Position numbers and translations under genes: made by a program. The notes beneath the pieces are model-generated. The model had not been told where the DNA came from. It searched no databases and worked only from the letters and a program-made list of their open reading frames with translations. Positions 1 to 64,000 of a stretch of DNA of 64,000 bases are shown here, one piece after another. The stretch lies in NCBI GenBank assembly GCA_964234715.1, contig OZ174280.1. One strand, given 5' to 3'. Within the stretch, counting starts at the first letter, position 1. Each line of letters starts with the position of its first letter. This stretch comes from Podarcis melisellensis. Taxonomy: Eukaryota.

Positions 1-142
1 TTTACTTAGATCTGCAAGACCTAAGTCAGAACAACTGCACTTTAGGCAGACGTGCATTAACTACAAGGGCTACAAAATTGTACAGAGTCATGTGCACATC
101 TATGGACCAGGGACAGTGATTGTACAAGTGAATGAAAATAAC

Positions 143-325
143 CTTTGCATTTTGGAAGTTTAGTCCAGTTCACAGAGTTTGAGCCTTCTAAAATACAGGT
201 AACCAGATACTCTCCTTCGAGGGAATAACCGCCATCACAAATGTATATTACAGAACTCCCATAGGTGAGGTCTTCTCCTATATTCTTTCCATGCGCAATG
301 CTTGGTGGTGGTGGACAACGCATTA
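143..325 (-). CDS. CCP37 (type E)
   Basis: cag acceptor, gttatt donor, 183 nt. Confidence 0.85.
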
Positions 326-436
326 CTGCAAAAAGAAAAGAAAACCAGAAGTTGATATAATGATGCTAACTGAGAATTCCCAAGTATCACTTGCTCTGTG
401 TTTTTAGCCAGCAAGGATAGGCAGGGAAATACCAAC

Positions 437-619
437 CTTCACACTGGGGTAAAGGTTGACTCCAAGCTCCAGAGGCTGTACACTGAATGGAAGCCTTGCC
501 ACGTAACAGGTAGCCACGGTCACAGGTGTAATTGACGTATCTTCCTGTAGCAAAATGAGCTTCTCCATGGCCATTGTGATCACCATTTGGAATAGGCAGA
601 GGAGGGGGACACTGCAATT
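437..619 (-). CDS. CCP36 (type D)
   Basis: tag acceptor, gttggt donor, 183 nt. Confidence 0.85.
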
Positions 620-971
620 CTAAAGCAAAACTATATGAGCACCAAGCCTATCTCAAAGCAAATAGAAACCGTCCCAATTCTTGATCCGAGGATTACAACT
701 CCTTCACTATAGTAGATTCTAGTTTTTGTAGCTAGCATAAGCTACCTTCACCCCCACTAATCATGGTTTGAGATCACAGGAGTACCAGCCCTCTTCTCCT
801 ACTATTATGGACTATTGTTCCAACCCATGTCTGCCATGTAGATCCAGGTTCAGAACGAGTATTTCTGGTCCAGAGGTTCTTTGTAAGGGCACCATTGTGT
901 GCTACGCTCTGGGTAGCATGTTATGTCCCTGCTGGAAAAAAGCCACTAGGGCCTATGATCAAGACACACAC

Positions 972-1154
972 CTTCACAGTGAGGGGCAGGAGCACTCCAT
1001 GTTCCAGAGGTTGTGCAATAAATAGTTCCCTCTCCAGTAAGTGAGTAGCCAGGCTCACAGCTGTATTTCACAAACATTCCATTGGTGAACACTGATGATC
1101 CCTCATTGCTGTGAATCCCATTTTGGATACTTAGGGGTGGCTGGCATTGAATTT
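972..1154 (-). CDS. CCP35 (type C, Leu variant)
   Basis: cag acceptor, gtgtgt donor, 183 nt. Confidence 0.85.
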
Positions 1155-1324
1155 CTGAAAGGAAAAGAGTGTACTTACAATGTCAAGACCATTCAAAGTT
1201 ATTCTTCCATCATCTTTGTGTACTTCTTGTTTTCTACATGTATACAGTTTGAATCTCTTCTCCATCGGCTTGTACAGAATACTGTGCCACCCTATGTCTC
1301 GTGTATTGCAATCCAGAAACCTAC

Positions 1325-1507
1325 TTTTGCAGTGAGGAGCAGGAGCAGACCATTTGCCAGATGGGGTGCAATAAATTGTTGCCTCTCCATGTAGAGAGTA
1401 GCCAGGCTCACATGTGTAATTCACAGACATTCCACTGGTAAACACTGACAATTCCTGGTGGCTGTGATTCCCATTTTGGATTTTTGTGGGTTGCTGGCAC
1501 TGAATCT
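1325..1507 (-). CDS. CCP34 (type B)
   Basis: cag acceptor, gtaggt donor, 183 nt. Confidence 0.85.
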
Positions 1508-2002
1508 CTGACAGAGGAATAGAAGTGGAATCTAGCAGAAAATAAATAAGAAAGATTCTTCAACTCAAGGAACCATAATAGTTTCCTGTATGCAGATAGT
1601 ATCTCAAATGACCTAATTCAGTACACTTGTTTTCTCATTTCCAGTACAAATAGATGTGGGGGCAAGTAATTGTGACAATATTGGGAGGAGGTGTTTGAGC
1701 ATGGATAGAGAGAAACTGTGGCACCCTCTCCCCACAAATGTTTGCTTAATATCTTTAAGGTATAGCTTTTGCCACATGCTGAAAATGCAATTCTTTCCCC
1801 TTTGACATTTAAAAATATTGTATTTTATGGGTCCCATAACACTTTTTTACTGAATTAGAGCTGTTCTGCTCCGTATCAAATGGTTTTACTTGTTTTATCA
1901 TTTTAAGTGTTTTATCTCTTTTTATAATCATTTTATTATTTTATTATATTTTGATAGTAGCACTGTTATTCATCTGGAAAAGCTAAATTTATTGCCACCT
2001 AC

Positions 2003-2188
2003 GTTGTCTGCTTTTACAATGCGGAACAGATTGATCCCATGTTCCAGAAGTCAGACAGTGTATTGTCGCAGCTCCAGTAAGAAAGTAGTCAGGGTCACAA
2101 CGATACGTCACAGAGGAGCCATAAGGAAAATCTTCCAGACTTTCAGTGTCACGTTCCCCATTGGCAATCGCTTGAGGTGCAGGGCAAC
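2003..2188 (-). CDS. CCP33 (type A)
   Basis: Copy at the 2228-bp period. Confidence 0.8.
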
Positions 2189-2370
2189 CTGTGGAGAAAT
2201 GTTTCAATGCAGAACTATCATCAGAGCTTTTACTTAGATCTGCAAGACCTAAGTCAGAACAACTGCACTTTAGGCAGACGTGCATTAACTACATGGGCTA
2301 CAAAATTGTACAGAGTCATGTGCACATCTATGGACCAGGGACAGTGATTGTACAAGTGAATGAAAATAAC

Positions 2371-2553
2371 CTTTGCATTTTGGAAGTTTAGTCCAGTTCA
2401 CAGAGTTTGAGCCTTCTAAAATACAGGTAACCAGATACTCTCCTTCGAGGGAATAACCGCCATCACAAATGTATATTACAGAACTCCCATAGGTGAGGTC
2501 TTCTCCTATATTCTTTCCATGCGCAATGCTTGGTGGTGGTGGACAACGCATTA
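2371..2553 (-). CDS. CCP32 (type E)
   Basis: Copy at the 2228-bp period. Confidence 0.85.
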
Positions 2554-2664
2554 CTGCAAAAAGAAAAGAAAACCAGAAGTTGATATAATGATGCTAACTG
2601 AGAATTCCCAAGTATCACTTGCTCTGTGTTTTTAGCCAGCAAGGATAGGCAGGGAAATACCAAC

Positions 2665-2847
2665 CTTCACACTGGGGTAAAGGTTGACTCCAAGCTCCAG
2701 AGGCTGTACACTGAATGGAAGCCTTGCCACGTAACAGGTAGCCACGGTCACAGGTGTAATTGACGTATCTTCCTGTAGCAAAATGAGCTTCTCCATGGCC
2801 ATTGTGATCACCATTTGGAATAGGCAGAGGAGGGGGACACTGCAATT
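2665..2847 (-). CDS. CCP31 (type D)
   Basis: Copy at the 2228-bp period. Confidence 0.85.
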
Positions 2848-3199
2848 CTAAAGCAAAACTATATGAGCACCAAGCCTATCTCAAAGCAAATAGAAACCGT
2901 CCCAATTCTTGATCCGAGGATTACAACTCCTTCACTATAGTAGATTCTAGTTTTTGTAGCTAGCATAAGCTACCTTCACCCCCACTAATCATGGTTTGAG
3001 ATCACAGGAGTACCAGCCCTCTTCTCCTACTATTATGGACTATTGTTCCAACCCATGTCTGCCATGTAGATCCAGGTTCAGAACGAGTATTTCTGGTCCA
3101 GAGGTTCTTTGTAAGGGCACCATTGTGTGCTACGCTCTGGGTAGCATGTTATGTCCCTGCTGGAAAAAAGCCACTAGGGCCTATGATCAAGACACACAC

Positions 3200-3382
3200 C
3201 TTCACAGTGAGGGGCAGGAGCACTCCATGTTCCAGAGGTTGTGCAATAAATAGTTCCCTCTCCAGTAAGTGAGTAGCCAGGCTCACAGCTGTATTTCACA
3301 AACATTCCATTGGTGAACACTGATGATCCCTCATTGCTGTGAATCCCATTTTGGATACTTGGGGGTGGCTGGCATTGAATTT
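3200..3382 (-). CDS. CCP30 (type C, Pro variant)
   Basis: Repeat copy; IQCQPPPSIQNG. Confidence 0.85.
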
Positions 3383-3552
3383 CTGAAAGGAAAAGAGTGT
3401 ACTTACAATGTCAAGACCATTCAAAGTTATTCTTCCATCATCTTTGTGTACTTCTTGTTTTCTACATGTATACAGTTTGAATCTCTTCTCCATCGGCTTG
3501 TACAGAATACTGTGCCACCCTATGTCTCGTGTATTGCAATCCAGAAACCTAC

Positions 3553-3735
3553 TTTTGCAGTGAGGAGCAGGAGCAGACCATTTGCCAGATGGGGTGCAAT
3601 AAATTGTTGCCTCTCCATGTAGAGAGTAGCCAGGCTCACATGTGTAATTCACAGACATTCCACTGGTAAACACTGACAATTCCTGGTGGCTGTGATTCCC
3701 ATTTTGGATTTTTGTGGGTTGCTGGCACTGAATCT
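3553..3735 (-). CDS. CCP29 (type B)
   Basis: Copy at the 2228-bp period. Confidence 0.85.
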
Positions 3736-4230
3736 CTGACAGAGGAATAGAAGTGGAATCTAGCAGAAAATAAATAAGAAAGATTCTTCAACTCAAGGAA
3801 CCATAATAGTTTCCTGTATGCAGATAGTATCTCAAATGACCTAATTCAGTACACTTGTTTTCTCATTTCCAGTACAAATAGATGTGGGGGCAAGTAATTG
3901 TGACAATATTGGGAGGAGGTGTTTGAGCATGGATAGAGAGAAACTGTGGCACCCTCTCCCCACAAATGTTTGCTTAATATCTTTAAGGTATAGCTTTTGC
4001 CACATGCTGAAAATGCAATTCTTTCCCCTTTGACATTTAAAAATATTGTATTTTATGGGTCCCATAACACTTTTTTACTGAATTAGAGCTGTTCTGCTCC
4101 GTATCAAATGGTTTTACTTGTTTTATCATTTTAAGTGTTTTATCTCTTTTTATAATCATTTTATTATTTTATTATATTTTGATAGTAGCACTGTTATTCA
4201 TCTGGAAAAGCTAAATTTATTGCCACCTAC

Positions 4231-4416
4231 GTTGTCTGCTTTTACAATGCGGAACAGATTGATCCCATGTTCCAGAAGTCAGACAGTGTATTGTCGCAGC
4301 TCCAGTAAGAAAGTAGTCAGGGTCACAACGATACGTCACAGAGGAGCCATAAGGAAAATCTTCCAGACTTTCAGTGTCACGTTCCCCATTGGCAATCGCT
4401 TGAGGTGCAGGGCAAC
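4231..4416 (-). CDS. CCP28 (type A)
   Basis: Copy at the 2228-bp period. Confidence 0.8.
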
Positions 4417-4598
4417 CTGTGGAGAAATGTTTCAATGCAGAACTATCATCAGAGCTTTTACTTAGATCTGCAAGACCTAAGTCAGAACAACTGCACTTTA
4501 GGCAGACGTGCATTAACTACATGGGCTACAAAATTGTACAGAGTCATGTGCACATCTATGGACCAGGGACAGTGATTGTACAAGTGAATGAAAATAAC

Positions 4599-4781
4599 CT
4601 TTGCATTTTGGAAGTTTAGTCCAGTTCACAGAGTTTGAGCCTTCTAAAATACAGGTAACCAGATACTCTCCTTCGAGGGAATAACCGCCATCACAAATGT
4701 ATATTACAGAACTCCCATAGGTGAGGTCTTCTCCTATATTCTTTCCATGCGCAATGCTTGGTGGTGGTGGACAACGCATTA
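4599..4781 (-). CDS. CCP27 (type E)
   Basis: Copy at the 2228-bp period. Confidence 0.85.
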
Positions 4782-4892
4782 CTGCAAAAAGAAAAGAAAA
4801 CCAGAAGTTGATATAATGATGCTAACTGAGAATTCCCAAGTATCACTTGCTCTGTGTTTTTAGCCAGCAAGGATAGGCAGGGAAATACCAAC

Positions 4893-5075
4893 CTTCACAC
4901 TGGGGTAAAGGTTGACTCCAAGCTCCAGAGGCTGTACACTGAATGGAAGCCTTGCCACGTAACAGGTAGCCACGGTCACAGGTGTAATTGACGTATCTTC
5001 CTGTAGCAAAATGAGCTTCTCCATGGCCATTGTGATCACCATTTGGAATAGGCAGAGGAGGGGGACACTGCAATT
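4893..5075 (-). CDS. CCP26 (type D)
   Basis: Copy at the 2228-bp period. Confidence 0.85.
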
Positions 5076-5427
5076 CTAAAGCAAAACTATATGAGCACCA
5101 AGCCTATCTCAAAGCAAATAGAAACCGTCCCAATTCTTGATCCGAGGATTACAACTCCTTCACTATAGTAGATTCTAGTTTTTGTAGCTAGCATAAGCTA
5201 CCTTCACCCCCACTAATCATGGTTTGAGATCACAGGAGTACCAGCCCTCTTCTCCTACTATTATGGACTATTGTTCCAACCCATGTCTGCCATGTAGATC
5301 CAGGTTCAGAACGAGTATTTCTGGTCCAGAGGTTCTTTGTAAGGGCACCATTGTGTGCTACGCTCTGGGTAGCATGTTATGTCCCTGCTGGAAAAAAGCC
5401 ACTAGGGCCTATGATCAAGACACACAC

Positions 5428-5610
5428 CTTCACAGTGAGGGGCAGGAGCACTCCATGTTCCAGAGGTTGTGCAATAAATAGTTCCCTCTCCAGTAAGTGA
5501 GTAGCCAGGCTCACAGCTGTATTTCACAAACATTCCATTGGTGAACACTGATGATCCCTCATTGCTGTGAATCCCATTTTGGATACTTGGGGGTGGCTGG
5601 CATTGAATTT
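5428..5610 (-). CDS. CCP25 (type C, Pro variant)
   Basis: Repeat copy; IQCQPPPSIQNG. Confidence 0.85.
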
Positions 5611-5780
5611 CTGAAAGGAAAAGAGTGTACTTACAATGTCAAGACCATTCAAAGTTATTCTTCCATCATCTTTGTGTACTTCTTGTTTTCTACATGTATA
5701 CAGTTTGAATCTCTTCTCCATCGGCTTGTACAGAATACTGTGCCACCCTATGTCTCGTGTATTGCAATCCAGAAACCTAC

Positions 5781-5963
5781 TTTTGCAGTGAGGAGCAGGA
5801 GCAGACCATTTGCCAGATGGGGTGCAATAAATTGTTGCCTCTCCATGTAGAGAGTAGCCAGGCTCACATGTGTAATTCACAGACATTCCACTGGTAAACA
5901 CTGACAATTCCTGGTGGCTGTGATTCCCATTTTGGATTTTTGTGGGTTGCTGGCACTGAATCT
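5781..5963 (-). CDS. CCP24 (type B)
   Basis: Copy at the 2228-bp period. Confidence 0.85.
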
Positions 5964-6458
5964 CTGACAGAGGAATAGAAGTGGAATCTAGCAGAAAATA
6001 AATAAGAAAGATTCTTCAACTCAAGGAACCATAATAGTTTCCTGTATGCAGATAGTATCTCAAATGACCTAATTCAGTACACTTGTTTTCTCATTTCCAG
6101 TACAAATAGATGTGGGGGCAAGTAATTGTGACAATATTGGGAGGAGGTGTTTGAGCATGGATAGAGAGAAACTGTGGCACCCTCTCCCCACAAATGTTTG
6201 CTTAATATCTTTAAGGTATAGCTTTTGCCACATGCTGAAAATGCAATTCTTTCCCCTTTGACATTTAAAAATATTGTATTTTATGGGTCCCATAACACTT
6301 TTTTACTGAATTAGAGCTGTTCTGCTCCGTATCAAATGGTTTTACTTGTTTTATCATTTTAAGTGTTTTATCTCTTTTTATAATCATTTTATTATTTTAT
6401 TATATTTTGATAGTAGCACTGTTATTCATCTGGAAAAGCTAAATTTATTGCCACCTAC

Positions 6459-6644
6459 GTTGTCTGCTTTTACAATGCGGAACAGATTGATCCCATGTTC
6501 CAGAAGTCAGACAGTGTATTGTCGCAGCTCCAGTAAGAAAGTAGTCAGGGTCACAACGATACGTCACAGAGGAGCCATAAGGAAAATCTTCCAGACTTTC
6601 AGTGTCACGTTCCCCATTGGCAATCGCTTGAGGTGCAGGGCAAC
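6459..6644 (-). CDS. CCP23 (type A)
   Basis: Copy at the 2228-bp period. Confidence 0.8.
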
Positions 6645-6826
6645 CTGTGGAGAAATGTTTCAATGCAGAACTATCATCAGAGCTTTTACTTAGATCTGCA
6701 AGACCTAAGTCAGAACAACTGCACTTTAGGCAGACGTGCATTAACTACAAGGGCTACAAAATTGTACAGAGTCATGTGCACATCTATGGACCAGGGACAG
6801 TGATTGTACAAGTGAATGAAAATAAC

Positions 6827-7009
6827 CTTTGCATTTTGGAAGTTTAGTCCAGTTCACAGAGTTTGAGCCTTCTAAAATACAGGTAACCAGATACTCTCCT
6901 TCGAGGGAATAACCGCCATCACAAATGTATATTACAGAACTCCCATAGGTGAGGTCTTCTCCTATATTCTTTCCATGCGCAATGCTTGGTGGTGGTGGAC
7001 AACGCATTA
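6827..7009 (-). CDS. CCP22 (type E)
   Basis: Copy at the 2228-bp period. Confidence 0.85.
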
Positions 7010-7120
7010 CTGCAAAAAGAAAAGAAAACCAGAAGTTGATATAATGATGCTAACTGAGAATTCCCAAGTATCACTTGCTCTGTGTTTTTAGCCAGCAAGG
7101 ATAGGCAGGGAAATACCAAC

Positions 7121-7303
7121 CTTCACACTGGGGTAAAGGTTGACTCCAAGCTCCAGAGGCTGTACACTGAATGGAAGCCTTGCCACGTAACAGGTAGCCA
7201 CGGTCACAGGTGTAATTGACGTATCTTCCTGTAGCAAAATGAGCTTCTCCATGGCCATTGTGATCACCATTTGGAATAGGCAGAGGAGGGGGACACTGCA
7301 ATT
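7121..7303 (-). CDS. CCP21 (type D)
   Basis: Copy at the 2228-bp period. Confidence 0.85.
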
Positions 7304-7655
7304 CTAAAGCAAAACTATATGAGCACCAAGCCTATCTCAAAGCAAATAGAAACCGTCCCAATTCTTGATCCGAGGATTACAACTCCTTCACTATAGTAGA
7401 TTCTAGTTTTTGTAGCTAGCATAAGCTACCTTCACCCCCACTAATCATGGTTTGAGATCACAGGAGTACCAGCCCTCTTCTCCTACTATTATGGACTATT
7501 GTTCCAACCCATGTCTGCCATGTAGATCCAGGTTCAGAACGAGTATTTCTGGTCCAGAGGTTCTTTGTAAGGGCACCATTGTGTGCTACGCTCTGGGTAG
7601 CATGTTATGTCCCTGCTGGAAAAAAGCCACTAGGGCCTATGATCAAGACACACAC

Positions 7656-7838
7656 CTTCACAGTGAGGGGCAGGAGCACTCCATGTTCCAGAGGTTGTGC
7701 AATAAATAGTTCCCTCTCCAGTAAGTGAGTAGCCAGGCTCACAGCTGTATTTCACAAACATTCCATTGGTGAACACTGATGATCCCTCATTGCTGTGAAT
7801 CCCATTTTGGATACTTAGGGGTGGCTGGCATTGAATTT
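7656..7838 (-). CDS. CCP20 (repeat exon type C, Leu variant)
   Basis: 183 nt; IQCQPPLSIQNG...APHCE. Confidence 0.88.
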
Positions 7839-8008
7839 CTGAAAGGAAAAGAGTGTACTTACAATGTCAAGACCATTCAAAGTTATTCTTCCATCATCTT
7901 TGTGTACTTCTTGTTTTCTACATGTATACAGTTTGAATCTCTTCTCCATCGGCTTGTACAGAATACTGTGCCACCCTATGTCTCGTGTATTGCAATCCAG
8001 AAACCTAC

Positions 8009-8191
8009 TTTTGCAGTGAGGAGCAGGAGCAGACCATTTGCCAGATGGGGTGCAATAAATTGTTGCCTCTCCATGTAGAGAGTAGCCAGGCTCACATGTG
8101 TAATTCACAGACATTCCACTGGTAAACACTGACAATTCCTGGTGGCTGTGATTCCCATTTTGGATTTTTGTGGGTTGCTGGCACTGAATCT
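8009..8191 (-). CDS. CCP19 (repeat exon type B)
   Basis: 183 nt; IQCQQPTKIQNG...APHCK. Confidence 0.88.
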
Positions 8192-8686
8192 CTGACAGAG
8201 GAATAGAAGTGGAATCTAGCAGAAAATAAATAAGAAAGATTCTTCAACTCAAGGAACCATAATAGTTTCCTGTATGCAGATAGTATCTCAAATGACCTAA
8301 TTCAGTACACTTGTTTTCTCATTTCCAGTACAAATAGATGTGGGGGCAAGTAATTGTGACAATATTGGGAGGAGGTGTTTGAGCATGGATAGAGAGAAAC
8401 TGTGGCACCCTCTCCCCACAAATGTTTGCTTAATATCTTTAAGGTATAGCTTTTGCCACATGCTGAAAATGCAATTCTTTCCCCTTTGACATTTAAAAAT
8501 ATTGTATTTTATGGGTCCCATAACACTTTTTTACTGAATTAGAGCTGTTCTGCTCCGTATCAAATGGTTTTACTTGTTTTATCATTTTAAGTGTTTTATC
8601 TCTTTTTATAATCATTTTATTATTTTATTATATTTTGATAGTAGCACTGTTATTCATCTGGAAAAGCTAAATTTATTGCCACCTAC

Positions 8687-8872
8687 GTTGTCTGCTTTTA
8701 CAATGCGGAACAGATTGATCCCATGTTCCAGAAGTCAGACAGTGTATTGTCGCAGCTCCAGTAAGAAAGTAGTCAGGGTCACAACGATACGTCACAGAGG
8801 AGCCATAAGGAAAATCTTCCAGACTTTCAGTGTCACGTTCCCCATTGGCAATCGCTTGAGGTGCAGGGCAAC
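8687..8872 (-). CDS. CCP18 (repeat exon type A)
   Basis: 186 nt; GCPAPQAIANG...PHCKSRQ; donor C|gtaggt. Confidence 0.82.
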
Positions 8873-9054
8873 CTGTGGAGAAATGTTTCAATGCAGAACT
8901 ATCATCAGAGCTTTTACTTAGATCTGCAAGACCTAAGTCAGAACAACTGCACTTTAGGCAGACGTGCATTAACTACAAGGGCTACAAAATTGTACAGAGT
9001 CATGTGCACATCTATGGACCAGGGACAGTGATTGTACAAGTGAATGAAAATAAC

Positions 9055-9237
9055 CTTTGCATTTTGGAAGTTTAGTCCAGTTCACAGAGTTTGAGCCTTC
9101 TAAAATACAGGTAACCAGATACTCTCCTTCGAGGGAATAACCGCCATCACAAATGTATATTACAGAACTCCCATAGGTGAGGTCTTCTCCTATATTCTTT
9201 CCATGCGCAATGCTTGGTGGTGGTGGACAACGCATTA
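9055..9237 (-). CDS. CCP17 (repeat exon type E)
   Basis: 183 nt; VMRCPPPPSIAHG...LPKCK. Confidence 0.88.
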
Positions 9238-9348
9238 CTGCAAAAAGAAAAGAAAACCAGAAGTTGATATAATGATGCTAACTGAGAATTCCCAAGTATC
9301 ACTTGCTCTGTGTTTTTAGCCAGCAAGGATAGGCAGGGAAATACCAAC

Positions 9349-9531
9349 CTTCACACTGGGGTAAAGGTTGACTCCAAGCTCCAGAGGCTGTACACTGAAT
9401 GGAAGCCTTGCCACGTAACAGGTAGCCACGGTCACAGGTGTAATTGACGTATCTTCCTGTAGCAAAATGAGCTTCTCCATGGCCATTGTGATCACCATTT
9501 GGAATAGGCAGAGGAGGGGGACACTGCAATT
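9349..9531 (-). CDS. CCP16 (repeat exon type D)
   Basis: 183 nt; LQCPPPLPIPNG...LPQCE. Confidence 0.88.
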
Positions 9532-10091
9532 CTAAAGCAAAACTATATGAGCACCAAGCCTATCTCAAAGCAAATAGAAACCGTCCCAATTCTTGATCCG
9601 AGGATTACAACTCCTTCACTATAGTAGATTCTAGTTTTTGTAGCTAGCATAAGCTACCTTTACCCCCACTAATCATGGTTTGAGATCACAGGAGTACCAG
9701 CCCTCTTCTCCTACTATTATGGACTATTGTTCCAACCCATGTCTGCCATGTAGATCCAGGTTCAGAATGAGTATTTCTGGTCCAGAGGTTCTTTATAAGG
9801 GCACCATTGTGTGCTACGCTCTGGGTAGCATGTTACGTCACCACTTCCCAATCTGGCTTTGACTTTCCTAACAGACAGCTCACACTCTCCGTTATCCTAT
9901 GCAAAACAAAACTCTGTGTGATAAAGTTCCAAAATATGTGCTTCCAGTTTGAGGCAGCATTACTATAAGAATGTGTCTGAATCAATGGTTTTCAATGTAG
10001 AAAGGAAGAATCATGAGTGAACACCAGTTCTAAATTTTGTAGCCTTCACTCCTAGAACTATCCCAATAAAACTTATGACCAAGAATCTTAC

Positions 10092-10274
10092 TTTTGCAGT
10101 GAGGAGCAGAGGAAGACCATGTACCAGATGCTGTACAGTGAACAGTTGCATTTCCAGTAAGAAAGTAGCCAGGCTCACATGTGTAATTCACAGACATTCC
10201 ACTGGTAAACACTGATAATTCATGGTGGCTGTGATTCCCATTTTCAATCTTTGCAGGTGGCTGGCACAGAGTTT
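10092..10274 (-). CDS. CCP15 exon (ETLCQPPAKIENG...APHCK)
   Basis: 183 nt; gtaaga donor. Confidence 0.9.
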
Positions 10275-11182
10275 CTGACAAGAGAGCAAAAGCGGTAGAT
10301 AGAAAAAAGTAAAAATAAATAAATAAAACATTTACCACAAGGAATCATAATTGCTTCCTATGTGCAGATAGGAATGAGCTAAGCTGGTACTCTAGATTCT
10401 TCCAAGTCCCATGATACAGAAGCTCTTCCTGTCAGCCATTAAAGGTCCACAGAGATCCAGGTTCAGAGAGAGTATTCCTGGTTCAGAGGTGCTGACATTG
10501 TTTTAAAAGGGCACCATTGTGTGAACTCGGGTGAACTATTGCCTTTAAGGCAGCATGTACTGTGCCCTGTGAAAAAGGCCACCAGTGCCAGCGAACAGGA
10601 ATATGGGGATTAAAACACGGAAAGTTGGTTCCGAACTTGTGGGTCAGGTAAAGCCTGGGCAAAGACAAGACATCTGAAGCAACTAGTGGTTGTTCCCACA
10701 TCTAGGCACCACAGTCTCTGTCCAACCAAGGTTGAGTGCATCTTCCTTCCTTTACTAGTGATATTGCCTATCATTATTGGTTGGATTTCTATTTCAAAAT
10801 TCAGTTCAATCAATTAAAAACAGAACTTGCTGAGTTTTCCCCTCTTGTGTTTAGGGGAAGGGAGCTGTACTGTAGAACATTTGTTTCATGAAGAAGATCC
10901 CTGGCTTCTCCAGGTAAGGCTGGAAATGCCCCCCCCCCGAAACACAGTTGTGTGACTCCATATAAGGCAGCTTCCCATATTCCTAATTTGGGAGGGAAGT
11001 AAGTGGGTGGTGTTTTTTTTGTGTGTGCGGGAGTGTGTCAAGTTAGATAAGTTTGTTAGATACGTTTGTATGTTTTGTGGCTCGTATCTGGAAACTCCCA
11101 AGGAGGACTTCAACAGATTTAACTAACTTTTTTGCTTATCACGGAAAAATGAAATCCAGTCAAAGCTGTGCTTAGTACCTAC

Positions 11183-11362
11183 CCCTTACACAGATGGGTG
11201 TGGGAGAATCCCATGTGCTGTCAAACTGGCACTGAATTGTATGGTTGCCTTTCAGGATATAGCCAGGGTCACATTCAAATGTAATTGTCTCTGTGGGCTT
11301 AACTTGCCCTTTAGATCTTGTTATTCTTCCATTCTGAATTTTTGGACTTACACAGCCAGTGA
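11183..11362 (-). CDS. CCP14 exon, paralog of CCP5 (TGCVSPKIQNG...PICVR)
   Basis: 180 nt; absent from the ORF track, translated by hand. Confidence 0.88.
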
Positions 11363-11821
11363 CTGCAAAGGAAAATATAAAGTAGCTAGTAGACTACATA
11401 GTGTATGTCAGCTGCAGTAAGGAGTATATTGTAGAGCCGTTTTCTTAATACATTTAATGTAAAGCTCAAACTTTAAATTGTTATATAAGGCTCTTTATGG
11501 ATCAATAGCAAGATAGTGCAACATACATTTTGGAATTAGAAAGTCTCAGCTTAGACTGCCTAGGAATAGCAAGGAAATGAGACCCAAAAAAAGAAAAGAA
11601 TGGTCACTCCATTGGTCAGGCCTTGTTCCATTAACAGAGCTGTATATATGTGGCTCACACATAATATTTGAGGTGCCCTTCCCTTAAGGACTTAACTGGG
11701 GCTATAATTTTCAATGCAGAAATAAGGTACTTGTATGAACATTCACTTGCATTTTAAATCTGTTTTGACTGGTTAGCCTATACAAAGCCAAAATGAAAAT
11801 CCAGTGTAGCAGAATACTTGC

Positions 11822-12004
11822 ATTCACAGCGTGGGACAGGGAGACTCCACACACCGGATGCTGTGCAATATATAGTTGCCCTTCCTATTAGCACATAACC
11901 AGGGTCACAGCTGTATTTTACAATTTTTCCACTAGTATATTGTTCTGATCCCAGAGCCCTGTACTTTCCATGCTGGACTTTGGGAGGTGAGGGGCAATGT
12001 ATCT
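11822..12004 (-). CDS. CCP13 exon (EIHCPSPPKVQHG...VPRCE), GC donor
   Basis: 183 nt; donor T|gcaagt. Confidence 0.8.
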
Positions 12005-13282
12005 CTGGAAAACAACAACAACAAGGGAAGAATATCTTGTTCTTCAGCAAGACAGACAGGTGATACATCCAACATACATAAGAAGTCAGCTTCCTACTTT
12101 AGATCATAGTATAGTGTGATTAAATTTGGTTTAAAATGCCTTCACTTCAGTTTTCAAACATTGCTGTATTAAACAACTTTAGTTGTGTGCTTGTTATTTC
12201 CCTTTGTGTTTTTGATCTTTGTTGTGCATACAACAGTAGTTGTTGCATGCATCCATAGCTGTCCACTTAAACTTCAGCCATCCCTATGGAAATCAGAAGT
12301 GGAGAATTTGAAATGTTTTAGGTACTGCCCTTCTGACAGCCACAGGGATGGTAAGAGAGCAACAAGAATAGTGGATTTGCAAAAGGACAACAGCAATGCA
12401 TACTCACAAAAGCACCCACCCCAACAAACAGTGACTTAATGGACCAATACCAACAAAGCAACAATAAAACATGTCAGTGGGGGGGGGGGGGAGAGAAATA
12501 TATACAGTTTTGATATGAAATATGGAAGATATTTTCTGATGGGAAAAAGCATGCAACACACCATAAGAGGGTTAATGACGTGGCTACACTTCAGTCATTC
12601 AACAAGAATACACAAAGCTCATAAAACCCTGACCCATTATTTGTAAACATTATTAGCTACAGTGGACAGAAAACAAGGCTGCCCTCCCCCATTTTCTGCA
12701 TACAGATTTCTGAATTATTCTCAGTCCTGTCGGAACAACTGGAACTTCTCTGTACAGAGGAAGTCTATGCTTAGGGGTTCATATTCCATACTTACAAACA
12801 ATGCTGCTTACCTTTATATACTAAAATACCATGGACCTGCACCTCAGCATAAATGCAAATTCTGATCTCTCTGGTAAAGCAAGGCCCTTCCCTTCACCAC
12901 CCAGATCTTGAGTAGCTTACACAGTGGAAAGTGAGTCTTCTACGAGGTAGACTTCATTTCCCCAGCATGCTAGGAGAACTTTGAGCAGTCTGAGACTTCT
13001 CAAGAGATGTAGGAGCAAGGAAAATACATCTATTTCATTGAATTTTGTAATCAATTAGCCAATTGATGAAGCTGCTCCCCCAAGAGATAAATGTTTATTA
13101 TAGAAAGCAAAACACTACTTGTAGACATATAAAGTCATACATTAGCTAAACTTTCTTATTTCCTTCCACCGCGAGCCTTTTTTTTTAACATATAGTGTGT
13201 CATGTATGAAATATCTTTCCTACCAATGTTTTCAGACTCGAATGATTTGCATATGCTGCTTGAAATAAAAAGGGTGACTCAC

Positions 13283-13462
13283 CTTTGCAGTTAGGCGCTG
13301 AGGAGTTCCAAGACCCAGATGCTGTACAAAAAATTCTGGCATCTCCTACAATGCTGTATCCAGGATCGCAAGTGTATTCTACAAACCCCCCATTAGTAAA
13401 ACCTTTTGCTTCCTGACTGCTGTATTTTCCATGAGCGACCACTTGAGGTGGGGGGCACTGCA
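13283..13462 (-). CDS. CCP12 exon (QCPPPQVVAHG...APNCK)
   Basis: 180 nt; gtgagt donor. Confidence 0.88.
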
Positions 13463-14297
13463 CTGTTGAAAGAGAGGGTAAAGTATATCAAGGAGTTAAA
13501 AAATGAAAACTGTCACAACATCTGGGATAGTGTATCAGATTACATCTCCCAAATGCAGACTATCTTATACTAGAGGCTGGAGGTGATGCTGCTCTGTATA
13601 TCACAGAGGACATAAAGTTGAACCCAGTGCCAGATTTAGGGCGGTGCAGACGGTTCTGTTTTTGTACTAATGTGAAGTTTCAGTGAGCCTGACATACTAG
13701 AAATCCCAAGAGGGGTGGACTTCTTCTCTGAATTGCTCTGGGTGGTGAGCTGCAGGCCGCAAGAGTAATTTAGTACTGGAGATAATACAAGCTAGAAGTT
13801 CCTAAAAGGGCAAACTCTGATCCAATCCCTGTGAGTGGCGATACTGTCTATGTAAGCAAGCAATTGCCAAGCAAGTCCAACACAATTAAAGTCTACTGTA
13901 CTTCAGATGAGGAACTCAACCAAAGAAATGAGGAGATTAAGAAAAGGAAGTTGAATGGAAAAGTTGCAATATTCCCAGAATGCTGGGGAGGGGAAAGTTA
14001 TTCAAAAACCACAGTAATAAAAACTCACAAGAATCTAAACAGCAGATCAGGAAAAGTACCACCTAGGAAAGAGGATGCCAGCATGGTTAAACAGCAGAGT
14101 CAAGGAAACTATTAGAGGCAAGGCGGCTTCCTTCAGAAAGTAGAAATCTTGTTCAAATGAAAACAAAAAGGAGCACCAATTTTAGCAGAAGTGCAGGTGA
14201 CAGTAAGGAACAAAGACCAGTGTTAACACCAGTACAGATGATAAAAAGCAATTATATCCTCTATTGCTGAGATTGTACAAAATGTCATCTTAAATAC

Positions 14298-14480
14298 TTT
14301 CACAATGTGGCAGAGGACTGCTCCACTCTCCAGAAGCTGTGCAGGAAATAGATGCCTTTCCAACAAGCGAGTAACCAGGATCACAGGAATAAGTTACAGA
14401 CTTCTGAGAAGTAAACACTTCCCCAGGAAAACCATTGTGATTTCCATTGGGTATATCCAGAGGCAAGGGGCACTGTGATA
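14298..14480 (-). CDS. CCP11 exon (VSQCPLPLDIPNG...LPHCE)
   Basis: 183 nt, sushi consensus. Confidence 0.88.
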
Positions 14481-15497
14481 CTAAAAGAAAAATGAAATAG
14501 GAGAGAACATTCACAATAGCATATTAATGGCACATTTAACGGAAAATGTATTAAAATTTAAAAAAAATATTTTTATGTATTTATTTATTAAATTTCTATA
14601 CCACCTTTCATCTGAGGATCACAGGGCAGTTTACAATATAGAAACTCAAAAATACATAACAAAGGGGGGGACCACGAACAGCTTTAAAGAACATAGATTG
14701 CTGAATTAGCCAAAGGCCTAGGAGAACAGCAATGTTTTTGCCAGGCACCTAAAGATCTGTAACAAAGGTGCCATGTGAGCCTCCCTGGGGAGGGCATTCC
14801 ACCTGTCATCCAAGGAACACAAGGCATCTTATGGACAAACAGATTTATATCCAATGCTAGTCCTATTCTGAGTAGACCCTTTGAAATTAATGGACACTAC
14901 TAACTTGTGTGTATTGCAGTACTATCCATTTACTTGGATTAGGACTACCACTGGACACAACCTACAATAAATTGCCTTAACCATGGTTATTGAAAATAAG
15001 CCAGCTTCAGTCTATGGAGCTGCCCTGTTTGAATTTACCATAGTTCAGGTTAACCACAGTTTAGAATTTGGATGGAATGCTAAACTGCAGATGCTCTAAA
15101 ACTGACATCTCCAATTTCATTTGCATAGCTTGTGCTAGAGATTTGGGGGTGCATAAGCCTGAGGGGAGACTAGTCCCTGTTAAACCATGATTTTGTGTTA
15201 AGTCCAATTATAGTCAGTGACTGGCCCAAGGACAACTAGTGAAGTTGATAGGATTGAAGATTTGAACCCATGTCTTTTGTGCATGTCCCGCTGTCTATGC
15301 CATACGCATGAGATCTGGCAATCTGTTTGCAAGTATAGCAATATCACTACTTGTGTGAACATTTACTGCAGATATTCCTGCTTCCTTCTATAACTAAAGA
15401 ATTACAAATGCTCCCTGAATATTGAAGTTACGAGCATGTATGTATCTGGCTCATATTCATGCTTGCATATATATGGATGCTTCTTATTTATACTTGC

Positions 15498-15680
15498 CCA
15501 GTTCACAGTGAGGTAGAGCAGGGTCCCATGTACCATCTACTTGGCAATGAATCTCTCTTGTTCCAGATATTTTGTAGCCAGCACTGCAGTCTAAAGTCAC
15601 CCTTTGGTTATACATGTAGGTGTCTGAATAACCAGTTACTATCCTTCCATTCCTTACTTGAGGGGGTGGACACTGAGTCA
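15498..15680 (-). CDS. CCP10 exon, paralog of CCP4, GC donor
   Basis: 183 nt; VTQCPPPQVRNG...PHCEL; donor G|gcaagt. Confidence 0.85.
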
Positions 15681-16639
15681 CTGAAAAGACAAAGTTTCAA
15701 CAAGCATATAGTACTGAAGGTAAAAAGGAATATACCTGTTCTCTGCATATCTGTGTGTTTAGCTGGCAGTATTATAGACATGTGGATTAAGGGCTGATAG
15801 AATAGGGTGAGGAACCTCAGGCTCAAGGCCCAAATGTAGCCCACCCTGCTTCTCTATTTGACCCTCAAGTCTCTCCCCACGCTCAGGGCTGGATTAAACT
15901 TTAAGCAAAATAAGCATGTACTTAGGGCATCAAGGGAAGGGGGGTGCCACAAAAAATTTCCATTGCTGGATTTAACATGGACCATATGGTGCAGCTGAAC
16001 CAGGTTCCACAAAAAAGTTTCCCAAAATAAGTGAAAAATGAATACACACGGACACACACAAATAATAATAATAAATTAGTAACAATGAATTAGTAACAAT
16101 AGAGTAATGACCGCTCCCCACATTAAATGGGGGGTGCCCTTTGCATGGTCGCGCACAGCCCCCTGGACCCTATGTGGCACCATTAGCACAGGATTGGCTT
16201 CACCTTCCCCAGGTGGGATACCTGGAGGTCTCCGCCTACCTCAGCCAGTTGCCCAATCCTGCCTGGGGAGGCGTTGCCAAGGTGATCAGGCCAGGTAGCG
16301 GGATGGACCACCCTGCCCACACGATCATTATTCTTGGGAAAACCACAAAATTAGAATCTGGTAATTGGTAAACTGCCACTCAGTTCACTGAGGCTCATGT
16401 AATCATTCTTATCTTGGTCATCTCAGCTGTCCTGTTCAGTCATCCACTGAGAGTGAGTGGAGCAGTGTTCAGTACAGTGTTGCCAGATTTTTTTGGGGGG
16501 GGAGGTTTCCTTCAAATTTGGAGATTTTTAAAGGCCTTGGTGAAAATTGTTGTTATCTCCACAGCTTTTCTGGGTGTGTGTGTTGGGGCAGCAAAATAAT
16601 AACCACACAGATTTGGGAGACAATTGAAGTGTCAATTTA

Positions 16640-17050
16640 TGATGAAATTATATGTCCATCACTATGAACTCATCAATTTATTAATTTCTCAGCTGAGCTT
16701 CAGCAGCTTCACACGTATGTGCATCGTAAGTTCAGTGCAACCAAAAATGTAAAAACAAGATTCAGTCATGCTGAACTTTATAAAACAATTGTAGAAGACA
16801 ATGTTGAGTCTGCCTTTCCAAATGCAGACATTTGCTTTCATATATTTTAATATTAATAGTCACAAATTGTCACAGACTGCTCAGCTGAGTGTTTATTTTC
16901 TCAGTTGAAGTATATTAAAAATCCTAACAGAACAGCTATGCAACAAGGCGGGCTGGATGCCTTATCTCTACAAAGTATAGAAGCATGTGTGTTATGGAAG
17001 ATTAGTTTTGAGGATCTGATAAAAGACTTTTCAATTAGAAAAAGCAAGAG
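16640..17050 (+). mobile_element. Decayed hAT transposase C-terminal (dimerisation domain) fragment
   Basis: Remnant AFPN...SAECLFSQLKYIKNPNRTAMQQ..LDALSL.SIE, with frameshifts. Confidence 0.65.
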
Positions 17051-17545
17051 AAAAGTAGGAGAAATAGTGGGTGAAAGGTGAGTGGTGTCAATGGAGACAG
17101 TGATGGAGTGAGGATTCCTGCTTTCTCTTTCCAGACATTAAGCAGGAGTTTCTTCTCCACTTCCCTATTCTACCCAACCAAAGAACTGCATGTTTCACCT
17201 AAGGAGGAATGCAGATCTGATTAACAACTGGATTTTGTATTTTCAGAAATGGGGTTGTTATGTTGGAATCAACCATTGTATGTCTTTTCATCCCAGCAGT
17301 CCTAATTATAGTTACAGGTAGGCATTGCAGCTTGTACAATACTTGGGGACATTTTGCTTTGCCCCAATATGAATCCCCCACCCTTGCCTTTGCATTTTTT
17401 TCAAGGAATGCATATAGCTAATGATTCTTCTTGTTGGGAAGTAATAGAGTAATGACTGCTGTGATTTTGCCAAATGTTCATGCTTATTGATTAACACAAC
17501 TTCCTGCAATTAACAAAATGGGATGGAGGATATTTAAAAACACAC

Positions 17546-17731
17546 CTCCACAATATGCACGTCCACTCCAAACACCATTTACTCCATCCTTGGTAGTACA
17601 GTAAATAGTGGCATTTCCGACAAGGGGGTGGCTTTTTTCACAGATGTATGATACAGCTGTCCCATAGAAGTAGTCATCTATGCCACTGTGCTTGCCATGA
17701 GGAACATCTGGTGGTGGAGAACACGAAATAG
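17546..17731 (-). CDS. CCP9 exon, paralog of CCP3
   Basis: 186 nt; ISCSPPPDVPHG...WSGRAYCG. Confidence 0.9.
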
Positions 17732-18282
17732 CTAGAGAAAGATACAAGACAAACATATAGCATAAATGATGTATTCTGTTTTCTATTTCTGATGGCTACT
17801 ACTGGAGCCAACAGATGAAGTTAACAGCATATGTAATATTAATGATTGCTAAACTGTGATTATCCCTTGAATACAACCAGGAGTTAAAAGGAAGAAAATA
17901 ATACAAGACATCCAGAGTACCATAATCTGCCATGGAGATTACATGAAACGCAAGAACTACAATGGCTACTTATAAATACCAAAATAGATGAACTATTCTG
18001 TAAGACACATAAATTAGATAATAACAATAACAGGACAGAGACTGACCACTTTCTTTAGGCTGAAAGATTATTCACCTTAGGAGAAATACAACCGAGGAGC
18101 ATACAATAAAGAAAGTATTTTTGTTGTTGCTGCAGATACACATCAGAAGAGAGAGGATTAATGCTCCTCAGCTGGAAAATTGGAAGGGACGTCAGTCAAC
18201 AATGAGATTGTTAACTACAATTCTGTGCTAAGGGCAAAGAAAGCAGCAATATTACAAACATTGTTTTAATAGTGTAAGACTA

Positions 18283-18691
18283 GGGACATGGGTGGTGCTG
18301 TGGTCTAAAACCACTGAGCCTCTTGGGCTTGCCTATTAGAAGGTTGGCAGCCGATTGGAAGGTTGGCAGTTCAAATCCAATGAGGTGAGCTCCCGTTGCT
18401 CTGTCCCAGCTTCTGCCAACCTAGCAGTTAGAAAGCATGCCAAAAAGTGCAAGTAGATAAATAGGTACTGCTCCGGCGGGAAGGCAAATGGCGTTTCCAT
18501 GCGCTCTGGCACTTGTCAGTGTCCTGTTGTGTCAGAAGTGGTTTAGTCATGCTGGCCACATGACCTGGAAAGCTGTCTGTGGACAAATGCTGGCTCCCTT
18601 GGCCTGAAAAACGAAATGGCTGCCACACCCCACAGTCGTCTTTGACTGGACTTAACTGCCCAGGGGTCATTTACCTTTACTTTACCTTACC
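18283..18691 (+). mobile_element. Sauria SINE
   Basis: tRNA-related head, (acctt/accttt)n tail, TSD-like tagtgtaag. Confidence 0.85.
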
Positions 18692-20018
18692 TAGTGTAAG
18701 GTGCAAGATATTCCATAATGGTATTCCATTATTCTCATGATTTCATTGATAACCTGATACTATATTCTGATACTCTTGCCACAGGATTCCTGTGCTTTAT
18801 AACTTTGCCATGTGATTGTGATACTGATGATGTATGTAGGTTACACCAGTTTCTGTTAGTCTGGCATCTATCTTGGAACCACTCCCAAGAGCGCAAGCCT
18901 TGAACCTGTTCAGTTCCAACTTTTTCTCAAGAAATACTTTTGCCTTTTGGCCACTAGGTGGCAACCATATATCTTACAATCCCCCAACCCCTTCATTTAT
19001 ACTTTCAACATGATAAATATCCCTTGCCAGACTTCCTGTGCTATGTAATTTTGCTATGTGACTGACACTGAATAGGTTAGATATAGAAAAATGTGAATAT
19101 GTTACCTTAACTAGATCATTCTGAATTCAGGCCTCTTGAACCATATGATTTCATTGATTGGGGACAACTGGTCTTTCAGTGCCAACTAGCACAAAAGTCA
19201 AAAGCACACTATTATATGTGTGCGAATCGTTATGTCCTTTTAAATTAAGTGTTACTTGTAAAAATTAAAATTTAATTTATCTGGAATCTGGTGAAATAGT
19301 AAAAGCACAAAGATATGTAGGCTGCTTAAAATCCTATAAAAATAGGGGCAAACAAAATTATTTTCACATTATTTGAATGAAATAATATATAATATATTAT
19401 TTGATTATAAGACTCTCTTTAATTTTCCAACAACCGTATGGTTTATGAAGGGTTGCTGCAATGGTTCTCAAGAGTTGGGCTGACTGGCATTGACTCAAAT
19501 ATCCAAAGGCTATTTGCAATATTGCAAATATCAGATGCTGCCCAAGGCACAAAAGACTGGAAGAGCTGTAGAAGTGAACCACACCTACTAGTTATTCACT
19601 AATTGTCAATATTTTTGTGTCAATGATGCTATTTTTACATAGCTAATAGTCAACCCTTGTGGTGGACGGGCCTTGAATCAGCCTCCTGGGGACCCAGAAG
19701 CCATTCAGAGCTGGGTGGTGTGTCATCCAATCAGGAGGAAGGGAGTGGAGATTTAAATGTAGGCCTGGCCCACTAATGAGGACAAACAGATTTGTATCTA
19801 ATGCTGCACCCGCCTCACTTCTTCCACCCACCCCAGCAGCAGTGGCAGTGGCACTGGTCTGGGGCAAGATCTTGCCAAAATCTCACGAGATCCTAAGATC
19901 CAATGAGACTTTGACAAGATCTCACAAGATCTCACCAGACATTGGTGCCACTGCTTCGCGGGCATCGCCATGGCGCTGGCAGCAGAGTACAGCAGGTGAA
20001 TGAATCTGTGATATTGCA

Positions 20019-20149
20019 GTTACAGATAGGTAGCTGTGTTGGTCTGCCATAGTCAAAACAAAAAATATTCCTTCCAGTAGCACCTTAAAGACCAACTAAG
20101 TTAGTTCTTGGTATGAGCTTTCATGTGCATGCACACTTCTTCAGATATT
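20019..20149. mobile_element. Penelope-like element fragment
   Basis: gtagcaccttaaagaccaac...gagctttc...cacttcttcagat motif; 12-bp TSD tgtgatattgca. Confidence 0.7.
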
Positions 20150-20743
20150 TGTGATATTGCAAATAGCCATATTAGGTACTGCAAGCAAGGACAGTGGCAC
20201 ACAGTTGACAAATGGATCTGTCATAAGATCTGGTCCCTGTGTCAGTGTCTTTGTTATGTGGCCTGTCATTTAGGTTTGGGGGCTGTCTGTAAGCAGATAT
20301 GAGCCCAAGGCTGTGAGATATGTAAGCCTATGAGGGGGAAGTGTTATTGTTCAGGACAGGTTGTAGGTAATTGATTATACATTTCAGTATCTTTAGCTGG
20401 ATGTTGCATGTGACAGGTGATGTTCTCTTCTAGGCCTATCCTATAGTAGATTTTCCCTCGGTGCCAGCCTTACCTTGTCAATCTGTTTTCTCCCCCATTT
20501 CACTGGGTAGGTTTTATACCCTGATACATGTCTGATGCCACTGTTTAAGTTGTGGAGTGATATGGGTAGAAGCTGGAAGCATATGACTATGTGCAGTGGC
20601 CAATAGCTTTCCATTATGTCCATTATGTAACTGCACAGCAGTGTCCAGAAAGTGAACTTGCATTGACTGATTTAGGCTCAGGTGAAGTAAAAGTTATTAA
20701 GTCCTGGTGGAACTTCTCAGTTGCCCTCTGGAAAAATGATATA

Positions 20744-20958
20744 CAGTGGTACCTCCGGTTAAGAACTTAATTCGTTCTGGAGGTCCGTTCTTAACCTGAA
20801 ACTGTTCTTAACCTGAGGTACCACTTTAGCTAATGGGGCCTCCTGCTGCCGCCGCGTGATTTCTGTTCTCATCCTGAAGCAAAGTTCCTAACCCGAGGTA
20901 CTATTTCTGGGTTAGTGGAGTCTGTAACCCGAAGCGTTTGTAACCCGAGGTACCACTG
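20744..20958. mobile_element. MITE of the same family, opposite orientation
   Basis: TIR cagtggtacctc...gaggtaccactg, TA TSD. Confidence 0.9.
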
Positions 20959-20982
20959 TATGTTAACATATGTTCTACTTAC

Positions 20983-21068
20983 GCTGACAAATAGCAGTTT
21001 CACCAGTCCATACTGCTTTTAGGCCAGATATCACACACTGTCTGGAAGATAGACCAACTAGCCTGTAC
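20983..21068 (-). CDS. CCP8b half-exon (YRLVGLSSRQC...WTGETAICQ)
   Basis: 86 nt, phase 2-1, gtaagt donor. Confidence 0.9.
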
Positions 21069-21926
21069 CTGAATTGAGATAGAAGCAATTATGGATTGTC
21101 AAATTCTTTATCCCAGGATGCACAGAATTAAATGCATATTACGAAATGTATGCACTGTGTTATTAGAAGTCACAGCCCACACACTTCTACTGCACTTGCT
21201 GCTAGTGTAGTGGCTCCTCAATAAAATCGCTTTAAACAGCTAGTAGCAGAGTTTCTTCCTGGCGGCAGATGACAAGAGGCTACGAGACTTGTGCAAAATA
21301 CTCAGTCAAGAGTTACCTTTATTTCTTGGCTGGTTCACAAGCATTTTAGTTCAAACTATATACAAAACTATTTACATACATCTTTCCACCATGGTATAAA
21401 CTCACAGCCTGTGGGTACTCTTTCCTCGTGCAGGATGTTGCAACCTGCAACTTCCTCTTTTTATTTTCATCCCCAGCTGTAACCAATCAGCCTAGAATGT
21501 CACTCCTAACTATTAAAGAAAATTTCTTTAACGCTACAACAACCTTTTTTTGTTTCTTTGAAGAATGACTTCCTAACATGTGTACCCATTCACAACCAAT
21601 ACCAAAGCTGTATACTGAGCGATTATCACAGCAAAATATATTCTATTCAGACCAGAATTCTCTCTTCTACAAACCCTGTAATTTGCACAAGCATGATTAG
21701 TATTAGGCTGCAAGACAAGTTAGTGCCTGGGACTGGCTAAATCTGTTGTCACAGGGGTCCTGTTTCTTCAAAAGCTGCATTACAATAAGAAATTGATTTA
21801 TGAACCTTTTCCTGCATAGGAGGTTAGGTGAGGGGGGAAAGTTAACACCAATGACTTGTTCTTAAATTGTTAAAGGAAGAGGAGCCCTACCAGAAAAAGT
21901 AACCTTGTTGATTTCCGAATGCTTAC

Positions 21927-22026
21927 CCTTCCTCGCAGGTGTAATTTATAGTAGAACCAAATAAAAGATCTTTTGTTACAATCAGCCTCCCATTATCTGG
22001 TTCTCCTGGATATCCACATGATTTTC
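21927..22026 (-). CDS. CCP8a half-exon ([13 protein letters not shown]...YTCEEG)
   Basis: 100 nt, phase 1-2. Confidence 0.9.
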
Positions 22027-22174
22027 CTGTCAGAAAAAAAGCAAACCATACAGAATTTCTCTCTGTAATTTGTTTTAAAACAAATTTAATTAAAGCACAA
22101 AGGAAGAATGGCGCAACTTAATCAAACCACTTATATTAATATAACAATCAATACAAGGATGGTAAGAGACTCAC

Positions 22175-22369
22175 TTTTGCAGAACTCCTGAACTCCTGAC
22201 CATTCCTGATTTCTAATGCACATAAGAGAGGCCTTCAATCCGGGATGCTTAGCATAGCCTGGACGGCACATGTATTTCACAACTGAGCCAACGGGAAAGG
22301 AATTATTTTCTTTATACTCATTGAGAAGTTCAGCAAATTGTAAACTGGATGGGGGTGCACAGCTACCTC
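22175..22369 (-). CDS. CCP7 exon, paralog of CCP1 (GGSCAPPSSLQFAEL...QEFCK)
   Basis: 195 nt; gtgagt donor. Confidence 0.9.
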
Positions 22370-22490
22370 CTGATGAGATGGAGGGAGGAAGTGGGGAGGA
22401 AGAGAGGGGAAAATGAGGCCAGTAGTTATTGTGAAGGTCTACAAAGTGTAATATTGTGCTTCTAACTTTAAACTAATCTCCAGTTCCTCC

Positions 22491-22630
22491 CAGTGGCGTA
22501 GCGTGGGTTGTCAGCACCCGGGACAAGGCAAGTAATTTGTGCCCACTAACCCGTGGATTTGCGCCCCCTAACCCTAACCCGGTGCGCCCGGTGCGGCCGG
22601 CCCCCCTGCACCCCCCACGCTACGCCACTG
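22491..22630. mobile_element. hAT-type MITE
   Basis: TIR cagtggcgtagcgtggg, 8-bp TSD gttcctcc. Confidence 0.9.
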
Positions 22631-22840
22631 GTTCCTCCAACTATAATATAGCAGTGATCCTCACCACTCTTTTCTCACCTGTACTGTATTTACTTATTCA
22701 TTTGAATCTTATTTAAAAATATGCATATATTGCTATTCAGGGGAAAAAATCAATGCAGTTTACAACAATTATACATACATAAAACCATATAAAAAGTTAA
22801 AAATTATATATTTTATGCATTTATATGTATGTGAAACATA

Positions 22841-23177
22841 GGTAAAGGTAAAGGTAAAGGTACCCCTGCCCGTACGGGCCAGTCTTGACAGACTCTGGGG
22901 TTGTGCGCCCATCTCACTTAAGAGGCCAGGGGCCAGCGCTGTCCGGAGACACTTCCGGGTCACGTGGCCAGTGTGACATCGCTGCTCTGGCGAGCCAGAG
23001 CCGCACACGGAAATGCCGTTTACCTTCCCGCTGGTAAGCGGTCCCTATTTATCTACTTGCACCTGGAGGTGCTTTCGAACTGCTAGGTTGGCAGGCGCTG
23101 GGACCGAGCAGCGGGAGCGCACCCCGCAGCAGGGATTCGAACCGCCAACCTTTCGATCGGCAAGTCCTAGGCGCTGA
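22841..23177 (-). mobile_element. Sauria SINE, 5'-truncated
   Basis: ggtaaa tail repeats; near-identical to the 48471 copy. Confidence 0.88.
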
Positions 23178-23606
23178 CATAAAATAGGATAATTGCATCA
23201 AGCAGGAAATAATATGCACAAGACAAAAATGAGAGAAGCAATTTCATCAGTGGGAACAAGATGTGATGTGCAGTTCCTTACTCAAGCAGATTAAAGAACA
23301 TTCAAGCTGTTTTATTTCTTCTGTTTCTTGGAAGGTGGTAGCGCCTTCACTATTATAAGAAGGGCCTTCCTTCAACAGTTGCCAGTTTGACTTTGGGCAG
23401 CAGCCAGCAAAGTAATTGCATTCTGCTTGTGCAATGAAACTTCCCACCCCTCTCTTTTCCCTGTGCCTTCTCCAAATCTGCTATGGAAGGGATGAGGGAA
23501 CCCTAGAACAGGTTTAGGGTATGCACAGGGGGAGGGGGAGAAGGGGCAGTTCTACCGCACAACCAAAAGTCCTTGCACTAATAGAACTACAGTATCTTGC
23601 AGTATT

Positions 23607-23913
23607 AAACCACAGAGCCTAGGGCTTGCCAATCAGAAGGTCGGCGGTTTGAATCCCCGTTGCTCGGTCCCTGCTCTTGCCCACCTAGCAGATCGAAAGC
23701 ACGTCAAAGTGCAAGTAGATAAATAGGTACCGCTCTGGGGGGAAGGTAAACGGCGTTTCCGTGGGCTGCTCTGGTTCACCAGAAGTGGCTTATTCATGCT
23801 GGCCACATGACATGTACGCCGGCTCCCTCGGCCAATAAAGCGAGATGAGTGCCGCAACCCCAGAGTCGGTCACAACTGGACCTAATGGTCAGGGGTCCCT
23901 TTACCTTTACCTT
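23607..23913 (+). mobile_element. Sauria SINE
   Basis: Conserved body, acctttacctt tail. Confidence 0.85.
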
Positions 23914-24150
23914 GCGGTATCACTCTTTGTCTCTTCTAAGGAACCCTTCAGAAGTTCCATTAACTTGCACAGAACTGAATTCTGTGTTACAGTTCTCTAA
24001 GTGTGTGCTTTCATTATAGGAAGCAGCACTACTTTAAATATTTGCCTGGAACCAAATCTCCAAGGCTGAATGGAAGAAATGGTGTAAACATTGCTTTGTA
24101 GCTTGCCCTGCTAGAGCCAATATGGACAATCTTATGGTCAAAAGATGTAC

Positions 24151-24330
24151 CTTCACAGCGAGGGGCAGGGGAAGACCATGTACCAGATGCTGTGCAGTAA
24201 ATAGTCTCCTCTCCAATTAGACCATAGCCAGGCTCACATGTGTATTTCACAGACATTCCATTAGTAAACACTGTTGCTTCCTGGTTGTACATCCCATTTT
24301 GAACATGTGGGGGTGGCTGGCATTGAATCA
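24151..24330 (-). CDS. CCP6 exon (VIQCQPPPHVQNG...APRCE)
   Basis: 180 nt, lies in ORF 24029..24397. Confidence 0.9.
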
Positions 24331-25309
24331 CTGAAAGGGAAAAAAGGTGGTTACAATGGAAAAACACATTACAAACATCCTTGACTGTAAATTCCACATT
24401 TGTAAGAAGTCAATCATTTAGTGTGGCAGCACCTATACTTGGGAACTCCCTGCCTATTGATATCAAGCAGGTGCCTTCACTTTATTCTTTTTGGCATTTG
24501 CTAAAAGCATTCTTGTTTTTGGCAAGCCTACCCTGATGCTTAGAAAGTTGAAATAATTTTAATCTGTTTTACTATTTTAACTTTTGTTTTTTCTTAAAGT
24601 TGTAAAATTTCCTCGGTTTTATTTTGGTAAACTACTTTGAAATTATTGCTTTTTACAATCAAGCAGTGTATAAATTTTATGAAGCAAACAAATAATAAAT
24701 ACTGTTAATAAGTGTGTGTCAATCTGAACTTTATCTTTGGGTCATGGCATGAGTACAGGTTGACCAAACTTAACATGAAAGGAGCCCCCCCCCTTAACTT
24801 TTATTGGCTCTGGTATCATTATTATAGTTATGCTTTTTACAAAGCATATGCTAATTCAAACGAAACATGATACATATCTATTGCATTTGCAATGGTCTGT
24901 CATTAATTGTTATGATTCCTGTTTCAGGTTTCAGTCCAATCAATAAACCCCCAAAGGCTTATTTCCTCAATCACACTCTATTGCAGGTGTAGCCAACTTG
25001 GTGCACTTCAGTTGTTGTGGACTATAACTCCCATAATCTTTTACTATTGGCCATGCTGACTGGGGCTGATGAGAACTGTAGTCCAGCAACACATGAAGGG
25101 CACCATTTTGGCTATCTTTATTCAGTGGAATGATTTAAGTACTTACACACCCCTGTATGGTATTGATTTGTAGAGAGTCTTTAATGAGCACAAGCTCAGA
25201 TGAGACTTTCATTCTTTTTGGTTCATATCTGAAACTGTCAAAGGAGATCCAAACAAAAGGAAAGTATTTCTGACTATTAGAAGCAAATGAAAGATATACT
25301 AATACCTAC

Positions 25310-25489
25310 CCCTAACACAAATGGGCACAAGAGAATCCCATGTGCTGTCAAATTGGCACTGAATTGTATGTTTGCCTTTCAGGATATAGCCAGGGTCACA
25401 TTCAATTGTAATTGTCTCTTTGGGTTTAACTTGCCCTCTAGATCCTGTTATTCTTCCATTCTGGATTTCTGGATTTTCACAACCAGTGA
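25310..25489 (-). CDS. CCP5 exon (VTGCENPEIQNG...PICVR)
   Basis: 180 nt; cag acceptor, gtaggt donor. Confidence 0.85.
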
Positions 25490-25539
25490 CTGCGAAGGAA
25501 AAAGGATAAAGCCATTATTAAATTCTATAATATGTGAGA

Positions 25540-25979
25540 TGATGGTTTTCCCAGTAGTGATGTATGGAAATGAGAGCTGGACCATAAAGAAGGCTGATCG
25601 TCAAAGAATTGATGCTTTTGAATTATGGTGCTGGAGGAGACTCTTGAGAGTCCCATGGACTGCAAGAAGATCAAACCTATCAATTCTTAATGAAATCAGC
25701 CCTGAGTGCTCACTGGAAGGACAGATCGTGAAGCTGAGGCTCCAATACTTTGGCCACCTCATGAGAAGAGAAGACTCCCTGGAAAAGACCCTGATGTTGG
25801 GAAAGATTGAGGGCACAAGGAGAAGGGGACGACAGAGGACGAGATGGTTGGACAGTGTTCTCGAAGCTACAAACATGAGTCTGATCAAACTGCGGGAGGC
25901 AGTGGAAGACAGAAGTGCCTGGCGTGCTCTAGTCCATGGGGTCACGAAGAGTCAGACACGACTAAATGTGTCTAACAAC
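25540..25979 (+). mobile_element. BovB (RTE) LINE 3' fragment
   Basis: Peptide MVFPVVMYG.ESWTIKKA...IDAFELWCWRRLLRVPWTARRSN, (aac)n tail, 11-bp TSD aatatgtgaga. Confidence 0.92.
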
Positions 25980-26109
25980 AATATGTGAGACCTGAGAGAA
26001 GGGTGTATTGCAGAATATATAAAACCTTGATGTAAAATTCAACATTTTAACTTTCTAGGATCATAGACAACCTTTTAACACTTTCCTGATAATTAGGAAG
26101 TGTATTGGT

Positions 26110-26710
26110 TTGTACATGTCCACAGAATGGAAGATGGCAAGATCCTCAAGAACGTGCTCTACGGGGAGCTAGCTTCAAGCACCAGGCCTGTTGACAGGCC
26201 AGCTCTGTGTTACAAAGCTGTCTGCAACCGTGACATGAAGGCTAGCAATATCAACCTCGCTGTGTAGGAGTTCCTTGCATCCAACCACAGTGCCTGGAGA
26301 CAGGCAGTCAGGTCATGTATCCATAGTAGTTGCCAGAGGAAAAATGACCACTGGGAGGAGTGCAGAGAGCAGAATTGCCATGGTGCACCTGCAGCAGCAC
26401 AACTGGACACCTTTATCCCACTGCTGCAAGTTATTTAATGTGGGCCTGGATAGCTCAGTTGGTTAGAGCATGGTACCGAAAACACCAAGGTTGCAGGTTC
26501 AATCTCCATATGGGACAGCTGCATATTCCTGCATTGCAGTGGGTTGAATTAGATGATCCTTAGGTTCCCTTCCAACGCTACAATTCTATGATCTGCCCCA
26601 GCTGCAGCAAAACATGTATCTCCCATATTGGTCTCTACAGCCACAGCAGGTGCTGTAACTCTCCAAATGTTTGACTTTACTCACAAAGACAGATGGGTGC
26701 CAACAGAACA
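26110..26710 (+). mobile_element. Old RTE-type LINE 3' fragment, interrupted by a SINE
   Basis: RMEDG.ILK..LYGEL..G.RP remnant; homologous to 37130-37620. Confidence 0.65.
26442..26592 (+). mobile_element. tRNA-derived SINE with CR1-like tail (Squam3-like)
   Basis: A box tagctcagttgg, B box ggttcaatc, tail cccttccaac...attctatga. Confidence 0.75.
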
Positions 26711-27191
26711 ATCTATTCAACATGAAGGCTGCAATCTTATCACACTTACGTAGTAGTAAATTTAACAGAACTCAATGGCCCTTACTTCTGAGTAAGCATA
26801 TGTAAGATTCCACTGCAAGGTATTAACTATGTTTCCTACATATTAATGATTGAAAAATGAATTTATGGAACATTACATTAAAGCACTAGATGGTTTTCTC
26901 AAACAATTATTAGTGGAAACAGTCAAACATTTTACAGCAAGTGATTTGTGGGTTGCTTCTAGTGATTTGTATGTTGCTTCTTTGATTACTAGGAACATAA
27001 ACTTTAGGAGGAACAGAAACCAGAAAGAGTCATGGGAAATTTCTGCTTATTATAGTTCAAAAAGGCATTGCCTTCTATTGTGGCTCAGGTTAAAAGCCCT
27101 CATATTAGAAACACAGTCAGAAGCAGCCTGAAAGAGAAGTCTGTTTGCGGGTGAGGAGTCTCATATGAAAGAGCTTCAAAGTGATACTTGC

Positions 27192-27374
27192 CCTGTTCAC
27201 AGTGAGGTAGTGGAGGGTCCCATGTGCCATCCACTTGGCAATGGATCTCTCTCGAGCCAGCTATTTTGTGGCCAGCATTGCAGTCTAATGTCACCCTTTG
27301 GTTATATGTGTAGGTGGCGGAATAACCAGTTACTATTCTTCCATTTTCAATTTGAGGAGCTGGACAGTGAGCCA
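27192..27374 (-). CDS. CCP4 exon (VAHCPAPQIENG...PHCEQ), GC donor
   Basis: 183 nt; donor G|gcaagt. Confidence 0.85.
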
Positions 27375-27650
27375 CTGAAAAGAAGATGTGTTTAATAAAC
27401 ATACAGCTACAAAGGACAAAGTAAAAGCATAGACCCTCACTCAGTGCATCTGTGCCTTTATCTGCTGCATCATGGACAGGTGGGTTGGTTTTGAAAATTT
27501 AGAAGTATTGATACCTAATAGTTATTCTGTTAGAGCTATTAGAAGAAAATGCTTGCCACATTACCAAATCATCATGTTTACGAATTACCACAAATTGGAC
27601 CTTTCCATATAAACAATAGAAGAACAAAGAGTAACACTGGAAAACCACAC

Positions 27651-27842
27651 CTCCACAATATGCACGGCCACTCCAAATTCCATTTAATCCATCCTTAGTA
27701 GTACAGTAAATAGTGGCATTTCCCACAAGGGGGTGGCCTTTTTCACAGGTGTATGTTACAGCTGTCCCATAGGAGAAGTCATTCAAGAACCTGCCACTGT
27801 GCTTGCCATGGGGAACATCTGGTGGTGGAAAGCATGGAATAC
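27651..27842 (-). CDS. CCP3 exon (IPCFPPPDVPHG...WSGRAYCG)
   Basis: 192 nt, sushi consensus, lies in ORF 27499..27867. Confidence 0.9.
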
Positions 27843-29118
27843 CTAGAAACATAAGCAGAAGATACATGCCAAAGACAAATATTTTAGTGGGTTTTTAAAA
27901 ATATTTATTGTGTCTTAGTTCATTTTGCATCTAAACATCTCCCTACCTAAGGATACACTAGTGCTTTCATTTAATTTGAGGAAATGCAGTGCTGTTCAGT
28001 TATTATCTTTGTAAGTTAGAAATCTGAAAGTTTTTTAATGCCCTACAGCAATTGTATTTTTGAACACTTATTTTTGTATTTGTGAATTGTTATATTGAAT
28101 TTCTTTTGTAAGAATGTCCGATGGTTTTGTAAGTGTAAGAATAATAATAAAAATGTGAACCATGCGTTTTGATTGATAATATTGTGAAAATTAAGTCTGC
28201 TAGTGCCTACTAGCCACAAAGACAAGAAATAACAAGAAGAGACAATAAGACAGAGGGTGGCACATTGGGAATTATTTTCTGGATACTAGATACTAAGCAG
28301 GAATAGAAGGCTTGTGTGACACTGCAGAAATAGTACATCAGACCTGACAGTTACATCTGGCAATCATTAATTTCATCTTTTGTTTGAAAATTATATTAAT
28401 TTCATGTACGTAAGGCAGCCTACTTCTTCCTGTCACATCTTTGCAAAGTTCTTTCATTCACAGTATTTTAACCTTTCCCCTATAATGAAAATCTAAAAAG
28501 TACATTTACAGAAATTTATCTGTATTATATTTGCATAACTGTACTCGTGTCAGTCTAATTTACTTCATGGGACCTCTTCTATAGAAGTTAGTGGTAGTGA
28601 ATCAGGACCCATTTTTTTAGTTAATTATTATATAACAAAGAAACATTTATCTGGACAGCATCCATGTGACAAGAGATGGGCAAAATTGCAGGTAAGTAAC
28701 AATTGTTACAGGCACAGGAGCAAATTCAGGGCTGAGGACCCTTTGCCCACCCCCATAAAATATTTGAGGGGGCTGCTCGTCCCCCAAAGTTGATGAGAAT
28801 TGCCATTCAAATGGTGTGTGTGGGCCGCACCATGTGAACAATTATGCAAGGTGGGGCTTACTTGTGTCCCCCCCCCATTTTATTCAAGTTGGCAGCCCTG
28901 GTTACAGGTAAGTCCCTTCCTCACATCAGTAGGTTTGCAAAATAACTTGAAGATACAGGAGTCTGCTTCACTTTTTCTTATACTGAATGTGACCAATATT
29001 GAACCATTGTCTATTCCTATGTTTATTTGCTTATTTCAGCAGAGTCTCAGAGGTTATCCCAAAGAGTGAGTTATACCAGGCTTTGTAAAACAAAGCTTCC
29101 ATGCCATAATTTCTTTTA

Positions 29119-29468
29119 GGTAAAGGTAAAGGGACCCCTGACCGTTGTTAGGTCCAGTCGCGGACAACTCTGGGGTTGCGGCACTCATCTCGCTTTATTG
29201 GCTGAGGGAGCTGGTGTAAAGCTTCTAGGTCATGTGGCCAGCATGACTAAGCCACTTCTGGCGAACCAGAGCAGCGCACGGAAACGCCATTTACCTTCCC
29301 ACCAGAGCGGTACCTATTTGTCTACTTGCACTTTGATGTGCTTTCAATATGCTAGGTTGGCAGGAAAAGGGACCGAGCAATGGGAGCTCACCCTGTCACA
29401 GGGATTCGAACCACCGACTTTCCGATCGGCAAGCCCTAGGCTCAGTAGTTTAGACCACAGCGCCACCA
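29119..29468 (-). mobile_element. Sauria SINE
   Basis: ggtaaaggtaaagggacccctg start and conserved body. Confidence 0.85.
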
Positions 29469-29533
29469 GTGTTGTATTTTCAGTTGCTGTAACCTGCCTT
29501 GGAACCTTAAGGTGCAGTACAGGTAATAAAGTA

Positions 29534-29769
29534 CAGTCATACCTCGGGTTATGGCCGCTTCAGGTTGCATTTTTTCGGGTTGCAGACCGCCAAATCCCAG
29601 AAGTACTGGAACGGGTTACTTCTGAGTTTTGGCAGTCGCGCATGTGCAGAAGCACTAAATCGTGCTTTGTGCATGCGCAGAAGCACCATATCACAACCTG
29701 TGCATGCGCAGACACGGGTTGCGAATGTGCATTCCGCAAGGATAACGTTTGCAACCCGAGCGTCCACTG
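29534..29769. mobile_element. Tc1/mariner(pogo)-type MITE
   Basis: cagt...ctcgggtt / aacccgag...actg ends, TA TSD. Confidence 0.75.
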
Positions 29770-29938
29770 TAACAACAAGAACAACATTTTGACACTGATT
29801 TACCTCTAATACTGCTAGACGAGAGCATGCAAATGTATTAACCCTTTACCATCCATATTAAATTGATTTTGAGGTGTTCCTGGTGCCATATAAGAATACT
29901 ATTTACAAACATAGCAGTAAAAAATATGTTTTACTTAC

Positions 29939-30027
29939 GTTGACAAAGAGGAATATCATTAGTCCACCCTACTTTCCGGCCAAATACGACACACTTTCTG
30001 CTGGAAGTACTACCAATTAACCTGTGC
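29939..30027 (-). CDS. CCP2b half-exon (HRLIGSTSSRKC...WTNDIPLCQ)
   Basis: 89 nt, phase 2-1, gtaagt donor. Confidence 0.9.
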
Positions 30028-30439
30028 CTGTATCAAGAAAAAAGTAGCTGTGGGTTGTCTTGTTCTGCCTCGTGAGATGCATAGAACTGATGTGCTTATA
30101 ATGTGAACGTTCTTCTTACTGACTTTCCACAAACAAATGAAATGCTTTTTGAAAGACAGGGAAGCACATTTCTTGTCAGCCAGGATTGTGCAGCTATCTC
30201 AACATATCTTACAATATTCATTTAATTAATATGTTCACCCCTCTTTCAATTGTTCTTGGTGTCGAGTGTCCCAGTTAACTAATATCCATTGAGCAAGCAA
30301 TCCAGGACACTTCCTGGGGCAATATGGATTTATAACGCAACTTACCTAATTTATTTTACTTGTATGTTAAGAAATATGATACATTGTCCACTGAAAGGAA
30401 TGAGTGAAAATGGTTACATGCCAACACTGATAAAAGCTA

Positions 30440-31145
30440 GTGGGACTGGGCCAGGGAGGTGATCAATGCCTGGTAACAAGAGGGGGTGGTTCCTGCCTGG
30501 AGGAGGCAGTGGTAAAACCACTCATTAAGAAACCCTCCCTGGACTCAGGAATCTTTGACTACCGGCCAGTTGCTAATCTCCCCTTCATGAGTAAGGTTCT
30601 GGTGGTTGTGGACCAGACCCAGGTGCTCTTGGAGGAAACTGATTTTCTAGATCCATTTCAGTTGGGGTTTCGGCCTAGTTTTGGCACAGAAACTGTTTTG
30701 GTTGCCCTGCATGATGACCTCTGTTGGGAGAGAGACAGGGGAAATGTTTCCCTGTTAATTCTCCTCGACCTCTCAGCAGCTTTTGATACCATTGACCATA
30801 GATTCCTTCTGGAGCAGTTGTCTGAGTTGGGGATAGGTGGCACTGCTTTGTGGCGGTCCTGGACATTGCATCCATCATCTGAGGCCCTCTTTCGTGTACC
30901 TCCTTCACGTGAAGATGGCAACAGGAGAATGGGCCTTTTCTGTGGTGGCTCCCCATTTGTGGAATGCTCTCCCTAGGGAGATTCACCTGGCACCTTCATT
31001 ATATAGGTGTCAGGTGAAAACGTTCCTCTTCAACAAGGCCTTTGGCTGATAAGGAGGGCTATTGTTTTGGCTTAATGATTTTATCTTGTATTTTATTCTG
31101 TGAATCACCCTGACATCTTTTGATGAAGGGCGGTATGAAAAATTA
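30440..31145 (+). mobile_element. L2/CR1-clade LINE RT fragment and 3' end
   Basis: YRPVANLPFMSKVL...LDPFQ.GFR...TET...LLILLDLSAAFDTIDH. Confidence 0.85.
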
Positions 31146-31767
31146 ATAAGTAATTTTTTGCACATGGAAGCATGTGCAAAGACTTCTGCTTGTACAATGC
31201 GACTTTCTCTCCCTTCCTGTGTGTCTCCTGAAATTGCCCCCAGAACAGTGGGGGAGGAGCATGGGGGGGGGGACTGATCTGCCTGGCAAACTGAAATGCT
31301 TCACAGTAGGAACGTTCCTCATAGGGTGGCATTGAATTCCACCCTGTGTGCTCAGATCCTTAAAAACAAAAATATTGCCACACCCAGTACATAAGAGCTC
31401 TGCTGGACCAAACCAAAGAGCCATCATTCACCTATTACAGTGGCCAACCATATGCCTAAGTAGTACATGAATGCAAGGCACTTCATTCCTTTCTGAACAA
31501 ACAGGCCTAGGGTTAAGTGTAGAAAATCGTTAGTCTCTAGGGTTACAAGCTCTCTCCTTTTCTATGTGTTCGGTGCCTTTAAAAACTGCATAGTGAACCA
31601 ACAGAAATAAGTCAAATGAGATTTTCCTGATGGGAGAGAAAAGTGAGAGGAAAAGCTTTACCAGATTCTTTCTGCTTATGCAACTAGGGGAGATAGAGCA
31701 GCCCTAGTGGGAAGTCAGGCCAGAGGCAGCAGAGGAATTCTCCCTTCTTGGCTTTTCTGATGCTTAC

Positions 31768-31867
31768 CCTTCATTGCAGGTGTAATTTACAGTGGAACCG
31801 AATAAAATATCTTGGGGCACAATCAACTTCCCATTATCTGGTTCCCCTGGATTTCCACAAGATTGTC
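31768..31867 (-). CDS. CCP2a half-exon ([13 protein letters not shown]...YTCNEG)
   Basis: 100 nt, phase 1-2, RCA split-CCP hallmark. Confidence 0.9.
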
Positions 31868-32069
31868 CTAGCAGGAAGAAAGAGACAAAGTGTGCCTTAA
31901 AGTACAATGCTGATCTAAAGTTTCCATCTGCTTTTCGTTTTAAATTATTAAATTATCAAGGGCAGAACTGCACACCTCAATACATCTCTTGTATTCAAAC
32001 CATTGAAATGATTCAGATTGGTACACAGCATATTCTCACAAGTATTTCAAAGAATGTTATGACACTCAC

Positions 32070-32252
32070 GTTTACAGAGCTCCAGAACTTTGGACCACTC
32101 CTGGCTTTGAAGGCACTTAATAGAGTACCTCAGTCCGGTATAGCCTGGACGGCACATATATTTCACAATCGAGCCAACAGGAAATAAATTCTTTTGCTTA
32201 TACTCGTCGGTTAGCTCAGCAAAGTTTAACCTAGGTGGAGGGCCACAGCCAC
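32070..32252 (-). CDS. CCP1 exon (GGCGPPPRLNFAEL...WSKVLELCK)
   Basis: ag/gt boundaries, 183 nt, CCP1-type 'YMCRPGY'. Confidence 0.9.
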
Positions 32253-33431
32253 CTAATGATAAAAAAAGATGGGGAAATCAAGGAAATGTGAAGCTCTGCC
32301 CAGTGCAATTTTGTGTTTTGAACCACCATATCATTTCCTCCACCTCTAACATGGAAATGACCATTCCTTATCATCAAAAGTAACCACTGGGGCAGTAGCT
32401 GTACAGAACTGGTGGGAGCCTGATTCCTTGTGGGATATGCCACAAGTTAAATGTATCAGAATGTTAATGCATTAGGCTTTCTGTATTTATCTTCTAGCTG
32501 TTCTGGAATAATTAATTGCCATGGGCCTTTTTCAGGTGGCAGTTGCCCCAGGCCTCACACATGGTGGGACCATGTCAGCATTGGTATTGCTGTGGTGCTG
32601 ACAACTTTTAGAAACGACAGACAGCAAGGGAACTGCCATCTCCACTCACTGCCTCTCTCACCATTTGGGCTGGACTCCCCCTCCCCCCACCAGAGGCCAC
32701 TGGTGAGGAACTGTGAGGGAGAGCAATAGGATAACCTCTGGCATTGATGTTATCAACAGGATACCTGTGGGCCTACCTAACATGATGGGAAAGACAACAA
32801 CCCAGCAAATTACAACTAGGCAAAGACAAAGGCCTTACACCCTGAAAAGTCAACAACTTTGCACTGCATTCCAGTCTCTTCTGGGCAGGTTGGGCCACCA
32901 GGCTATTTTTCAGGCCTGTTTTACCTGTAGGCAGCTCATTTCCAGGAAACTCAAAGGAGAGGAGATAGGGAATTACTCTAATTGGATGCTGCCAGCAAAG
33001 ATCAAAGAGAGACCAATTAGGACTCTTCCTCCTCTTCTCTCTGGGGATAGTTCTAGCTGGAAAAAGCCTGTAGAGAGAAAAGATCTAAACGGATTGCTGC
33101 TAGTATGTAGAGAGACTAGGAGACAACAAATTAGCATCAATGTCTACACCATCACCAAGGAAGAAATGTATGTAATGTGGCTGGGGGAAAGGACAATAGA
33201 GGATTCAGGCCTGTGCCTAGCAGAGGAAGAAAGAAGTAGAGCAGTCAGGGCCTGGGACATATTGGCATAAATATGTACATGTGTGTGCACTTTAATTTTA
33301 TTTAGAGATGATCTGAGGAAATTAATTGGATGTTCTACTTAAGATGGGACATGGGAGCAACAATTGAAGTGAATTCTGTGTGTGTGTGTGTGTGTACGTG
33401 CGTATGAATTTTAGAAACGAAATCTTCATAC

Positions 33432-33569
33432 NNNNNNNNNNNNNNNNNNNNNNNNNNNNNNNNNNNNNNNNNNNNNNNNNNNNNNNNNNNNNNNNNNNNN
33501 NNNNNNNNNNNNNNNNNNNNNNNNNNNNNNNNNNNNNNNNNNNNNNNNNNNNNNNNNNNNNNNNNNNNN
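33432..33569. other. Assembly gap (138 N)
   Basis: Run of N. Confidence 1.
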
Positions 33570-34552
33570 AAAATATCATGGTTGCTAAGGGAATGGGGAC
33601 AAATGCTACATTAAGAAAGGCCCCTCAAATGAATTTTCTGCCTCCGGGCTTTTCATAATCACATCAGAAATGGTTACCTTTGTTTCATGCTTCAAAAGTT
33701 TTGGATCCATATGGAGGTTTCAAAGAGCATGTGGCAACAGTTCAGTGGGAGACCAAAATGCCCCATGGACCTAGCATGGGGACTTTCCAAACGATCAAAC
33801 TGATCCACACAATAGATGGTTTCCATAAGTTGCAATTGACAATTAGGGATTATCAAAAACCACACGATTCTGGAAATTTCAACTCCCCTGTGGATGTGCT
33901 GCCAGGCAAATGTAGTTTTTGACAATCACTACATTGGAACTCAGTAAATTCATTTAACCAAATGTTGAAAAGAGTTCTTACTAATCTGTATAGTACCAAA
34001 GATTGTACTAATTATTATTTATATTAATGGACGCATCGCTTGCATCTTCAGCCTTAGTGGCCAATGGCTATCATACTACACACACTTACCTGGGATTAAG
34101 TCTCATTGAATATCGTGGAGCCTGCTTTTGAGTAAAGTAAACTTGCATATGAATCTAAAGTAAGCATTGTGGAAAGTTGGAATGACAGCAAAGAGGCAAA
34201 ATGTTGATCAAAAAGACTGCTAATAGAAAGATCAATAATTATTTCCCCTAATTGTAGATAAAAAAAAAACAGCTACAACAAACTATTCAACAGACTGTTA
34301 TACAAATTTTAAGGTGCATACACAGAACAGGTACACGCTCCACAGAAAACCAATCCTTTGCCCTTCAAAAATTAGGGAAGATTTCCTGAAAAAATAGACA
34401 TTTTATTTGAGTTCACTGAGCAATCTCAAAGCCATCTTTACTCTCTTAATGACCCCAAATATCATTATTTTTTGCTGCAGAAGGAAGCATGTTGGAAACA
34501 CCTTTCCCAATAGATTGCCTGAGTTATTTTCACTTGCAAGTCCTTCAAATCC

Positions 34553-34972
34553 TATAGAGGTTTTCAACCTTTTTGGGTCCACGGCTCCCTTGACCAACTA
34601 CATTCTTTCTGCAGCACCCCTGTGGTGCTCAGGAGCCAAGTTATGTCACCCCTTGCCTGCAGAGCTGGCAGCCCCTTACTGCTTTTTGAACACCCTCCCT
34701 TGTGGAGCGTTCCCTCAGCCTCCTCTCCTCCTCCCAAGAGTCCTCCCGGCAGCCACTGCTGCCACCACTGAGCTGCCCACCCTGCCCCAAAGAGAGGTGC
34801 CTCCTCACACTGCCCCACAGGGGCCTGGGAAGCACCCCCTGCCCAGCCCCAGAGGCACCATTCAGAGGAGGAAGGGAAGGTAAGAGGGACAGAGGCCAGT
34901 GTTGTCCACAGCACCCCTGAACATCATTCAAGGCACCCCAGGGTGCCATGGCACACTGGTTGAAAACCACTG
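34553..34972. mobile_element. hAT-like MITE, diverged
   Basis: ggttttcaacc...ggttgaaaacc inverted ends; TSD unclear. Confidence 0.55.
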
Positions 34973-37129
34973 CTGTAAATAGATAAACATATTTGTATGA
35001 CTGGACCACTGCTCTACAAAACCAGTCTGGCAAGTATCTGTTAAAAACAGAGCAGACCTGTCAAAAGAGCATATACCTACAAATAGGTGAAAATTCCTAT
35101 TGGGGCCAGGAGAGACAAATAGGTATTGTCAGGTACCTTGACCAACAGGAGACAAGTCATACTCTCAAATTTCTATTGTAGACCTTTTTGTGTAAAGCAT
35201 GTATGATGATTTTGGGTGGTCTTTGGCTAAGGGGTTGGGCAATTTCTGTAGTGTCGTTGTTGTTGATGATGATGATAGACTTAAAGGATACTGGGTCTCT
35301 TGATTGGGAGCTGAGCTGCAAAACACCCCATTTTTTTTGGTATAATAACAAGAATTCTCTCCCAGGAAAGATCAGACAGTTCCCTTCCCTGGTCATGTTC
35401 AGGAAGAATTTAAATACATTTTATTGTTCAGGCCTTTGGAAGCTGACAAAAACATTTAGGCATTGTAGATTTTAAAACTGTCTTTAGAAATCTTTTTGTT
35501 ATTGTTGGATATGTTGTTTGTTAGTTGTCCTTGCATCTTTGGGAGGGAGGGAGATAAATAAACTTAACAGATAAATATTGAGACTTTACATCAGACAGCA
35601 TATATATTGTAATTTTATATCAGATAGCACAATAAAGAAATCCACTTATTTCTTAATAATAGTATAATAATGTATAATAATATTTATACATAATCCATTG
35701 ATGAATGAGGAACATCCTAAATAAGATTGCCATATATTAGGTGCATTGTTTTATTAGACAGCTCTCCCGCTCCGCCCACTTTCTAATACAAAAGTTGGTA
35801 ATCAAATGGGACTTTTAAAAATTGTTTATTTACAAGAAGCCACTGAGGAAGTTTAATATTTTGCAGTTTCTTCCTTCAGAAACTTCCTCTTGCTATTTTA
35901 TGTAATGGATTTATAGGAGTATTCAGCTGACTCTCTTCATTCATTCACTGAAGAAGCACAATTGTAAAAAGAAGAATAAAAGAAGCATAATTGTACCAAC
36001 CTGGCCACACCCTAAAATACCAGTGTTACTATAGACTACATGCTGTGGTGGCTGTGTGTTTGGCATTAATGTTAAATGTAAGCACGTACATCTCTTCAAT
36101 GTAACCAGAAACCTTGACTGTCCCAAGTTTCTTGATTGTGCAGAAGAACCCTATGGACAGACACACAGTACCATGCACATACAACCAGAAGGGTCTGACC
36201 ACTGACAGCATTAGATCTGGGATGTGTCAGTAGCAGGCATCATCCCACTCTCCTCATGTACTTGGTGAACATGTGAGGGGGATCATCCAAACATTAGACT
36301 CTCTCACTATTTTTTAAAGCCATAGAATGTCAGCTCTTGCTCTTAAACCTGACTAATCTAACTAGACTAATCTAACTCCCTTTTATATAAACAAAACCCT
36401 TTCCTTCAACCATGAGCCAACTGGTTTTAGCATCCTACTCATATTATTGCAGCTGTTTACATGAAAGTAAACTTTAAATATGTAGTGATTTCATTTCTAA
36501 AAATTGCTTTCACTTGCTGTGTTTCCCTTGTGTGTCCCTCATTTTTGCTTCTAACACTGTGGGCTTGGGTTTGCCTAGAAAGATTTATACCTTGTTCTAA
36601 CCTGAGGTCTTAAGGCACTTAAAATACACTTTTAAAAGGATATAAAGCGGGGGGGGGGGGGGACTCAGTTTCTTTTTCTAGAAAAATAGCACTGATATAT
36701 AGTAATCCATGTCCCCACAATTCTCATAGTTTAAACATACTGTACCATTGCCATCCTCAGACCCCTGGAAAAGTTAGATAAGCCACACTCCTGCCTGATA
36801 TCTGCATAGCCACTACCAGTCAGTGTAAACAATACTGAGCAAGAGGGTCCATTGGTCTGACTATATAGTATAAAGCGTCTTCCTATGCTCCTACAAGCAG
36901 AATTATACCAATCTGGGGTTGAGTTTCCCAGGTTTTACTTTGAGGTCACAATGGACTAGAAAGGCTGGAAGAAGCATAAAGTGAATCAAAAGTTTTCATT
37001 TGAATGAGGCCAAGAGGAGATGCTGGACATGCTAATTAGTAGACCCAAGAAATCTGAGTCTACCTCCCAAACAGACTGAACTTTTGCACTAGGCATAAGC
37101 ATCACATTGCACGACAGAGTCTCAAGATG

Positions 37130-37620
37130 TGCTTTTCCAAGCCCACAGACACAGTATGTTCACACTGCTCTCTCAGCGACATCTATGCTGGCTTAGTCAT
37201 GAACACGGAATGGAAGATGGCAGGAAATCTGAAGGACATGCTCTACAGGGAGCTGACTTCAGGTACCAGGCCTGTTGGCAGACCAGCTCTGCGTTACAAA
37301 TATGACATGAAGGCAGGCAACATCAGCCCCTTGCAGATGACCACAGTGCTGGAGACACAGTCAGGTTGTGCATCCATAGCAGTGACCAGTGGAAGAATGA
37401 CCGCTGGGAGGAGTGCGGAGAGAAGAAATGCCATGGTGTAGCTGCAGCAGCACAACTGGACACCTTCATCTACCCCAGCTGCAATACAACATGTCTCTCC
37501 TGTATCAGCCTCTATAACTACAACAGGCACTGTAGCCTTCCAATGGTTTGACTTCATTCCCAAAGGCACACTCCTCCATTGTCTTCTGAGACAGATGGAT
37601 GCCAACCAACAACAAACAAT
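37130..37620 (+). mobile_element. Old RTE-type LINE 3' fragment
   Basis: LKDMLYRELTSGTRPVGRPALRYK, (caa)n tail. Confidence 0.7.
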
Positions 37621-37869
37621 ATAAAGCAAGGATTAGGAACCACCCTCCCCTCCCCATTAGCTACCCTCTTGAAATCCCCTTTTAACTGCTGATGACCCTT
37701 CCTTAAGGTCCTTTCTCCCAACAGAAGCGGAACAAAAATGTATTGCCAACTCAGGCAGCACCAACTTTTGCCACATTCCCTGGGGAAGGGAGCCTCTCCC
37801 CGCAAAAAAGGATGGGAAAGGAGAAGTACAGAAGCTAGACATAAAGAGTCCCAATTCCCAACTTCTCAC

Positions 37870-37942
37870 CTTGATCTTCCAAAGTAACGGCCAGAAGTTC
37901 CATCAAGCCCCATAATAAGGGAAGCATGCATGCAAGCATCAT
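37870..37942 (-). CDS. Candidate signal-peptide exon MMLACMLPLLWGLMELLAVTLEDQ(G)
   Basis: ATG, hydrophobic core and a phase-1 donor G|gtgaga that matches the phase of the CCP1 exon. Confidence 0.65.
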
Positions 37943-37949
37943 AGCTCTC

Positions 37950-38110
37950 ACTCAGGTCACAGCAATGAATGAGAAGTTGCTGAACCTAAAAGGGATATAT
38001 AAATAAATGCAGAAGAGGAAGCAGCAGCAGCAGGCAAATAAATGGGGCTTTCACAGAAAAAAACCCAAAGGAAGCTTGACAGAGAACTATATAAAAGGCT
38101 TCCCAGTCTT
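37950..38110 (-). promoter_or_regulatory. Possible core promoter of the multi-CCP gene (TATA-like motifs)
   Basis: Minus-strand TATTTATATA at ~37995-38005, about 55 nt upstream of the candidate ATG. Motif and position only. Confidence 0.3.
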
Positions 38111-39630
38111 TCTCAGCACTTAAAAGCATTGTGTAAGCTCCAGGCAGACATTAGCCCAGAGTCTGCTTTCAGTTTGAACATAGCAAATAGAAAGGGTTAA
38201 GTTGTTGAGATTCTCTTTTGAGAAATTATGCACTGGTTCTGGCCATCCTACCTCCAAACCTATCTTACAGTTACTATAGTGCCACTGCTGAAAACTGTCC
38301 TCAGCTCAGCCTCCATTTCTTCCAAGAAGATACAAAAAACTGTATTACATTAAGGCTGAGCTGCTGCCTTTGGACAGCAAAAAGGTTGGCATAGTCACTG
38401 GCTTTTAGAATTAGCACCCCTATTGTCCTAGGAAATACTGAAATTGGAAGATTAGGATGAGTTATGCTAGGATGAAGTTTTACTATTTGGCACCTTAAAA
38501 TGCATCTCTTACCAACAGTGATGTGATTCCAGGGGCTGGGGTTTTTGCCTACTTTCCAAGCTGATTAGTAAGCACTGCATTTTACTGCTTACCATACATC
38601 TACGGTCTGAATTCAGTTGTTTGCTTTGCACTGCAAATTCTACTCATGGGATTTGCTTGGCAAGTGAGGCACTGAGCTTACTCAAAACAGAAGTACACCA
38701 GCAGTCAGAAACTGTTCTTAAATAATGGTACATGCCATTTACAATTAAATAATTAAAGGGAAATTAATAGTGGATTCAGACACGAGTTTTCCTTTTCTTT
38801 ATCCCATTCCTGTGTCCACATTCCAGTTTGGAAAGCTTTAGTCAGTTGTGGCTTCCCAGCATATGTTCACACACTCGGATATGTGAGCAAGCAGTTCCCT
38901 TCTACAACCTTTTACAGCATTTCCTGCACTGAAGTGTTCTCAGTGTATGAAATACATAATACAGAAAGGGATTTGCAGTACCAATGCATATGCAACTGCA
39001 GAACACACATATAATTGCATCCCCTGCTAATCACCCACTGCAGAAGACAGAACCCAGTATGGTACGCAACACTTCAGTGACTGCAGGGGATAACAGAACT
39101 ATTATTCCTGCTTTTATTGTAGTAGCAGAGCTAACTAGAGGCTCAGAGGCACATGGACTTACTATGCATGAAGGACTGGGTGGCCACAGGCAAGCTCAAA
39201 GTTAAACATTCATGTTTGCGAGGCTGATGGGAGTTGTGGTCCAAAATTATCTGGAAAGCTTTAGCTACTTTGAGTTCTAATTAATCTGGTCTGTGACTGT
39301 TTAATAAAATTTGATTGATTTGAGTTCTAACGGTTTTTACATAAAAAACCCGCCAACTTAAAATAAATTTCTACAGTCAGCTGCCAATTACATTTCAATT
39401 AATGCACATATTAACAAAGCCGCTATACAGATGCCTTTTTCCACAGCAGGGAATATGGAGAAATTAGTTACAAACCATGCAAGTCTCACTATTACAAGGA
39501 AAGGCCATGTTTAGTATTGCTCATTGTAGCTACCATAACCAAATGACCTTTAAACAAAGGTATGTACTTTTATCTCAGCCAGTTAACACGTGTCCATCAC
39601 ATTCAACACTCAAAATTAAAGGAGCAACAC

Positions 39631-41386
39631 CAGGGGCGCCGACTTATAAAAAATATTGGGGGGGCCCATACCGGGGTCCTGCCCCGGGAAGTTTTCTAAA
39701 TTTTAGATGAAAATTAGTGAGTTTTAAAGTTTTTTAAAAGTATTTTAGAGTCATATGATCAACATTAGAACCCCGAAAACTCGACTCTCTATAACTCCAC
39801 ACTCCGGGAAACTCAACAAGCCTGAAACACTTTTTGGCTTTGAAAAAAGAAACAAAACATAAACACGCACGGTATTTTCGTAAAAAGCTAATTTAATTTA
39901 CAGTAACAATTATGCTTATAGACTATTACAGAGCAGTGAATATATAGCTCTGAAAAGACTGAAATGATATTTAAATAAATCCTAAACTATCATTAAAAGA
40001 ATAAAACATAAAATATTGCTGTCGCACGGTAATAGCACTTTGATTAATAAGTGAAATAGCTAATTTAAGCTTACTTTGAATAAGACTGAGGGTTCATTAA
40101 ATAAAAATAATCTCAAAGTTAATGCTTTAATACAGTTAATAAAGTTAATACAGTATGCCTAATACTGTATGTAAATACTGTAATACTGTATGTAAATAAC
40201 AGGCTTTAATTGGGTCTTACACCCTAAAAGTATTTAAGTATTTGAAAATAACTAATACAGTACTATTGTAATATAGAAATACAGTACTAAACTAGTACAA
40301 ATATTTCGAAACTGAAAATTTAACATTCTGTATGTATTTAATTCTCTATTTTATAAAGATTTTTAATATCTGACAGTGAGTTTGGAGTAGCCCAATGCAA
40401 AAATCCTGAGGATCCATGTGGATCCGTGCTTTGTAACCACGTTTTTGCACCACTGTGACCCTAGGCAACAGTGGGTGCGTGATTTTTTTGGTGCAAGATG
40501 TAGCCATGAACATGCTATGTGATCTGATGGTGCAAAAATCCTGAGGATCCATGTGGATCCGTGCTTTGTAACCACGTTTTTGCACCACTGTGACCCTAGG
40601 CAACAGTGGGTGCGTGATTTTTTTGGTGCAAGCTGTAGCCATGGACATGCTATGTTATCTGATGGTGAATTTGGGGTGACCCAGTGCAAAGATCCTGTGG
40701 ATCCATGCTTTGTAACCACGTTTTTGCACCATTGCAGCCCCAGGCAACAGTGGGTGCGTGATTTTTTTGGTACAGACTGTAGCCATGGACATGTAATGTG
40801 ATCTGATGGTGAATTTGGGGTGACCCGATGCAAAAATCCTGAGGATCCATGTGGATCCGTGCTTTGTCACCACGTTTTAAATTGGGAGGGAAGGAAAAAC
40901 ACAGAAGGGACAAGAAGCACAAGAGGGGTGTGCGGAGAAGCAGCTGGCTAAGAATGCAGGCGAGGAGTTTAACGGGGTGGGGGGAGGAAAGGAAGGCAAA
41001 AGTCCCCCCCCCCAAGCCAGCCCTCTCTCTCTCTCTCTCCCACCTGGAGCCTGCACGCAGTGTGACTAGGAAAGAATTAGAAGGAAGGACTCGATCCTTT
41101 CCTTAACCCTCTGCTTGCCAGGAGGGCAGGGGATTCCCTGCTCTTTGTTGAGTTTGAGCAAACGCAGCAACAGAAGCGGGTGGGCAGTAAGACCCTGAGG
41201 CAGAATGCAGGAAAGCCCCTGCGCTCCGGCGAGTCAGCTCCAGGGACCACACATTCGCTCAATAACACGCACAGAGCGAAATTTACGGTAATAATTTTCT
41301 TAAATTATTGGGGGGGGCGGAGCCCCCCCAAACGAATTTTTGAGGGGGCTCGGGCCCCCTCAGGCCCCATGGAGTCGGCGCCTATG
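39631..41386. mobile_element. 1.76-kb non-autonomous hAT element
   Basis: TIR caggggcgccgact / agtcggcgcctatg, 8-bp TSD agcaacac. Confidence 0.88.
40396..40878. repeat. 135-154-bp tandem repeat (~3.3 copies) inside the hAT element
   Basis: Units start tgcaaa..atcctg at 40396, 40531, 40685 and 40829. Confidence 0.92.
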
Positions 41387-41690
41387 AGCAACACTGAACA
41401 GCACGTGGCCCACTTTGAGATGCTAAGAACACATACTTATAGCCAAGGCACCATCTCATGATACTTTGCACAAAGTTAAAATGTGTGCAGAATGCTTGTC
41501 TGGGTGCTGTAAAGGAAGTTACCAGGAAGTTTTTGCCACAAACATCTATTTTCACTGCATTGTGCATCTCTGCATGGTGAGAAACAGATTCGAAACAGCT
41601 ATGTGCTATTAGCCACATCAACACAAGCTGCACTGCATCACCAGTTTCCTCTTATCTCTTGGGAGTAGAAAGCTACCAATGATAGTGCCT

Positions 41691-41696
41691 TTTATT
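41691..41696 (-). terminator. Candidate polyadenylation signal AATAAA of the CD46-like gene
   Basis: tttatt on the + strand ~790 nt past the stop codon, with a second copy at ~41708. Confidence 0.5.
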
Positions 41697-42483
41697 CAAT
41701 ATTTTAGTTTATTTGCACACATTCTAAGAGAAACAATTTTTCTCTCTGTATACATACTACATAGTTAATCAATTTAAACAAAAGAAGTGCACAATTCAAC
41801 AAAAAAATTTAAAACAGCATATAACAAACAAGTTACCTTCATGACTGTAACAAGCTATAGTTCAAACCATCACATTGATCTTAACAGGAGAATCATTTGA
41901 CCTGTTTCCACTGAAATTAAGCTGTTGTAAACGTGACCCTTGATTTTTTGGTTAAGTACACAGAGTTTTTGTTTGCCTATGAAAATATATCAAAAAGAAA
42001 ACGAGTATTTTCAATTAGGCACATGTTACTTTTGTTCACACTTTTTAAGATCATGTAAGGAAATCAAGGCAACTTTTACAATTCTTCATGAGAAAGGCTT
42101 GTGGAAGTCAAATGTTTGGTAAATATTAACAGCTTTACTTGTCCCTCCCCTTCAAGCGATGAACAAGATTCTAGGAAACAAACTGTAATAAGTTCTTCTT
42201 GGTTCTGTATTTGATTGAGGCACTTTAAAACACATCCTGCAAAGGATGTTGTAACCCAGTTCTATGCAAAAACAATAAGTGCAAATGATCAGAGTTTTCT
42301 TGGGGCCCAATACTGCTTCATGCTTCAAGTAGCTGAATAACCTGGATGCCCAGTTTTTAATGAAAATTGCTTTGGCTTTTTCCATGCAGATCTTCATTCA
42401 ATTCTCATTTCCAGTTCTCAAAATAAGAACTGCTGGGAATTAATTATCAACTGGAAGCTTACTGGAGCACAGCTCTACTGCAA

Positions 42484-42571
42484 TCAGGAGGCTTTGGGTT
42501 CCAATCCTATTTCTGTGTGAGTGGCAACTGCACGGTAAGACTCAGCATTGCAAGAAGAAGGGTCAGCTTTT
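42484..42571 (-). CDS. Terminal cytoplasmic exon (Cyt2-like; GKADPSSCNAESYRAVATHTEIGLEPKAS-stop)
   Basis: Acceptor ttttttttacag, phase 2 matches the TM exon, GKAD...Y motif. Confidence 0.8.
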
Positions 42572-43100
42572 CTGTAAAAAAAAGTTACAAATATTTTTGA
42601 TTGATTTTGATATGTTTGAATCATTATATCATTCTGTTTAGTCTTCCTGTCAGGAAGGAAAAAGCAACACACAAATACATCAGCATTCCACTGCATACTA
42701 TTGACATTTTGAAAGCAATGTAAGTAACTTTTACATTGAAGAAGCGGCCATACTGTTACTTCTTAGGAAAGAAAATTAGTTCTGGAAGCTATAGAAGCAG
42801 AAGTAATACACGGATTGTTAACAACTATAGGATATTAGAAGTAAAACAGATAAAGAGAATTAGGATTATATAAACACAACAGATATAAGAGAGAGAGACA
42901 GCCTAAGTACAGTATAGAAAAATGGTCCCTTCTAACATTCCTTGTAGAATCTGCCCTTGAATCAACATTCCACAGGCACCACTGTCCATGTGGGAAACTT
43001 GGACAAGTGTCAGCAATGGAGCTTCAGTAAGCAAGGAGTACTGCCTTTTGTTTACCAACAAGAATGAATTTACTTTTGTCTACTTCTCTGCATAAAGCGA

Positions 43101-43140
43101 TTACAAGATGATGGGAATAACTGTGTGGATGTCATGTGAC
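43101..43140 (-). CDS. Candidate alternative cytoplasmic exon (Cyt1-like; GSHDIHTVIPIIL-stop)
   Basis: Acceptor ttttattttgtag, open to TAA when read in phase 2, possible donor A|gtaaat after 43074. Confidence 0.35.
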
Positions 43141-45670
43141 CTACAAAATAAAATTTCTCACTGAAATGCTACCACTAGGAGTGGTTGGTGATGAGGAACA
43201 GCACTATACCCCTGGCCGCCAGGAGGCCAGGTGCACGCACCATCCTTCTCACTTACCACTTTATTTCCACTAGTAAAAGAGTATTGGTAGTTCTCTCACA
43301 CACCTATAACACTCAAGTATTTAAATGTGACTATAGTTATAATTCACGGCTGGAGTAGTTATTGCTAAATGACGTTTAAGAAGTGTCTGTTCCCAGGCAG
43401 GGTGCATTATTTGCTACACACTGTGGAAGAAGAGTCCTTTGCTGTCATATAACACCACGATTAACTATTTTAAAATACAGGTTACTGCCTACATAAAAAC
43501 ATTCTTGACTTCAGGACAAAACATGCTAGCAGCTGAAAATATTTGAATGGTTGATCAGTTGAGACAGAAAAGAAAGAGAGTGAGTTGGGGAAAAGGGAAC
43601 CCATGAGCCAGAATAGTGTCCCTGACCCATGCAGGTGATTCCAATGTCCTTCCCATTTCTGTGCTTTAATCAATGCCTGCTCAATCACGAGAAAGAAATG
43701 TAAAATGCTTTCCCACAAACTCACCAGATCGCTCTAAAAAGAGAATCTTCAAACACAAAACATGTTATTCAAAGAATAATCTCTAGGTTGTTTGACTAAG
43801 ATTGAGAAGCTTATTCAGCACATACAGTAGGATGACTATATTTAGCACTGGAAAGGCTTGATAATATTGTACTTTACAATACATTTAAAATGAGGCAGAG
43901 ATGCTCAATATTCAATAGAAAACTATAAACATGAACAGCTTCAAGCAGATAAGATGCCATTAATGGGTTTAAACATTCTCAAAGTAAATATAACCCTATA
44001 GTTGTTCAAAAATCAAACTAAGACCCATTGCAAAACAACACTATGCCCCCCCAATTCCTTAACAAGTATTTGTGCAGAACTACACACCTAGGCCTTCTAC
44101 AGGTATGCACATTAAGGTGCAATTAGTTGGCAGTCCCAACAATAGATTATATTTATATTTCCCATAATCATGAGTATGAGGTTATATCAGTGTTGAGGAA
44201 ACCCACACTGGAAGATGTATTTTGAGGAGGTAGGTTGGTTGGTACAATCATTCCTCCATGCCTGCATTGTTTGCTTTATTGCTTTGACTATTCCAAGATT
44301 AGGTGTCTGCAGAATGGGGCAGGAGTCACTGTCTGAAGGTCAAGCGCCTGCCAGAAGTATTATAGCTACAGCAGGACCCCAAGGTTAATTATGCTGGCTT
44401 TGTCCATTTGCTTATTGTATCCCTCACGCCTTCTAAATAACAACTTCCAAAGCAGGTTTGAGGGCTTTGGACATTATGCCAACAAGTACACAGCTACGAA
44501 GAATTTAGAGTGCATAAATCTCCCAGATGCAAACATAAGTTTTGAGATTTGACATAGGCCCAGACCAGCTGGGTCCTGCATGTTGGCCAGAAAGGGTCTC
44601 TCCCTGGGGCTCCCGACAAATGAATGGGGAAATATCTGGTCTTGCTTATGTTATATTACTCTGCTGAAAGTCTTTTTCACTGATTAGTATTTTGTATTTA
44701 GCCTGTCACTTAATAAAATCACTGAACTTCTCTCCACTGGTATTGTTACTGCCTCTGAATCCAAAAGATCTCTTGCCTTTGACAAAAAAATCAGTATTCT
44801 CTAGTATCAAAACTGAATCTCAGAATATCTTAAAGACTTAAAAGACATGTGAACAATCTGTTACAGAAATTATTGCAATGAATATTCAAAACTAATAATT
44901 ATTGTATTAATCTACAGAAATACATTAATTAGTGCTCACAAATTAAGCGAACCTGTCTGCATACACACATGCATCCTATTAAAATAGTTAAACTATGCAT
45001 ACAATGCTACAACAAAAATGGACAGTCCTGGACACAAAAATAGAAAGGTCATGCAAGACAAATGTTCAGAATAAGTTATTGCTGCAAATTGTTGGCTTAG
45101 ATTACAGGACTGGCCTAGATTCTTCCAGAAAAAATCTACTGGCTTCAGGAGGGGTTTTTCAACCAATTCATTTTCTTACTGTGTCTGAAAGTAAAAATCA
45201 CAAACAGCAAGTACCCTTGACAGTTCCAACATCTGTAGATTAGAGCAGAGGGTTTGATGACTTAATTTAATAGTAGATTGCAGGATTTTTAGTGCCAGAA
45301 TATTCATTGTCATTGTCATTGTCAAGTCTGCATTAGGATGGACAGTTTAGGTAAATTGAGACAGAGCATTTCTGTCACTTCAGAACACCAATGGTGGAAA
45401 TGGGATAAAATACTGACTAGCCATTCTAGAAAAATTATTGTGTTTTAGTTGTTAATGTTTATTCTGTGCTGCCATATTAGTGCAACTGTTCACCAAATAA
45501 ATAAATAAATAAATAAATAAAAACTAAAGCCCTTTCTGAACACCAAGCACATTTATACGGAAAGTGTAAGTGAATAGAAGGCAAAGTGAAGCCAAGAAGC
45601 ATATATTAGCTCACACCGCCACAAACGAAGCTACAAAGAATTACATATGGCTTCTCCTGAGCTGACTCAC

Positions 45671-45746
45671 CCCTTTATAAAGCAAGATCTGTATTTCCAA
45701 CCTGCAGCAATAAGACAAATCCCCAATATAACAGCCACCACAGATC
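45671..45746 (-). CDS. Transmembrane exon (GSVVAVILGICLIAAGWKYRSCFIKG)
   Basis: 76 nt, phase 1-2, hydrophobic helix plus basic anchor, gtgagt donor. Confidence 0.85.
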
Positions 45747-46863
45747 CTTGAAGGGAAGAAGAAGAAATCCAGTGATATACTGTAGTAATGATTAACAAGG
45801 CAAAGTAATAGTTTTTTTCTGTTGAAGAAAAAACTGGCCCAGTTCTAAATAAAGGCTGAAATGTAATCACATCAGTAACTTCAAAATAGGTTTGAGACAA
45901 CAACCCCCAACAGGATCCAAATCCTACTGCAGACTTAACAAAAGATAGACAAACTATTAAAATCAATGAGAAAAACCTGTCAGTTTGTTTAGCACATGAA
46001 GAACTAACATAAAAAGCTGTGCTTTCAGTGTTTGACCACTTCCATTTGTTTCCACTATTTGTACTCTGAATCCAATATCAGACTTCGTAGTGAAGCCAGG
46101 AATCAAGGAAATATGTGGCTTATCAAACTATGTAAGATTTAAACAACTTTAATTAGTCCATGAAATAGTATGAACAAGTCACCAGACAAGTTGCTACCTT
46201 GTAATGTTCAATGGACATTGAAGCCACTCATGTGGATGAGTTCAAGTGTTACAGGACACAGCAAGTCTCTAGATGCATACATACCTTGAGCAGCAAGTCC
46301 ACTGTACATCTGCACTCACCCCTTTTTGGGCGGATATGCAGTCTTCCTCAGAGATTGGTTTTACAAACAAGTTCTTCCTATTCCTAGCAGATGTTAGCTG
46401 TGCAAACTGAATGGCCCTAATGGCAATCAGAGAGCAACTCCTCAACCCAAGCAATGCGTCCAGCTCAAAACACCTTTTCTCTTGAAAAATCTTTAAAGCA
46501 CCAACCACACCCAGAAGCTGGAACATTAAAAACCACAACTGGGAGGAAATCTGTGCTGGATTTGGAGTCAGCTATGTTCATTACAGAAGCAAAGGTAGTG
46601 GAGGAAATAAATAAATAAAATAAAAATACACTAGAACCTGGAAGAAAGTATATTTGTCTGCACCCTAAGAATTCTCGCAAAAGAATCAAATTTTTTATTC
46701 AAGTAGGAGTCTTCAACATTTAAACCACAAACTGGAGAAAAAAAGGAAGGAACACACACATTTCCACCAGGCAATAATGTACAATGGGTGCTGAACTCCA
46801 GGCTTTGGAGAATGAACAGCGGCAAATCAATGAGGGATTGTACCTCATTCTGTAATTACTTAC

Positions 46864-46893
46864 CAATAATAATTCCTGGGGAGTGGTTAGGTG
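46864..46893 (-). CDS. Juxtamembrane/TM-start exon (APNHSPGIII)
   Basis: 30 nt, strong polypyrimidine tract plus tag, gtaagt donor. Confidence 0.75.
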
Positions 46894-47299
46894 CTAAAAT
46901 GGAAGAAAAAGAAAGTTAGGTGTTATGTGAGGGTGACAGATTCTAGCTCTCTCTCACCGCATTTGCATCTGTCGCACACTCTGAATAAAATATAGTACAT
47001 TAAAGTATTATTAAAGGTTCAACTAATAACTGAAGATAATCTGCTCCAGTAGACAATGGAAGGCTAAATGTTCTAATTATTAATTAGAAGCATTTATCTA
47101 GCTGATGAATAATTATAATTAATAATTAATCCAATTGATCCAGCTGAAAACCAAGAAATGGGGTTCTCACTTAAAAGTCCTGGGTGGCAGACCAGTGCAG
47201 GGGAGGAGACTACCAGTTTAGGTCACAAGACAGTTATGTAGTTATATACATAAATTTATATACAACATATATATACTATTATATATACTATTTTGGTGG

Positions 47300-48240
47300 T
47301 AATAAAACCTTTAAGTGGTTTACCAAAAAACAACAACATTAAAATTATCAATAAAAGGCAGTTAAAAATAGGTAACATGCCAAATTAATCTTGCCTAAAC
47401 AAAAGTGTTTTAAGCAGATCCCAAAAGGTGTATAGCGACTGATGTCCTTAGGCAGGGAGTTCCAAAGTATAGGTGTTGTCATGTTAACATATTTCTTACA
47501 GGTGTGGAATGAATATTATGTGGCACCTGTAACAGTGCCAGTTCTGCAGATTAAAGAGGTTGAGTAGGCATATAAGGGTTTGGTTAGGGCAGCAAATAGG
47601 ATTTCTGAGCAGAGATGAGAGTCTCACTTCTGTCAGCAACCATGCTGCAGCACTTTGAACTAAATGTAGTTCCCGTATCAAGCAGAAGGGAAGACCCATA
47701 TAGAGTGCATTGCAGTAATCCAATTTCAACTCACCACTGCCTGAATTACTGTGGTCAAGCTCACCAGGGCCACAAATAGTCATAATTGCCATACCGAGTA
47801 CAGCTGATAAAAAGCACTTCTAGCCACTGAAGCTACCTGGCCCTCAGTGACAAAGCTGGATCCAGAAGCACCTGCAGATTACATACCTGCTCCTTCAGGG
47901 GGAATGCTACCCCATCAAGGGCAGGCAACTGATCAGTTTCTCAGACAAAGGAACAACTCACTCACAGTACTGAATCTTGCCAGGTTTCAACATGTTTATT
48001 ATTCTCCACCCATCCCACTACTGCATAAAGGTACTGATTCAGATGTTATAGAGAAACAGAGGTGGGCGTCATGATTATAGTGCTGGCACCTTGCCTGCTC
48101 CAACCCCTAATGACCACTCCCAGCAGCTTCATATAGATACTGAATAGCATTATGGATGACATAGGTTCCTGTGGCAACCTATACCACACGTGCCAGGAAG
48201 CCCAAAAACACACTTCCAATGCTTCTCTCTGGACTCTGTG
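47300..48240 (-). mobile_element. Decayed L2-clade LINE fragments
   Basis: KLDYCNALYMGLP...LHLVQSAAAWLLT remnant. Confidence 0.65.
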
Positions 48241-48470
48241 ACTGCAACCATTAAGCAGTGTTTGGTTAGCTCTGGAGCAAGAATTCCACCACTTGTGCTC
48301 TAGTCTTCATCAACCTTGTTCCACAGCCCAAAGTTCCCCAGACTACCAAGGAGCCACCCTGGTTCCACAATGAGGAAATTTGGGGGTGAGCATGTTCACC
48401 ACCCGTTTCATCTCACCATTCTATTGGGAGACCATGGCTTTGGTGGAACTGTCAGCTTTCTCACCCTCAT

Positions 48471-48820
48471 AAAGGTAAAGGTACCCCTGCCCATACGGGC
48501 CAGTCTTGACAGACTCTGGGGTTGTGCGCCCATCTCACTTAAGAGGCCAGGGGCCAGCGCTGTCCGGAGACACTTCCGGGTCACGTGGCCAGCATGACAT
48601 CGCTGCTCTGGCGAGCCAGAGCTGCACACGGAAACGCCGTTTACCTTCCCGCTGGTAAGCGGTCCCTATTTATCTACTTGCACCCGGAGGTGCTTTCGAA
48701 CTGCTAGGTTGGCAGGCGCTGGGACCGAGCAGCGGGAGCGCACCCCGCCGCAGGGATTCGAACTGCCGACCTTTCGATCAGCAAGTCCTAGGCGCTGAGG
48801 CTTTAACCCACAGCGCCACC
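48471..48820 (-). mobile_element. Sauria SINE
   Basis: Near-identical to the 22841 copy. Confidence 0.88.
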
Positions 48821-49459
48821 TGAGGCAAAAACTAAACTGAAGGTATGCCCTGCCCATTGACCTAATGACCATTTTAGAAAGCCTTATGGCTGGGCATATA
48901 TTGGATGGCATAAATCCCCAGTCAGAGGGCCTTAGCGTAGGTATTTAAGTCCCTGGGCTTGTCCAAAACCACATTTGAGACTGTCTCTGCTTTAACAAGC
49001 ACAGGGCTTGTTGAAACACCTTTGTTATTGTTTGTCAACATTTGTCTAAAAGACAACATTCTCTTATTTCAGGTTTTTTTTTAATATGCTCTTCTTGATA
49101 ATGAGAAGAAGCCCACTGGCACAGCCCATGAATCACTTGTACTAGGACAGCACACAAAACCTAGGAAACACATTGCTTGGGCTTTTGGAGTGCAGCCATC
49201 ATCATGCCTAGCTACAGTGAGTTACAGAACTGAAGAGAACAATTAATGGATTTAATCAAAGTCAAACTTAATTCCAGAACTGCACTGGGAATTCATGGGA
49301 CAACAAGCCAACCATGGTGATATATTCAGTTGAGGATTATATGCAAGTTGAACTTTATGGTATGCAAGCCTCAAGAGAAATACTCAGTTTCAGAAAACAA
49401 ACTATTTTTACCAGCTTAATCCTTTCCACATTATACTAAGGAGAGAAATCTAAAGGTCA

Positions 49460-49645
49460 AGGGCCAAAGTTAAATGGTAGTACACCTGTCCTGCATGCAG
49501 AAGGTTCTAGGTTCGATGCCCAGCATCTCTAGGCAGAGCTCAGAATGTCCTGTGTCTGAAAAACTGGAGAACTACCAGGCAGTGTTGACATTACTGAGCT
49601 AGATGGACCAACTGTCTGTGTAGAAGGCAACTTCCTATGTTCTTA
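49460..49645 (+). mobile_element. Old tRNA-derived SINE
   Basis: tRNA-like head (ggttcgatgccc B box) and a body similar to 36770-36890. Confidence 0.5.
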
Positions 49646-50041
49646 TGGGTACTTGTTTGCCAAACAGTGTCTCCAGATACTAAGCAGCAAATATGAGCTT
49701 TCCCCTCACCTTCAGAACTACAAGGAAGAGACACCAAGGCCACAGAGATTATACAGAGATGTGTCACTGGAGTCTAACACACAGAATCCTTCCTTCCTCA
49801 TTCTGCCACCGCCTAACAAGCTGATTAGTAAGGACTGAGTAAGAAACATTCCTGGAATAATTCACAAGACTAGAAATCCTCCCCTATGTCACCTTGCCTT
49901 CTCAAATGGAATGTTCCCATTCTCAGCTCAGAATTTCTTGTATTAGAAAAGCTGCCACACCCTGCAATAGAAGCGCAATAGCTAATCTAAAAAAAAGCTG
50001 ATTAATTTGCTGTCACTACCACCACCACCTTTCAGTTTTAC

Positions 50042-50086
50042 CTGTGTCATCTTTGGGCGGCTTTGTCTCTGGACTGTGTGTAGATC
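50042..50086 (-). CDS. STP-like exon (GSTHSPETKPPKDDT)
   Basis: 45 nt, phase 1-1. Confidence 0.7.
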
Positions 50087-51032
50087 CTATGCAAAAGAGG
50101 GAGTTTATAAAACACTGGCTTTGGAATTCATGAAAAGCAGTATAGAAAATTTTAAAGAAAAGCAAAGAAAACTGGAAAGCTTTGCCAGAATTTCTTACAC
50201 AATAAAAGAAATGCCTTGATGCACAGAAAAAACATTCCATAAATTACACAATTCACATAAAGCCAGGCATTCCTAAGGGACCTTCTAGCATGCAAACCAG
50301 CAAAAGGCCCCACAAAGAACTAAACGGAAGAAAAAACTCAAAGCATTTACCCCCAAAAAATCCTGAGTGATTGTCTGCTGTTGAAGCTGTCCAAAGGAAA
50401 ATTCAGCATTTTTAAGAAGTAGTGAACTTGGGAGTTGGATTACATTTGACTAAGCAGTCAGAAGGCATCTGAGCTCCTAAGAAGCATTAAACGCCTAAGG
50501 AACAATTGTTCTCTTTATAACATTTACATTTAATGATAAAATAGAACAAATGTTTCCACTTCTTCCACAAGACATATTCTCACAATTTCCTGTACATTAG
50601 CTTTCCCAATGACATTTTTTCATTTCAGTTTTGCCTAGCACTATCACTGAACTTCTACCACCCTGTTTGCCTTAATCACTCTTAAAAGCAAACTCAGATT
50701 ATTGAGTGTGGACTGTAACTGCAATCAGAACATCCACTGAGAAACAACAGAGATATTGGCATGCTTGGAGAAACAAAACCTAAAGAGGAAACCCTTCAAA
50801 ATAGACTAATGAGAACTAAGGGAGCCAAGTAGATGTTGAATAGAGTGACTGCTGGAAAAGAAAAACATAACATGGGACAGGACAAGGGAAGTGGAATGAA
50901 CTGAATAAGGGAAATAGCTTGCTAAATTCTGAACATGCAGTCTTTTCAGAAGAATGCCACAAACCACAATTCTTGCTCACTCCCCACTTTTTAAAATGTA
51001 CCCACCAATAACAGTGAAAAGCAAACGTTTAC

Positions 51033-51098
51033 CAATTCCAGGGTCCAGGGTGTTACCTCCTCCTTCTGCTCCTCCTCCTCCCCCCGTTCCTGGACCAG
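51033..51098 (-). CDS. Gly-rich linker exon (AGPGTGGGGGAEGGGNTLDPGI)
   Basis: 66 nt, phase 1-1, ctctttacacag acceptor, gtaaac donor. Confidence 0.55.
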
Positions 51099-53652
51099 CT
51101 GTGTAAAGAGACTGATATCAACATTCAAGTACTGACAGCTCTCCATTTATGCCCTTTCAAAATCAGAAGTCAGAAAAATCCATATGGGGTGCCATATGGT
51201 CTCAGAACACCAGCTCCTCATTGGTCTCAGTCTTTGGAATCAGCTTTAGGAAGTTAAAATATATATATATTTTAAAACTGCTGATGCTACTTCATAATTT
51301 GATTTTTTTTTTTAAAGCTGGCTTGTTTTTAACATCAGATTTTAAGTAAGCAAAGGAAGCAACTGTTGCTGCTGCAACCACTACTAGCAGTGTGTGGGTG
51401 GGGGTGAAAGAATGAAGGAGAGAAACATTTGAGCAGTCCAGCGGAGTAAGAGGAGTGGAGCAAGCAAGCATCCCAGGCAGCAGCCACTGACATGAAGAAG
51501 GAGGAGTGGAATGAAAGGGAGAAATTTCCAGACTGCTACCACCACCAATGAAGCCAGCACAGTTCACAAGGATTCGTTTACATCAGATGTGGGAAACTGG
51601 ATCCAATCAGTGGGCCAGATCCTTATCCCCTTCAAAGGCCAAGTGTGAAAGGTAGTCAAACTTGCTAATCATTGGGGCTTTAAAGCAATGCACGCTGCTC
51701 TCTGCAAGGACCGCTGATCAACTGATTCTCAGGGCTTGCAAAAAGCCACAAGCGATGCTATGCAGGTGCCCAACAGCGGAAGCTTGTCCTGAAGCATGTT
51801 AACCTCCAAAGCTGCAAACCCTTTTTTGGCCCAGCTGCATCTTTACTTGCCCCACCCTTCACATCATATATGATGCGAAGTGTAGGGCAGGAGAGTGTGG
51901 CTTGGCCAACAGCGTCTTGTAACCCAATGGAGAGGCCTAGCAGGCCTAATTAGGCCCCTGGGCTGGAGGTTTTACACTGCTAGTTTACAGCAAGAATGTA
52001 GAAAATGCGGCCCTTCAACTTCTATCAGCAGTAACATGATAAAAGATATGACTTATGAGTCCAACATCATCTGGAGACCAACAACTTGATATTGTAGAGG
52101 ACCTGCCATATACTCGTTCTCAATTTTATTATTTTAAAATCAAATTTTTGCCTGCAAGCTTTTAACTTTAATGTCTACTAGGCAACCTACATATTACTGA
52201 GAACCTACAGCATCAAAGCCTTCAGTTTTGTCTGTTTTTAAGGCCCATCATAGCCTCCTAACTAAAGGACACTGTGTATCAGGACTGAGAAAAGTATTTA
52301 CTCCAAAAAAGCCTTTGAAAAGCTGTTGGAGCAATGATTTAAATTGTACAGGCATTTCTATCTCCCTCTGCATCTATGTACTTTGAGCTCAAAACACTAT
52401 GACCAAACACACGAACAGACCTATAAATTTCTCTTGAGGAGCAGTACATAATTTCTATAATAAATATAATTCCATGAGAGTAAAAAGAAATTGTTTACCA
52501 GTTTCAAGTTTTCACTTTCACTCTCAGGTGCTGATTACTAATGCATTTATGCCTTCTTTCAAAATTAATAGTCAGAAAATTCTGTATGGGGTGCCATTAA
52601 TGAGATTCACTCAAATAGGGTTTTCTCGTGATATTTTCTGTGGAATAAGCTTTAGAAAGTTAACATGCATATTTTTTAAACTGCTGATCTTATTTGTATT
52701 TTGAATTTTTCATAGGCCAATTTGTTTTTAACATCTGATTTTATCTGTACCTTCTCTATACTGTAACACTTTATTTTTACTTGTACATTGTTGGGCTGGT
52801 GACGAAGCGCACATGAGCAGTCAAGTTTAAACAGGATGAGGAAAGCCTCAAGCGAGCGGAGCATGTGACCATTACTACTCTCATCACTAGCAGTGGGCGG
52901 AAAGAAATGTCTGAACAGGCTGGTGGAGTGAGCAAAGCAAGCAAGCTGCCCAGGAAGTTGCCGCTGCTAGGTCCACATTGCTGCCACTCTGGAGAGAAGG
53001 AAACCTGTATTTCAAAACTACAGGCTTTCTTCTGTGGGCTAAGGTGGGGAGGGTGAAGGAGAGAAAATGCTTCAGGCTTTTGACCTTCTGCCCATTGGTG
53101 GCAGGCAGCCCAAGCTAGCACAGTGAGTGAGTTGGTCACCCAAGCATGTGGAGTGGGTAGTGAAAGGGGAAAGCCACTTCTCAATACCACGGACTGGTTG
53201 CTGCTTACTGGAGAAACAAGCTCCAAAGAGGTCCACCAGACACCTGTGCCTCACTCTACCCGATCTTGACAAGTGGCAGTGACCTGAGAAGTCAGGAAAG
53301 CAACAAAGCCCCACTCATGCTGCCTCACCAGATGCCACTGCAGAATGTAAGGAGCTGGGAGCATGCGGGAGATAGGGAGTGTCTGAAAGGCAGGCACACG
53401 GGGCTGGCGAGCTACACAAATAAGGGCACAGCCCCAGTTAATGTATATTTTTGGTAAACCACTTACAAAGATTTTAATAATTAAATATTGTTCAATTAAA
53501 ACATAAAATATAAATGCTTTGGAAATTTTTGAACTCCTGATTTGATCATGCGGGATGGCTTACTTCACTTTGCAGCTGAAGCAGTTGACCCAAGATAAAA
53601 AAACAAACAAACTGAAAATTGAGAGACTGAAGTCCCATTTTTTCTAATTCAC

Positions 53653-53703
53653 CTGTGTTAGAAGTTGTATTTCCATGACCTGGAACAACAGTGGTGAAAA
53701 TAC
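53653..53703 (-). CDS. STP-like exon (GIFTTVVPGHGNTTSNT)
   Basis: 51 nt, phase 1-1, cag/gtgaat. Confidence 0.75.
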
Positions 53704-53802
53704 CTGCAAGAAAATAGAGGAGGCAAAGAAATATGGATGTTCTGCATTAAAGTGCAACACAATACCCCGCTTTTCCACCCAAGGAGCCCTTGCAATACTT
53801 AC

Positions 53803-53985
53803 CCTTGAGACATTTTGGAGGAGGAGGATGCCATATGTTGTCAGCCCCACATTTACTACTGTCGCTGCCCACCAGAGTGTATCCACGTTCACAAACATAC
53901 ATTATAATATTATTATATTCATATGTAGGTCGAAATGTAGTTGTCAATCCTCCATTCTTAATAGAGGGTCTACGGCAGCTGACAA
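53803..53985 (-). CDS. CD46-like CCP4 (VVSCRRPSIKNG...WHPPPPKCLK)
   Basis: 183 nt; the ending resembles CD46 CCP4 (W.PP.PKCLK). Confidence 0.9.
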
Positions 53986-54509
53986 CTGAAAAGAGATGAG
54001 CAGCATTTTAAAAGATACTTGTTAATTAACCTATGGGTTATTAAACCATGCACAATGATTTAACTATGGTTCATTTACTGCCAGCAAACCACAGTCTGAA
54101 GTTGTTTGTGTTTAAACTCCAGTTTGTTTTAACTGTGGATTGGCATTACATGTGGGTGCAGCACCCTTTTCTTAACTGTGGTTTGTTTGGCCACCCCATC
54201 TCAGACACTCACCAAACTGCAAAGACACAATGGAAGAGAGACTGGAAAAGAAAGCAAACTGGAAAAGTAAGCAATGGTTTGCATTATTATCTGTGAGATA
54301 ATTCACACTTTACTTATGACTTGTTAAACAGTGGCTTCTATGCAAACCAGGCCAATGTCTCCACCAAAGAAGCAGCAGGGACTTTATACTTGCAAACCAC
54401 CAAGAACCACCCAAATTTGGCAAAATGTTTTTTTTTAACAGAATCTGCATATTCCAAATTGAAAGTGGACACAAAAGAGGAGTCCACTTATTGTGGATTT
54501 AAACAACTA

Positions 54510-54788
54510 CAGTAGAACCTTGACTTGCATACCTTTCGTCTCATAGACGTTCCAAGTTGCATCCGCGGCAAACCCGGAAGTACACACCGGATTTGCCGCA
54601 ATTTGCGCATGCACGGAAGTGGCTTCTGCCACCTGCGTGTGCACAGAAGTGGCTGCTGCCGTCTGCGCATGCGCAGAAGCGTGCTACCGCCAAATGCGCA
54701 TGCGCACAATACGCTTCTTCTAGCGTACCGTTTCGACCAGTGGACAGACCTCCGGAACGGATTATGCCCGTAAGTAGAGGTTCCACTG
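54510..54788. mobile_element. Tc1/mariner(pogo)-type MITE
   Basis: cagtagaacct...aggttccactg, TA TSD. Confidence 0.8.
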
Positions 54789-55616
54789 TAACTGATTGAA
54801 TAAAAATATATAATCTTCATTATATTACATTATTTATTTGACAGGTCTATAAACTGCTTCAAAGACAGAAACTATTAAAGTGATAAAATCAGATTAGACT
54901 CAAAAGACTAACCTCTAAAAACAGTAGCACTGTCCCTGAAATTATACTATTACAATCCCATAAAATAGTCTGGGTCACACTTCAAGGACGGCTTTCTAGA
55001 AATTGCTTAGAACTATTTAAAGCCCTCTGTAACTTTGGACCAGGTTACACAGTGCCTCAGATTTGGATGTTAAAAGGTGTGTTTATTTGTTTAGTACATT
55101 TATAACCTGCCTTCCTTCCATCTGGGCACTGAACTGACCAGATCTGACCCAAATCTGCTTAGTTTCAGCAATGTGACTACATCATTGATTGGCTCACAGA
55201 CCATCTGCTGAAGTGATTTCACCAAGGTATACTTGACAATTTCTACCTACTGAGTATTGTTCTTAAAAACGCAACTCACATGTGCAAGTCATTTTCTATG
55301 AAGCTGAAATGCAGCATATAGTGTTATGCCTCTATACTAAGAGGTAACATTAGGTTATTACGTATTTTAGTGATTACTGATTTCTTCTCAAAGCTTAGTA
55401 TAGATAACGCACAAAAAGCCCATGGAATGTGGACAGCCAAAAAAAAGAAAGGAAGAAAACCCAGCAAAGAATAGCAATTACTACTTAATACTCTTCCCTC
55501 CATGTATTGTAGGAAATTTATATTATTTTGATTATTCATTGTACTCTGAGCACAACAACCCATTCCTGCTAAAGGTAGTAATGCTTAAGTCCAAATGAAA
55601 CTAATGGAATAAATTA

Positions 55617-55972
55617 GGTAAAGGTAAAGGGACCCCTGACCATTAGGTCCAGTGTTGACCGACTCTGGGGTTGCGGCGCTCATCTCGCTTTATTGCCCGA
55701 GGGAACCGGCGTACAGCTTCCGGGTCATATGGCCAGCAAGACTAAGCCACTTCTGGCGAACCAGAGCAGCGCACAGAAACGCCGTTTACCTTCCCGCTGG
55801 AGCGGTACCTATTTATCTACTTGCACTTTGATGTGCTTTCAAACTGCTAGGTGGGCAGGAGCAGGGACTGAGCAACGGGAGCTCACCCCGTCGCGGGGAT
55901 TCGAACCGCCGACCTTCTGATTGGCAAGCCCTAGACTCTGTGGTTTAACCCACAGAGCCACCCGCGTCCCTC
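55617..55972 (-). mobile_element. Full-length Sauria SINE
   Basis: 14-bp TSD aatggaataaatta. Confidence 0.92.
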
Positions 55973-56263
55973 AATGGAATAAATTACTCACATCTAAATC
56001 TAAGTTTCTTTGTTTTCAATGTGACTTAAAAGTGGCTATCCTTGACGGGATCAGGCCATAAGCTTCCCTCAAAATAACTCAGGTTAAAACAAGCTATTCA
56101 TTGAGGGGGCAATGCTATTGCACATCTCATACTGCATCTCAATCCCACTGAAAACCTCAGAGGCTGAATAGCAGCAGCAGCTTACAAATATAGTTCATTC
56201 TAGCAAGAACTTTATTTACATTAACATATCACAAGGAAGCTACTAAGCATAAATTTCCATCAC

Positions 56264-56461
56264 CTTTACATTCAGGTGCAGCTGGACGCCACTCTCCATT
56301 TCTACCATCTGCAGCAGTTGAACACGTAATGGTTGGGCTTCCAATAAGGGAGAAAGTAGGGTTACAGGTATACGTTATTGCTGTGCCATGGTCAAACTCA
56401 TGGAAACCTTTGCCAGTGTGTACGCCATTGGCAATGTCAGGAGGGGGAAAACAGGGGATTC
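56264..56461 (-). CDS. CD46-like CCP3 (RIPCFPPPDIANG...APECK)
   Basis: 198 nt, sushi consensus. Confidence 0.9.
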
Positions 56462-57883
56462 CTGGGAAGCAGAAGCAACATTAACAGTTCAGTTAGACTA
56501 CAATTGCAAGAGCATCCCTGTTAAGGGGGTATTTGGACTAATTTATTTTCACTGAAAAGATGTTTCATTTAAAAAAAGTAATCATTTGATACTTATTATA
56601 GGCATATGCATCCATTTTGGATGACACCCAAACATTGAAACAGTGGGCTGTTGTGAAGATATTTCCACCTCCTCCAAAGCAAACTGGGTCTTCTGTGAAG
56701 CAGGTTGCCCCTAAATATAAACAGGGGAAGCTACCAAAGCCCCCATGCCAACTTCAGAGCAGGGACTGCTATAGAAAAAAGAGTTATAAAGAAAGCTGTT
56801 TGGGGAGGGGGGATAAATAGTACACACACACAAAAAAAACCCCAACCCACAACCAAGAACTCTGTTGCCCCAAGGTTCCTTGATGGAGAAAACTTCCTCC
56901 CAGCTTTTATTTTTACAGTGGGCTTTATTTTCTTCATGGAAATTTATGGAGGCAGTAAAACCAGGGAATAAAAGCTGTCCTCTGAAAACAGTTGAGCGGG
57001 AACCCCCGCTCCCCAGGATGGTCCTTGTGGCCCCTTGTGTAGGGATTCCACTATCCTCAGCTTCCTCACTATTACCAGGGGTACAGCCTTTATTTCTCCC
57101 CATGTATGTCAATGGAGACAAGGCTGCCTTCACAGCTGAACACAGAGAAATAACAAAGCCTGAACCCCTGAAAACCACTGGAAGGAGGAGGGAACATTCC
57201 TACCCAGCAAAGCCACTTGAAAGCTATGCAAAGTTGCCAAGAAGGAACTGTTTCAGCTGAAAAGTTAAATGATGTTTCAGGAGGCTTCCAGTAATCAAGG
57301 TACATAATCCGGCCAATTCCTCCTCAATCCACACACATGTGGAATACTAACTCCAGAAGAAGATAGGCCCCCAAAAATGATATGGGGCAACCAGTGAATG
57401 AGGCAAATTCAGATTCCTCACAGGCCATTGTTAAATTTTAAACACCCAAGCAAAAAGGTGAGCCCAAGACAAATAGGTAAAAAAAGTGGAATATGTTGAA
57501 GTCTAATAATTTTTTACTTCTTTAATCTGCTTATTATTATATTTGTATCCCACTTTTCCTCCAGGAATGGTTCTCTACCTCCCTATACAAGATCACCACA
57601 GAGAAGAGGATCTTCTGGAGGTCCTCAAACTAACCCCTTTCACCAATGTGTGGATGTTCTATATACACTGCTTTATTCCCTCAGATCCTCTCTGAATAAT
57701 GATAATGAAGCAAAGTTGCTTCCATTACTTCCACTAAAACTTAAATACTAGATTGAGAGGGACAAATCCTTTCTGTTTCTAGGAACGTTGAAAAGTTGTT
57801 TAATGAACAGACTGTGTAGGGTTCTTGATGAAACATACCCATTTGCAAGGAATGGCAGAGGTTCCCTGCTCTAATATCTTATG

Positions 57884-58066
57884 CAGTGGCGTAGCGTGGG
57901 TTATCAGCACCCAGGGCAAGGCAAGTAATTTGCGCCCCCTAACCCATGGATTTGCGCCCCCTAACCCGTGGATTTGCGCCCCCTAACCTGTGGATTTCCC
58001 TAACCCCCAGATGTTGCACCCGATGCGGCTGGCCCCCCCCCCCGCACCTCCCACACTACGCCACTG
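57884..58066. mobile_element. hAT-type MITE, same family
   Basis: Same TIR, 8-bp TSD atcttatg. Confidence 0.9.
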
Positions 58067-58361
58067 ATCTTATGTGTCTAACTCCTCTCTCCTCTAATAC
58101 CAATTTCATGAATTCCCAGTAACATGTGATTTTGTCAACTAACATATGTTAATTCATTGCACAAATTTCCTGCTCTGGGGAAAGCTACAAATACAGCCAG
58201 CTGGTTGGAAACAACAATTATGGTGAGTATCTGGAACAAGATCAGAAAGTATCCTGAGTTTACATATTGGTTGAGGACACTTACACACTTGCAATAAACA
58301 GAGCCACACTATAACACATTGAGATTAACCTTAATAAGCTAGAATTAACAAATCATCTTAC

Positions 58362-58447
58362 GTTGGCAAAGTGGAAGATCTCTATTCCAAACAACTTTGC
58401 TGTCTATAAGGGAACATCGAAGAGTCTTTTGGCCTATTATTCTGTAC
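58362..58447 (-). CDS. CD46-like CCP2b half-exon (YRIIGQKTLRC...WNRDLPLCQ)
   Basis: 86 nt, phase 2-1. Confidence 0.88.
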
Positions 58448-58864
58448 CTAAAGGGAAAGAGAAACCTTATATTTTAGTGCAAAGGGTGTAGGTGTGCAGA
58501 TAGAGGATATATCTTAGCCAGTACATATACCTTATTTAGACTATACTCTCCCCTACAGTGTCACAATTTTGCTAGTTGACACAAAAAGAAAATAATGGAA
58601 CCAACCACCACGAGTACAAAAGCAGAAAGAAACAACACAGCAGTACGAATATTAACAGCAGTAGTATTAAAATCTGTTCAAGTAATAAGTTCAAGTAAAA
58701 AGTCTCTGTTGTTGCTGAAATGTTACAAAAATATGGTCAGGAGAAGTTTCCTGAAGAGAGGATTCCATAGATGGGGTACTGCAACTGAAAAGTCTTCTCT
58801 TTGGTTGCTGTCAGTCTAAGTTGAAACAACCTAGCAATTCACTTCACTTTACAATACAGAATTA

Positions 58865-59190
58865 CAGTGGTGCCTCGCAAGACGAAATTAATTCGTTCCG
58901 CAAGTCTTTTCGTCTTGCGAGTTTTTCGTCTTGCGAAGCACGGTTTCCCATAGGAATGCATTAAAAATCAATTAATGCGTTCCTATGGAAACCGCCTTCA
59001 GACCAGGTCTGGGGACAGTCTGTCCCCCGACCTCTTCTGAAGGCTGGCGGGGGGCAAAAGTCTTTGCTCCCCCCTGCCTGCCTTCCCGGGAGAGCGGAAA
59101 ACGCAACGCTCTCCCAGTCCAGGACCTCTTCCGAAGGCGGGCGGGGGGCAAAAGTCTTTGTCCCCCCTGCCTGCCTTCCCGGGAGCTTTT
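58865..59190. mobile_element. Truncated pogo/Tigger-like MITE with an internal ~60-bp duplication
   Basis: ta|cagtggtgcctcg start; the gcggggggcaaaagtctttg block is repeated. Confidence 0.6.
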
Positions 59191-59575
59191 AAATCAGTGA
59201 CATCTTTATGATGTTTTTGGAGGTCACTTCCAGGTTCGGCGCAATGTGTATATACACAGTTGCTCCCATATTGAATGTGCATAAACAGAGGGCTGCCTGG
59301 AAACAAAATGAAAAATCTGAATACAAATTGCCATTGCTTAGGTAGTAAAATCAACCAGAAACAGTAGATCTGTTCCCTCTTTATTAATTTATTTGGAGCA
59401 TTTACTCCCCTCCATACCCTCTCTGTGGACACCCATGATTATAATTATAAGATAGAGCAGATTTTTAAGAGTACAGTAATGTTTAATAAGGTAGCAGTTA
59501 ATATGTGTCTGTCACCAACCCCTCCCAGGAGTTTGAAACAAAGCAAGGTGTTACAAACGTTGACATAAAACTCAC

Positions 59576-59672
59576 CCCTCATTACAGCCTAGAGTTATTT
59601 CATCACCTAATCGCAAGTCTGTTGCTTTTATTATTCTGCCATTCTCAAGAGTTATAGCAGGACATAGCCTTC
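59576..59672 (-). CDS. CD46-like CCP2a half-exon (RLCPAITLENG...GCNEG)
   Basis: 97 nt, phase 1-2, gtgagt donor. Confidence 0.85.
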
Positions 59673-59999
59673 CTAAAAGAAAAATCAGAACAGGCATCAG
59701 CACATGCAACCTTGATTCATTCATTCATTTTTTTAAAAAGGGTATCCTATAGACAGATTAGGGACAGATGGGGCTCCTCAACCTTGGAAGGTAGCCCACC
59801 TAGGAGAAGGAAAGCTCTGATCCTAAACCTCCGCTGCACTGCAGGCTATCTTCAGGATAAGAAAAGGCTAAGGAGTAAACCCTATATAGAGCAGAGTCCC
59901 TAAGACGGTTGGGTGGCGCCTCGTAAGCCTCCTGCAGCCAAGCTGGTGCCAAACAAATTGCTCCGCTTTCCTTTGGACCACATTAACGAGGCCAAAAGT

Positions 60000-61310
60000 G
60001 GGCCAATAGAAATAATAATAGTAAAAAAAAATTAATAGAGGAAAATGTCTGGCCTACATATAGAGAGTTGTTAGAGAAGAAAGAAGGAAAATTGAAACTT
60101 AAAGACTTTGATGAAATAAGAGAACATGTTCAAGACTGGTTGCAATATCAAAAATTAAATGAGATATTTAAAGCAGATAACAAGAAAGGTTTTTGTTATA
60201 CAGTATCTAGATTCCAGAAAGAAATTGTAGATGAAAATTTTAAACTATTAAAAAAAGATGTATAGTATTTTATTAGAATGGGAGACCAAAGATTAGGAGG
60301 TGAAATCCACAATGATTAAGTGGGCACAAGATACAATTAGAGGACTGGGAGAAATTATGGAGAGTAAATTTGAAATTTACTGACTGTATATTATTAAAAG
60401 AGAATTATATGAAAATGATTTACCGTTGGTATATTACTCCAATGAAAATGGCAAAAATGTATAGATCAAGCTCCAATAAGTGTTGGAAGTATAAAGAGAA
60501 GGAAGGCACTTTTTATCATTTATGGTGGAACTGTAAAATAGTTAAAAATTATTGGGAAATGATATACAGTGGTACCTTGGGTTACATACGCTTCAGGTTA
60601 CATACACTTCAGGTTACAGACTCCGCTAACCCAGAAATAGTACCTCAGGTTAAGAACTTTGCTTCAGGATGAGAACAGAAATTGTGCTCCGGCGGTGCGG
60701 CAGCAACGGGAGGCCCCATTAGCTAAAGTGGTGCTTCAGGTTAAGAACAGTTTCAGGTTAAGAACGGACCTCCAGAATGAATTAAGTACTTAACCCGAGG
60801 TACCACTGTATAATGAAATGAAAAAAATGTTTAAGGTAACTTTTGTTAAAACCCCAGAAGCCTTTTTGCTAGGAATTTTAGGTCAAGATTTGCTAAAGGG
60901 GAAACACAGACTTTTTATGTATGCTACAACTGCGGCAAGGATGTTATTGGCATAAAGATGGAAAAGCAATAAAATACCAACGAAAGAAGAATGGAAAGAA
61001 AGACTTACAGAATATGCCGAAATGGCAAAACTGACAGACTAAGAAATAAGGGGAAAAATCCTTTAAAGAAGATTGGGAACCATTTTCGGTTTATCTACAG
61101 AAACAATGCAAAGAATTGGACTCATTAGCAGGTTTTAAGTAAACATTTACAAATAACAAAATTTGTATAAATTATAAGATTAAATATAAAAAATGAATGG
61201 AAAGGAAATAAGCAGGATTTGATATTGAAAATAACCTAGAAAAAGGAGGTTGAGAGAAGTTGGGGGAGGGGAGGGATAATTTGGGATTGGTGAATTATGA
61301 TGTATGTTAT
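60000..61310 (+). mobile_element. L1-clade LINE ORF2 3' fragment, degenerate
   Basis: Cys/His C-terminal region KMIYRWYITP...KCWK...GTFYHLWWNC, A-rich, in-frame stops. Confidence 0.8.
60567..60808. mobile_element. Tc1/mariner(pogo)-type MITE nested in the L1
   Basis: TIR cagtggtacc...ggtaccactg, TA TSD. Confidence 0.9.
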
Positions 61311-62077
61311 TGTCACGGCCACCCAGGACTGGTCCCAGCTCACAAGAGACCTCACTCCGTTGCAGCTTATTTACAGGAAAAGTTTATTAAAGATTTCTGC
61401 TTCTCATACAGTTCAGCATTGTGGCCGTACGTCTGCCACGTTAGACCGCTGAAGTCCCCTCTGACTCCTCCCCTCTTCCGCACCAACTTAATAGCCTGGC
61501 TCTAGACCACCTCTTCCTCTCCTTTCTTTTCCGCAGGGTCTTCCTGCCCCCCTGGGTTCCCTCTCTCCGTGACTCGCCTGAGGCTGAATCCTCTGCCGCC
61601 TCTTCCCCCCTCTTTCTGGCTTTAGGGCCGGGCTCCTCCCCTGAGCTCTCTCCACTTCCGCGCGCCTCTACGTTTGAACTTGGCGCGCGTACGTTGCTGC
61701 TGACCTTTCTTTCGACCGCTACACCACCCCCTGCTCTGCTCTCCACCCTTTCCGGCTGAACACCCTGCTCCAACCCCCTCTCTCTGTTCTCTCCTAATCC
61801 TGCTCCCTCCGAGAGACTGACAACTCCACCCCCTTTACTCCGTTCCGGCTGAGACGTCTCTTGCTTCCTCTGTCTTCCACTGGGCTCCTCTCCGCTTCTC
61901 CCTTCTCCTCCCCTTTGCTTGATTAAGGTAACCCCCTTTTGAGAATCCTCTGACTCGCTGCTCAGACTCGTGGATTCCCTCAGAATTCCATCATCTTCTT
62001 CCTCATCCTTCTGCCCCTCCTCCCACTCGCTCTCCGTCTCCTCTGTCATCTCCTCCTCTCTCCCAGAAACCCTGACA
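61311..62077 (-). repeat. 3' LTR (767 bp, TGTCA...TGACA)
   Basis: Inverted termini; preceded by PPT GAGGGGGGGATGGA (~62078-62091); AATAAA at 61383-61388. Confidence 0.8.
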
Positions 62078-63999
62078 TCCATCCCCCCCTCGAAGCCCCC
62101 CCTTCCCCCCTCCCGCTCGCCGGGGACCGGTTGTGGAAACTGCGGCTCTTCGGGGGTAGGCTCAGGATACAGGTCGTCTACGTCAATGTTCTCTGCTGGC
62201 AGTTCTGTGTAAGTGTATTCGAAGTCGGGTTCTTCCCCCAAATGCTTCTCAGTCTCTGCTTCCATCGCTACTTCCTCCGGTGCTGCCCGCCAAGGACCTA
62301 TCAGCCACCTCTTACGCCATTCCTCCTCTGGCTGCTCCTCCCACCAATAAGGGGTTTCCGTGTCCACCCCCGAGCACGATCCCCTGGGCGGGCTTGATTC
62401 TGGTGTTCTTTCCTCGGGGGAAGAGAAACCCCTGAACGTGCTATCTGACAATGTGGGTGTGAAAAGCCAGTCATCAAAGTACTCAGCTGGCATGGGTCTA
62501 TGTGGGAAAAGTGCATGGAACTCTTCTTTCAAAAGGGGTTCGTCTAACTCGTAGCCTGGCACCCAACTATTAGCAGCGGCTGGTGTGCCCTCCCTGGCGA
62601 GAAAATATTCAACTCCCTCCTCCCCCCATCTCGAGTCCAGTATCTCTGTGACCTCGTTAAGAGGTCCTGGTCTTGGCGATTCCCCCCTCTCAGGCGCCCT
62701 CCTACGTGGCTCTGGGGGTGCTCCTGACTCTTGAAACCTGTGTGGGGTTTTGTAGGGAGTGAGCACCGACCTATGAAAGACCGGGTGCACCCTGGAACCT
62801 TCCGGAAGGGCTAGACGAAAAGCCACCGGATTGATTTTAGCCTCAACTTGATATGGCCCTAGCTGCCTGTGTCCTAACTTCTTCTTGGCCAATGACCTGG
62901 CCGGCATCGCGTGGGCTGCTAACCACACCCAGTCCCCAACCTGGATGTCCTCTCCCGCCCTCCTGTGCTTATCGGCCTGCACCTTATACGCCTGTTTTGC
63001 CAGCTCCAAATGTCTCCGCAGCTCCTCGTGCACCTCTTGCAACTCCGCTGCAAACTGGTCGGCATCTTGAGGCCCCCCCCCTCCTGGTGCCGCAAATCTC
63101 GGGAAGGTTCTGGGATGACGGCCATTGTTCGCGAAGAAAGGCGTCACCCCGGTGGAAGCGTGTTTCGTGTTGTTGTAGGCGAATTCAGCCATCGGCAGAT
63201 AGTCCACCCACGCCGCAGGTCGCTGGTTGGCGTAGCACCGCAGGTACTGCTGCATGATCGCGTTGACCCTCTCCGCTTGACCGTTGGTTTGTGGATGCCT
63301 CGCCGATGTCAGGTTGATTTTGACGTGCAAGATGCCCAGAAGCTTTCGCCAAAAAGTGGAAACAAACTGGCGCCCCCTGTCGGACAAGACGGACTGCGGA
63401 AGTCCATGCACTCTGAAGACGTGATCGATGAAGAGCTTTGCGGTCTGTTCTGCCGTCGCCACCTTGGCACAAGGGATGAAGTGCGCCATCTTGGTGAACA
63501 AGTCCACCACCACTAACACCGCCGTCTTACCTCTGGAGCTGGGCAGGTCTGTAACAAAGTCCAACGCTACCCTCTCCCATGGTTGCTGCGGTGTCTCCAG
63601 CGGTTCTAGCAATCCCGCCTGCTTCTGGTGCACTGGTTTGGACCTCTGGCAGATATCACACCTGGCGACGTAGTCCGCCACCTCTCCTCTCATCTGGGGC
63701 CACCAAAAGTCTCTAGCCACCAACTCCATCGTCTTCTCTTTGCCGAAATGGCCTGCACTAGGGGCGTCATGCAACTGTTGCAGAACCTTGGCTCGAAGAT
63801 CGTCGGTGGGCACGTAAAGGGCACCCTTACGAGTCAAAAGTCCATCTTGTAATTGAAACTCATCGTTGTGTCGCGACCCTCCGCGTAGCTCCTCCATCTT
63901 AGACTGTGCAAACTGATCCCTTTGCAACGCGCGTCGCACCGCGTCCAGGTCGACTGCGATGGTAGCGCACGTCCACGCCTGCGGTGCGAAAATGTGCTT
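61441..63999 (-). CDS. Gypsy pol C-terminal part: integrase, chromodomain and acidic/basic extension
   Basis: Uninterrupted 832-aa ORF in the track; the frame stays open to the window edge. Confidence 0.9.
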   Translation of the reverse strand, partial: KHIFAPQAWTCATIAVDLDAVRRALQRDQFAQSKMEELRGGSRHNDEFQLQDGLLTRKGALYVPTDDLRAKVLQQLHDAPSAGHFGKEKTMELVARDFWWPQMRGEVADYVARCDICQRSKPVHQKQAGLLEPLETPQQPWERVALDFVTDLPSSRGKTAVLVVVDLFTKMAHFIPCAKVATAEQTAKLFIDHVFRVHGLPQSVLSDRGRQFVSTFWRKLLGILHVKINLTSARHPQTNGQAERVNAIMQQYLRCYANQRPAAWVDYLPMAEFAYNNTKHASTGVTPFFANNGRHPRTFPRFAAPGGGGPQDADQFAAELQEVHEELRRHLELAKQAYKVQADKHRRAGEDIQVGDWVWLAAHAMPARSLAKKKLGHRQLGPYQVEAKINPVAFRLALPEGSRVHPVFHRSVLTPYKTPHRFQESGAPPEPRRRAPERGESPRPGPLNEVTEILDSRWGEEGVEYFLAREGTPAAANSWVPGYELDEPLLKEEFHALFPHRPMPAEYFDDWLFTPTLSDSTFRGFSSPEERTPESSPPRGSCSGVDTETPYWWEEQPEEEWRKRWLIGPWRAAPEEVAMEAETEKHLGEEPDFEYTYTELPAENIDVDDLYPEPTPEEPQFPQPVPGEREGGRGGFEGGMDVRVSGREEEMTEETESEWEEGQKDEEEDDGILRESTSLSSESEDSQKGVTLIKQRGGEGRSGEEPSGRQRKQETSQPERSKGGGVVSLSEGAGLGENRERGLEQGVQPERVESRAGGGVAVERKVSSNVRAPSSNVEARGSGESSGEEPGPKARKRGEEAAEDSASGESRREGTQGGRKTLRKRKERKRWSRARLLSWCGRGEESEGTSAV

Positions 64000-64000
64000 T

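Follow-up and report, generated by a model that had tools for sequence, protein, structure and literature searches.

A headless five-CCP tandem block in the complement receptor 1 gene of the lizard Podarcis melisellensis

We analyzed a 64,000-nt window of the Podarcis melisellensis genome. Judged by sequence comparison, its minus strand carries the 5′ two thirds of the lacertid CR1 (CR1/CR2-like) orthologue, an all-CCP type I membrane protein. The gene quite probably encodes a CR1 with two heads predicted to bind C3b/C4b and a putative spacer array that was recently multiplied or homogenised to at least 4.4 copies. A sequence-only reading of the same DNA had described a giant complement receptor with a different solution from CR1; the receptor is not new, since NCBI already annotates orthologues as CR1/CR2-like in Podarcis, Lacerta, and Zootoca. 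The gene is a lizard parallel to the length polymorphism of human CR1 and not a novel receptor kind. What is new here is that the amplified block is headless, that the array is absent in L. agilis, and that at least 4.4 copies are 99.9% alike. A literature search on lizard or Podarcis CR1 found no paper.

On the minus strand, a signal exon was followed by 15 unique CCP modules (17 exons) and by a tandem array with a 2,228-bp period that leaves the window. A hidden Markov model built from the exons counted 37 CCPs between 32252 and 144, namely 35 encoded by whole exons and two by split CCP2 pairs, and the chain contained CCPs only, as does a CR1-type ectodomain. Homology searches were run exon by exon, and all ten exons tested passed Pfam Sushi PF00084 (E 3e-8 to 8e-16). 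A local frame check showed that the signal exon, the 15 CCPs, and one unit form an open frame without a stop. The claim of a signal peptide and 37 CCPs in one open chain was thus borne out by the count, by the frame check, and by the N-terminus: exon 1 (37942–37870) joined to CCP1 reads as P. muralis XP_028590238 save for two substitutions.

All exons given below are on the minus strand. Exon 1 (37870–37942) contains the start codon and signal peptide, comprises 24 codons plus one base, and ends with a GT donor in phase 1. Intron 1 contains an assembly gap (33432–33569), the flanks of which are collinear with P. lilfordi, where 124 nt lie between them. The first head begins with CCP1 of type i (32070–32252), which matched Pfam Sushi and position 1 of the human long homologous repeat (LHR), and had CR1 CCP1, DAF CCP2, and Crry CCP1 as its top PDB matches. 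CCP2 is divided between two exons, CCP2a (31768–31867; phase 1 to 2, ending at the second base of a Gly codon) and CCP2b (29939–30027; phase 2 to 1). CCP3 of type iii (27651–27842) was assigned by Pfam Sushi, PDB match, and human LHR position, and CCP4 of type iv (27192–27374) has a GC donor with a confirmed junction residue; in PDB, these later modules of the head matched Crry/MCP CCP3 and then CCP4. CCP5 (S5, 25310–25489) and CCP6 (S6, 24151–24330) were identified by Pfam Sushi and are present in the orthologue models.

The canonical regulatory module of CCP i–iv with a split CCP2 exon occurs twice. The second head consists of CCP1 (22175–22369; 63% identical to CCP1 of head 1), the split exons CCP2a (21927–22026) and CCP2b (20983–21068), CCP3 (17546–17731; 82% identical to CCP3 of head 1), and CCP4 (15498–15680), which has a GC donor. 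The acceptor of its CCP1 exon is at 22369, a corrected start implied by the P. muralis junction. Five body CCPs come after it: S11 (CCP11, 14298–14480) and S12 (CCP12, 13283–13462), both placed by the exon chain and the orthologue models; S13 (CCP13, 11822–12004), an intact exon with a GC donor; S14 (CCP14, 11183–11362), spliced from 11183 to 10274 in spliced contig X16; and S15 (CCP15, 10092–10274), placed by the exon chain and spliced contigs. S13 is omitted from every P. muralis and P. lilfordi model and present in L. agilis. S15 and its downstream intron are an older paralogue (78–80%) of U4, the fourth exon of the array unit, and the intron that follows the last U4. The second head is itself an old copy of the first, 63–82% identical. 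We considered the possibility that each head belongs to a gene of its own, and rejected it because the 1.8 kb that separate S6 from head 2 do not resemble the sequence upstream of head 1 and because all orthologue models join the heads in one chain. The earlier description of a very long receptor of the RCA family with two CCP1–4 heads on a single chain agrees with the typing against PDB and human LHRs and with the orthologue models.

The exons ending at 27192, 15498, and 11822 keep the frame only if spliced at G|GCAAGT donors. A model restricted to GT donors was rejected, as it broke the frame at these three exons, whereas the GC donors restored it; both P. lilfordi and L. agilis conserve these donors, and the predicted junction residues are those of the RefSeq models. 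Four ab initio models (P0018, P0078, P0085, and P0128) were set aside, since they read through introns. Splicing was examined in contigs from two runs of related species. All intron joints of the unit, as well as the joint between units (U5 to U1), were present in spliced contigs of the two species. One run yielded a circularly collapsed contig of 972 nt, corresponding to 942 + 30, and a loose end of 30 letters in the spliced contigs, which is missing from the window, represents the start of the last CCP, located beyond it.

The period of 2,228 bp was found by self-BLAST over positions 1–9839, with 99.8–99.9% identity and 4.4 copies; the period is invisible to TRF because that search had a maximum period of 500. 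The copies contain no indels and differ by five to six substitutions each. The boundary copy alone has four of these substitutions, and variation at two sites defines four distinct unit haplotypes. The near-identity extends through the introns, and the unit is in frame with all exons in phase 1-1. The array is confirmed to be real, the tandem junction 9839 to 7612 being found also in an independent DNA sample with the same species label and in one related species. The last 22 CCPs had been attributed to a near-identical 2,228-bp unit of five exons, which held; the unit length of 918 nt (306 residues) did not. Exon 4 begins at 8215, not 8191, according to spliced contigs X15 and X16 and the 314-residue period of the P. 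muralis protein, and the unit is therefore 942 nt or 314 residues. Each copy encodes five body-type CCPs and one 15-residue linker. Both the type-i module and the split CCP2 are missing, as claimed for a unit made of whole-CCP exons in phase 1-1, so that it holds no ligand-binding head of the CCP i–iv kind.

Tandem unit 1 (7612–9839) contains U1 at 9531–9349, U2 at 9237–9055, U3 at 8872–8687, U4 at 8215–8009, and U5 at 7838–7656. The exons of units 2 (5384–7611), 3 (3156–5383), and 4 (928–3155) are those of unit 1 minus 2,228, 4,456, and 6,684, respectively. Unit 5 (1–927) is cut at the window edge and retains U1 (619–437) and U2 (325–143).

Orthologues were P. muralis XP_028590237-9, P. lilfordi CAI57777xx, L. 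agilis XP_033009862, and Zootoca XP_060133465, which are 90–100% identical per module. NCBI names them 'complement receptor type 2-like/1-like' in P. muralis and 'complement receptor type 1' in L. agilis. Another RCA gene lies upstream of CR1 at 42.4–59.7 kb, and the gene thus has both orthology to annotated CR1 and an RCA neighbour; in L. agilis and Zootoca, the models fuse CR1 with the upstream RCA gene. The lacertid models represent the same gene, with the same module order, signal peptide, and GC-donor junctions, and hold both heads in a single chain ending in a transmembrane segment and tail. The signal exon is within the window, whereas transmembrane helix and tail are known from the orthologues alone because the 3′ end of the gene falls beyond the window; from the last U4, it would run on, as the orthologues do, with two CCPs, followed by a transmembrane helix and a tail of 34 residues.

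The P. muralis, L. agilis, and Zootoca models hold 0.8–1.8 units versus at least 4.4 in the P. melisellensis window. The array is absent from L. agilis; P. lilfordi has 1.87 (approximately 1.9) units with copies only 95–96% alike, and P. muralis has about 1.8 units, with isoform X3 devoid of exactly one. The contrast with the 99.9% identity observed here fits the proposed recent expansion in part: the first duplication is old and common to Podarcis, and only the homogeneity or the extra copies are young. We suggest that a two-copy state was common to Podarcis, and that unequal exchange among near-identical units recently multiplied or homogenised the copies in this lineage to at least 4.4 with 99.9% identity. 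In genome annotations, the array has probably left lacertid CR1 models truncated or collapsed, and the three conserved GC-AG introns have to be allowed for.

The figure of at least 4.4 copies comes from one assembly, in which the array continues beyond the window. Copy number had been predicted to vary; assemblies and species do differ, and within the species the hints come from contig depth. The k-mer depth of the collapsed unit contig relative to flanking contigs was about 1.4–2.2× in an independent individual with the same species label (X4) and about 2.7–3 in a related species (X7), contig depth not being equal to copy number; for the former individual it suggests about two copies. Tentatively, the 5-CCP block could be a stalk of variable copy number within and between Podarcis populations, turning over by unequal crossing-over, maintained or driven by pathogens or the handling of immune complexes, independent in origin from the length polymorphism of human CR1, and affecting reach, not valency; we find this plausible but would not call it probable. 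Somewhat doubtful, yet to be reckoned with, is an array that is real but over-expanded or haplotype-merged in the assembly, with a true haploid state of about two to three units, like that of P. muralis, P. lilfordi, and the independent samples. This would fit depth ratios near 1.8 (X4) and 2.8 (X7), the 1.9 units or fewer of all annotated Podarcis models, and the start of the window within the array, and the four unit haplotypes could stem from two haplotypes with two units apiece. However, the units are indel-free and regularly head to tail, variants specific to the boundary are confined to the first copy, and such arrays are often collapsed in older assemblies. Moreover, X4 differs from every window unit at about eight fixed sites, and is thus another lineage that may truly carry fewer copies.

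Length variation of human CR1 is linked to disease risk, and a change in length there also changes how many binding sites there are. If stalk length alone varies in a natural system, the effect of length could be separated from that of site number. The lizard gene resembles human CR1 in being an all-CCP type I receptor with repeated CCP i–iv heads in one chain, in the splitting of the CCP2 exon after the second base of a Gly codon, and in tandem repetition within the gene, the units being near-identical even in their introns and adding a block in frame. The F allotype of human CR1 has 30 CCPs (PMC2189104), and the copy number variant adds sites (PMC3265835). The human unit has seven CCPs, the lizard unit five in 2.2 kb; unlike the former, the latter is headless and has no split or fused exons, and its amplification consequently lengthens the protein without bringing a further C3b/C4b site. 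The lizard heads are old copies (63–82% identical), whereas human LHRs are near-identical.

Regulators of the MCP/DAF/Crry type share one mode of C3b binding by their CCP i–iv unit (PMC4868954), and a test for regulatory CCPs is available in the form of five motifs with CoReDo matrices (PMC6683126). Each lizard head aligns module by module with CCP i–iv of MCP (CD46), DAF (CD55), and Crry, which have one head on a short Ser/Thr/Pro stalk, whereas the lizard stalk is built of CCPs. By analogy with CR1, MCP, DAF, and Crry, the heads would bind C3b/C4b as cofactor or decay accelerator. The array would set the distance from head to membrane, at roughly 18–20 nm per unit given about 3.5–4 nm per CCP, and its length would be unstable. 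The designation 'spacer only' fits the lack of a head module but goes further than that observation, since human LHR-D, which is likewise devoid of sites for C3b/C4b, uses CCP24-25 to bind C1q and MBL (PMC5845983). By the same analogy, the unit might not be a passive spacer, its CCPs binding C1q/MBL-type collectins, pathogens, or, like CR2, C3 fragments, so that amplification multiplies sites as LHR copies do in the human receptor. Its modules match human LHR positions 5 and 7 (U2 weakly position 2), and the array contributes 22 of 22 intact CCP exons, with the protein altered by just one substitution among them. Nevertheless, the type-i module and the i–iv order are both absent, and intact copies this young are uninformative on selection; we regard such binding as unlikely. 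It is more unlikely still that gene copy number is not carried into protein length, with extra units skipped or transcripts ending early and the array neutral, because, although P. muralis isoform X3 is one unit short and models skip S13 and, in P. lilfordi, U1, the U5-to-U1 splice is found in two species and isoforms often turn out to be mapping artefacts where they differ by identical repeats.

CR1 models of 2,000–3,400 residues are common in reptiles and birds. Those of Hemicordylus (XP_053101832), Pogona, Lepidochelys, Eublepharis, and Rhineura are likewise long proteins with lineage-specific internal repeats. The repeated block includes heads in Hemicordylus, Pogona, and the turtle, whereas the gecko and Rhineura models are the only ones with headless repeats, which are older or shorter than the Podarcis array. 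The view of headless repeats as a distinct solution holds against the human CR1 unit, but the solution is shared with these two models. In-frame tandem blocks of differing make-up, with periods of 314, 450, 492, 554, and 815 residues, would repeatedly have lengthened the CR1 genes of amniotes; the periods found in the other reptiles were 492, 815/435, and 554 residues.

When the gene region was examined for coding potential, all of it was found on the minus strand, and a profile built from the exons recovered 35 whole CCP (Sushi module) exons and two split pairs from 32252 to 144. The 10 exons tested with Pfam were Sushi domains. Exon 1 (37942-37870) encodes a 24-residue hydrophobic leader and ends in a phase-1 GT donor. 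The first of two CCP1-CCP4 sets, head 1, has CCP1 at 32252-32070 and a CCP2 encoded by two exons (31867-31768 and 30027-29939), the break between them falling after base 2 of a Gly codon; CCP3, CCP4 and two further CCPs follow downstream. Head 2 (CCP1-CCP4) starts at 22369 with its CCP2 split in the same way, and five further CCPs lie between it and the array of tandem units. G|GCAAGT donors were needed to hold the frame in three exons (ends 27192, 15498 and 11822). P. lilfordi and L. agilis have the same GCAAGT hexamer at each of the three sites, and the residues predicted at these junctions (Val, Val and Phe) are those in the RefSeq proteins. A local frame check showed no stop in the signal exon, 15 CCPs and one unit. 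The exon chain with a signal peptide and 37 CCPs proposed in the sequence-only reading was borne out. The N run at 33432-33569 is located in intron 1, with CCP1 approximately 1.2 kb downstream. The two flanks of the run are collinear on the P. lilfordi locus, 124 nt apart, and the P. muralis protein has the leader joined straight to CCP1; an exon is not expected inside the run.

Homology searches were run exon by exon. Head CCP1 was matched by CR1 CCP1, DAF CCP2 and Crry CCP1, CCP3 by Crry/MCP CCP3 and DAF CCP4, and CCP4 by Crry/MCP CCP4. Against human CR1 modules, the heads map to positions 1, 2, 3/7 and 4 of the seven-CCP long homologous repeat, and the unit modules to positions 5 and 7, with the second unit exon (U2) mapping weakly to position 2. 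With the head-2 CCP1 exon as query and cluster look-ups afterwards, long CR1 models were retrieved from reptiles and birds alike. The nearest were those of P. muralis (XP_028590237-9, named 'complement receptor type 2-like' or 'type 1-like'), P. lilfordi (CAI57777xx), L. agilis (XP_033009862) and Zootoca (XP_060133465), which are 90-100% identical to the window module by module, share its leader, carry both heads on one chain, and, beyond the last U4, have another two CCPs before the transmembrane helix and short tail that end the chain. The window thus contains a Podarcis-type lacertid CR1 orthologue, distinct from the P. muralis and P. lilfordi sequences.

The wall-lizard array is a variation on the known CR1 theme and not a new receptor. 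The blocks amplified elsewhere carry heads (492 aa in Hemicordylus, 554 in Lepidochelys, 815/435 in Pogona and 450 in human), whereas gecko and Rhineura models likewise have headless repeats, older or shorter. Literature searches found no paper on lizard CR1 arrays.

Self-comparison confirmed the near-identical 2,228-bp unit with five exons as a head-to-tail repeat at 1-9839 with 99.8-99.9% identity; 4.4 copies are assembled, and the left edge of the window cuts the array. Each of U1-U5 is one whole CCP, all phase 1-1. The copies are free of indels and differ at 5-6 sites. Four of these sites, all no more than 180 bp from the right boundary, vary in the boundary copy alone; two more, at unit positions 206 and 1367, define four distinct unit haplotypes.

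Two runs of related species, presumed to be RNA, contain spliced contigs that match the window at 97-98% identity. On the minus strand the introns removed have GT..AG ends, and the exon joints are 9349|9237, 9055|8872, 8687|8215 and 8009|7838; an additional joint (7656 to 9531) connects U5 with the U1 of the following unit. One of the contigs, 972 nt long, is a circular collapse (942 + 30). These joints place the start of U4 at 8215 and give the unit a coding length of 942 nt (314 aa), a period also found in the P. muralis protein, instead of the 918 nt (306 aa) originally read.

Among lacertids, L. agilis has single U5-like, U1, U2, U3 and U4 exons and lacks the 2.2-kb array, and P. lilfordi has 1.87 units, only 95-96% alike. 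A 184-bp deletion in the second P. lilfordi unit (44817-44819 of that locus) removes part of U1; U1 is also skipped in the P. lilfordi gene models. The P. muralis model contains 1.8 almost identical units. The tandem junction (9839 to 7612) also occurs in an independent DNA sample under the same species label and in one related species. S15, the last single-copy exon before the array, is paralogous together with its downstream intron to U4 and the intron after the last U4; this copy is older, at 78-80% identity. The lacertid comparison and shared junction show that the duplication is old within Podarcis, and that the 99.9% identity and extra copies here are young, through either amplification or homogenisation. 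Very recent expansion therefore describes the identity and extra copies, but not the first duplication. The L. agilis locus also has a partial U4 (99325-99453, 93% identical) and, approximately 800 bp on, a full U4 (100276-100479, 87%), which may be what is left of an earlier rearrangement at the array exit.

Contig k-mer depth, in itself no copy number, was over the unit approximately 1.4-2.2 times that of the flanks in the independent individual and approximately 2.7-3 times that of the flanks in the related species. These ratios are compatible with 1.8 and 2.8 units, respectively. The count of at least 4.4 units is that of the assembly of the source individual and is unverified.

A second complement regulator (RCA) gene lies upstream of CR1 on the minus strand (42462-59724); its CCP2 is split (59652/58446), and it has CCPs at 56456 and 53980. 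It is fused to CR1 in the L. agilis and Zootoca NCBI models, likely a merge error, or read-through; in the P. muralis model CR1 begins at its own signal exon. Between the two genes, a tandem repeat (40396-40851) has 2-3 copies of 135-144 bp with 88-89% matches. An interspersed SINE-like repeat of approximately 330 bp, 76-97% alike, occurs at 22846-23177, 23605-23912, 29116-29467, 48470-48820 and 55614-55962, two copies being within the intron between S6 (the last CCP before head 2) and head 2. The intron after head 1 CCP4 contains a plus-strand open frame of 235 codons (25281-25985) that, judged by eye, looks like a LINE reverse transcriptase tail. The intron between S14 and S15 contains a high-copy repeat (10812-11011) with a summed contig depth of 266-334 versus 8-15 in its flanks, and the right end of the window (62001-64000) is GC-rich (57%).
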